Assembly (NCBI GenBank): GCA_965197715.1
Contig: OZ240224.1
Coordinates: 878,695 to 910,694, forward strand
Length of the DNA: 32,000 bases
Reading direction: 5' to 3'
DNA from: Dehalococcoidia bacterium
Lineage (GTDB): Bacteria; Chloroflexota; Dehalococcoidia; Lucifugimonadales; UBA1127
Within the stretch, counting starts at the first letter, position 1. Each line of letters opens with the position of its first letter. Shown one piece after another: positions 1 through 32,000 of this stretch. The position numbers and the translations under genes are program-made. The notes beneath the pieces are model-generated. The model was not told the DNA's origin. It worked only from the letters and a program-made list of their open reading frames with translations, and did no database searches.

Positions 1-52
1 GCTGGCCCGGCCCGACCCTGGTGAGGAAGTCGTTCTGTTCTATTGTAAGCAT
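1..52 (-). CDS. Partial CDS (first 17 codons, continues past the left edge); probable Rieske-type non-heme-iron oxygenase alpha subunit
   Basis: The reverse strand reads AAGGAGG, a 7-nt spacer, ATG (52..50), then MLTIEQNDFLTRVGPGQ. The E-x-N-x-[FL]-LTRVGPG opening is typical of ring-hydroxylating oxygenase large subunits. It is missing from the ORF track because it runs off the window. Only 17 aa are visible. Confidence 0.4.
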   Translation of the reverse strand, partial: MLTIEQNDFLTRVGPGQ

Positions 53-203
53 GTTCCCGCCTCCTTCTGCCGTACACGCGCGCCCCGGGCAACGAAAGAC
101 GCTGACGCCGCATCGGTCTGTGCCCCCGATTATTCGCCGGCGGTGGGCCGGTGTCAACCGGCGGGCGCCCGCTGCGCCTGGTGGCTTCCGCCCAGTGCCC
201 CGG

Positions 204-212
204 TGGTAGAAT
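204..212 (+). promoter_or_regulatory. Candidate extended -10 element (TGGTAGAAT) upstream of tRNA-Leu
   Basis: TG-N-TAGAAT lies 26 nt upstream of the tRNA 5' end. No convincing -35 element was found. Confidence 0.25.
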
Positions 213-237
213 GAAACCACCCCTACCCTATGCCCGT

Positions 238-323
238 GCCGGGGTGGCGAAAAGGAAGACGCGGCGGACTTAAAATCCGCTGCCCGCAAGGGCGTGTGGG
301 TTCGACCCCCTCCCCCGGCACCA
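238..323 (+). tRNA. tRNA-Leu (anticodon UAA), class II with long variable arm, CCA encoded
   Basis: 86 nt. Acceptor GCCGGGG/CCCCGGC. D region GCGAAAAGGAAGACGCG. Anticodon stem GCGGA/TCCGC with loop CTTAAAA. Variable arm TGCCCGCAAGGGCGT. T arm GTGGG-TTCGACC-CCCTC with one T-T mismatch. Discriminator A followed by CCA. Confidence 0.85.
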
Positions 324-454
324 CGCCTGCGCATCCCGCAAGGACGATGCTTCGTGGGCCCGGGCAATGGGGCCGAGGTAGAGTTGTGCCCGGCTATACT
401 AAACTGACGCGGAGAGAACGGCTGCCACACGGCGCTGAGGAATAACGAAGCAAG

Positions 455-715
455 ATGTTCTGGCTACTGCTCATAGGCGTTGTCGCGGCGCTGGCTCTGG
501 CGCAGGTCTTCTACGACATCGGGGCGCCGGCGGTTGGCATGGTCCTGCGCATTGCCGGGCTGGCCCTCCTGTTGATCATGGCGTGGCGGGCCCTGATGGC
601 GGGGCTGCTCCTGATGCGCCGCAACAACTGCCCTCGGTGCGACTATCGCCTGTTCCCAGGGTCCAACATCTGCATGTCCTGCGGGTTCGTGAAGGAGGAC
701 CAGCAGGAGTACTGA
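455..715 (+). CDS. Small hypothetical membrane protein with C-terminal zinc-ribbon (CPRC-x14-CMSC)
   Basis: 86-aa ORF with two hydrophobic helices (FWLLLIGVVAALALAQVF; VLRIAGLALLLIMAW) followed by CxxC...CxxC. The RBS is weak. No family was recognised. Confidence 0.45.
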   Translation: MFWLLLIGVVAALALAQVFYDIGAPAVGMVLRIAGLALLLIMAWRALMAGLLLMRRNNCPRCDYRLFPGSNICMSCGFVKEDQQEY

Positions 716-799
716 GGCCCCATCGCATTGAGATCGGCCCCGGCGAGGTGTCAACGGGGGTAGGATGCGCTCCGCACGTACGGGCAGCCCCCGGGACCT

Positions 800-1687
800 T
801 CACGTCGGCGGGACGGAGAGTGTCACAACGTCCAGCCAGCCTCTTGCTTCGTACGGCAGCCCGGCGGCCTCGCGCGGCGTCAAACCATCCAGGGCTGGAT
901 GCGGGCGAACGAGATTGTAGTGGACTCGCCAGCAGAATGCGGCCTGACTGATGGCTGCCTCCGAACGGACGATCCCAAGGATTCTCCGGCGCTCCCTGAG
1001 CATGCCTTGGACGCTCTTCAGCTGGATGCCCTCGATGGACCCCGCTGCCGATTGCCCCTGGGATGGGCGTATATGCCTGAGGTCCGGGCCGAAGACCTTG
1101 TCGACCGCCTCCGTCAGGGACCGGGAAGCATCGCTTACGAGGGTGAGCGGCTGCTCCGGTGCCAGGGGCGAGGCCTTGCGCAGAAAGGTCTCGGCATCGC
1201 CCTGGGTCCGGCTGCGCGAGACGTGCGTGGCGATGAGGTAGAGGCTCTTGGCGTCGATGGCGTCCCATACCCACAGGGTCCGCGGGCTTCTGGCGGAAGC
1301 GCGGTCGCGCGGAGCCCTGACGGGTGTGCGCAGGAGCAGCCAGACGGGCCCCCCGGCAGCGGGCGCGCCCATGGCCCTGTCCGCTTTGGCCGCGTATTTC
1401 ACAGCCCACGCGAAGATGCGGGAATGGGAAGGTCGGGCCCCAAAGACCATCTGAAGGTGCCGTTCAATGCTCCGAAGAGGCCAACCCTGGTAGAAGTGAT
1501 TGAGCGCTGAGGCGATGACCGGCGCCGAGTACCGCATGCCCACGGGGGCGTCGGTCGGCAGGAAGGTGCGGCCGCAGGCTTTGCAGAGCAGCCGGGGACG
1601 GCCGGCAGACGTGCGTCCGTAGCGGACCACGCTCAGGGAGCCGCATAGCTTACATGAGACCGATTCCATTGCCATCGTCTTGCTCAC
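800..1687 (-). mobile_element. DDE-superfamily transposase with N-terminal zinc ribbon (IS6/IS240-like by eye; family uncertain)
   Basis: N-terminal CKLCG...CKACG. The block LWVWDAIDAKSLYLIATHVSRSRTQGDAETFL resembles the W-x-Y-L-Y-R-A-[IV]-D core of IS6-type transposases. Candidate catalytic residues are D in PRDRAS, D in LVSDAS and E in SIEGIQ. The C-terminal HYNLVRPHPALDGLTPREA is an integrase-core signature. The start could be GTG 1687, ATG 1675 or ATG 1669. I saw no terminal inverted repeats. Confidence 0.7.
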
Positions 1688-3037
1688 TCACGCATCGACC
1701 GGGGGAGCGAAGCTGGGACCGGGCCGGGTATGGCGGCTGGTAGTGAGGCGCCAACACAGAGGTGCCAGGAATGCGACGGTTTCGATTTGACAAGATTTCG
1801 CCCCTAGTGTACCAAATGCGTGACAGCCCTCGGCGGCAGCGTCGAAAGGCTGGAATACGCAGCTTTGTACAGGCGGTTCCGGGCAGCGCGGACGCTTTGG
1901 GGCGCCCCGGGGTCCGCACGGGAGGACGGGCATGGCGAAGAATGGGTTCAAGGTGATCGACAGCGACCTGCACATCATGGAGCCGGTGGACCTGTGGGAG
2001 CGCTACATTGACGGGCCGTTCCAGGCCGCGGCGCCCCGGGGGACGGCGGCCAGCGCCTCCGACCTGAGCCTGCTCCACCCCGACGGCCGGATGTGGGGGC
2101 GCGACCCCATCCGGGCCCAGCCCACGGGTCGGCCGCAGGGGCGGAGCGCGGCGGTGAACGAGGAGCGCTTTGGGGAACACTTCCGGCGGGGGTACAGCAA
2201 CCAGGTGCAGCTGGAGGCCATGGACACGGAGGGGATAGACGTGGGGGTGATCTACCCCAGCCGGGGGCTGCACGCGCTGGGAGAGCCGGAGATGGACCCC
2301 CCGCTGGCGGCGGCGATGGCGCGGGCGTACAACAACTGGCTCTACGACTTCTGCCAGGCGGACCCGGGGCGGCTGCTGGGTGCGGGGATGGTGTCGGTGT
2401 TCGACATCGAGGACGCGGTGGCGGAGAGCCGGCGCGCGGTGGAGGAGCTGGGGTTCCGGGCGATCTTCCTGCGTCCCAACATCGTTGGGGGGCGCAACTG
2501 GTACGATGCCTACTACGAGCCGCTGTGGTCGACGCTGGAGGAGCTGGAGGTGCCGCTGGGGTTCCACGAGGCCATCTTCACCGCGCTGCCGCAGGTGGGG
2601 TCCATCTTTGGGGCGAACTCTATGCTGCGCCACACCTTCTGCCACCCGGTGGAGCAGATGCAGGCGGTGGCGGCCTTCGCGGCGGGGGGCGTCTTCGCGC
2701 GGCATCCGGGGCTGCGGGTGGCATTCCTGGAGGGGAACTGCAGCTGGCTGCCCTTCCTGCTGTGGCGGCTGGACGAGCACTGGGAGCAGAGCGGGGACGT
2801 GTGGGCGCCGGAGGTGAGCATGGCGCCCAGCGAGTACTTCAAGCGGCAGGGGTACGCGTCGGTGGAGGGGGACGAGGAGCCGGTGAAGTACGTGATCCAG
2901 GACATGGGCAACGAGAACCTGGTCTTCTCCACCGACTACCCCCACGGGGACTCCAAGTACCCCGTGGCGGTGGAGCGCTTCCTGGACCTGCCCATCACCG
3001 ACGACGACAAGCGCAAGATCCTCTGGGATAACTGCGC
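1672..3037. repeat. Left arm of a 1366-bp inverted repeat (promoter, leader and codons 1-369 of an amidohydrolase gene)
   Basis: This is the reverse complement of 14789..16154. Position p pairs with 17826-p at the outer end, the TTGACA box, the ATG and the inner end, so I saw no indels. There are 6 nt differences in the 260-nt upstream part and 6 aa differences in 369 shared codons. Confidence 0.9.
1787..1815 (+). promoter_or_regulatory. Candidate sigma70-type promoter of the arm gene (TTGACA-17 nt-TACCAA)
   Basis: Perfect -35 TTGACA at 1787..1792, a 17-nt spacer, then a weak -10 TACCAA at 1810..1815. This leaves a leader of ~115-120 nt before ATG 1932. The element is duplicated exactly in the right arm. 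Confidence 0.4.
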
Positions 3038-3074
3038 AGACCTCTATGGGGCCGCAGTGCCCGCTCTTGGCTGA
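1932..3074 (+). CDS. Amidohydrolase-2 family metal-dependent hydrolase/decarboxylase (copy A)
   Basis: 380 aa. GGGAGGA RBS 5 nt upstream. N-terminal VIDSDLHIMEP and C-terminal FSTDYPHGD are typical PF04909-type motifs. It is near-identical to 14752..15894 except for the last 11 aa. Confidence 0.9.
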   Translation: MAKNGFKVIDSDLHIMEPVDLWERYIDGPFQAAAPRGTAASASDLSLLHPDGRMWGRDPIRAQPTGRPQGRSAAVNEERFGEHFRRGYSNQVQLEAMDTEGIDVGVIYPSRGLHALGEPEMDPPLAAAMARAYNNWLYDFCQADPGRLLGAGMVSVFDIEDAVAESRRAVEELGFRAIFLRPNIVGGRNWYDAYYEPLWSTLEELEVPLGFHEAIFTALPQVGSIFGANSMLRHTFCHPVEQMQAVAAFAAGGVFARHPGLRVAFLEGNCSWLPFLLWRLDEHWEQSGDVWAPEVSMAPSEYFKRQGYASVEGDEEPVKYVIQDMGNENLVFSTDYPHGDSKYPVAVERFLDLPITDDDKRKILWDNCADLYGAAVPALG

Positions 3075-3119
3075 AGCGGATTGTCCTGAAGGTCGGGCTG
3101 GAATGCTGAGGAGGGTGTG

Positions 3120-4469
3120 ATGCCGTATCGCGCGAAGGGTCGGAAGAAGGACTTTCCCGTGTTCGACTGCGACAGCCACGTGTTTGAACCGCCGGACGTG
3201 TGGGACCAGTACATTCCAAGCAGTCAACGAGAGTTCGCCAAGACGCACCTATACGTCAACACGGACCGGGGCATGAGGGTCCTCAATGGAAGAGTCAGCT
3301 TCCAGGACCCCCGTTCCAACGGCTTTGCCGCCGAGGTGTGGAACCCCACGCTCACCAAGGAGGAGATCGGGGCGATCTCTCCGGCCTCCGATGAGTGGGA
3401 TGAGAAGATAGGTCGGAACGCCATCACCCGAGACCCCTACGCCCGCCTCAAGGACATGGACGCCTCGGGCATTGATCAGGTCATGGTGTTCCCGTCTTCA
3501 CCGATGATCACGCTGCCGCTGGTCAAGAATATCGAGGCAGCCCGGCTGTGCGCAAGGGCCTACAACGACTGGGCGAGCGACTACTGCTCGGTGAGTCCCA
3601 GGCGGCTCTTCCCGTGCGCCATCCTGCCGACTCGAAACGTGGACTTCGCCATCGAGGAGCTCCGGCGCGTGGCGAAGCTGGGGTTCAAGGCGGCCTTTGT
3701 CCGCCCCATCCTCGTCGATGACAAGTACCCCACCTTCCCCGAGTACGATCCGCTGTGGCGCGAGTTTGAGGACCTGGGCATGGCCCTGGGGATGCACCAC
3801 TTCATCGCGCCGGGCGCGATGACCCAAGGGCTGGAACGCCGCGTCGCTGAAATCCGCGGGGTTGGTTTCGGCGCAGGCTTCGCACCGGAGCCGCAACTGT
3901 ACTCGCCCGGCCAGTTTGTCCCGAACATCACCTCGGCCATGGGCTCCATCTCTCCCAGCGGTGAGGTTGTGAGCTTCCTCGCCGAGGCGATCAATTGGAC
4001 CACCATCGTCCTCATCACGGGTTGGCTGGAGAAGTTCCCCCGCCTTCGCGTGGCGGTCCTGGAGGCCAACGCCTCCTGGCTGCCCCTCATCCTGGAGAAG
4101 TGCGAGGGCTACCTGAAGCTGAATCGCTATGTCCTGGATGCGGCCAACCCGCCGGTGCAGATAGGTGACCCGTGGGAGGTCTTCAACCGGCAGTGCTACA
4201 TCGCCTTTGAGTCCGACGAGGATACGGTCTTTCGAATGTGGGACCTCTATGAGGACATTGCCCTCTGGTCCTCCGACATGCCTCACCACGACGCCGCGGA
4301 CGTGTGGGAGGCCATCGACGGTATGGCCAAGCGGGGGGTCCCCGAATCGGCGCAGGCCAAGATGCTCGGCGGGAATGCGCGAAGGCTCTACGGCATCGAG
4401 CCCGAGCTCTTCGTCACCGAGGCGCCCGACGAGTACCAGCCAACGAAGCTTCCGCGGTTTGTGAGCTAG
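3120..4469 (+). CDS. Amidohydrolase-2 family protein (long form, ~449 aa)
   Basis: FDCDSHVFEPPDVW at the N-terminus and SSDMPHHD near the C-terminus. GGAGG lies 5 nt upstream of ATG 3120; the ORF-track start, GTG 3117, sits too close to the RBS. Confidence 0.85.
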   Translation: MPYRAKGRKKDFPVFDCDSHVFEPPDVWDQYIPSSQREFAKTHLYVNTDRGMRVLNGRVSFQDPRSNGFAAEVWNPTLTKEEIGAISPASDEWDEKIGRNAITRDPYARLKDMDASGIDQVMVFPSSPMITLPLVKNIEAARLCARAYNDWASDYCSVSPRRLFPCAILPTRNVDFAIEELRRVAKLGFKAAFVRPILVDDKYPTFPEYDPLWREFEDLGMALGMHHFIAPGAMTQGLERRVAEIRGVGFGAGFAPEPQLYSPGQFVPNITSAMGSISPSGEVVSFLAEAINWTTIVLITGWLEKFPRLRVAVLEANASWLPLILEKCEGYLKLNRYVLDAANPPVQIGDPWEVFNRQCYIAFESDEDTVFRMWDLYEDIALWSSDMPHHDAADVWEAIDGMAKRGVPESAQAKMLGGNARRLYGIEPELFVTEAPDEYQPTKLPRFVS

Positions 4470-4652
4470 CGGGTTTATCGCGCGCCACTGGCGGGCACGA
4501 GCGTTCCGTCAGTCGCGCGGCGCCCATGGGTCAGAGGAGGGTCCGGCACGGCGATGGAAGGCCGTCCGGATCGTCGGCTGGGGACTCTGGCGGCGGACAT
4601 TTTGGGTTCCGTGGGCAAGCGGGACCCTGGCAGCAATCACTGGGGGTGATGC

Positions 4653-6515
4653 ATGGGTAGAGGACGGACCGGTGAAAGCAGCGGAGTAGGACTGCGGAGG
4701 GCAACACACCGCGCCAGGCTCTTGGGGGCAGGCCTCTTCGCCTTGCTCCTGTTGGGCGTGGCGTGCGCCGGTGACGCCGCGCCCCAGGTGGCCCAGGAAC
4801 CCCAGCAGCCGGCGGCGGCGGCGGCGCCCGCACCGGCGGCGGCAGCCCCGGATCCTGCCGCCGCCACCGGAGTGGCAGGATCCGCGCCAACACGCCCGGC
4901 CGCCATGCCCGCGCCGTCGGTCCCGGCAGCAACCGGTGAGCCCAAGTACGGCGGCACGCTGATCCTGGGCCATAGACAGGACCCCCCCTTGGGCTTCGAT
5001 ACCATGCGCTACTCCGGCGTCAGCACTATCCAGGTAGCGGCGAGCATCTGGGGCAACGGGCACCTGGTCAAGCCATGCCGGGAGAATATCTTCAACGTGT
5101 GCCCTGGACTGGCCGAGAGCTGGGAGCACAACGACGACTTCACGCAGTGGACCTTCAAGGTCCGGGACAACGTCCTGTGGCATGACGGCACGCGCATGGT
5201 CCCGGAGGACATCAAGTTCTGGCTGGAGCTGTTCGTGTACGGGGTGGAGGTTGGGGACAAGAAGCGCGGTCCGTCGACAGCCCGACTGGACTTCGAGCCC
5301 CTGGAGAGCGTGGAGGTGCTGCCCGGCAACCAGCTCCGCATCACCCTGAGCTCCCCAAGGCCCCAGTACCTCCAGGTGGTCTCGAGGCCGCACTACGTCG
5401 TCGCTCACCCCCGCCACCTCATGGAGTCGCGTATACGGCAGGGCGATGTGGGAATCGCTCCCCTGGACGTCGACCTCGTGGGCATGGGGCCCTTCGTGTT
5501 CGACAGGTTCGACAAGGGGAGCAGGGTCTCCGTCCGGCGCTACGACAACTACTGGGAGACGGACGAAGCCGGGAGACAGCTCCCATACATGGACGGCATC
5601 GACTTTGCGATGGTGGGGAGCCCGTCGGCCATGGACGCCGCGGTCCGTGTCGGCCGGCTGGACGGCGGCGCCCGGGGACCTGGATACCACCTGTCCTCGG
5701 AGCGGCAGCAGAGCTACAACAAGGACTTCGGCGATGACGTCTGGTACGCAGAGGTCCGGTTCTTCAACTGGTGCTGCTGGTTCAATACGCTGAAGGAAGG
5801 CCCGCTGCAGGACGTGCGTGTCCGGAAGGCTCTCTCTCTCTGGGTGGACAAGCGCGCCGCCATTCCCTCCGTCCTAGGCGGCTTTGGCTACCTCCGCACG
5901 CTCCTTGACCCCGACAACCCCTATACGAGCCCCGACTTCCTCGAGTGGCCCAGCTACAATAAGGACACGCGGGCAGCCGATCAGGCCGAGGCAAAGCGCC
6001 TCCTGGCAGAGGCGGGTTACCCGGATGGGTTCGAGCTCTACGAGAACTGCTGGCGAGTGGCCCAGTCGGCGTGCGAGTTCCTGGCAGGGCAGTTCACCAC
6101 GCTGGGCGTCAACTTCAATCTCAAGCTGGTGGACACCGGCACCCGCCAGGTAACGGCCGCAACCCTCGACAACGACATCGACAGCGCTTCCGGCTGGCAG
6201 GGAGGGTTCGCCATTCCCGAGATGATCATTCAGAACCTCGCACGGTACAGCGAGAACAAGCGGGCAGGCCCCAAGCACGAGGACCCGAGGATCGGCGAGT
6301 ATTTCGAAGAGCTGCACACCTCCGTCGACCTGCAGAAGCGGATCGAGGTCTTCCGGGAGCTGGAGCGCTACGTGATCCTGGAGCAGGTCTACAACATACC
6401 GCTGCTGGGAGAGCTGGCCGTGACGCCCTACCGGTCCTACGTGAAGGGCTACCTGCCTCCGGCCGGCGACGTGAACAACAACTATAACCACGCCAGGACG
6501 TGGCTGGACAAATAG
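4653..6515 (+). CDS. Family-5 (peptide/opine/nickel type) ABC solute-binding lipoprotein, orphan
   Basis: Signal peptide with a lipobox-like LLLGVAC, a Pro/Ala-rich linker, then SBP_bac_5-type motifs (PGLAESWEH...FTQWTFKVRDNVLWHDG). It is a paralog of 10564..12315. No permease or ATPase gene is present in the window. Confidence 0.9.
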   Translation: MGRGRTGESSGVGLRRATHRARLLGAGLFALLLLGVACAGDAAPQVAQEPQQPAAAAAPAPAAAAPDPAAATGVAGSAPTRPAAMPAPSVPAATGEPKYGGTLILGHRQDPPLGFDTMRYSGVSTIQVAASIWGNGHLVKPCRENIFNVCPGLAESWEHNDDFTQWTFKVRDNVLWHDGTRMVPEDIKFWLELFVYGVEVGDKKRGPSTARLDFEPLESVEVLPGNQLRITLSSPRPQYLQVVSRPHYVVAHPRHLMESRIRQGDVGIAPLDVDLVGMGPFVFDRFDKGSRVSVRRYDNYWETDEAGRQLPYMDGIDFAMVGSPSAMDAAVRVGRLDGGARGPGYHLSSERQQSYNKDFGDDVWYAEVRFFNWCCWFNTLKEGPLQDVRVRKALSLWVDKRAAIPSVLGGFGYLRTLLDPDNPYTSPDFLEWPSYNKDTRAADQAEAKRLLAEAGYPDGFELYENCWRVAQSACEFLAGQFTTLGVNFNLKLVDTGTRQVTAATLDNDIDSASGWQGGFAIPEMIIQNLARYSENKRAGPKHEDPRIGEYFEELHTSVDLQKRIEVFRELERYVILEQVYNIPLLGELAVTPYRSYVKGYLPPAGDVNNNYNHARTWLDK

Positions 6516-6641
6516 CCACGTCGAGCCTCACGCCGACAGCCGGGGGCCGCGCACTGGGGGCGAGCGCGACCTCGGGCTATGGCCACCCCGGAGCGTGTCC
6601 GCCACCGGGCGAGTCCCGTGGCGTGCCAAGGAGATGGCCCC

Positions 6642-6977
6642 GTGTCCGAAGAGAACAAGGAGATCGTGCGCCGCTTCTACGAGGAAGTGGAGAACCAGGG
6701 AAACCTGGGCCTCATCGACGAGCTGATCGATCCCGGCTTCCGGGACGTGTTCAACTCCAGCGCCCTGGGCCCGGCACAGGGGCAGGAGGGCATCAGACGG
6801 CTCGTCACCCACCTGCGCCAGCGCCCCGGCTTTCACATCGCCATCGAGGACCTGATCGCCGAGGGGGATAAGGTGGTCATGTGCATGCCCAGGGGGGCCG
6901 AGGTGCTGCGCCTGCGGAACGGCAAGATTGTGGAACGCTGGGTGTACATCGACCGCTCGCCCCCGCCTTCCGGCTAG
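6642..6977 (+). CDS. SnoaL-like / NTF2-fold ester-cyclase family protein (short, 111 aa)
   Basis: NKEIVRRFYEEVENQGNLGLIDELIDPGF is the classic SnoaL-like N-terminus. The start is moved to GTG 6642, which follows AAGGAG (6629..6634) by 7 nt. The ORF-track start at 6579 adds an Arg/Pro-rich leader and has no RBS. Confidence 0.65.
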   Translation: MSEENKEIVRRFYEEVENQGNLGLIDELIDPGFRDVFNSSALGPAQGQEGIRRLVTHLRQRPGFHIAIEDLIAEGDKVVMCMPRGAEVLRLRNGKIVERWVYIDRSPPPSG

Positions 6978-7039
6978 ACCGGCCGTCCGTCGCGCGGCAT
7001 TCGCTCGGGAGGGTGCGCCACCCGTCACCGGAGGAACGC

Positions 7040-7963
7040 ATGGATACCGTTGGATTTATCGGCCTCGGGAACATCGGCTCGGCCGTTGCCGCGAACATCG
7101 GAAGCGCGGGCTACCCCCTGGTGGTCCACGACATTCGAGAGGCGGCGGCGAAACCGCTGCTGGAGGCTGGCGCGCGGCTTGCAGCCTCTCCCGCAGAGGT
7201 GGCCAGCCGCAGCGACGTGGTCCTTACGTCCCTTCCAGGCCCTATTGAAGTCGAGCAGGTGGCCATTGGGCCTCAGGGAATCCAGGAAGGAATCGGGCGG
7301 GGCGCCGTGTACGTGGACCTCTCCAGCAGCCGCCCAGCCCTGATTCACCGGGTGGCCTCGGCGCTTCAGCAGCGGGGCGCGCAGGTCATCGACGCCCCGC
7401 TCATCGTCGGCAAGCGCGGCATCGCCAACCGGAGCGTCCAGGTCCTGGCAAGCGGCGACCCGGAAGCCTACAACCGCGTCAAGCCGGTCCTTGACGCCCT
7501 TTCGGATACCGTCGTGTACACGGGAAACCTGGGGACCGGGAGCATCATCAAGCTGGCCCACAACCTGGTCCGCCGCGGCGTGGGCCTGGCCGTAGGGGAA
7601 GGGATCGTCCTGGGCGCCAAGGCGGGGGTGGACCCGCAGGTCCTGTGGGACTGCATGCACTGGGGGCTGGACGTCCAGATGGCGGGACTCCGCACGTCCT
7701 TTCCGCCCCAGACGGAAGCCGCTTCCGACCGTGATGTGCCCGCGAGCTTCACGCTGGCCCTCTCCAGGAAGGACGTGGGCCTGGCGACGGAGCTGGGCCG
7801 CGAGTTGAACGTGCCAATGCCGATCGCGAACCTGGTCGAGCAGGTGATGATCGAGGGCATGAACCGCGGCTGGGGGCACAGGAGCACCGCCGCCCTGTTT
7901 GAGATCCAGGAGCAGGCTGCTCACGTGACCGCGCGGGCGCCCCGGCAGGAGAAGCAGACCTGA
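7040..7963 (+). CDS. NAD(P)-dependent beta-hydroxyacid dehydrogenase (3-hydroxyisobutyrate / 6-phosphogluconate dehydrogenase-like)
   Basis: MDTVGFIGLGNIGSAVAANI Rossmann motif and GTGSIIKLAHNL with the catalytic Lys. GGAGGA RBS upstream of ATG 7040. The ORF-track start at 6881 is an N-terminal over-extension. Confidence 0.85.
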   Translation: MDTVGFIGLGNIGSAVAANIGSAGYPLVVHDIREAAAKPLLEAGARLAASPAEVASRSDVVLTSLPGPIEVEQVAIGPQGIQEGIGRGAVYVDLSSSRPALIHRVASALQQRGAQVIDAPLIVGKRGIANRSVQVLASGDPEAYNRVKPVLDALSDTVVYTGNLGTGSIIKLAHNLVRRGVGLAVGEGIVLGAKAGVDPQVLWDCMHWGLDVQMAGLRTSFPPQTEAASDRDVPASFTLALSRKDVGLATELGRELNVPMPIANLVEQVMIEGMNRGWGHRSTAALFEIQEQAAHVTARAPRQEKQT

Positions 7964-8018
7964 CGGACGCCAGGCGGGCCCCGTTCGGAGGGGCGCGTGA
8001 CTAAAGAAGGGGGGAGCG

Positions 8019-8954
8019 ATGAGGGTCCTCATAGCCGGAAGCTCGGGATTCGTGGGCCGGTACACCGTGCAGGCCCTGGCCCAAATGGGGGAGGAGCCGG
8101 TGGCCTTTGACGTCCAGCGCCCGCCGGAGGGGTGGCTGCCTGATGGCGTGCCCTTCGTTCAAGGGTCTATGGCCAACCTGGAAGACGTCGTGTCCGTCAT
8201 GGTCGACCAGAAGGTGCAGCGCGTCGTCGTCCTGGGCTACATCATGGCGGCGCTCACGGCGCCCCAGTACCGGGACTACATTGGCGCGGTCAAGACCAAC
8301 GTGCTCGGTGTCACCAACGTGTTCGAGGCCGCGCGGCTGACGGGCGTGGACCGGGTGGTGTTCGCCAGCTCCGCCGGCGTCTACGGGCCGCAGAGCACCT
8401 ACGGGGAGCGGCCGGTCACCGAGGACGACCCCGTGGCGCCCGCCGGCCTCTACGGCACGATGAAGTACGCCAATGAGGCCCTGGCCCAGCAGTACTCGCG
8501 CGTCTACGACCTGCAGGTCGTCCGCGTGCGCCCTCCCGGGATTCTTGGAGCCGGCAACACCATGTGGCCTTCGCGTGTGATCACGCCGCCGGCCCTGGGC
8601 AGGGCGGCCATGGTCAACTTTCCCTCCCAGCGCCATCAGAACGCCATACCCGTCGAGGACCTGGCGGCGCTCTACTCGCGTCTGGCTCTGGCCCCGTCGC
8701 TGCGGCATGACCTCTACTTGGCCCCCGGCCATGCCTTCGTGAGCGCGGAGGTGGCGGCGATCATCCGCTCCTTTATCCCCGATGCTCAGATCGAGTTCAA
8801 CGACTCCGTCACCCCTCTGGAGGGCGGCTTCCCCTACCTCTACGACGACAGCCGCCTGAACGAGGAGTTCGATGTGAAGCTGCGTCCATTGGAGGCGGCC
8901 GTGCGCTCCCACATCGACCACGAGCGGGCTGCCGCCGGGCTCGAACCCCTGTAG
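8019..8954 (+). CDS. NAD-dependent epimerase/dehydratase (extended SDR)
   Basis: MRVLIAGSSGFVGRY glycine-rich motif and the YGTMK (YxxxK) active site. 311 aa. Confidence 0.85.
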   Translation: MRVLIAGSSGFVGRYTVQALAQMGEEPVAFDVQRPPEGWLPDGVPFVQGSMANLEDVVSVMVDQKVQRVVVLGYIMAALTAPQYRDYIGAVKTNVLGVTNVFEAARLTGVDRVVFASSAGVYGPQSTYGERPVTEDDPVAPAGLYGTMKYANEALAQQYSRVYDLQVVRVRPPGILGAGNTMWPSRVITPPALGRAAMVNFPSQRHQNAIPVEDLAALYSRLALAPSLRHDLYLAPGHAFVSAEVAAIIRSFIPDAQIEFNDSVTPLEGGFPYLYDDSRLNEEFDVKLRPLEAAVRSHIDHERAAAGLEPL

Positions 8955-9025
8955 CTGCGGGGCGCCGGCCCGCGCACCGGTCATCCCTCGCCGAAAGTCT
9001 GTTCACGCGCCAGGAGGAGGGTCCG

Positions 9026-9430
9026 ATGAGTCTGACCTTGGACCAAGCGTTGACCGCGTTGGAAGCGGCCCGGGCAAAAGCCCTCTCCCATGGTATGCGG
9101 GCCTCCTTTGTCGTCCTTGGCCAGGGGGGAGATGTCGTGGCGATGCACAAGATGGACGGAGCGCGCCTGACGGCGATGGAGTTTGCTCAGAAGAAGGCGT
9201 TCACCGCGCTGAACTTCGCCCGGCCCACCCATGAGACCGTCGATCGGTTCCAGCCCATCGAGATGCAGATCCTCCTAACCTTGGCGGACCCTCGCCTGAT
9301 GTTCTACAAGGGCGGCGTGCCCGTCATGGCCGGCGGGCAGGTCATAGGCGCCATCGGTTGCAGCGGAGGAAGCGGCGATCAGGACTTCGACTGCAGCGAG
9401 GCCGGCGCGCAGGCGGCCGCCGGAGGGTAA
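9026..9430 (+). CDS. GlcG/HbpS-like (DUF336) heme-binding family protein
   Basis: 134 aa. AGGAGGAGGG RBS. AQKKAFTALNF and GGVPV...GAIGCSGGSGDQD are typical of the family. Confidence 0.8.
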   Translation: MSLTLDQALTALEAARAKALSHGMRASFVVLGQGGDVVAMHKMDGARLTAMEFAQKKAFTALNFARPTHETVDRFQPIEMQILLTLADPRLMFYKGGVPVMAGGQVIGAIGCSGGSGDQDFDCSEAGAQAAAGG

Positions 9431-9484
9431 GGTGCTCTCCCCTGCGGCAGGCCGGATTCCCGAGTGCCAGTGGCTGGCTGGCCT

Positions 9485-9500
9485 GGACCCCGTCGGGTCC
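9485..9500. terminator. GC hairpin at the convergence point of the two operons (GGACCC-CGTC-GGGTCC)
   Basis: Perfect 6-bp stem lying between the stop of 9026..9430 and the stop of 9506..10441. There is no U-tract, so it is not a canonical intrinsic terminator. Confidence 0.3.
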
Positions 9501-9505
9501 GGGAC

Positions 9506-10441
9506 CTACGATCCAGGCGCCCCCAGCTCCCGAACGAAGTCGGCGATCCCCTCGTCGATGGTGAACTGGGGCTGGTAGCCGAGCTCCGCGCGGGCCAGGG
9601 ATATGTCCAGGGGCTGCCCCGTAGCGGGCGCCCCGCTCCCGGGCTGGACAGCCGCCGCGTCGGCACCGGGCACAGCCGCGCGTATGGCGGCGGCGATGTC
9701 GGCGGCGGTCGTGAGCAGTCCCGATCCGATGTTGAAGACGCGGCTCACAAGCGGCGCCTCCGCCGCGAGCGCAACGCCCTGCACGACGTCCTTCACATAC
9801 ACACAGTCCCGCGCCCTGAAGACCGCCGGATCGACGCGCGCCGGATGTCCCTGGAGCGCCGAGGCCAGGATGTCGTGAAGCACCTCCCCGGCGGGGTCGC
9901 CGCCGGCGTAGTGGCCGCGGCCGTAGATCTGGGCAAAGCGCAGTACCGCGAGCTCGAACCCGTAGTGGACGGCAAGGGCGCTCAGGATGCGCTCGCACGC
10001 GACCTTGCTGGCCGTGTACAGCTGGTCCCCGCCCACGGCGAAGTCCTCCCGTATGGGGACGCTCGGTGGCGGCTCTCGCAGGTACACCGCCTGCGTGCCG
10101 GCGAAGATCAAGCGCCGTGCTCCGCTGGTCCTGACCGCCTCCGCAACGGCGGTGGTGCCGCCAACGTTGATGTCGAGGGTCGTGTAGGGGCGGGCGGCCG
10201 CTCTGGCGCCGATGAGGAAGGCGGAGTGAAACACGACCTCGATGCTGTTCGCCCGCATGGTCTCGATCAACGCGGGCAGGTCGCGGACGTCCCCGGCCGC
10301 GACCGCGGCGTCCGGCGCGACGCTCCCGATGTACGCCCGGTTGGGCGCCACGTCGTAGAGGACGACCCGGTGGCCCTTGCTCACGGCGTCGCGGGCGAAG
10401 TAGCACCCGACCAGGCCCGCGCCGATGACGAGGATGTTCAT
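9506..10441 (-). CDS. NAD-dependent epimerase/dehydratase (extended SDR)
   Basis: MNILVIGAGLVGCYF N-terminus and the YTASK (YxxxK) motif. 311 aa. The RBS is weak. Confidence 0.8.
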   Translation of the reverse strand: MNILVIGAGLVGCYFARDAVSKGHRVVLYDVAPNRAYIGSVAPDAAVAAGDVRDLPALIETMRANSIEVVFHSAFLIGARAAARPYTTLDINVGGTTAVAEAVRTSGARRLIFAGTQAVYLREPPPSVPIREDFAVGGDQLYTASKVACERILSALAVHYGFELAVLRFAQIYGRGHYAGGDPAGEVLHDILASALQGHPARVDPAVFRARDCVYVKDVVQGVALAAEAPLVSRVFNIGSGLLTTAADIAAAIRAAVPGADAAAVQPGSGAPATGQPLDISLARAELGYQPQFTIDEGIADFVRELGAPGS

Positions 10442-10563
10442 ACCTGGATGCCCTTGAGGAGAATCACGGCGTGTTCACGCTCACAGTCCCGCCAACGCGC
10501 AGGTGGCCTCCCGGCCTTGACGGCGTGTGACGCGCCCAGCGCAACCGCCGCCAGATTCGGAGG

Positions 10564-12315
10564 TTACTTGTCCAGCCATACCGTGGCGAAGTCGAGGAGG
10601 CTCTGCGTGTTCTCTGCCGGGACCGGTAGTCCCTTCACGTACGTCCGGTAGGGAGTCAGGCTGACCCTTGACGAGATAGGGGCGAGGTACACGTGCTCCA
10701 GTATCATGTAGTCCTCGAGCTCCCGCCAGATCCGAACGCGCTCCTCGAAGCTGGTCGATCCCTTGATCCGATCCATGAACTCCGGGACCCTGGGGTCCTC
10801 GTGCTTTACGACTGCGCCCGGGCTGATGCTATACCTGGTCAGCGCCGACTCCTGACCCTCTGGAATGCGGCTCGGGTAGGCGGGGGCTTGAAAGAGGTCG
10901 TCGCTCGTAGCAAGGTTGGCCGCACTCCAGGCAGCGGGGTCAAGGATTCTGAAGTCGAGGTCGATGCCCAGGTCCTTCAGCTGTGCCTGGAAGAACTGGC
11001 AGCGGTCCGAGTATGAAGATTGGCATGGCGTGGTCAGTCTCACTCCACCTGCATACCCCGCCTCGGCGAGCAGCCGCTTGGCTTCGGCGCGGTCCCGCTC
11101 CCTCGTGTTTGGATCGAAACCCGGCCAGGTCTTGTACTCCGGGCTAGTGTACGGGTTGTCGGGGCTGAAGATAGTGGCTACGTAGCCCAAGCTCCCCTGG
11201 TAGGCGTCAATCGAGGCCTGCCGGTCTACCCAAAGCGATATCGCCCTACGCACGCGAACATCCTGGATGGGGCCTTCCTTCAGGAGATTGAAGTTCAGAC
11301 CCAAGGATAGGCCCCCGCCCCCCTTGATCTCGGCGAACCAAATCTCATCGCCCAGATCTCGCTCGTACGCAGTCTTCCGCTCCTGCGACAGGACGAAGCC
11401 CCCCACACGGGCGCCGCCGTCCAGCCTCCCCGCTCTGATGGCGGCGTCCATGGCCTGGGCGTCGGCCATCACGGCGAAGTCGATGCCGTCCACGTAGGGA
11501 AGCGTACGCCCGTCGTCGTCGCGCTCCCAGTAGCCGTCGAACCTGCGTTCCTGGACGCGGCTGCCCTTCTCATAGAGCAGCATCTTGAAGGGCCCCGTCC
11601 CCACCCAGCCGACGTCCTGGGGTGTCACGTCCACGAGCCCCTCTTGGATCTTCGGTTGGGCCAGGTGTCTCGGAATGGCGAAGTTCCAGAACGGGCTGGA
11701 GATCAGGTTCAGGTACACGGGTGACGGCTCGCTCAGGGTGATCCTCAGTTGGCCGGCCGGCAAGGCGTCAACCTGCTGGATGTCTCCAAACTCTTTCCTC
11801 CACCACGCCGGCAGGCGCTGCTTCTCTCCGACCTTGACTCCGAACGATATCAGCTCCAGCCAGAACTTGACGTCCTCCGCGGTGAAGGGCGTGCCGTCAT
11901 GCCATGAGACGCCATCCCGTATTTTGAACGTCCACTGCGTAAAGTCCTGGTTGTGCTCCCAGCTCTCCGCGAGGCCGGGGCAGATCTCGTAGATGTCCTC
12001 TCGGCACTCCCGTACCAGGTTCCCGTACCCCCACAATGGCGCTCCAGCGGTGTTCAGGTCGTACCGCTGGGTGACCCTCGTGATGTCCCAAGCGCCTGGC
12101 GGGTCGCGGCGCAGGGGCAGCGTGAGTATGCCTCCCAGCTTCGGACCTTCGGGCATTGCAACTGGGGCCGCCGGCTCGGGCGTCGGCTGCTGTGCGGGCG
12201 CAGGCTGCGTTGGGGCCTGAGGTTCAGCCGCCGGTGTGCCGCCCGAGCAAGCCAGCACCGCAAGAAGGGCTGCCAACCAGGCAGCAACCAGGGCCGTCTT
12301 CCCTCGCGTCAACAT
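10564..12315 (-). CDS. Family-5 ABC solute-binding lipoprotein, orphan (paralog of 4653..6515)
   Basis: The start is moved to ATG 12315, preceded by GGGAGGTGG. Signal peptide with LLAVLAC lipobox, a Pro/Ala/Gln-rich linker, and PGLAESWEHNQDFTQWTFKIRDGVSWHDG. Both paralogs end in WLDK. Confidence 0.9.
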   Translation of the reverse strand: MLTRGKTALVAAWLAALLAVLACSGGTPAAEPQAPTQPAPAQQPTPEPAAPVAMPEGPKLGGILTLPLRRDPPGAWDITRVTQRYDLNTAGAPLWGYGNLVRECREDIYEICPGLAESWEHNQDFTQWTFKIRDGVSWHDGTPFTAEDVKFWLELISFGVKVGEKQRLPAWWRKEFGDIQQVDALPAGQLRITLSEPSPVYLNLISSPFWNFAIPRHLAQPKIQEGLVDVTPQDVGWVGTGPFKMLLYEKGSRVQERRFDGYWERDDDGRTLPYVDGIDFAVMADAQAMDAAIRAGRLDGGARVGGFVLSQERKTAYERDLGDEIWFAEIKGGGGLSLGLNFNLLKEGPIQDVRVRRAISLWVDRQASIDAYQGSLGYVATIFSPDNPYTSPEYKTWPGFDPNTRERDRAEAKRLLAEAGYAGGVRLTTPCQSSYSDRCQFFQAQLKDLGIDLDFRILDPAAWSAANLATSDDLFQAPAYPSRIPEGQESALTRYSISPGAVVKHEDPRVPEFMDRIKGSTSFEERVRIWRELEDYMILEHVYLAPISSRVSLTPYRTYVKGLPVPAENTQSLLDFATVWLDK

Positions 12316-12464
12316 CAATCCACCTCCCGATCCCTTGCATTCCAGGTTGACAGTGCCTACCCAACACAATCGCGAATTGAGTTAGCCGGGGCGCCTGCCG
12401 ACTTGCCGCCTGGTCTCGAATGCGAAGCCAATGCGCCGAACGACGGAAGCTGCTCGCCGTCCGC

Positions 12465-13439
12465 CTATGGCACGGCGCCGGACCGCACCCGGTCGACGTA
12501 CTCGTCGAGCATCGTCTCCAGCGTGTACTGCGGCGCGAACCCGAGCTCCGTGCGCAGCCGCTCGGTGCTCGTGAGCGGCATGGCGACGGCGGGTTCCGCG
12601 CTCATCGTAATCTGGGCATTGGGGAACAGGTCCCGCATCTTGCTCGTAAAGTCGCCCACGGGCCGCCGCTCGGCAGCCACGTTGAAGACGCGGTGCGGCG
12701 GGTCCTCCACCGCCAGCGCGCAGCAGAAGGCCTCGGCCAGGTCCGCGCTGTACAGCCAGTCCACAACCTGCTCGTTCGGCGGCATCTGAACGGGCCGATC
12801 GTTCATCAATGCCCCCGTCACCGCCACGAGGCCGCCGGCGGTGAGGTCGGCCACCAGCATCATCCCCTGACCGTGGGAACGCAGCCGGCTCAGCGACCTC
12901 CCGATGCCGAATACCGCCGTCGGTCTGAGGCCGATGGGATCGAGGCCGTGCCGCCGGTGGTAGAAGTCTGCCACCGTCTCGTTCAGGAGCTTGCAGGCGC
13001 CGTAGAGAGACGCCCCCGCGGGCAGCATGTCCTCGTTGATCTCATCGTCTATGAGGTTCTTGCGGACCGAGTAAACGCCAATGGAGCTGGCGTAGGTGAT
13101 ACGCTTCACGCCATGGACGCGGGATGCTTCGAAGACGTTGGTCGTCCCGACACCGTTGAGCTGAATGGAGCGCGGCGGATTGGCGTCCACCGCGGGCCCC
13201 TGAAGCGCCGCGAGGTGGACCACCTTCTCCACGCCGTTCTTGCGCATGGCCTCCAGCAGCTCCAGGGGCTGCAGCACGTCGCCCTGCACGACGACCACGC
13301 TGTCTGCGATATCCTTCACAAGACTGTCGTCCGCCAGCGAGTCGAAGAGCACCACCCCGCTCTCGCCCTTCTTCTGGACCAGGTGGCGCGCGATTGCCGC
13401 CCCCAGGAATCCGGTCCCGCCCGTGATCATAATCGCCAT
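12465..13439 (-). CDS. NAD-dependent epimerase/dehydratase (extended SDR)
   Basis: MAIMITGGTGFLGAAIARHL N-terminus, YGACK (YxxxK) motif, GGAGGTTGG RBS. Confidence 0.85.
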   Translation of the reverse strand: MAIMITGGTGFLGAAIARHLVQKKGESGVVLFDSLADDSLVKDIADSVVVVQGDVLQPLELLEAMRKNGVEKVVHLAALQGPAVDANPPRSIQLNGVGTTNVFEASRVHGVKRITYASSIGVYSVRKNLIDDEINEDMLPAGASLYGACKLLNETVADFYHRRHGLDPIGLRPTAVFGIGRSLSRLRSHGQGMMLVADLTAGGLVAVTGALMNDRPVQMPPNEQVVDWLYSADLAEAFCCALAVEDPPHRVFNVAAERRPVGDFTSKMRDLFPNAQITMSAEPAVAMPLTSTERLRTELGFAPQYTLETMLDEYVDRVRSGAVP

Positions 13440-13540
13440 GAGTCCAACCTCCGATAGTGTGCGTCAGGCAGAATGGGTCCCAACGCGGCCCTCGGCGCCG
13501 CCGGTGAGCGGCGGGTGCCGTGAGCGCGTCAACGCCGTGC

Positions 13541-14587
13541 TCACAGGGCGTAGAGGGCGCGGGCGTTGTCGTCGAGGATCTTGTCGACGACGCGGGAGTC
13601 GACGGGGTTGGTCTTGCGCAGGGTGGAGAGGGCCTCGAGCTCTGCGGTGGTGTCGGCGTGGCCGTAGTCGGTGCCCATGACGAGGTTGTCCTCGCCGGCG
13701 TACTGGACGACGTAGGGGATGTCGTCGTCGGTCTGGCAGGCGACGAAGAGGCGGTTGTCGCGGAGGATGTCGCCGGTGACGCGGCCCTGGAGGTGGCGGC
13801 CCTGGCGGTGGGCGGTGCGGCGGACGATGTCATGCAGGACGTGGGGGACCCACTGGGCGCTGGCCTCCACGAAGCCGAAGCGGAGCTTGGGGAAGCGGGT
13901 GGGGACCTCGTGGAGGAGGAGGGTGTGGAAGGAGCTCATGACGGGGAGCTTGGAGACGAGGAAGCCGCCGCCGTCGGAGCCGAAGCCGAGGAAGTTGGCG
14001 ACGGCGGGGTTGGCGCTGCCGGCGTGGATGGCGATGGCGAGGTCGAGGCTGGACGCGACGTCATAGAGGGGGAAGAAGTAGGGGTCGGAGAGCTGACGGT
14101 CGCCCTCGAAGCCGCGCATGAAGATGCCGCAGGCGCCGTTCTCCTTGGCGAACTCCAGTTCGGCGGGGGCCTTGGAGAGGTCCATGAGGGGCGGGATGGC
14201 GACCCAGCGGAGGCGGTCGTGGCCCTGCTTCCAGATGTCGGCCATCCAGCGGTTGTAGCTCTTGCCAAGGGCGAAGTCGGCGGCAGGGTCGTCGGCGATC
14301 TTGCGGGTGTAGATGGTGGGGAAGAGGACCTGGATGTCGACGCCTAACTCGTCCATGTGGGCGAGGCGCGCGCTGACGTCGAGCATCTCGCGGGTGACCT
14401 CGGTGGTGTCGCCGCCGATGTTGGTGCAGCGTTGCTTGAGCTTGCCGTCGATGGCCCAGAAGAGGCGGTTGCCGTCCCCGTCCCTGGGGGCGAGGGTAAC
14501 AGGCTTGTAGCGGGCCTCGGACTCGTCCATGTAGTCCCAGGTCTGGTCGGTCTCGATGACGTGGGCATCGGAGTCGATGGTGGCCAT
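13541..14587 (-). CDS. Amidohydrolase-2 family protein
   Basis: MATIDSDAHVIETDQTWDY at the N-terminus and MGTDYGHAD at the C-terminus. GGGAGGAA RBS. 348 aa. Confidence 0.85.
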   Translation of the reverse strand: MATIDSDAHVIETDQTWDYMDESEARYKPVTLAPRDGDGNRLFWAIDGKLKQRCTNIGGDTTEVTREMLDVSARLAHMDELGVDIQVLFPTIYTRKIADDPAADFALGKSYNRWMADIWKQGHDRLRWVAIPPLMDLSKAPAELEFAKENGACGIFMRGFEGDRQLSDPYFFPLYDVASSLDLAIAIHAGSANPAVANFLGFGSDGGGFLVSKLPVMSSFHTLLLHEVPTRFPKLRFGFVEASAQWVPHVLHDIVRRTAHRQGRHLQGRVTGDILRDNRLFVACQTDDDIPYVVQYAGEDNLVMGTDYGHADTTAELEALSTLRKTNPVDSRVVDKILDDNARALYAL

Positions 14588-14751
14588 GGGTGTTCCTCCC
14601 GCTTCATCCGGTTCTCTGCAGATAGGCCTTCCCAGGCCTGCGTCGCACCCAGAAGGGCTCAGCGAGCCCCCGAAACTGACCCGTGCCGGCTGCCAGGCGC
14701 CCAGAACAGCGCTGCGCCGGCAGCCCTGGTGAGATGCTTTGTCGCTGTCGC

Positions 14752-15894
14752 CTAGGCCGGCGCCGCCTCGACTATGCCGTACATCGCGGCGCAGTTGTCC
14801 CAGAGGATCTTGCGCTTGTCATCGTCGGTGATGGGCAGGTCCAGGAAGCGCTCCACCGCCACGGGGTACTTGGAGTCCCCGTGGGGGTAGTCCGTGGAGA
14901 AGACCAGGTTCTCGTTGCCCATGTCCTGGATCACGTACTTCACCGGCTCCTCGTCCCCCTCCACCGACGCGTACCCCTGCCGCTTGAAGTACTCGCTGGG
15001 CGCCATGCTCACCTCCGGCGCCCACACGTCCCCGCTCTGCTCCCAGTGCTCGTCCAGCCGCCACAGCAGGAAGGGCAGCCAGCTGCAGTTCCCCTCCAGG
15101 AACGCCACCCGCAGCCCCGGATGCCGCGCGAAGACGCCCCCCGCCGCGAAGGCCGCCACCGCCTGCATCTGCTCCACCGGGTGGCAGAAGGTGTGGCGCA
15201 GCATGAAGTTCCCCCCAAAGATGGACCCCACCTGGGGCAGCGCGGTGAAGATGGCCTCGTGGAACCCCAGCGGCACCCCCAACTCCTCCAGCGTCGACCA
15301 CAGGGGCTCGTAGTAGGCGTCGTACCAGTTGCGCCCCCCAACGATGTTGGGGCGCAGGAAGATCGCCCGAAACCCCAGCTCCTCCACCGCGCGCCGGCTC
15401 TCCGCCACCGCGTCCTCGATGTCGAACACCGACACCATCCCCGCACCCAGCAGCCGCCCCGGGTCCGCCTGGCAGAAGTCGTAGAGCCAGTTGTTGTACG
15501 CCCGCGCCACCGCCGCCGCCAGCGGCGGCTCCATCTCCGGCTCTCCCAGCGCGTGCAGCCCCCGGCTGGGGTAGATCACCCCCACGTCTATCCCCTCCGT
15601 GTCCATCGCCTCCAACTGCACCTGGTTGCTGTACCCCCGCCGGAAGTGTTCCCCAAAGCGCTCCTCGTTCACCGCCGCGCTCCGCCCCTGCGGCCGACCC
15701 GTGGGCTGCGCCCGGATGGGGTCGCGCCCCCACATCCGGCCGTCGGGGTGCAGCAGGTTCAGGTCCGAGGCGCTGGCCGCCGTCCCCCGCGGCGCCGCGG
15801 CCTGGAACGGCCCATCGATGTAGCGCTCCCACAGGTCCACCGGCTCCATGATGTGCAGGTCGCTGTCGATCACCTTGAACCCATTCTTCGCCAT
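14752..15894 (-). CDS. Amidohydrolase-2 family protein (copy A', duplicate of 1932..3074)
   Basis: The start is moved to the ATG at 15894, which has the same RBS and context as copy A. 380 aa. It has 6 substitutions in residues 1-369 and an unrelated 11-aa tail (AMYGIVEAAPA versus DLYGAAVPALG). Confidence 0.9.
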   Translation of the reverse strand: MAKNGFKVIDSDLHIMEPVDLWERYIDGPFQAAAPRGTAASASDLNLLHPDGRMWGRDPIRAQPTGRPQGRSAAVNEERFGEHFRRGYSNQVQLEAMDTEGIDVGVIYPSRGLHALGEPEMEPPLAAAVARAYNNWLYDFCQADPGRLLGAGMVSVFDIEDAVAESRRAVEELGFRAIFLRPNIVGGRNWYDAYYEPLWSTLEELGVPLGFHEAIFTALPQVGSIFGGNFMLRHTFCHPVEQMQAVAAFAAGGVFARHPGLRVAFLEGNCSWLPFLLWRLDEHWEQSGDVWAPEVSMAPSEYFKRQGYASVEGDEEPVKYVIQDMGNENLVFSTDYPHGDSKYPVAVERFLDLPITDDDKRKILWDNCAAMYGIVEAAPA

Positions 15895-16154
15895 GCCCGT
15901 CCTCCCGTGCGGACCCCGGGGCGCCCCAAAGCGTCCGCGCTGCCCGGAACCGCCTGTACAAAGCTGCGTATTCCAGCCTTTCGACGCCGACGCCAAAGGC
16001 TGTAACGCATTTGGTACACTAGGGGCGAAATCTTGTCAAATCGAAACCGTCGCATTCCTGGCACCTCCGTGTTGGCGCCTCACTACCAGCCGCCATACCC
16101 GGCCCGGTCCCAGCTTCGCTCCCCCGGTCGATGCGTGAGTGAGCAAGACGGTGG
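14789..16154. repeat. Right arm of the 1366-bp inverted repeat
   Basis: See the left arm. The outer end keeps the first four codons (GTG AGC AAG ACG) of the transposase ORF seen on the left, then diverges. Confidence 0.9.
16011..16039 (-). promoter_or_regulatory. Duplicate of the TTGACA-17-TACCAA candidate promoter
   Basis: On the plus strand, tgtcaa lies at 16034..16039 and ttggta at 16011..16016. This is an exact mirror of 1787..1815. Confidence 0.4.
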
Positions 16155-16269
16155 GTTTCTTCCCGGCTACGCGGCATATCACCCGCCTCGCAAGGCGAGG
16201 GTCTGCTGCGCTGAAGCGGGTTTCCGCCGTGCAGGGTCGAAGCGTGGCGCTCTCGGGCGCGGATGGGGT

Positions 16270-16275
16270 TATAAT
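16270..16275 (+). promoter_or_regulatory. Consensus -10 hexamer TATAAT upstream of the alpha/beta-fold gene
   Basis: Perfect TATAAT 31 nt upstream of ATG 16307. No recognisable -35 element. Confidence 0.25.
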
Positions 16276-16306
16276 CCTTCGAGGTTTCCCAGAGGGGGCG
16301 TGAACT

Positions 16307-17107
16307 ATGACTTCGACGGCAGTCCGGGAAGACCGGGTAGAGGTGGACGGGGCAGCGCTTCAGGTCTTTCGCGGGGGCAGCGGCCCGCCGCTGCTGGTCC
16401 TCCACGACTGCGAGGTGATGCCCGAGTGGCACCCCTACCTCGAGGCGCTGGGCCGGAGGTTCTCCGTGGCCGCCCCGTCGCATCCAGGGTTCGGGGCCTC
16501 GGATCGGCCCGACGGAATAGAGAGCGTCGAGGACCTCGCCTACCTGTACCTGGACTTTCTGGACACGCTGGGCCCCGAGCCCGTAACCCTGCTGGGGCTG
16601 GGGCTCGGCGGTTGGATCGCTGCGGAGATGGCCGTGCGCTGCAGCCACCGTCTGCGGCGCCTGGTGCTGGCGGGCCCGGTGGGGATCAAGGTGTCCGGCC
16701 CCACGGAGCCGGATATCCTGGAAACCTTTGTCCTGACCCGTCAACAGATACTGGAGGCGGGCTGGCACGACCCTGGTCTGGGCGAAGAGCGAATGAAGCT
16801 GCCGGGAGCGCCGGACCTACCTGCGGAGGCGCTGCTGACGCTGCTCCGGGACCGGGAGTCGGCGGTCCGCTATACGTGGAAGCCGTTCATGCACAATCCC
16901 AATCTGCGCCGGTGGCTTCGACGCATCACCGTGCCGACGCTGCTGATCTGGGGCGGGAGCGACGGCATCGTGAGCACCGATTATGGGCGCGCCTTTCAGC
17001 AGAGCATGCCGGGGGCAGGGCTCCAGGTCATTCCCGAAGCCGGCCACTACCCGTACCTGGAACGGCCCGACGCCTTCGTCGAGGCCGTCGCCGGGTTCGC
17101 GGGGTAG
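16307..17107 (+). CDS. Alpha/beta-hydrolase-fold protein lacking the canonical Ser nucleophile
   Basis: 266 aa with the overall alpha/beta-hydrolase pattern (LLVLH..., VTLLGLGLGGWIAAEMA, LIWGGSDGIV, EAGHYPYLERP). The nucleophile-elbow position is Gly (GGG at 16601..16603), and the HG motif reads HD. Confidence 0.8.
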   Translation: MTSTAVREDRVEVDGAALQVFRGGSGPPLLVLHDCEVMPEWHPYLEALGRRFSVAAPSHPGFGASDRPDGIESVEDLAYLYLDFLDTLGPEPVTLLGLGLGGWIAAEMAVRCSHRLRRLVLAGPVGIKVSGPTEPDILETFVLTRQQILEAGWHDPGLGEERMKLPGAPDLPAEALLTLLRDRESAVRYTWKPFMHNPNLRRWLRRITVPTLLIWGGSDGIVSTDYGRAFQQSMPGAGLQVIPEAGHYPYLERPDAFVEAVAGFAG

Positions 17108-17227
17108 GGGCTGCCGTCGCGTCGAATGATCTGTCTAACACCAGGACGATCGGAATACGATGGGCGTCTGGGCGTGCGGTGGGGAGGGACTCGCGGGTCA
17201 ACTCTGTGTCGGAGAGGGGACTGAGCA

Positions 17228-18370
17228 ATGCGCGCTTACTTTTTCACTGAGATGCCCTATCCCTCCTATTCTTTGGAGGCGGAGGAGCGGGCCGGCTCGC
17301 AGCGGGTGGTCCTGCCCAACAGCAACTGCGACCCGGAGATCGTGGGCGACCTGTACAACCGCTACCTGGACGAGTACGAGTACGCCGACGAGCTGGGCCT
17401 GGACCTCATGCTGAACGAGCACCATCAGACCCCCTCATGCCTGGATTCGGTGATGCCCCTGAGCGCGGCGGCCCTGGCCCGCCGGACGAAGCGGGCCAAG
17501 ATCCTCCTGCTGGGCACGCCTCTCGCTCATCGAGACAACCCTGTTCGGGTCGCCGAGGAGCTGGCGTTCCTCGACTGTGTGTCCCACGGGCGCCTCATCA
17601 GCGGCTTCGTACGGGGGGTTCCCTCGGAGATCCATCCGGCCAACACAAACCCGACGCTGACCCGCGAGCGGTTCGAGGAGTCCCACGACCTGATCCTGAA
17701 CGCGTGGACGGTCCCAGGGCCCTTCAACTGGGAAGGGCGGTTCTGGCACTATCGGTACGTCAACCCATGGCCCCGGCCCTATCAGCAGCCCCATCCGCCC
17801 ATCTGGGTCGCCGGGTCAAGCCCGGAGAACATACGCTGGATGGCGGAGCGCCACTACGTGCATGCGTGCTTCCTCCAGTCCTATGAGGAGCAGGAAGGGC
17901 AGCACCGCGTGTACGCGGAGCACTGCCGGGAGCAGGGCCTGCCGGCGCCAACCTCGGACAAGTTTGCCTTCCTGAGCCTGCTCTACGTGGGCGAGACTGA
18001 AGCGCAGGCCCGCGAAGAGGGTCAGGCCCTGATGTGGTACCTGGGGGGGAAGCGGCATCCGGGCTTCTTGAATCCACCCGGGTACACTCCTCCGGAGGTC
18101 TCGGCTCGCGCCTTCGCGGCCCAGGGCGCTCGGCGGGAGCTTGGCACGTGGGAGGACCTGCGAGACAAGGGGATTGCCATATGGGGGACCCCGGACACCG
18201 TCATCGAGAAGATCAGGTACCTTCACGAGCGCTGTCAGGTGGGCCACCTCCTGATGATGATGCAGGCGGGGTTCATGCCAACGGAGCACACTCGCAAGAG
18301 TATGAAGCTCTTCGCTGAAGAGGTGTACCCCGCAATCAGGGGCCTGGGGGAGGACGGCAGCGTGCCGTGA
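17228..18370 (+). CDS. Luciferase-like monooxygenase (LLM) family flavin/deazaflavin-dependent oxidoreductase
   Basis: 380 aa. YADELGLDLMLNEHH, ILLLGTPLAHRDNPVRVAEELAFLDCVSHGRLISGF and PHPPIWVAGSSPE are typical of PF00296. Confidence 0.85.
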   Translation: MRAYFFTEMPYPSYSLEAEERAGSQRVVLPNSNCDPEIVGDLYNRYLDEYEYADELGLDLMLNEHHQTPSCLDSVMPLSAAALARRTKRAKILLLGTPLAHRDNPVRVAEELAFLDCVSHGRLISGFVRGVPSEIHPANTNPTLTRERFEESHDLILNAWTVPGPFNWEGRFWHYRYVNPWPRPYQQPHPPIWVAGSSPENIRWMAERHYVHACFLQSYEEQEGQHRVYAEHCREQGLPAPTSDKFAFLSLLYVGETEAQAREEGQALMWYLGGKRHPGFLNPPGYTPPEVSARAFAAQGARRELGTWEDLRDKGIAIWGTPDTVIEKIRYLHERCQVGHLLMMMQAGFMPTEHTRKSMKLFAEEVYPAIRGLGEDGSVP

Positions 18371-18394
18371 GGGCGTCCCGGCGACGGACCCTCG

Positions 18395-18931
18395 ATGGGT
18401 ATCTGGGTCATCGAAGGAGGCAGCTTGGATAGTCTAGCCCTGCTCAAGCACCAGATTGCGTCTGCGCGGCGCGAGCTCGCCGGAGTCATGGCCGACGTCA
18501 CCCAGGAGATGGCGGACTGGACCCCGCCCGGAGTCGCCAACTCCATCATGACCATGGCCGTCCACACGCTGGTGGCCCAGGACCGCACAATCCAGCTGCG
18601 CATCAACGGCGGGACGATGCTGCTGGACCATTGGGCGCCGCGCCTCAATGTCCCGCCCGGTTTCAGGCTCCTGGAGGACCCCCCGGAGGCGATGAAGGTG
18701 GACCTTGGCGTACTGCGCGAGTACTGGCACGCCATCGACGACGCTACAGACGGCTTTCTGACCACGCTCACCGGCGCCACGGAACTGGACCGCACCGTCC
18801 AGGGCATGCGCGGCCCCACAGTGCTCGGCCACCTGCTCTCGGGGATCCTTGTGACCCACGTGTACTCTCACGTCGGCGAGATATCAACCCTCAAGGGCAT
18901 CCAGGGCGCCAGGGGCTACGCCGCCGGTTAG
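18395..18931 (+). CDS. DinB-like (DinB_2) four-helix-bundle metalloprotein
   Basis: WTPPGVANSI..MAVHT and LVTHVYSHVGEISTLKG carry a His pattern typical of the DinB superfamily. The start is ambiguous: ATG 18395 has no RBS, while in-frame TTG 18425 follows GAAGGAGG. Confidence 0.6.
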   Translation: MGIWVIEGGSLDSLALLKHQIASARRELAGVMADVTQEMADWTPPGVANSIMTMAVHTLVAQDRTIQLRINGGTMLLDHWAPRLNVPPGFRLLEDPPEAMKVDLGVLREYWHAIDDATDGFLTTLTGATELDRTVQGMRGPTVLGHLLSGILVTHVYSHVGEISTLKGIQGARGYAAG

Positions 18932-18992
18932 GCTCAACCCCTTGCGCGCGGACCTGGCGGTGCCTTCAAGGACCCGGTGACGGGGAGGAAGC

Positions 18993-19922
18993 ATGGAGTT
19001 TGGAGTGACGGTCCCCAATCTGGGGGGCATCGCCAGTACGGAGACGCTGGCGCAGATGGCCGTACGCATCGAGGAGCTGGGCTTCGACGCCGTTTTCGTG
19101 AGCGACCACGTGGTCATGCCGACTACGGTCACGTCGCGCTACCCCTACGGCTCCAGCGGAGTGATCGGCGTGGGCGCCGACGAGGACGTCTTCGAGCCCT
19201 TCACCGTCCTCGCCTACCTGGCGGGCATAACCAGCCGTGTACGGCTGGGGGTGAGCGTCATGGTCCTCCCCTACCGCCATCCGGTGCTGAACGCCAAGAT
19301 GCTCGCCACCCTGGACGTCCTCTCAGGCGGCAGGCTGATTGCAGGCGTGGGCGTCGGTTGGATGAAGGAGGAGTTCGAGGCCCTGGACGCCGACTACGAC
19401 CACCGGGGGGCCGTGACCGACGAGCACATCCAGGTGCTCACGGCCCTCTGGACCCAGGAGGAGCCGCATTTTGCGGGGCGGCACTACAGGATCGAGGGCG
19501 TCAGGTCCCTCCCGCGGCCCCTCCAGAGGCCGCGCCCGCCCATCTGGGTCGGCGGCAACACCGCGCCCGCCTTGCGCCGCGCCGCCCTGCTCGGCGACGG
19601 CTGGCACGCCGTGCGCATGACCCCCGCCCAGCTCGCGGCTCAGTGCGAGACCCTGCGGCGACTCCGGGAGGAGCGCGGTGTGGCCTCCCGGGAATTCCGG
19701 GTGTCCGTCAGGTCCAGCCTCCGGGTGACGGACGCACCCCTCGGCGAAGGGCGCACGCCACTGAGCGGGACGCCGGAGCAGCTTCTCACGGACGTGCGCG
19801 AATACCGGGACGCGGGCGCCGACTACATGGTGGTGGGGGCCTCGGGCAGCAGCCTGGAAGAGACGCTGGGCCACCTGGAGCGCTTCGCCGCGGACGTCCT
19901 CCCCGCAGCGCGTGACGTGTAA
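18993..19922 (+). CDS. LLM-class oxidoreductase, Rv2161c/TIGR03619-like (probably F420-dependent)
   Basis: MEFGVTVPN..., FVSDHVVMP, LGVSVMVLPYRHPVLNAKMLATLDVLSGGRLIAGVGVGWMKEEFEAL and RPPIWVGGN. GGGGAGGAAG RBS. The cofactor cannot be assigned by eye. Confidence 0.85.
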   Translation: MEFGVTVPNLGGIASTETLAQMAVRIEELGFDAVFVSDHVVMPTTVTSRYPYGSSGVIGVGADEDVFEPFTVLAYLAGITSRVRLGVSVMVLPYRHPVLNAKMLATLDVLSGGRLIAGVGVGWMKEEFEALDADYDHRGAVTDEHIQVLTALWTQEEPHFAGRHYRIEGVRSLPRPLQRPRPPIWVGGNTAPALRRAALLGDGWHAVRMTPAQLAAQCETLRRLREERGVASREFRVSVRSSLRVTDAPLGEGRTPLSGTPEQLLTDVREYRDAGADYMVVGASGSSLEETLGHLERFAADVLPAARDV

Positions 19923-20028
19923 CGCGCCGTCGCCCCCCGGCCGCCTCCGGGCGTCGCCGGCGCAAGGTTGATGCCGGCCCGCGGTTCGGGCATAATACGT
20001 CAACCTCACCGGGTCAAGGAGCGAAGCT

Positions 20029-20709
20029 ATGGCTACAGAGACGGTGGACAGGACCTTCGTAAACTCCGTCATCGAGGAGATCATCAAGCCGGGGATTCAA
20101 CGGCTCATGGAAACACGGTACTTCTCCGACCTGCGGGAGGGGACACTCTCCATACGCAGGCTCCAGGGCTTTGCGCTGCAGCACTACGCCCACAACATCG
20201 CCATCAACAAGGGCTTTGCGCTCAGCATGGTCAAGAACGCCCACAACCCGGATGTGTTCGAGGTGTTCCAGGAGCAGTTTGTGGAGGAGTCCACTCATCC
20301 CAACATGGCCAAGCGGTTTGGCCTCGCCCTGGGGCTGAGGGAAGAGGAGTTTGACAACGTCCAGCCCATCTACGAGTGCACGGCGCACACGGGGTCAATC
20401 GTTCGCGGGATGCTGCTGGGCGGACTTGCGGAGAACCGCACGTCGGCCCTGACCAACGAGAGCATGGTGCAGCGGTACTCGGAGGAGTTCGCCACCTACT
20501 TGCGGAAGAGCTACGACCTCCCTGAGGGGGCCCTGGAGTTCTTCGTTGTCCACGGCGTCGCCGACATCGCCCACACCCAGGCCGCCGCCGACATCGTCGC
20601 CCGCAACGCCCTCACCGAGCAGGTCCAGCAGCGCGTCCGAGAGGTGGCCCGGCAGCAGGTGCGCTTCAAGATCGCCAAGTTCGACGGCCTCTACGAGGCC
20701 TACGCCTAG
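20029..20709 (+). CDS. Heme-oxygenase-fold protein (TenA/PqqC/iron-containing redox enzyme family)
   Basis: 226 aa, predicted all-helical. Motifs are EESTH, TNESMV and HGVADIAH (20551..20574). AAGGAG RBS. Confidence 0.65.
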   Translation: MATETVDRTFVNSVIEEIIKPGIQRLMETRYFSDLREGTLSIRRLQGFALQHYAHNIAINKGFALSMVKNAHNPDVFEVFQEQFVEESTHPNMAKRFGLALGLREEEFDNVQPIYECTAHTGSIVRGMLLGGLAENRTSALTNESMVQRYSEEFATYLRKSYDLPEGALEFFVVHGVADIAHTQAAADIVARNALTEQVQQRVREVARQQVRFKIAKFDGLYEAYA

Positions 20710-20749
20710 CACCGAGGGCGTGCCGTCACCCGCGCAACCCGGCCACTCC

Positions 20750-21403
20750 CTACGGGTCGTGGGGCCACTTGGTGCCGCCCACCGAGGGTCGTTGCTCCGG
20801 CGGCAGCGCGAGACCCTCTTTGACCGCGGCGGTGAACTCGCCCGTTACGACCCTCCCCCACTCGCAGGCGTGGTCCACCCGATAGGCCGTCCTTCCGGTG
20901 CGGAAGGCGCTTCGCGACGGCTCGCTCATCTCCCCCAGCGGCTTGTCCATGTCGGCGGCCGCAACCCTCGCTTGCCTGACCTCCGCCTCCATGCCGTCGA
21001 CGCGCTTGACCAGGGCGTTGGCCGTCTCGATGAACCGGCATATCTCCCGCATCTCTGCGTCAAACACGATGAACAGCGGCAGCGTCCCGTGGCGGTCCTC
21101 CGTGAGGAAGCTGTTGGCCAGGTCCAGGTTCTGGTCGCGCTCGAAGATGCGCATCTCCAGCTTTCCCGTTGACTCGGCCAGCTTCATGATGGCCGGGGTG
21201 CTGCTCACGGCGTCGCCGCACCAGGGCTCGGTGAGCACCGCCAGCCGAAGCGGCTGCGGTAGGCTGTCGAAGTAGGCCTGCTCCTCAGGCTGTACCTCTA
21301 CGTCGTTGTATATCTGGAGGATGGCGTCCTTGTTGACCCTGATCAGGTCCCAATACTCCGTCCCCGTAAACCCCTCGGCGAACTTCTCCGCGGTCAGTGG
21401 CAT
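20750..21403 (-). CDS. Thioredoxin-like fold protein (Thioredoxin_9-like, single-Cys WCGD motif)
   Basis: LAVLTEPWCGDAVSSTP and LPLFIVFD. GGAGGTGA RBS. 217 aa. Confidence 0.65.
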   Translation of the reverse strand: MPLTAEKFAEGFTGTEYWDLIRVNKDAILQIYNDVEVQPEEQAYFDSLPQPLRLAVLTEPWCGDAVSSTPAIMKLAESTGKLEMRIFERDQNLDLANSFLTEDRHGTLPLFIVFDAEMREICRFIETANALVKRVDGMEAEVRQARVAAADMDKPLGEMSEPSRSAFRTGRTAYRVDHACEWGRVVTGEFTAAVKEGLALPPEQRPSVGGTKWPHDP

Positions 21404-21629
21404 GGCGTCTCACCTCCGTGCATTCGCCTCGCGGCGTGTGCTGTGGCGCCAAGATACGCTCTCCAGGCCCTGGCGACAACCCGGCGAGCGTCGTCCCACG
21501 GCGCGCCTCCGCGGGTCCGCTGGACAAACCGGGAGCGATGGAGTAAAAGAGTGGAAGGGTAGGGCCCAGGCGGTGAACGGCCCCGGACCTCGATGGAAAG
21601 ACCACACAAACACGGAGCGGAGGCGGCGC

Positions 21630-22715
21630 ATGGCGACGGCAAACACGCAACCATCGAATACGTCGGGCGGCTCCCGGGAAGTGCTGATCTCGGCGGACTC
21701 CCATGTGCTGGAAGCCGCTGATTTCATGGAGAAGCGGCTCCCCGACAACCTGCGAAGCCGCGCGCCCCGCTTCCCCGAGGAGCGCATCGGCGAGCGGCAC
21801 CAGGCCCACGCGGGAGGGCGCGACCGCAACGAGCGCGTGCGCGAAATGGAAACAGACGGCATCAGCGCGGAGGTTCTCTACCCCAGCTATCCCATGAAGC
21901 TGTATAGCCTGGGGCGGGAGAACGCGGATCTCCAGGAGGCCTGCTTCCGCGCGTACAACGACTGGCTGGTGGAGTACTGCCAGGCCGCCCCGGACCGGCT
22001 CATCGGCATCGGCATGGTCTCCGCCTACGACATAGAGTCCGCTGTTCTGGAGACGCAGCGCTGCAAGCAGCTCGGTATGGGCGGCGTCATGGTCTGGCAG
22101 TGCCCGCCGGAGGAGCTCCCCTTCTCCTCCGGCTACTACGACCCCTTCTGGCAGGCCGCCGAGGAGCTGCGCATGCCCGTCAGCATTCACTCTCTGACGG
22201 GCATCGGCGAGGGCGCGCGGCGCTTCCCCGGCCGCAGCGTCGACCGCGAGGGCGTCGACCGCTACCGGGGCCGCAACTACAGTCAGCTGGACGTGGCAAA
22301 CACGCTGTTCGAGATCGTCTTCTCCGGTGTGCTGCACCGCTTCCCCCAGCTCAGGGTGGTCCTGGTGGAGAATGAGATCGGGTGGATACCCTTCACGCTC
22401 CAAGGCTGGGACCGCTCCGTGGAGAAGTTCGCGGCCAACACCACGCTGAGCATCGACAAGCCGCCCAGCGAGTACTTCAACCGGCAGGTGTACGCGACGT
22501 TCTTCAACGACGACGTGGGCGGCAAGATGCTCTCCTGGTGGGGCAAGGACAACTGCATGTGGTCCAACGACTATCCCCACCCCAACTCCACCTGGCCCCA
22601 CTCCAAGGAGGCCATCGCCAGGACGCTTGGACATCTGAACGACCAAGACCGGGAGAAGGTGCTGACCAGCAACGTAGCCCGGCTCTACGACATCGACGTC
22701 TCCAGGCTTGCGTAG
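21630..22715 (+). CDS. Amidohydrolase-2 family protein
   Basis: The start is moved to ATG 21630, with GGAGG 6 nt upstream. LISADSHVLEA at the N-terminus and WSNDYPHPNS at the C-terminus. The ORF-track start at 21306 adds a 108-aa Arg-rich extension that overlaps the divergent gene. Confidence 0.85.
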   Translation: MATANTQPSNTSGGSREVLISADSHVLEAADFMEKRLPDNLRSRAPRFPEERIGERHQAHAGGRDRNERVREMETDGISAEVLYPSYPMKLYSLGRENADLQEACFRAYNDWLVEYCQAAPDRLIGIGMVSAYDIESAVLETQRCKQLGMGGVMVWQCPPEELPFSSGYYDPFWQAAEELRMPVSIHSLTGIGEGARRFPGRSVDREGVDRYRGRNYSQLDVANTLFEIVFSGVLHRFPQLRVVLVENEIGWIPFTLQGWDRSVEKFAANTTLSIDKPPSEYFNRQVYATFFNDDVGGKMLSWWGKDNCMWSNDYPHPNSTWPHSKEAIARTLGHLNDQDREKVLTSNVARLYDIDVSRLA

Positions 22716-22833
22716 CCTGGCGTGAGCGGCCCTGACTCCATGGCCGGCGGGAGGGATCACCCTCAGCCCGGCCCACTCCCAGGGTGAGAGGGAGTGACCC
22801 GGCCAAGCCCTAGGAGAAAACGAAGGAGGAAAC

Positions 22834-23286
22834 ATGGCAACGAAGACGGCATCCAAGGCGGAGGTGTTCTCGCTGCGGACCCCGTACCTCTCGGCGGGCC
22901 GCATTACGTCCCTAGTGGCGGAGACGGACAACCTCTGGGTCCATACCAAGATCAACGCGGAGGGCGGCGAGAACGCGCTGCACAAGCACACGGAGGAGGA
23001 CCACGCCTTCATCGTGCTGGAGGGCGAGGTGACCTTCTTCGATGAAGAGGGCACCGAGACCGTCGTCAAACCCTATCAGGGGATCATGCTGCCCAAGGGC
23101 GCCTACTACCGCTACCTGAACACCGGCCCCGGCAACCTCATGATCATCCGGGTGGGTGCAGGGAAGCAGGGCGGCGGGGGCGAGGAGACGCGCATCGGAC
23201 CCGACGGCAATCCGCTTCCGTCCGAGTCCGCAGAGAACAAGAAGATCGAGGCGGTCCCGGTCCCCGGGAAGTTCTTCGGGGGCTAG
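22834..23286 (+). CDS. Cupin-domain protein
   Basis: NALHKHTEEDHAFIVLEGEVTFFDEEG and MLPKGAYYRYLNTG are the cupin motifs 1 and 2. GAAGGAGGAA RBS. Confidence 0.75.
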   Translation: MATKTASKAEVFSLRTPYLSAGRITSLVAETDNLWVHTKINAEGGENALHKHTEEDHAFIVLEGEVTFFDEEGTETVVKPYQGIMLPKGAYYRYLNTGPGNLMIIRVGAGKQGGGGEETRIGPDGNPLPSESAENKKIEAVPVPGKFFGG

Positions 23287-23371
23287 GGAGGGCGTAGCTG
23301 TCCCCGACCGGCCGGCCGAGAGCAGCCCACGCGGCCGGGGGACAGCCGCCCGATGAGTTGCGAGAACCAGA

Positions 23372-23399
23372 AGCGGGCCGCTCCTGTGAGCGGCCCGCT
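23372..23399. terminator. Strong hairpin between convergent genes (AGCGGGCCGCTC-CTGT-GAGCGGCCCGCT)
   Basis: Perfect 12-bp GC-rich stem with a 4-nt loop. On the minus-strand reading it is followed by TTCTGGTTCT. It could act as a bidirectional terminator for the cupin and GYD genes. Confidence 0.55.
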
Positions 23400-23439
23400 T
23401 GTCATTGCTGGTGCCGTGGCCCCTCGGGGCCCGATGGGG

Positions 23440-23760
23440 CTATGCCCCCGGCGGCCGGTAGTTGATGGGCTTTTGAGTGGCGGCATCCACCTCTTCAGGC
23501 GTGATGAGCACCGTTGTCTTGACGCTGATGGCCCCGGCGGCGCCGACGTTCAGCGAAGCCGCCGTCATAGTGGCCGCATCCGGCATGTCGAAGATTACGA
23601 TGACGTCGTCGCCGCCAAAGGCGAAGTAGAACGACTCCACCTTGCCGCCGGCATCGCTGGCAAGCTTCTCGACCGCCTCACGCCGCTTGGTCCCACCGTC
23701 CTTGAGTAACCCGGCGGCCCCCTGGGGCGTATAGGAGCACGTTATCATGTACTTTGGCAT
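23440..23760 (-). CDS. GYD-domain protein
   Basis: MPKYMITCSYTPQGAAGLLKDGGTKRREAVEKL...GGDDVIVIFDMPD is typical of PF08734. AGGAGGAG RBS upstream of ATG 23760. The ORF-track version (to 23928) runs through the tRNA-Pro gene. Confidence 0.75.
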   Translation of the reverse strand: MPKYMITCSYTPQGAAGLLKDGGTKRREAVEKLASDAGGKVESFYFAFGGDDVIVIFDMPDAATMTAASLNVGAAGAISVKTTVLITPEEVDAATQKPINYRPPGA

Positions 23761-23777
23761 GCTCTCCTCCTGGCAAG

Positions 23778-23854
23778 TGGTCGGGGCGAGAGGATTTGAA
23801 CCTCTGACCCCCTGCACCCCATGCAGGTGCCCTACCAGGCTGGGCCACGCCCCG
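23778..23854 (-). tRNA. tRNA-Pro (anticodon GGG), CCA encoded
   Basis: The reverse complement folds as CGGGGCG-TG-GCCC-AGCCTGGTA-GGGC-A-CCTGC-ATGGGGT-GCAGG-GGGTC-AGAGG-TTCAAAT-CCTCT-CGCCCCG-A-CCA. 77 nt, with G37. Confidence 0.9.
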
Positions 23855-23862
23855 ATGCCGCA

Positions 23863-23891
23863 AGTATAGCAGCGCAGGGGGTGAACCTCAA
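23863..23891 (-). promoter_or_regulatory. Candidate promoter of tRNA-Pro (TTGAGG-17 nt-TATACT)
   Basis: On the minus strand, TATACT ends 8 nt upstream of the tRNA 5' end, and TTGAGG lies 17 nt further upstream. Confidence 0.4.
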
Positions 23892-23912
23892 GCGGACAAC
23901 TAGGGGCCGGAC

Positions 23913-23949
23913 GGCGCCGGCGCGACACAGCAGATGAGCTGCCGGCGCC
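23913..23949 (-). terminator. Hairpin just downstream of ffh (GGCGCCGGC ... GCCGGCGCC, 9-bp stem, 19-nt loop)
   Basis: Perfect 9-bp inverted repeat that begins 2 nt after the ffh stop codon. The loop is large and there is no U-tract. Confidence 0.25.
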
Positions 23950-23950
23950 C

Positions 23951-25285
23951 CTATAGCTTCAGGAGGTTGCTCAGGCCGCGTCCCTGGTTGCGTGAAAGCT
24001 GCCTCATCATCTTCTGCATTTGGCGGAACTGGTTCAGGAGCTGGTTCACGTCCTGGACGGTCGTACCGCTGCCCCTGGCAATGCGCCGCCGACGGGAGCC
24101 GTTGAGCACCTCCGGGCTGTGCCGTTCCAGTGGCGTCATGGACAGCACGATGGCCTCCACCTTCCGCATCTGGGCGCCGTCCATCTCGTCCTGGGAGAGG
24201 CGCCCCTTGATCTGAGAGAAGCCGGGCAGCATCTCCAGGACCTGGGACAGGGGCCCCATGCGCTTCACGGCCCCAAGCTGCTCCAGAAAGTCCTGCAGGT
24301 CAAACGTCGCCCGCCGGAGCTTGCGCTCCATTTCTTGGGCCTGCTGCGTGTCGATGACGTCCTGCGCCCGCTCGACCAGGGAGACGACGTCGCCCATGCC
24401 CAGGATGCGGGAGGCCAGGCGGTCCGGGTAGAAGGGCTCGAGGGCATCCGCCTTCTCACCGGCGCCGATGAACTTGATGGGCACGCCGGTGACCGAGCTG
24501 ACGGACAGCGCGGCCCCGCCCCGCGCGTCGCCGTCCATCTTCGTGAGGACCAGCCCGGAGAGGTTGACGCGCTCGTGGAACCCCTGCGCCGCCTGCACGG
24601 CGTCCTGGCCGGTCATCGCGTCGACGACCAGGAGCGTCTCCCGGGGCTGGACGGCGTCCTTGACAGCCTGGAGCTCCGCCATGAGGTCGTCGTCGATATG
24701 GAGGCGGCCGCCCGTGTCCACGATGACCCAGTGGAGGCCTCGCTCTCTGGCACGGGCAACGCCGTTGGCGGCGACCCTGTCCGGGGTCGACGAAGCGCCC
24801 TCTTGATAGACAGGCACCTCCAGCTGGCGGCCAAGGGCCTCGAGCTGGTCGATGGCCGCCGGGCGGCGCAGGTCCGCGGCCACGAGCAGCGCGCTCTGCC
24901 TGGAGCTTCGACGGAGTTGGAGGGCGAGCTTGGCGGCCGTGGTGGTCTTGCCGGAGCCCTGAAGCCCAACCAGCATGACGACGGTTGGGAGCTGCGGCGC
25001 AGCGTTGAGCCGGTGGTCCCCCGCCGTGAGAATGGCCGTCAGCTCGTCGCTGACGATCTTGATGACCTGGGCGCCGGGGTTCACCCCCGTCAACACCTGG
25101 TGCCCCATGGCGCCTTCCCGCACCCTGGCGACGAGGTCGCGCGCGACGCGGAAGTTGACGTCGGCCTCCAGGAGCGCCAGCCGCACCTCCTTGAGGGCCT
25201 CGTCAATGTCCCTCTCGGTCAGGCGGCCCTTGCCCCCCAGCCGTGAAAAGACGCCGTTCAGCTTCTCCGTCAGGGCTTCAAACAC
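23951..25285 (-). CDS. ffh: Signal recognition particle protein Ffh
   Basis: MFEALTEKLNGVFSRLGGKGRLTE N domain. GTPase motifs GLQGSGKTTT, DTGGRLH and TKMDGDARGG. Met-rich M domain. GTG start at 25285 preceded by AAGGAG. Confidence 0.95.
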   Translation of the reverse strand: MFEALTEKLNGVFSRLGGKGRLTERDIDEALKEVRLALLEADVNFRVARDLVARVREGAMGHQVLTGVNPGAQVIKIVSDELTAILTAGDHRLNAAPQLPTVVMLVGLQGSGKTTTAAKLALQLRRSSRQSALLVAADLRRPAAIDQLEALGRQLEVPVYQEGASSTPDRVAANGVARARERGLHWVIVDTGGRLHIDDDLMAELQAVKDAVQPRETLLVVDAMTGQDAVQAAQGFHERVNLSGLVLTKMDGDARGGAALSVSSVTGVPIKFIGAGEKADALEPFYPDRLASRILGMGDVVSLVERAQDVIDTQQAQEMERKLRRATFDLQDFLEQLGAVKRMGPLSQVLEMLPGFSQIKGRLSQDEMDGAQMRKVEAIVLSMTPLERHSPEVLNGSRRRRIARGSGTTVQDVNQLLNQFRQMQKMMRQLSRNQGRGLSNLLKL

Positions 25286-25361
25286 GATAGGCTCCTTGGG
25301 TCTATTCTACAGGGCGCCGGGCGAATCAGGAATGCCGGCCGGCGCCCCACCGCCGCACTCC

Positions 25362-25390
25362 TAGACCTCGGCTGCCGCTGCCGGTATCAT
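25362..25390 (+). promoter_or_regulatory. Candidate promoter (TAGACC-17 nt-TATCAT) for the DinB-like gene
   Basis: -35-like TAGACC at 25362..25367, a 17-nt spacer, and -10-like TATCAT at 25385..25390, 32 nt upstream of ATG 25423. Confidence 0.35.
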
Positions 25391-25422
25391 GCTGGGGCCA
25401 CTCCACGCCGCAAGGAGGCCGT

Positions 25423-25839
25423 ATGTCACGCACGGAGGTCCAGCAGTTGCTGGATGAGATCACCGCCGCCCACAGGTCCTGCGAGGATGACGCGTCCGCC
25501 CTCACGAACGAGCAGCTCGACCGCTCCTTCACCATGCGCAGCGGGCGTCAGACCAACGTCCGCGGCATCCTCTACATGATGACGGGCCACACCAAAGAGC
25601 ACACGGTCCACATGAAGAAGCTGCTTCAGGAGACCGGCGCCCCGGGCGCCTCTCCCTCCGAGGCCCATCTGATCCTGGAGGAGGCCGGCGAGGCCCTGGG
25701 ACGGCTCAAGGCCCTCTTCGCCCGCATGAGCGACGACGACCTGGACCGGGAGTTCGAAGAGCAGACGCCGAGAAAGATCCTGGAGCACGTCAAGGGCAGC
25801 TACACCTACTACCAGCGGTTCATCCAGGGCAAGGGGTAG
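25423..25839 (+). CDS. DinB-superfamily protein
   Basis: 138 aa. MMTGHTKEHTVHMKKLL and a helical-bundle pattern. AAGGAGG RBS. Confidence 0.55.
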   Translation: MSRTEVQQLLDEITAAHRSCEDDASALTNEQLDRSFTMRSGRQTNVRGILYMMTGHTKEHTVHMKKLLQETGAPGASPSEAHLILEEAGEALGRLKALFARMSDDDLDREFEEQTPRKILEHVKGSYTYYQRFIQGKG

Positions 25840-25852
25840 GCCTGCCGCGCGG

Positions 25853-26548
25853 CTACTTCTCGGAGAAGGCCTGGAGATGCTCCTCCAGCTCGGAGAGGTG
25901 CATGACGTCGGCGTACTTGTGATGCATGTCGAAGAGGTTCACCTTGTGTGACAGCAGGCTCCTGTCGTAGGTGCACTCCTCGACCAGCACTACGTGGAAG
26001 CCGTACGAGTAGGCGTCGGCGACCGTCGCGCGTACGCAGCCGCTGGTGCTCTCGCCGCCGACGATCAGGCTGTCGATGCCCTGGCGGGTCAGGTGAGCGA
26101 TCAGCGGCGTGCCGAAGAACACGCTGGCCCGCTCCTTGTAGATGATGAGGTCCTGGGCTTCCGGCTTGAACGCCTCGAAGATCTCGTACCGGCTGGCGTC
26201 GCCCCCGGACGATTGCCTATGGGTGGCCCGCACACGGTCCGTGCGGGGGTCCCGGCGCGTCTCTCCCGTGCTGTAGACCACGGGCATGCCCCGGGCGCGG
26301 ACCATGCTGAGGAGCCGCTTGGTGGGCTCGATGGCGTCCCACGCGTAGTCGCCGCATGCGCTGGGGAACTGCTTCGCAATCTCGTGGACGGGGCCGGGGC
26401 CGCCCTGGTACGCCGAGTTGTACAGGTCGATGAGCAGGACGGCCGGCCGCTCCCCCAGGTGAAGCTCCCGGCGATAGTGCCGGTAGATCTCTATGTCCTC
26501 CGGGCTCACCAGGTCCTTCCACGCGTGGTCTTCAAATGCGTCCGTCAT
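25853..26548 (-). CDS. Isochorismatase-family cysteine hydrolase
   Basis: The start is moved to ATG 26548, preceded by AGGAGG. Candidate D-K-C triad: LLIDLYN, IIYKERASVFFGT and VGGESTSGCVRAT. The ORF-track start at 26956 adds 136 aa of low-complexity sequence. Confidence 0.8.
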   Translation of the reverse strand: MTDAFEDHAWKDLVSPEDIEIYRHYRRELHLGERPAVLLIDLYNSAYQGGPGPVHEIAKQFPSACGDYAWDAIEPTKRLLSMVRARGMPVVYSTGETRRDPRTDRVRATHRQSSGGDASRYEIFEAFKPEAQDLIIYKERASVFFGTPLIAHLTRQGIDSLIVGGESTSGCVRATVADAYSYGFHVVLVEECTYDRSLLSHKVNLFDMHHKYADVMHLSELEEHLQAFSEK

Positions 26549-26755
26549 TTCGGCGCCTCCTGCTCTGCCGGGCTGCTGCGCCCGGGCGGGTTGAGCACAC
26601 TGTACACCATGGGGCATCGCTGCACCCCCGGATGGTCTGCGCGACGGATTGTGGGCACCTGATGTCCTTGATTGTTTACCTTCGCATGATTGCGAGAGAC
26701 ATTTTTTTCTTGGGGTTGTGAAGCTGAAAGGGTCGAAAAAAGGTGATTGTGTGTC

Positions 26756-26769
26756 GGCGGGAAACCGCC
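26756..26769. other. GNRA-type hairpin GGCGG-GAAA-CCGCC in the non-coding gap
   Basis: Perfect 5-bp GC stem closing a GAAA tetraloop on the plus-strand reading. Confidence 0.3.
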
Positions 26770-26848
26770 CCGTAGCTTCGGCGCGGCTGTGCACTCTTGA
26801 TTGTTCCCTGGTGGGAGTAGCTTCGGAGGTGGTGCAGAACGGCGTTTT

Positions 26849-26913
26849 GGGGGGATGTCCCGCGCCGCACCGCCGCGCCGGATGCCCGCTTTCGCGGGGT
26901 CGCTGCGCGACGG
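26849..26913. repeat. Tandem-unit core 1 (GGGGGGATG...GGATGCCCGC...GGGTCGCTGCGCGACGG)
   Basis: It shares its G6-ATG start and CGCGACGG end with 26979..27034. It also shares a 17-mer (16 of 17 identical) with 27153..27169. It contains the hairpin CCCGC-TTTC-GCGGG at 26885..26898. Confidence 0.55.
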
Positions 26914-26978
26914 ATGTATAGACGTTGGTTGGGAGCGGTGCGTCGGAATGCGTCATCAGGAGTGGGGAGGGTCTGTGC

Positions 26979-27034
26979 GGGGGGATGCCCGGCGCCGCGC
27001 CGCCACCCTGGATTCCCGCTCGCCGGCGCGACGG
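26979..27034. repeat. Tandem-unit core 2 (GGGGGGATGCCC...GGATTCCCGC...CGCGACGG)
   Basis: Imperfect direct copy of 26849..26913 with ~9 nt fewer. Its G-run starts 130 nt after the previous one. Confidence 0.55.
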
Positions 27035-27117
27035 CCACGTGGGCCTGGCTGCGCCAGCGGCAGACGAGGGGCTGGGTGGGACCTCTGTGCTTCCTCATAG
27101 GATGAGGATAGGCGATT

Positions 27118-27169
27118 GGGGGGGTTGACGGAAGTGGCGGATGGCAGGTCCTGGGTCGCTGCGCGGCGG
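27118..27169. repeat. Tandem-unit core 3 (GGGGGGGTTG...GGATGGCAGG...GGGTCGCTGCGCGGCGG)
   Basis: Its G-run starts 139 nt after the previous one. The 3' 17-mer nearly matches core 1. The upstream GTGGGAC-CTCTGTGC resembles GTGGGGAGGGTCTGTGC in front of core 2. Confidence 0.45.
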
Positions 27170-27193
27170 CTTTGTGGGCGTGGGTTGCGGCGG

Positions 27194-27946
27194 CTACAGC
27201 CTGAGTCTCTTGAACACGCGCTCAGGAACGGCGCGAATCACGAGCATGATCCACTTCCAGTACCAGGGGAGATAGGCCACGTCGCTGCCCTTTTCGATGG
27301 CCCTGACGATGCCGCGCGCGATCTTGTCGGGCGGCGCCAGCAGCCGTCCCACCGCCATGCCGCGCGTCATGGGCGTGTCCACGGGGCCGGGCTTGACGGT
27401 GACGACCTGAACGTTTGACGGCGCCAGGCGGTTCCTCAACCCCTGCAGGAAGAGGCTGAGGGCCCCCTTGGCGGACCCGTACACGTAGTTGCTCTGGCGG
27501 CCCCGGTCCCCCGCAACCGAGGACACGCCGACGATGACGCCCGCCCGCTGCGCCTCGAACAGATCGGCGAGGCTGGTGAGCACGGACACGGCCGCCAGGT
27601 AGTTGACCTCCACGATCCTCCGCGCCTCCCGGAACTCATGCCGGGCCGCGTCCGCGTCGCCCAGGTCGCCGAAAAATAGCAGCGCGCCGTCCAGCCCGCC
27701 CATCTCGCGGACGGCGCCGGCCACCAGGTCGGCGTGAGTGCCGTAGTCCAGGGCCTCGAAGACTCCCGTGCGCACGGTGGCGTCGAAGCGCACGCGGAGG
27801 TCGCCCGCCACCGCGTCCAGCTCTGCGTCGATCCTGCCGGCGAGGAAGAGGGCGCAGCCCCTTCCCGCCAGGCGGAGCGCGGTGGCGCGCCCAATGGACG
27901 ACGTCGCACCCAGGACGAGGAGCCGGGTGCCCTCGTCGAGCTTCAC
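27194..27946 (-). CDS. dprE2: DprE2-like short-chain dehydrogenase (decaprenylphospho-2-keto-ribose reductase family)
   Basis: LLVLGATSSIGRA, VNYLAAVSV, NYVYGSAKGALS and the C-terminal WIMLVIRAVPERVFKRLRL all parallel M. tuberculosis DprE2 as I recall it. The GTG start overlaps the upstream stop (GTGA). Confidence 0.8.
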   Translation of the reverse strand: MKLDEGTRLLVLGATSSIGRATALRLAGRGCALFLAGRIDAELDAVAGDLRVRFDATVRTGVFEALDYGTHADLVAGAVREMGGLDGALLFFGDLGDADAARHEFREARRIVEVNYLAAVSVLTSLADLFEAQRAGVIVGVSSVAGDRGRQSNYVYGSAKGALSLFLQGLRNRLAPSNVQVVTVKPGPVDTPMTRGMAVGRLLAPPDKIARGIVRAIEKGSDVAYLPWYWKWIMLVIRAVPERVFKRLRL

Positions 27947-29313
27947 GTCGACAACCCGAGGCGCCGGCCCTGGCTGGAGGTGAAGACCCCCTCCGGGTCG
28001 TACTTCAGCTTGACCTCACGCCACTCCTTCCACTGCGGGTACATGGCACGGAACGTGTGCGCCGGCAACCGCGCGTCCTTGGCGAGATAGACCCGACCCT
28101 GGTGCCTGAGCACCAGAGCGTCCAGCTCCCCAAGGAACTCGAGAAAGGCAGCCGAGTAGACGGGGAAGTCCAGGGCGATGGTGTAGCCCGGCATGGGAAA
28201 GGAGAGGATGCCCTCCTGGGGGCCGAAGCGCTTGAGAACGATCAGAGGGGACGGGTACCCGGACGCATGGACAGCCTCCAGGACCTCCACGAGGGCGCGC
28301 CTACCGGTGTCGAAGGGCAACACACACTGGTACTGCAAGAACCCCCTCCTGCCGTAGAACCTATTCCAGCCGGGTAGGCCGTCCAGGGGGTAGAAGTACC
28401 GGTCATAGTGCACCAGACCATCGCCGGAACGATTGGAGATGCGGTAGAAGCTGTTCAGCAGCCGCATGGTGGCCCGGTTCACGACATTGACCGGAGGCGC
28501 CAGCCCGATTCCCCCGCCTCCTTCGCCGTGGCCCGCAAGGGGAGCAGCGCGGCGGCGCGGCGGCAGCCCCTCCACGGGCGCGTGGTTTCCCCCAATGACG
28601 ACGCCGCGGCCCAGGCGCTTTCCCCGCGCCAGGCCGTCGACCCACGCCACCGAGTACTCGTGGGTCGCGTCCAGGCGCTCCAGCGCCTCGACCGCGGCGT
28701 CCAGGTCCCTGACGCCAACGGTCTTGGCCTGGATGTAGGAGGACTGGACCCGTCGCAGCCGCAGCGCGGCCCGGAGAATGAGCCCCGTGAGCCCCATGCC
28801 GCCGGCCGTCGCCCAGAAGAGGTCGGGGGAGTCCCCGCGTGAGCAGCGGACGACGCTGCCGCTCGCCAGAAGCAGGTCGAAGGAATCCACGTGGCGGCAG
28901 AACGAGGAGACGGCGTGGTGGTTCTTGCCGTGGACGTCGCAGGCAATGGCCCCGCCGACGGTCACGAACTTGGTCCCCGGCGTCACGGGCGGGAACCACC
29001 CCCTCGAGGCCATGACGCGCAGGACCTCGGCCAGGGAGACCCCGGCCTCGCAGGTGAGCACTCCGGTCTCGTCGTCGAAGGCCAGGAACCTGTCGAGCCG
29101 TGTCAGGTCGACGACGTTGCCCCGGTCCAGAGCGGCGTCCCCGTAGCTGCGCCCAAGGCCCCGGGGTGTGAGCGCGCCCAGGGACAGGAGCGGCGCCACG
29201 TCCCGTACCTTCTCGGGCCGGTAGGTCCGCGCCTCCTGCATGGGGAAGCGCCCCCATCCGGCCAGCATTCGGACTTCCGGCTTCATGTCGACTGGGGCCG
29301 CGTCAACACCCAT
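27943..29313 (-). CDS. dprE1: DprE1-like FAD-dependent oxidoreductase (decaprenylphosphoryl-beta-D-ribose 2'-oxidase family)
   Basis: LAGWGR, RGLGRSYGDAAL, GTKFVTVGGAIACDVHGKNHH, LFWATAGGMGLTGLI, GFLQYQ and RVYLAKDAR match conserved DprE1 blocks. The start is uncertain: ATG 29313, 29286 and 29268 are all possible. Confidence 0.85.
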   Translation of the reverse strand: MGVDAAPVDMKPEVRMLAGWGRFPMQEARTYRPEKVRDVAPLLSLGALTPRGLGRSYGDAALDRGNVVDLTRLDRFLAFDDETGVLTCEAGVSLAEVLRVMASRGWFPPVTPGTKFVTVGGAIACDVHGKNHHAVSSFCRHVDSFDLLLASGSVVRCSRGDSPDLFWATAGGMGLTGLILRAALRLRRVQSSYIQAKTVGVRDLDAAVEALERLDATHEYSVAWVDGLARGKRLGRGVVIGGNHAPVEGLPPRRRAAPLAGHGEGGGGIGLAPPVNVVNRATMRLLNSFYRISNRSGDGLVHYDRYFYPLDGLPGWNRFYGRRGFLQYQCVLPFDTGRRALVEVLEAVHASGYPSPLIVLKRFGPQEGILSFPMPGYTIALDFPVYSAAFLEFLGELDALVLRHQGRVYLAKDARLPAHTFRAMYPQWKEWREVKLKYDPEGVFTSSQGRRLGLST

Positions 29314-29337
29314 AGACCTGACGTGCGGGCAGGATGC

Positions 29338-29362
29338 GGACCTCGCGCGTACGCGCCGGTCC
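29338..29362. other. GC-rich palindrome/hairpin containing GCGCGTACGCGC
   Basis: GGACC...GGTCC arms flank the perfect 12-bp palindrome at 29345..29356. It lies between the LLM stop (29409) and the dprE1-like start. Confidence 0.3.
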
Positions 29363-29408
29363 GGGGCCGCGAACGGACAGCGCCGGTGGTGGGGTGGTCC
29401 GCTCGCTG

Positions 29409-30350
29409 CTAGCGGCGCAGCCTTGGTATGAGCTGCTGCGTCAGCTTGTGGATCGTCTGCTGCACCTCGGCGAGGGCGCGGGCCTGGGGCAGGAAGATGA
29501 AGTGTGCGACGCCAATGTCGATGTACGACTGCACCGTCTCGGCTATGGCGTTCGCATCGCCGAAGAGTGCGTCGCGCTTTGCCGCCTCAGCCGTGTCGGG
29601 CTCGTCGCGAAGGTCGACCAGCACGCGAAGGGCCAGGCTCACGTCCTCCGGCTGCCGGCCATAACCCGTTGCCATCTGCTGCACGCGGGCATGGTCCGCC
29701 GCCAGGCTCTCCGGCGTCACGTGGTAGAGCGGCGGGAACCACATCGAGCCGACTTGGGCCGCGCGCCGCATGGCGGGCCTGGTGTGACCGCCTATCCAGA
29801 TGGGCGGGTGGGGCTTCTGGGCCGGTTGAGGGTAGGATGCGACCCCCTCCACTCGGAAGAAGCGCCCCTCGTGGAAGGGCTCAGCCTGCGTCCACACGGC
29901 CCGCAGCACCTCAAGCCCCTCGTCCAGCAGCGCGCCCCGGTCCTCGAAGGACACGTCCAGGGCCCGGAACTCCTCCTCCAGCCATCCGGCCCCGACCCCG
30001 AAGAGCACCCGCCCCCCCGACAGCACGTCCAGGGACGCGATGGTCTTGGCGACCTGAAGCGGGTGGCGCAGAGGCAGCAGCGTGACCGCCGTGCCCAGGG
30101 CCACGCGCTCCGTGCACCCGGCGACATAGGCGAGCGTGGTGAACTGGTCCAGAAAGGGCAGGGCCGAGCGGATGAGGAACTCGCCCGTGTCGCTGTAGGG
30201 GTAGGGCGAGGAGCCCCCCGTCGGCAGCACGATGTGGTCCGCGGCCCACACGGAGTCCAGCCCCTCCACCTCCGCCTGCCGCGCCACGAGACGTACCGCC
30301 TGCGGGTCCTCCATCCCTATCGTGGGCAGCGACACCCCAAACTGGGCCAC
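29409..30350 (-). CDS. LLM-class oxidoreductase, Rv2161c/TIGR03619-like (paralog of 18993..19922)
   Basis: The start is moved to GTG 30350, preceded by AAGAGGAG at 5 nt. FGVSLPT, AADHIVLP, LGTAVTLLPLRHPLQVAKTIASLDVLSGGRVLFGVGAGWLEEEFRAL and HPPIWIGGH. The ORF-track start at 30509 adds 53 aa. Confidence 0.85.
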   Translation of the reverse strand: MAQFGVSLPTIGMEDPQAVRLVARQAEVEGLDSVWAADHIVLPTGGSSPYPYSDTGEFLIRSALPFLDQFTTLAYVAGCTERVALGTAVTLLPLRHPLQVAKTIASLDVLSGGRVLFGVGAGWLEEEFRALDVSFEDRGALLDEGLEVLRAVWTQAEPFHEGRFFRVEGVASYPQPAQKPHPPIWIGGHTRPAMRRAAQVGSMWFPPLYHVTPESLAADHARVQQMATGYGRQPEDVSLALRVLVDLRDEPDTAEAAKRDALFGDANAIAETVQSYIDIGVAHFIFLPQARALAEVQQTIHKLTQQLIPRLRR

Positions 30351-30508
30351 GGCGCTCCTCTTATGCACAGGCTGGGAAACCGCGCCCATCATACGGCAGC
30401 GCCGCCCCGCAGACAACGCCCCCCGGGCCGCGCGGCCGCCCATTGCCACCCCGCTGCGGTGCGTGCTACCCTGCCCTTCCAAGCAGAGCGTGACATGGGA
30501 GGCTGGCA

Positions 30509-31273
30509 ATGGTCAAGGATAGCCGTGAGTTCCTGGAAGAGGTCCGGGGGATGGTGGCGCGAAAGCACAGCAAGGACCACCCCATCTTCGACCTGATACA
30601 GAGCGGTCGGCTGAGCCGGGAGCAGATGAGGAACTTCACAAAGCAGTTCTACCTCCTCTTTCCCAAGCTGTTCCCCAAGCCCATCGCGGCCATGCTCTCC
30701 CGCTGTCCGCCGGACGACCCGGAGCTGGAGCGCATGTGGATCGACAACCTCATGGATGAGGCCACCGGCGGCGAGACGGGCACCGTGGGCCACCGGGGGA
30801 TGTACGTCAGGTTCGCAGAGGCCATGGGCATCCCCCAGGACGAGCTGGAGGCCACCAGGCCCCTGCCGGAGGCGGCCGCGTTCCTGCACTGGCGCGAGCT
30901 GCTCATCAGCCAGCGTACGTGGCTGGAGCTCTACGCATCGCAGGGCCTGTGCCTGGAGGGCACGGCGGCGCCGCGGATGGCGAGGGTCGTCGACGGCTTG
31001 GTGGACCACTACGGCTTCTCGCGGGACGACGAGCGGCTGGAGTACTGGGTGGAGCACATGTCCGCCGACGAGGAGCACATGAAGGTGGGCCCCTACGCCA
31101 TCCTGCACTACGCCGTCAACGACGAGGCGCAGGAGCGCGTGCGCCAGGCCGTGCAGAACACGCTGGACGTCTTCTGGCTGGTCTTCGACGGCATGACGCG
31201 CGCCTTCGTCGACGAGGACCCGCTGTACGCGGCGTGGCGGCGGCCCGCCGCGGCGTCCGCCGGCGGACGCTGA
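30509..31273 (+). CDS. Heme-oxygenase-fold protein (PqqC/TenA/iron-containing redox enzyme family)
   Basis: HPIFDLIQSGRLSREQMRNFTKQFY is a PqqC/TenA-type N-terminus. Other motifs are DEATGGETGTVGH, CLEGTA and HMSADEEH (31055..31078). GGGAGG RBS. Confidence 0.7.
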   Translation: MVKDSREFLEEVRGMVARKHSKDHPIFDLIQSGRLSREQMRNFTKQFYLLFPKLFPKPIAAMLSRCPPDDPELERMWIDNLMDEATGGETGTVGHRGMYVRFAEAMGIPQDELEATRPLPEAAAFLHWRELLISQRTWLELYASQGLCLEGTAAPRMARVVDGLVDHYGFSRDDERLEYWVEHMSADEEHMKVGPYAILHYAVNDEAQERVRQAVQNTLDVFWLVFDGMTRAFVDEDPLYAAWRRPAAASAGGR

Positions 31274-31299
31274 GGAGCGCGCTTCGAAGGGAGGAAGCA

Positions 31300-32000
31300 A
31301 TGCGGGACGGTTACAGGGTCTACGATCCGGACACGCACATTCACCCCTCCGTGGAGTCGCTGGAGCCCTACTTCGACCCCGAGTTCCGGCCAAGGCTCGC
31401 GGAGCTGGCGCAGTACAGGGTCCAGGCGCGGTCGGACCAGACCACGACGCCCAGGGAGGACCCATCCCGGCACCACTACAACGTGGGGCTGACGCCCTAC
31501 CAGCGTGTGCTCGGTCAGGCAGGGCCGGCGGAGTCGCCCAAGGACGGGCACAACCGGCTCCACTTTGGGGGCTATACGGGCCGCAAGCTGCCCGCGGTAG
31601 GGGTCATCGACGACGCGGTGGACGCTCGCGTCGCGGACATGGACGAGGAGGGGACCGACGTTCACGCCATGGTGCCGGACGTGACCACCGGCTTCGCACT
31701 GCTGGGAGACCCTTCCATCGAGGTCTCCGTGAACCGCGCCTATCACCGCTTCATGAACGACCTCTGCTCCAAGTACCCCGGCCGGCTCAAGGCGCACCTG
31801 GCCGTGACCGGGTCGGCGGTGGAGGACTCGGTGCTGGAGATCAAGACCTGGGGCGACGCGCCCTGGGCTGTGGGAATCTGGCCCTACTCCGGCGTCGACA
31901 AGCCCCTGGACCACCCCGACCTGGAGCCCATCTGGGCCGCGGCGGCGGAGAAGGACCTGGCCGTCGTCCATCACAGCACAACGTGGGTGCCCCCCTACTT
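31300..32000 (+). CDS. Amidohydrolase-2 family protein (partial, runs off the right edge)
   Basis: GGGAGGAAG RBS, then ATG 31300 and MRDGYRVYDPDTHIHPSVESLEPYF (DxH motif). The frame stays open to the window end (233 codons). It is missing from the ORF track because no stop codon is reached. Confidence 0.8.
   Translation, partial: MRDGYRVYDPDTHIHPSVESLEPYFDPEFRPRLAELAQYRVQARSDQTTTPREDPSRHHYNVGLTPYQRVLGQAGPAESPKDGHNRLHFGGYTGRKLPAVGVIDDAVDARVADMDEEGTDVHAMVPDVTTGFALLGDPSIEVSVNRAYHRFMNDLCSKYPGRLKAHLAVTGSAVEDSVLEIKTWGDAPWAVGIWPYSGVDKPLDHPDLEPIWAAAAEKDLAVVHHSTTWVPPY

Follow-up and report, generated by a model that had tools for sequence, protein, structure and literature searches.

Gene strings and inverted repeat

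The window, by which the whole analysed stretch of 32,000 nt is meant, comes from the metagenome-assembled genome of an uncultivated Dehalococcoidia bacterium (GCA_965197715.1, contig OZ240224.1, positions 878,695–910,694 of the forward strand) and holds two convergent gene strings bracketed by an inverted repeat. Its features are listed below with their state in a comparison set of more than 20 related Dehalococcoidia contigs, which fall into three lineages: the window's own, lineage 2 and lineage 3, the last represented by one arm.

800–1669 (−): degenerate IS6-like transposase gene (Tnp) with N-terminal zinc ribbon, start codon 3 nt outside the left arm
1672–3037 (+): left arm, 260-nt upstream region and A1L codons 1–369
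1787–1815 (+): promoter-like TTGACA-N17-TACCAA of the left arm, conserved in every arm of each lineage
1822–1838 (+): mismatch patch just downstream of the −10-like element, with 5 of the 7 upstream mismatches
1878–1912 (+): 35-nt leader segment, which both window arms and lineage 3 have and both arms of all lineage-2 genomes lack
1932–3074 (+): A1L, 380 aa, Amidohydro_2 fold, tail ADLYGAAVPALG, ARO motifs D12-x-H14 and D335-Y-P-H-G-D340
3038–3074 (+): L tail, last 11 codons and stop of A1L, outside the arm; also found with an intact A2L in contigs L101, L104 and L105
3038–14788 (no strand): interior, 11,751 nt, reversed with respect to the fixed flanks in the genomes of lineage 2
3120–4469 (+): A2L, 449 aa, second Amidohydro_2/ARO-motif gene, apparent ancestral partner of A1
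4653–6515 (+): SBP_bac_5 solute-binding protein (SBP), left copy
6579–6977 (+): SnoaL-like protein
6881–7963 (+): NAD_binding_2 dehydrogenase (HIBADH/tartronate-semialdehyde-reductase-like), 307 aa in the calls of relatives, true start probably near 7040
8019–8954 (+): NAD-dependent epimerase/dehydratase, left copy
9026–9430 (+): HbpS-like/GlcG-like protein, end of the left string
9506–10441 (−): epimerase/dehydratase, end of the right string
10564–12369 (−): SBP_bac_5 solute-binding protein, right copy
12465–13439 (−): epimerase/dehydratase of the right string
13541–14587 (−): A2R, 348 aa, Amidohydro_2
14752–15894 (−): A1R, 380 aa, tail AAMYGIVEAAPA, 96.8% identical to A1L overall
14752–14788 (−): R tail, last 11 codons and stop of A1R, outside the arm; carried by both copies in lineage-2 long-read genomes
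14789–16154 (−): right arm, 260-nt upstream region and A1R codons 1–369
16011–16039 (−): promoter-like TTGACA-N17-TACCAA of the right arm, conserved in every arm of each lineage
16307–17107 (+): alpha/beta hydrolase gene (ABH) that forms the second fixed flank and diverges from the right arm

The families and gene order that a preliminary description had named for both strings were all confirmed by Pfam, and the strings do meet tail-to-tail at 9431–9505. Its view of the operons as old paralogues holds for the two SBPs, which it had put at roughly half of positions identical and which measure 45%, but not for A2L and A2R, which share 23% identity, so the operons are no simple paralogues. Full-length transposase models all score far under their cut-offs against the gene at 800–1669, which is truncated in several relatives.

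A repeat finder places the arms, 1366 nt each, 11,751 nt apart in the window, and a position-by-position comparison shows that they are reverse complements, collinear and free of indels, which differ at 33 positions (97.58% identity), in agreement with the earlier account of indel-free arms that each comprise about 260 nt of upstream sequence and codons 1–369. The mismatches are spread roughly evenly and are mostly synonymous, and the homology ends abruptly on both sides. The encoded proteins differ at 6 of 369 residues (S46N, D122E, M129V, E206G, A228G and S230F), exactly the count given before. Between A1L and A1R, 26 codons differ by 27 nt (21 synonymous, 6 non-synonymous; dS 0.085 and dN 0.007 by NG86), and an omega of about 0.08–0.15 for A1 copies points to purifying selection on both.

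The repeat is real: more than 15 contigs, ranging in length from 27 kb to 3 Mb and drawn from at least six samples, have the same structure, among them chromosomes labelled complete (OZ252022.1) and one circular contig, and at least 13 other independent contigs carry both arms. The earlier worry about an assembly chimera is removed by this recurrence and by the independent long-read contig L104, which is 99.8% identical to window positions 1–14469 with the same Tnp-arm-A2L junction.

Upstream of the gene, TTGACA (1787–1792, mirrored at 16034–16039) is followed by a 17-nt spacer and TACCAA, the second hexamer reading TATCAA in lineage 2, and a GGGAGG ribosome-binding site lies 6 nt 5' of the ATG (at 1932 or 15894). 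The perfect TTGACA box of the preliminary description is thus conserved, but a sigma-70 scan makes no promoter call for the element, whose −10 matches at 3 of 6 positions, so the promoter is a conserved motif rather than a demonstrated site. The patch at 1822–1838 falls within the 5' half of a palindrome that can form a hairpin and reads CAGCCTTT..AAAGGCTG in relatives as well as in the right arm; three of the five mismatch sites have a derived state in the left arm, and at 1831 and 1836 that arm agrees with lineage 3. The shared upstream sequence suggests that both operons may be co-regulated, possibly identically; the upstream mismatches cluster just past the −10-like element.

Age of the duplication, concerted evolution and inversion

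Synteny in related genomes bears on which copy is the original. A single A1, directly followed by an A2L orthologue (68–70% identity), is present in eight outgroup genomes (A1 at 76% amino acid identity), and A2R orthologues in other genomes (74–75% identity) have no A1-like gene in front, which argues for A1–A2L as the ancestral pair and for the A2R-linked A1 as a derived duplicate. The question of one head gene or two, raised earlier, is thereby answered with one in the outgroups and a duplication shared by the three lineages, for lineage 3 as far as it was sampled.

The three lineages are roughly equidistant, with flanking DNA about 6% diverged between them, and the Tnp-arm, ABH-arm and arm-A2R-leader junctions recur in lineage 2 as well as in the window's lineage, and in lineage 3 as far as that was sampled. 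Since the arms and both outer flanks are common to lineages so far apart, the duplication is older than their split, as is also supported by the L tail on lineage-2-type bodies in L102 and L103. Yet the arms are closer within genomes (0–1.3% divergence in 13 lineage-2 genomes, about 2.4–2.5% in the window) than between lineages (4–5%), with dS of 0.015–0.085 against 0.11–0.14. In four-taxon comparisons 32–43 informative sites group the arms by genome, 0–1 by flank and 0–3 by operon; in the 13 lineage-2 genomes 20 polymorphisms are common to both arm classes and no difference is fixed. The 35-nt leader indel, carried alike by both arms of a genome, indicates transfer between arms. The arms evolve in concert through repeated gene conversion. 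Of the two histories offered in the preliminary description, recent copying of one operon head onto the other and homogenisation by gene conversion, the second is thus upheld and the first abandoned, because duplication and junctions are shared across about 6% divergence while the arms group by genome.

The edges of the arms differ by lineage. In the window the tails beyond codon 369 have different sequences of equal length (11 residues), as had been described, but with one 6-nt indel they can still be aligned as homologues, and in lineage 2 the arms continue past the stop codon to an AGCGG microhomology, so codon 369 is not the original end of the duplication. At the outer end lineage-2 arms begin 39–75 nt further in, and the window's arm on the ABH side has acquired 44 nt that lineages 2 and 3 have only on the Tnp side. 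For this extension and for the R tail on the A2L-linked copy of lineage 2, one-side homology amounts to only about 5 nt or is absent, which is hard to reconcile with simple conversion and implies additional microhomology or end-joining events.

The interior differs in orientation between lineages. Tnp-arm-A2L pairing is found in the window, L104 and L105, and ABH-arm-A2R pairing in the window, L094 and L095; in 13 lineage-2 contigs, from at least six samples, the pairings are swapped, the flanks being collinear and the interior reversed. The breakpoints lie inside the arms, which bears out the earlier proposal that the arms are a substrate for homologous inversion of 3038–14788. Orientation is consistent within lineages, the window's and lineage 3 having one and lineage 2 the other, so a single inversion event suffices. 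As the three lineages are about equally distant, the lineage-2 orientation is only tentatively ancestral, a reading favoured by outgroup synteny at one 51%-identical neighbour. The short-read contigs L093 and L102 suggest window-type orientation inside lineage 2 but could be mis-joins across the repeat.

Proposed history and its alternatives

We consider it very probable that an old inverted duplication of the operon head was later homogenised by conversion, with crossover inversion of the interior. In an ancestor of these Dehalococcoidia, the promoter region and whole A1 gene of an A1–A2L catabolic operon would have been duplicated in inverted orientation before an unrelated A2R-epimerase-SBP-epimerase string, beside what is now the IS6-like transposase remnant. 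Non-crossover recombination would since have repeatedly overwritten one arm with the other, so that the promoter, the leader and some 97% of the gene stayed near-identical in each genome while lineages diverged, and at least one crossover between the arms would have inverted the 11.75-kb interior. As both arms hold the same upstream region and gene head, such an inversion exchanges nothing but the outer flanks, and either operon retains an equivalent head. The present arm ends are lineage-specific conversion-tract limits or eroded edges rather than the original ends of the duplication. RecA-type recombination would be the likely requirement, and an insertion sequence may have been involved.

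Taken alone, the window with its evenly spread, mostly synonymous mismatches and lack of indels would fit a single recent duplication of one operon's head onto the other without later exchange, dated by the 2.4% divergence. This is very unlikely, since both arms with the same flank junctions occur in the diverged lineages, the informative sites overwhelmingly group by genome, and the leader indel and 20 polymorphisms are common to both arms; without exchange, paralogues should be at least as diverged as orthologues, the opposite of what is observed. Purifying selection alone, keeping two old copies alike with no recombination, would accord with the low omega and the promoter-like core conserved across lineages, but protein constraint cannot hold synonymous sites, with the dS contrast given above, or a non-coding leader, nor can it yield the same 35-nt indel in both arms and the shared polymorphisms, and we regard it as extremely improbable.

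Inverted repeats that bracket an invertible segment, with a transposase-like gene abutting one arm, might suggest a programmed phase-variation switch in which a site-specific recombinase selects the expressed operon. Each arm, however, spans 1.37 kb of gene and upstream region, unlike a short recombinase site. The window genes that were scanned encode no invertase and no tyrosine or serine recombinase domain, and the adjacent gene encodes a degenerate DDE transposase. Because either arm contains the promoter-like element, facing the interior, inversion leaves promoter-gene connections unchanged and rewires nothing, and each lineage has one fixed orientation, not a mixture; such a switch is highly improbable. 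That the repeat or the orientation difference is a collapsed or chimeric metagenome join has a vanishingly small probability: the data are metagenome-assembled and the short-read contigs L006, L093, L102 and L103 are untrustworthy across a 1.3-kb repeat, but the complete-labelled chromosomes, the circular contig and the other contigs agree, L104 reproduces the window, orientation is lineage-consistent and the 33 differences enable an assembler to separate the window's arms.

Relation to known enzymes and recombining repeats

A1 and A2L share the Amidohydro_2 fold, with PtmU3 as best PDB match, and carry both signature motifs, D-x-H and D-x-P-H-x-D/E, of amidohydrolase-related dinuclear oxygenases. 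The head gene thus belongs to the amidohydrolase-2 family as first described, but with these motifs "amidohydrolase" probably names the wrong chemistry. Judged from sequence, A1 and A2L would resemble PtmU3, DitZ, SfbO and AibH1H2 in fold and in both motifs (PMC13154177; PMC10401708), and two adjacent genes of amidohydrolase fold, known here from sequence, recall the AibH1/AibH2 heteromer. Unlike these oxygenases, A2R has D-x-H without the C-terminal D-x-P-H-x-D/E motif. Neither string contains a Rieske ferredoxin or reductase gene; Rieske oxygenase genes occur in the left flank of relatives.

Between the inverted tuf genes, recombination homogenises the copies and additionally inverts in up to a quarter of events (PMC8262849), and in Salmonella and other bacteria tufA/tufB gene conversion is linked to chromosomal inversion (Abdulkarim and Hughes, 1996; Hughes, 2000; both via PMC8262849); concerted evolution of tuf is long-lasting (PMC6053082). 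Both systems have two inverted paralogues per chromosome that are homogenised by homologous recombination with occasional inversion of the intervening segment, that are closer within a genome than orthologues are between genomes, and whose distinct contexts are conserved. The mechanism here matches tufA/tufB-type conversion and inversion, with dependence on recombination genes presumed. The tuf copies lie hundreds of kb apart across the origin rather than 11.75 kb, the repeat here includes an upstream promoter-like region and leader besides the gene, and the converted unit is not a housekeeping gene but the gene that heads two catabolic operons which otherwise differ.

Human Y palindromes such as P6, where arm-to-arm conversion in multi-kb tracts is accompanied by rare spacer inversions (PMC3723533), are likewise large inverted repeats kept near-identical by conversion, but they are eukaryotic, have much larger arms and lack an operon or promoter context. 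In Nitrosomonadales, the multi-copy amoCAB, haoAB and cycAB operons show recurrent concerted evolution (PMC6053082); there, as here, conserved flanking synteny rules out independent duplication and metabolic duplicates stay near-identical across speciation, but whole operons are duplicated, whereas here only the head, regulatory region and first gene, is common and the downstream genes differ. The process is well known, and this locus is an unusually clear natural example of it.

Two convergent operons with a common head

The repeat finder returned a single long inverted pair, 1672-3037 and 14789-16154, with 1366 nt per arm and the arms 11751 nt apart. Compared base by base, the arms are 97.58% identical (33 mismatches, 0 indels), in agreement with the preliminary description, which had read them as reverse complements without indels at these positions; past both arm ends, similarity falls to noise at once. 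Each arm holds codons 1-369 of an amidohydrolase-family gene, A1, preceded by 260 nt of upstream DNA. Genes were called with a GC3-based method and families were assigned with Pfam, which reproduced the gene map claimed for both strings, headed by the two arm genes:

1932-3074, plus strand: A1L, the left-arm gene, Amidohydro_2
15894-14752, minus strand: A1R, the right-arm gene, Amidohydro_2

In the left string A1L is followed by A2L (Amidohydro_2), SBP_bac_5, SnoaL, a NAD_binding_2 dehydrogenase, an epimerase and an HbpS/GlcG-like protein; on the minus strand, A1R of the right string is followed by A2R, epimerase, SBP_bac_5 and epimerase, and the two strings meet tail to tail at 9431-9505, the same coordinates as described earlier. 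The Amidohydro_2 (PF04909) scores are 119 bits for A1L and 122 bits for A1R, against a gathering threshold of 26.4. As also claimed beforehand, 6 of 369 residues distinguish the two proteins, which end in unlike 11-residue tails of the same length (hereafter L tail and R tail); the coding changes are 21 synonymous and 6 non-synonymous, with a dS of 0.085 and an omega of 0.08. The paralogues within the interior (3038-14788) are old or unrelated, with identities of 45% for the solute-binding proteins, earlier put at about half, 23% for A2L vs A2R and 26-33% for the epimerases. Each operon encodes a family-5 solute-binding protein of ~600 aa (4653-6515 and 10564-12369), no ABC permease or ATPase gene was found anywhere in either string, and the two binding proteins either are orphans or work with a transporter whose genes lie elsewhere.

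Arm exchange and inversion among three lineages

The close homologues of A1 belong to metagenome-assembled genomes of Dehalococcoidia (Chloroflexota), many of which are long-read assemblies, in some cases complete chromosomes. Searching for A1L, A1R and P0001 by exact sequence gave no contig, and relatives were obtained via cluster members, with more than 20 contigs fetched, each of >90% nucleotide identity. They form three roughly equidistant lineages, ~94% identical in their single-copy flanks: the window lineage (window, L104, L105 and L101), lineage 2 (L001-L007, L086-L093, L096 and L097) and lineage 3 (L094 and L095). L104 is 99.8% identical to the window across 14.5 kb and independently repeats its left flank, left arm and interior, so the repeat structure is not an assembly artefact.

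The outer flanks are common to all lineages, with a transposase-like gene (Tnp) on one side and an alpha/beta hydrolase gene (ABH, 16307-17107, plus strand) on the other, as are the Tnp/arm, ABH/arm and arm/A2R-leader junctions, and the duplication is therefore older than the lineage split. Arm divergence within genomes is 0-1.3% in 13 lineage-2 genomes and 2.5% in the window, against 4-5% between lineages, and arm dS is 0.015-0.085 within vs 0.11-0.14 between genomes. In four-taxon comparisons, the arms group by genome at 32-43 informative sites, by flank at 0-1 and by downstream operon at 0-3. Both window arms contain a 35-nt leader segment (1878-1912) that neither arm of any lineage-2 genome has, and the two lineage-2 arm classes have 20 polymorphic sites in common with 0 fixed differences (n=13 genomes). 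Combined, these sequence patterns are the standard signatures of concerted evolution via repeated gene conversion.

Two histories had been offered in the preliminary description, and only gene conversion between the heads stands; the recent copying of one head onto the other operon does not, since the arms group by genome and the duplication predates the split. Such a single recent copy, which window-only data wrongly imply (repeats of this kind mislead orthology calls and duplication dating, and short-read assemblies too), is excluded by the pre-split duplication, the within- versus between-lineage divergence, the site patterns and the shared indel and polymorphisms. The same divergence, site-pattern, indel and polymorphism data exclude purifying selection alone as what keeps the arms alike. 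Codon 230 (S/F) had looked operon-specific across lineages, as a selected paralogue-specific site might, before L101 and the protein P0134 were considered, in both of which F occurs with the L tail, and it was rejected as such a site. The two longest stretches of the window arms that are free of mismatches span 209 nt and 170 nt; by a rough estimate this is not significantly non-uniform, so that the window by itself reveals no discrete recent tract.

The same arms have mediated inversion. The transposase-side arm is paired with A2L in the window, L104 and L105, and the hydrolase-side arm with A2R in the window, L094 and L095, while all lineage-2 long-read contigs, with both arms on a single contig, pair the transposase-side arm with A2R and the hydrolase-side arm with A2L. 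Between lineages, BLAST comparison finds the flanks collinear, the interior reversed and the switch points within the arms, so the 11.75-kb interior has inverted at least once via arm recombination, as had been predicted from the sequence of the repeat. Interior orientation tracks lineage; the opposite orientation within lineage 2 is hinted at by a few short-read contigs (L093, L102), which may be mis-joins across the repeat. The pairing of operon and head is the same in either orientation, since both arms hold the same inward-pointing upstream region. Arm-mediated conversion and inversion are two outcomes of one recombination process.

The ends of the repeat differ between lineages. In the lineage-2 long-read genomes it extends past the stop codon, giving both copies an R-type tail, with its inner end at a 5-nt AGCGG microhomology and its outer end beginning 39-75 nt further in; the hydrolase-side arm of the window has gained 44 nt (1672-1715) that are transposase-side-specific in lineages 2 and 3. 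Ungapped alignment past the inner arm end of the window looks random. Gapped with a 6-nt indel, L tail and R tail match at 29-30 of 55 positions, with GCAGTGCC in common, an alignment that must be taken as weak, since 12 of 500 shuffles score equally well. Each of the two is similar to the tail found in outgroup orthologues. From this we infer that the original duplication probably spanned the whole A1 gene, in which case the codon-369 boundary would be an eroded edge or a conversion limit. The L tail occurs in every sampled contig having an intact A2L (window, L101, L104, L105) and also in L102 and L103, where the body of the gene is of lineage-2 type and no more than the start of A2L is contained, and is therefore ancestral for the A2L-linked copy. 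In every genome with A2L deleted the R tail has overwritten the L tail, and no L-tail donor was found in the window or in loci L001-L100.

Upstream of A1, each arm carries TTGACA (1787-1792 in the left arm), a 17-nt spacer, TACCAA and a GGGAGG ribosome-binding site, and across lineages 1 and 2 the TTGACA-N17-TA(C/T)CAA core has one variable position and is otherwise invariant. Scans of 1400-3300 and of the junction where the strings converge (9300-9650) found no canonical sigma-70 promoter and no intrinsic terminator; nor is there a riboswitch or leader family, as Rfam at E<=1 returned two tRNAs only (238-320, plus strand, just left of the Tnp remnant; 23781-23854, minus strand). The leader shows no significant fold (z-scores -0.55, -0.93 and +0.59), which leaves a structured regulatory RNA without support. 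Five of the seven upstream mismatches (out of 33 in the arms) lie within 17 nt, at 1822-1838, mirrored at 15988-16004, immediately past the -10-like hexamer and within the 5' half of a hairpin-forming palindrome (CAGCCTTT...AAAGGCTG). The left arm is derived at three of these five sites, its states at the other two being common to lineage 3. The two heads could thereby differ slightly in regulation, and given the clustering, strictly identical regulation of both arms is not assured.

Origin of the heads and their predicted function

Synteny in related genomes, proposed beforehand as a check on whether one head or two is the rule, shows that eight outgroup Dehalococcoidia genomes have a single A1 (76% identical), followed after ~40 nt by an A2L orthologue (68-70% identity), and that the three close lineages share the duplication. 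The A2R orthologues nearest to it outside this lineage, 74-75% identical (L098-L100), lie in unrelated contexts, and no A1-like gene was found upstream of A2R orthologues in other genomes. The A2R-linked A1 is therefore the derived duplicate, and this same absence leaves conversion of a pre-existing, old paralogous head without support. The A2R orthologue P0139 also occurs on a 4,459,497-bp contig matching the Binatia MAG OZ244621.1. Taken with these A2R contexts, the Dehalococcoidia outgroup orthologues of A1 and A2L hint at horizontal acquisition of A2R or of the right string.

With the interior in the lineage-2 orientation, the A2R-linked copy adjoins the transposase remnant, and ~5.5 kb upstream of A1 there is an A3 homologue, matching the outgroups; this weakly suggests an ancestral lineage-2 orientation and an IS-associated original insertion. 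This must be taken with caution, since outgroup synteny for polarising the inversion consists of one common neighbour (A3, 51% identical) and is too weak to settle the matter. A3 itself (21306-22715, plus strand) is a third Amidohydro_2 paralogue, 33% identical to A1, and its long-ORF start is probably wrong, with relatives calling 361 aa. It has a 43-nt stretch in common with the arms at 88% identity (2819-2861 / 22457-22499), which encodes a conserved APSEYFKRQ. A second and much older duplicated pair, a luciferase-like monooxygenase with a TenA/haem-oxygenase-2-like gene, is found at 18993-20709 and 29409-31273, where the repeat finder aligned 19475-19595 with 29748-29868 at 71%.

Tnp (800-1669, minus strand) encodes a degenerate IS6-like transposase of the DDE type with a zinc ribbon at its N-terminus, and 3 nt separate the start codon from the left arm's outer end. 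Its position is kept in all three lineages, it is cut to 127-250 aa in several relatives, and it looks like a remnant in decay that may mark the original insertion junction. L105 (97.5% identical to the window) carries an extra IS at 3326-4339, with HTH and rve integrase-type transposase, in the left flank between a LigXa-like Rieske gene and an MFS gene, which shows that IS traffic is active in this neighbourhood.

The A2L-type operon of lineage 2 is decaying (loci labelled L001-L007 and L086-L097, compared with window positions 3530-6230 and 12468-13179). A 2.7-kb deletion has removed the 3' part of A2L and the entire solute-binding protein gene, the left epimerase and GlcG-like genes are truncated in many genomes, and ~0.7 kb is deleted from a right-string epimerase. 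The A1 copy before this operon is intact in most genomes and broken in L086; an intact gene copy is thus held ahead of an operon in decay.

The best PDB match of A1 is PtmU3 (E 6e-49, residues 10-373), which is also that of A2L, and further A1 matches are DitZ, SfbO-family and AibH chains. Amidohydrolase-related dinuclear oxygenases (ARO) are defined by two motifs, D-x-H and D-x-P-H-x-D/E, the latter being reported absent from characterised hydrolases and decarboxylases (PMC13154177). Both A1 copies have the N-terminal motif (D12-L-H14) and the C-terminal one (D335-Y-P-H-G-D340), A2L (3120-4469) has both as well, the C-terminal one as D387-M-P-H-H-D392, and the complete C-terminal motif is missing in A2R (13541-14587) and A3. 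A1 and A2L are thus probably O2-dependent hydroxylases and not hydrolases, and for A1 an annotation as a probable dinuclear oxygenase would be preferable.

AibH1H2 is a heteromer of two such amidohydrolase-fold subunits, and a pairing of A1 with A2L or A2R is for that reason conceivable; speculatively, A1 may pair with either, much as AibH2 works with AibH1. It is a long shot that A1 would be a common catalytic oxygenase subunit with A2L and A2R as alternative partners, the codon-369 boundary being kept by selection for partner-specific C-terminal tails. The boundary may then not reflect loss of homology alone, and the L tail accompanying A2L, with the R tail where A2L is deleted, is in line with this; if true, conversion would keep one regulatory and catalytic module common to two pathways.

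Comparison with known systems

Inverted repeats that bracket an invertible interval recall site-specific switches and composite transposons, and each defining test of either that was tried failed. The bracketing arms are 1366 nt of gene and upstream DNA and not short recombinase repeats, and since each arm contains its own inward-pointing promoter-like element, promoter-gene connectivity is the same either way. No serine or tyrosine recombinase domain was found with Pfam among the 30 window proteins scanned, the sole recombinase candidate near the element being the degenerate IS6-like transposase remnant. That remnant lies outside one arm only, and the arms encode an Amidohydro_2/ARO protein, which speaks against a composite transposon.

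The closest likeness is to tufA/tufB. For the inverted tuf genes, PMC8262849 describes RecA-dependent recombination by which the copies are homogenised and, in up to a quarter of events, the interval between them is inverted; copies are homogenised and the interval inverted here too, and within-genome similarity, duplication before the split, exchange between copies and crossover inversion are all found. Prokaryotic concerted evolution with conserved synteny (PMC6053082) shows the same wider pattern, and arm-to-arm conversion occurs likewise in Y-chromosome palindromes (PMC3723533). The mechanism being textbook, the finding refines existing understanding and does not change it. The distinctive feature is the unit that is homogenised, a regulatory region with a first gene, which heads two different operons, so that a near-identical upstream and leader region is shared by two pathways and persists through many speciation-level substitutions. 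The case is also amply documented in a natural population of an uncultivated lineage, and these soil Dehalococcoidia are a clean natural example, repeated across populations, of homogenisation and inversion.

Follow-up and report, generated by a model that had tools for sequence, protein, structure and literature searches.

The two look-alike gene trios found in the window (the whole 32,000-nucleotide stretch of DNA that was analysed) do not represent two copies of a single pathway unit, and only the second of them, set 2, holds a pairing that recurs in relatives, that of LLM2 with HO2. Each trio contains a luciferase-like oxidoreductase (LLM), a predicted heme-oxygenase-like dimetal oxidase (HDO) and a PF04909 protein. 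The likeliest reading of the window is that of a paralogue-rich catabolic stretch on the chromosome of a member of the Dehalococcoidia (SAR202-like Chloroflexota); the nearest genome locus (L010), 96% identical to HO2, lies on a Dehalococcoidia MAG chromosome, and other loci bear the label Dehalococcoidia, Chloroflexota or SAR202. The two sets are probably independent juxtapositions, in this paralogue-rich window, of three expanded oxidoreductase families, with the LLM-HDO pair of set 2 being recurrent.

Gene content of the window

18993..19922, forward strand: LLM1, luciferase-like oxidoreductase, TIGR03619 (Rv2161c-type, predicted F420-dependent), 309 aa; PF00296 E 1.6e-55, TIGR03619 257 bits
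20029..20709, forward strand: HO1, predicted CADD-like HDO; PF14518 55.9 bits, PF03070 48.2 bits
20750..21403, reverse strand: Thioredoxin_9-family gene; PF14595 91 bits
21630..22715, forward strand: AH1, PF04909 protein of PtmU3/DitZ type (ARO-like), 361 aa; PF04909 82.5 bits
22834..23286, forward strand: Cupin_2 gene, downstream of AH1; PF07883 36 bits
29409..30350, reverse strand: LLM2, TIGR03619-type luciferase-like oxidoreductase, 313 aa, divergent from HO2; TIGR03619 243 bits
30351..30508, no strand: divergent LLM2/HO2 intergenic region, 158 bp; gap comparison across loci
30509..31273, forward strand: HO2, predicted CADD-like HDO, 254 aa; PF14518 81.6 bits, also PF03070
31300..32000, forward strand: AH2, first 233 codons of a PF04909 gene truncated by the window end, full product 391 aa; PF04909 26.9 bits (fragment)
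17228..18370, forward strand: third LLM gene, of another subfamily; PF00296 E 1.5e-40
1672..16154, no strand: background region with four further PF04909 (ARO-motif) genes; Pfam
1932-3074, forward strand: background PF04909 gene; Pfam
3117-4469, forward strand: background PF04909 gene; Pfam
13541-14587, reverse strand: background PF04909 gene; Pfam
14752-15996, reverse strand: background PF04909 gene; Pfam

The Pfam and NCBIfam matches place the six genes of the two sets where the original prediction had put them and in the families that it had named, and the thioredoxin-like and cupin genes expected in and after set 1 were borne out as Thioredoxin_9 (reverse strand) and Cupin_2 (forward strand). 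LLM1 and LLM2, which are 38% identical in pairwise alignment, do belong to one subfamily: both exceed the TIGR03619 cut-off of 166.9 bits, as do the LLM2 orthologues and the LLM adjoining an HO1 homologue in L004, and the sequence block quoted for them is present in both proteins. The 313-aa length of LLM2 that results from a GTG start at 30350 agrees with its orthologues, which form a compact family (at least 56% identity). The best PDB relatives of both proteins are uncharacterised LLMs (E ~1e-21), and the link to F420 is a prediction that comes with the name of the TIGR03619 model; we know of no member of this subfamily with a characterised reaction.

By Pfam, the approximately 31 genes of the window include six PF04909, three LLM and two HO genes. 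The third LLM gene has no NCBIfam match at E 1e-30 or better and shares 30-33% identity with LLM1 and LLM2 in partial-length alignments; it is considered background and illustrates the local density of the family. The four background PF04909 genes carry the motifs DYPHGD, DMPHHD, DYGHAD and DYPHGD, and their region is flanked by an inverted repeat (1672-3037 and 14789-16154; 1366 nt, 98%). AHa and AHd, two of the PF04909 paralogues in the window, are 97% identical.

HO1 and HO2 as predicted dimetal oxidases

The shared motif layout proposed for the two HO-fold proteins was found as the same metal-ligand arrangement in both. The ligand set of HO1 (E87, H90, E144, H175, D179, H182) occupies columns that are invariant across 27 homologues, and that of HO2 (E84, H95, E150, H183, D187, H190), invariant in 26 homologues, aligns to E81, H88, E142, H174, D178 and H181 of CADD. 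The AlphaFold2 models of HO1 (pLDDT 93.8) and HO2 (pLDDT 89.6) have CtCADD as top PDB match, with TM values of 0.82/0.86 and 0.76/0.89, respectively, and also match PqqC, UndA, BesC, FlcD and HrmI. Judged from sequence and models, both proteins, which are 21% identical to each other (E 3e-10), are thus predicted CADD-like HDOs with a complete 3-His/3-carboxylate ligand set.

The self-sacrificing 4-aminobenzoate synthase CtCADD/NePabS (PDB 1RCW, 8VA9) is the best match for HO1 and HO2 in sequence and fold, sharing the helical HO-like fold and ligands that align residue by residue. Nonetheless, the sacrificial Tyr27 of CADD is Phe in both (F27 in HO2, F32 in HO1), a change that in CADD abolishes pABA formation (PMC9522330), and Lys152 is replaced by a gap in HO2 and by Phe in HO1. 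There are no folate genes around HO1 or HO2, and the two proteins reach only 51 and 83 bits against the TIGR04305 cut-off of 200. The loss of Tyr27, the gene context and the sub-threshold score indicate that the chemistry of the two proteins would have to differ from that of CADD and use a free substrate. By analogy with other HDOs (UndA, BesC, HrmI, FlcD, AetD, SznF), with which they share superfamily, fold and dimetal ligand logic, HO1 and HO2 likely act on a free small molecule; this superfamily has been reviewed (PMC13108848). Identity to these enzymes is only 17-22%, however, and they come from biosynthetic clusters of Actinomycetota, Pseudomonadota and Cyanobacteria, whereas HO1 and HO2 belong to catabolic-looking neighbourhoods of Dehalococcoidia and Binatia.

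AH1 and AH2 as putative oxygenases

The assignment of the "amidohydrolases" to a hydrolase or decarboxylase role was not supported, given that the PF04909 proteins carry the signature of the amidohydrolase-related dinuclear oxygenases (AROs), whose motifs are defined as N-terminal D-x-H and C-terminal D-x-P-H-x-[DE] (PMC13154177), and look more like metal-dependent oxygenases than hydrolases. They share the PF04909 fold and these motifs with PtmU3, DitZ, SfbO and AibH2, whereas classical PF04909 enzymes (ACMSD, LigW, IDCase, gamma-resorcylate decarboxylase) give far weaker matches (E 1e-12 to 1e-6). AH1 carries D-S-H and D-Y-P-H-P-N, and among solved structures its closest relative is PtmU3, a diiron monooxygenase (PDB E 2.9e-43, residues 19-355), to which it aligns end to end with an identical SADSHVLE strand, while DitZ matches with a PDB E of 3.9e-35. 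The Asn that replaces Asp/Glu at the last motif position sets AH1 apart from the AROs and makes its oxygenase status less certain; it is kept in the L010 near-twin and in the more distant orthologues of L032, L033 and L049.

In AH2, which follows the ARO motifs strictly, D-T-H lies within the window at residues 11-13, and the C-terminal DYPHAE at residue 350 was read from the 96%-identity locus L010, where the full 391-aa orthologue scores 62.2 bits against PF04909. This orthologue and all five others have DTH and DYPH[AS]E, and AH2 itself has its best PDB match (E 1.8e-19) in 8sm8, an ARO of known structure. The middle residue of D-x-H is hydrophilic in both proteins (Ser in AH1, Thr in AH2), as in high-potential AROs, whose neighbourhoods are largely without Rieske ferredoxins (PMC13154177). 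The surroundings of AH1 and AH2 differ from those of known AROs in having neither a Rieske ferredoxin nor a CoA-ester or diterpenoid pathway context.

Conservation of set 2

The LLM2-HO2 pair is a conserved neighbourhood. Of 38 Chloroflexota loci, 25 have a divergently oriented LLM2 orthologue at most 1 kb from HO2, where flank density predicts approximately 1.6 (a ratio of about 16), and the pair is spread over at least five clades. Given that many of these loci come from one clade (19 of the 25 form a single closely related clade whose flanks are syntenic as well), the independent observations number approximately five rather than 25. About one in three Chloroflexota loci lacks the intact pair, and none of the 42 Binatia-type loci has it. 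The 158-bp intergenic region presumably holds both promoters; among members of the largest clade the gap spans 74-78 bp, as against 156-188 bp in the window and in L010, L015, L018, L040 and L043.

AH2 lies on the strand of HO2 and begins 26 bp past its stop codon, which makes co-transcription likely. In L002, L014, L018, L040 and L043, an orthologue of AH2 (62-72% identity) is separated from HO2 by 2.6-6.6 kb, and orthologues of all three set-2 genes occur within 4-6 kb in L018, L040 and L043. PF04909 adjacency to HO2 is nevertheless not enriched (one locus versus 4.7 expected).

Four loci chosen from the LLM2 side give a different picture, in that LLM2 is accompanied throughout by a Lactamase_B (metallo-β-lactamase-fold) gene that overlaps it, with no HO gene within 6 kb, which speaks against an LLM-HO-amidohydrolase core. 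The LLM2-HO2 pairing could, therefore, be inherited synteny and not functional coupling. That no adjacency, LLM2-HO2 included, reflects functional coupling, with abundant LLM and PF04909 paralogues and inherited gene order accounting for all of it, would agree with these HO2-free operons, with the dominance of a single syntenic clade, with the occurrence of HO2 without an LLM in Binatia and several Dehalococcoidia clades, and with the high density of LLM and PF04909 genes in the window and of these families in SAR202 genomes. We nonetheless regard it as rather unlikely, because the pair survives in at least three flanking contexts (Rieske/LigXa, DAO-HpcH, or AH2 downstream) and at 60-69% identity for both proteins, always in divergent orientation (27 of 27 loci carrying both genes), and exceeds expectation as given above. 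Moreover, three distinct architectures place an AH2 orthologue no more than 10 kb from HO2, which by a rough estimate is very unlikely for a one- or few-copy gene in a ~3-Mb genome.

Set 1, chance and duplication

Set 1 reads LLM1 and HO1 on the forward strand, the thioredoxin-like gene on the reverse strand and AH1 on the forward strand. A promoter-like site (19968-19996) lies in the 106-bp gap between LLM1 and HO1, and AH1 forms a separate transcription unit, since the opposite-strand gene separates it from HO1. Set 1 is a lineage-specific arrangement without comparative support, kept solely in near-identical genomes. The locus of a 73%-identical HO1 orthologue has neither an LLM1 nor an AH1 partner, and the set is also lost at a 64%-identical one. 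Near-identical L171 is the only locus in which the Thioredoxin_9 gene accompanies an HO1 homologue, and the Cupin_2 gene is conserved only in L171 and L010. Among 85 HO1-family loci, none has a PF04909 gene and three independent ones (L004, L119, L138) have an adjacent LLM, TIGR03619-like and not orthologous to LLM1, which hints that the LLM-HO adjacency of set 1 may not be pure chance.

When the window genes were shuffled, an LLM stood next to both HO genes in 3% of shuffles, a PF04909 gene within two genes of both in 35%, and both arrangements arose jointly in 0.7%. This indicates that the LLM adjacency is unusual and that the amidohydrolase part alone is not.

The recurrence of the "same combination" is real only at the level of families; LLM, HO and AH identities are 38, 21 and 25%, and gene order and strands differ between the sets. 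Whole-unit duplication was rejected on this very unequal divergence, on the orientations and on pairwise alignment, in which AH1 is closer to AHa and AHd (32%, ~145 bits) than to AH2 (25% over 124 aa, 85 bits).

It is distinctly improbable that each set is a working unit of reductase, oxygenase and hydrolase/decarboxylase that arose twice by duplication or parallel recruitment, and for set 1 this is already largely refuted. The low joint shuffle frequency for families that recur within 13 kb, the common TIGR03619 membership of the LLMs, the identical ligand layout of the CADD-like HO proteins, the LLMs adjoining HO1-type HDOs in three loci and the three set-2 orthologues clustered in L018, L040 and L043 agree with such a unit. 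Against it stand the loss of set 1 at both HO1 orthologue loci and its absence from the other HO1-family loci save three with a non-orthologous LLM, the interruption by the thioredoxin-like gene, the lack of enrichment of PF04909 genes beside HO2, the different PF04909 subgroups of AH1 and AH2, and their oxygenase rather than hydrolase motifs. Of the recurring three-gene set, what stands is the LLM-HO pair of set 2 with AH2 within 10 kb.

Proposed roles

We infer all catalytic roles from family membership, and the likeliest reading of the set members is as oxidative catabolic enzymes. On the preferred reading of independent juxtapositions, the TIGR03619-type LLM and the CADD-like HDO of set 2 are transcribed divergently across a short, presumably shared control region; their pairing would be ancestral to the Chloroflexota branch of the HO2 family and mostly retained there. 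The ARO-type AH2 would have moved directly downstream of HO2 in the window lineage; in other genomes it shares the catabolic island with HO2 at a distance of a few kb. HO2 would bind a dimetal centre (Fe2 or Fe/Mn) through three His and three carboxylates and activate O2 to oxidise a free small-molecule substrate, being unable, unlike CADD, to use a Tyr of its own. AH1 and AH2 would be dinuclear-metal, O2-dependent hydroxylases of the PtmU3/DitZ/SfbO kind and not hydrolases or decarboxylases, and the LLM may use flavin or F420 for a redox step whose substrate is the same intermediate or a neighbouring one. That the LLM instead passes reducing equivalents from F420H2 or reduced flavin to the HDO and/or an H-type ARO is very improbable: the hydrophilic D-x-H residue, the lack of a small Rieske ferredoxin in the window, the LLMs adjoining both HDO clades and a CofE (F420 ligase) gene near one LLM2 orthologue would fit, but the characterised LLM-family enzymes that we know of act on small molecules and not in electron transfer to partner proteins, the constant LLM2 partner is the MBL-fold protein and not an HDO, and most HO1- and HO2-family loci have no LLM nearby.

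The related loci add aldolases (HpcH, DHDPS-like), an FAD oxidase (DAO), a cyclase/formamidase-like protein and isochorismatase-like hydrolases, which suggests the oxidative breakdown of a compound, probably bearing nitrogen or carboxylate, into central metabolites. Large LLM (FMNO) paralogue expansions are on record for SAR202 genomes (Landry et al. 2017, PMC5395668), and the window likewise has many LLM paralogues together with hydrolases, SDRs and transport binding proteins in catabolic islands, with Rieske oxygenases in related loci. A term search of that paper returned no "amidohydrolase"; to its general picture the window adds six ARO-motif genes in a single stretch and the conserved pairing of LLM2 with HO2.

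Gene content of the window

The genes of the window were mapped with a GC3-guided ORF map and with Pfam/NCBIfam scans. The original prediction had described a trio formed by a luciferase-like oxidoreductase (LLM), a heme-oxygenase-fold protein (HO) and a PF04909 "amidohydrolase" (AH), which occurs as set 1 (LLM1, HO1, AH1) and as set 2 (LLM2, HO2, AH2, the last cut by the end of the window). All these genes were found at their places.

Features of the window
238-323: tRNA-Leu, beside the left arm of an inverted repeat
800-1687: DDE transposase gene, IS-type, abutting the left arm of the same repeat
1932-3074: PF04909 gene, in the ARO ligand alignment
3117-4469: PF04909 gene, in the ARO ligand alignment
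13541-14587, minus strand: PF04909 gene, in the ARO ligand alignment
14752-15996, minus strand: PF04909 gene, in the ARO ligand alignment
18993-19922, plus strand: LLM1, TIGR03619 at 257.2 bits (cut-off 166.9)
20029-20709, plus strand: HO1, PF14518 and PF03070
20750-21403, minus (opposite) strand: Thioredoxin_9 gene
21630-22715, plus strand: AH1, PF04909, in the ARO ligand alignment
22834-23286: cupin_2 gene
29409-30350, minus strand: LLM2, TIGR03619 at 242.6 bits (cut-off 166.9); the start giving 313 aa fits the orthologues
30509-31273, plus strand: HO2, PF14518 and PF03070
31300 to the window end (32000), plus strand: AH2, PF04909, in the ARO ligand alignment

The two sets are separated by genes for a GYD-domain protein, tRNA-Pro, ffh, DinB_2, an isochorismatase-family protein, an SDR and FAD_binding_4/ALO. 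Elsewhere, the window carries four further PF04909 genes (AHa, AHb, AHc and AHd), a third LLM, two SBP_bac_5 binding proteins and three epimerase-family genes, together with SnoaL, alpha/beta-hydrolase and HbpS-like genes. Given that six PF04909 and three LLM genes are found among about 31 genes, the recurrence of the trio has to be read differently. About 170 related loci were examined besides the window. The nearest genome locus, L010, lies on a Dehalococcoidia MAG chromosome (96% protein identity), and further related loci bear the label Dehalococcoidia, Chloroflexota or SAR202. Large paralogue expansions of LLMs ("FMNO") are known from SAR202 genomes (PMC5395668).

An inverted repeat of 1366 nt (1672-3037 and 14789-16154, 98% complementary) doubles an ARO-motif PF04909 gene, with AHa and AHd being 97% identical as proteins. 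A second, older inverted pair (5049-5276 and 11806-12033, 75%) lies inside the two SBP_bac_5 genes. Because of these two inverted pairs, the region of 1.7-16.2 kb looks like a mirrored segmental duplication. Three details of the map between the sets deserve mention. The 118-aa ORF at 23353-23709(+) has no Pfam match and is unlikely to be a real gene. On the other strand, 23440-23928(-) codes for a protein with a GYD domain (PF08734, 97 bits). The tRNA-Pro(GGG) at 23778-23854(-) lies between the GYD gene and ffh, within the upstream extension of a long minus-strand ORF. The isochorismatase-family ORF at 25853-26956(-) gives 367 aa from its first ATG versus 231 aa in the orthologues of L010 and of a second homologous locus, L171; its Pfam domain is limited to the C-terminal part, and the true start probably lies further downstream.

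HO1 and HO2 as putative dimetal oxidases

The AlphaFold2 models of HO1 and HO2 (pLDDT of 93.8 and 89.6) have the heme-oxygenase-like helical bundle fold, and Foldseek comparison with the PDB gave CtCADD as the best match (TM 0.76-0.89), followed by PqqC, UndA, BesC, FlcD and HrmI. The residues E87, H90, E144, H175, D179 and H182 of HO1 are invariant in 27 sequences, as are E84, H95, E150, H183, D187 and H190 of HO2 in 26 sequences, and both sets align with the ligands E81, H88, E142, H174, D178 and H181 of CADD. The motif layout that the original prediction had seen as common to the two proteins is therefore borne out, with both having the 3-His/3-carboxylate set of primary ligands that defines the heme-oxygenase-like dimetal oxidases (HDOs; PMC13108848). 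HO1 and HO2 thus have the fold and the ligands of HDOs, and are predicted to bind Fe2 or Fe/Mn and activate O2.

The alternative of a CADD-type pABA synthase was rejected on three grounds. The sacrificial Tyr27 of CADD is replaced by Phe in HO2 (F27) and in HO1 (F32), and Lys152 corresponds to a gap in HO2 and to Phe in HO1; the Y27F substitution abolishes pABA formation in CADD (PMC9522330). The folate context is missing, given that the Pfam/NCBIfam scans found no folate genes in the window, and the TIGR04305 scores of the two proteins are 51 and 83 bits versus a cut-off of 200. PqqC was rejected as well: HO2 reaches 81.9 bits with TIGR02111, whose cut-off is 240, and HO1 does not match this model, no pqqA, B, D or E gene is found in the window or in the related loci, and the full metal-ligand set is kept. 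PF03070 is matched at 48-53 bits. Thiamin salvage by a TenA protein is disfavored by the invariant diiron ligands, by the lack of adjacent thiamin genes and by the absence of a TPP riboswitch from the window, where the Rfam scan found no riboswitch and matched only two tRNAs.

In database records, homologues of HO1 and HO2 are often labelled "pyrroloquinoline quinone (PQQ) biosynthesis protein C" (JGI) and, in one case, "TenA family transcriptional regulator" (NCBI). Both labels look like over-annotation because the PqqC score is sub-threshold and the dimetal ligands are invariant.

PF04909 proteins as putative dinuclear oxygenases

Two motifs define the amidohydrolase-related dinuclear oxygenases (AROs): D-x-H on the N-terminal side and D-x-P-H-x-[DE] on the C-terminal side. 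The latter is missing from the characterised PF04909 hydrolases and decarboxylases, whose N-terminal motifs differ too (PMC13154177). Here, the D-x-H was sought on the first strand, and at least about 200 aa had to come before the C-terminal motif. AH2 fits both published motifs at the level of sequence, with D-T-H at residues 11-13 and DYPHAE at residue 350, the latter lying beyond the window end and being read from the 391-aa orthologue of L010 (96% identity). All six AH2 orthologues have DTH and DYPH[AS]E. AH1 has D-S-H at residues 23-25 and DYPHPN as its C-terminal motif, which keeps five of the six motif residues and has Asn (N319) in the last position; the form DYPH[PA]N recurs in the near-twin L010 and in three more distant orthologues. 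AH1 therefore resembles the AROs in sequence and falls one position short of strict membership.

The best solved relative of AH1 is the diiron monooxygenase PtmU3 (E 2.9e-43); the alignment covers the full length, and the SADSHVLE strand is the same in both. DitZ ranks next. For AH2, the best is 8sm8, ahead of further AROs with characterised structures. Given these motifs and relatives, an O2-dependent dinuclear hydroxylase is the most probable identity of the third member in both sets, and the classical PF04909 decarboxylase or hydrolase, which was the role originally proposed for it, was set aside for both AH1 and AH2.

Among the remaining paralogues, AHa, AHb and AHd have strict ARO motifs and AHc has DAH and DYGHAD. 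When aligned, all six PF04909 genes of the window agree at the ARO ligands (D-x-H, D-x-[PG]-H-x-[DEN], and an invariant His and Glu), which suggests that putative dinuclear oxygenases, and not hydrolases, are concentrated here.

Relationship between the two sets

When the genes of the window were shuffled, an LLM adjoined both HO genes in 3% of the trials and a PF04909 gene fell within two genes of both in 35%, with the two conditions occurring jointly in 0.7%. The adjacency of LLMs to the HO genes is unusual; the closeness of PF04909 genes is not.

It is true that the trio occurs twice at the level of families, and the conserved LLM block quoted in the original prediction is present in both LLM1 and LLM2. 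Nonetheless, the sets are not copies of each other. LLM1 and LLM2 are 38% identical, HO1 and HO2 21% (E 3e-10), and AH1 and AH2 25% over 124 aa. Comparison of the paralogues, made with the full-length AH2 from L010, shows that AH1 is nearest to AHa and AHd (32%, about 145 bits, versus 25% and 85 bits for AH2), and AH2 is likewise nearer to these two than to AH1. The order and strands also differ: in set 1, LLM1, HO1 and AH1 point forward with the thioredoxin gene reversed between the last two, and in set 2, LLM2 is reversed with respect to HO2 and AH2. Duplication of the whole unit was rejected on the basis of the identity matrix together with the differing orientation.

Neighborhood of set 1

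The HO1 family is tight, with proteins of about 222 aa that are 57-73% identical, and is found in Binatia, Methylomirabilota and Chloroflexota. The survey of this family covered 85 loci, with flanks of at least 1.2 kb available upstream in 57 and downstream in 50. L171, where the HO1 homologue is 96% identical, repeats the gene order of the window, and no other locus among the 85 has a PF04909 gene adjoining the HO1 homologue. L004, L119 and L138 are the only independent loci with an LLM closer than 1.5 kb; in each of the three it lies downstream on the same strand, and it is 28-36% identical to LLM1. The contexts are otherwise varied: the orthologue of L170 (73%) sits between a DHO_dh/NMO-like gene and ftsZ, a homologue at 64% follows an unrelated cupin gene, and one from Binatia is flanked by FtsX/M23 peptidase and amylase genes. 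In loci from soil metagenomes, HO1 homologues often have NMT1/THI5-like binding proteins nearby, which were not treated as informative on thiamin salvage. Set 1 is therefore lineage-specific. The LLMs of L004 (TIGR03619, 215 bits) and L119 (TIGR03619-like, 141 bits, below the cut-off) are a residual hint of an association between HO1 and LLMs. The promoter/terminator scan of set 1 found one promoter-like site and no terminator, and therefore says little on its transcription units.

Neighborhood of set 2

For the HO2 family, 80 genome loci were fetched and scored with family HMMs and tblastn. Given that the gene caller missed some LLM genes, the adjacency statistics rest on the coordinates of the HMM hits and tblastn matches and not on gene ranks. 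In 25 of the 38 Chloroflexota loci, the 1 kb upstream of HO2 contains an orthologue of LLM2 (60-68% identity, TIGR03619), versus 1.55 paired loci expected from the LLM density of their flanks (0.21 per 10 kb), and the orientation is divergent in every paired locus. The pair occurs in at least five clades of the neighbor-joining tree of HO2, with clades that do not have it in between, and is kept across three downstream contexts: Rieske/LigXa oxygenases with an AHc-like PF04909 gene; DAO, HpcH aldolase and further LLMs; and, in the window, AH2. The largest clade has an intergenic gap of 74-78 bp, and loci of the window type have one of 156-188 bp.

Two locus types (seen in L018, L040, L043 and L020-L080) share a GCATGGTA(C/T) element in this divergent gap, and in type C loci the element forms the inverted repeat TGGTATG...CATACCA. 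It may serve as a common operator or promoter element, and was not clearly found in the 158-bp gap of the window itself.

An LLM near HO2 is absent from all 42 Binatia or "delta" loci. These have a conserved operon in which HO2 is followed by a cyclase-like gene, a DHDPS-like gene, a small ORF and an FCSD-like flavoprotein, with the cyclase-like gene resembling the PF04199 gene beside HO2 in L002. Of the contexts of HO2, the cyclase-like/DHDPS-like/flavoprotein block is the one conserved most deeply, and it may point best to the substrate of HO2. In clades where HO2 is not paired with an LLM, HO2 heads or adjoins this block in L037, L047, L048, L086 and about 30 other Binatia-type loci, and also in L002 and L013; its flavoprotein is FCSD/Pyr_redox_2-like, and the Chloroflexota versions add an HpcH/HpaI aldolase.

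In one Dehalococcoidia clade that does not have the LLM2 pair, nitrile hydratase alpha and beta genes lie directly upstream of HO2 on the same strand (8034-9850 in L032, and likewise in L036, L045, L049 and L057). This may be of interest by analogy with AetD, a characterised HDO that makes nitriles.

With respect to AH2, a PF04909 gene lies within 1 kb of HO2 in L010 only, versus 4.7 loci expected, and this adjacency is therefore not enriched. AH2 adjoins HO2 only in the window lineage and is within 10 kb in five further loci (L002, L014, L018, L040 and L043), where its orthologues (62-72% identity) lie at 2.6-6.6 kb in two further architectures. By a rough estimate, this closeness is far above chance for a gene of one or a few copies in a genome of about 3 Mb. 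L018, L040 and L043 have orthologues of all three genes of set 2, in the order AH2 (reverse), an intervening gene (forward), Lactamase_B (reverse), LLM2 (reverse) and HO2 (forward). In the lineage of the window, AH2 has been relocated and follows HO2 on the same strand after 26 bp. Downstream of AH2, L010 encodes a NudC-like NUDIX protein, ApbA/PanE, FAA hydrolase, glyoxalase, SDR and AKR.

The recurring three-gene unit as such is probably not a real feature. The interpretation of the original prediction is only partly supported.

LLM2 and its MBL-fold partner

The orthologue family of LLM2 is compact, with identities of at least 56% before a drop to 50% or less. The pair was also approached from the LLM2 side, using four orthologues whose contigs were absent among the HO2 matches listed or carried an unpaired HO2. 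In all four loci (L173-L177 range; e.g., L173 6001-7823), a Lactamase_B (MBL-fold) gene follows LLM2 with a 4-bp overlap, and no HO gene is found within 6 kb. One genome carries the LLM2-Lactamase_B locus and the HO2 locus on a single contig, separated by about 17 kb. The same two reversed genes, LLM2 and Lactamase_B, precede HO2 in most of the paired loci (including the L017-L043 range); the window and L010 have no Lactamase_B after LLM2, with FAD_binding_4/ALO there instead. HO2 is therefore a frequent but dispensable neighbor of an LLM2-MBL operon. In three of the four loci reached from LLM2, NYN-domain and bacterial-globin genes come after Lactamase_B.

LLM1 and LLM2 both score above the curated cut-off of NCBIfam TIGR03619 ("Rv2161c"), and F420 as their cofactor is a prediction carried in the name of this model. 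A CofE-type F420 ligase gene (PF01996) at 3342-3914 of L177, about 2 kb from the LLM2-MBL operon on one Dehalococcoidia contig, is the one indirect pointer to F420, and slightly favors the view that this lineage makes it.

Working model and implications

The pieces of both sets would act as independent oxidative enzymes in a catabolic island, with the single real module most likely being the divergent LLM2-HO2 pair, to which AH2 may be added. Beyond the families, ligand sets, motifs and neighborhood statistics established here, the roles are inferred. HO2 would oxidise a free substrate with O2 at its dimetal site, AH2 would hydroxylate a C-H bond, and the LLM would carry out a flavin- or F420-dependent redox step. 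The products could be handled by the neighboring aldolases, DAO, the cyclase-like protein, isochorismatase-like hydrolases and, in one clade, nitrile hydratase. A wider reading is that Dehalococcoidia/SAR202 possess a hitherto undescribed oxidative module. In it, a CADD-like HDO acting on a free substrate would be functionally coupled to two partners, a divergent Rv2161c-type LLM (F420- or flavin-dependent), mostly accompanied by an MBL-fold protein, and a dinuclear oxygenase of ARO type. This is tentative, and we consider it rather improbable.

HDOs and AROs are recently recognised O2-activating dimetal superfamilies with thousands of members, most of them with no known substrate, and those characterised come mostly from natural-product biosynthesis. 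Here they are found in catabolic-looking islands of abundant uncultured Dehalococcoidia, beside the LLM expansions known for SAR202. For PF04909 genes in such genomes, hydrolase or decarboxylase is not a safe default reading, and the recurrence of families in a genome rich in paralogues is weak evidence for a pathway unit unless neighborhoods are checked at the level of orthologues. The genes fall in known superfamilies, and the LLM2-HO2(-AH2) neighborhood is a modest but specific lead for enzyme discovery. If the wider reading were true, the catabolism of a recalcitrant organic compound would draw on two different O2-activating dimetal superfamilies within a single route, and the partnership between HDOs and LLMs could be general in Chloroflexota, as HO1-type HDOs occasionally adjoin TIGR03619-like LLMs.
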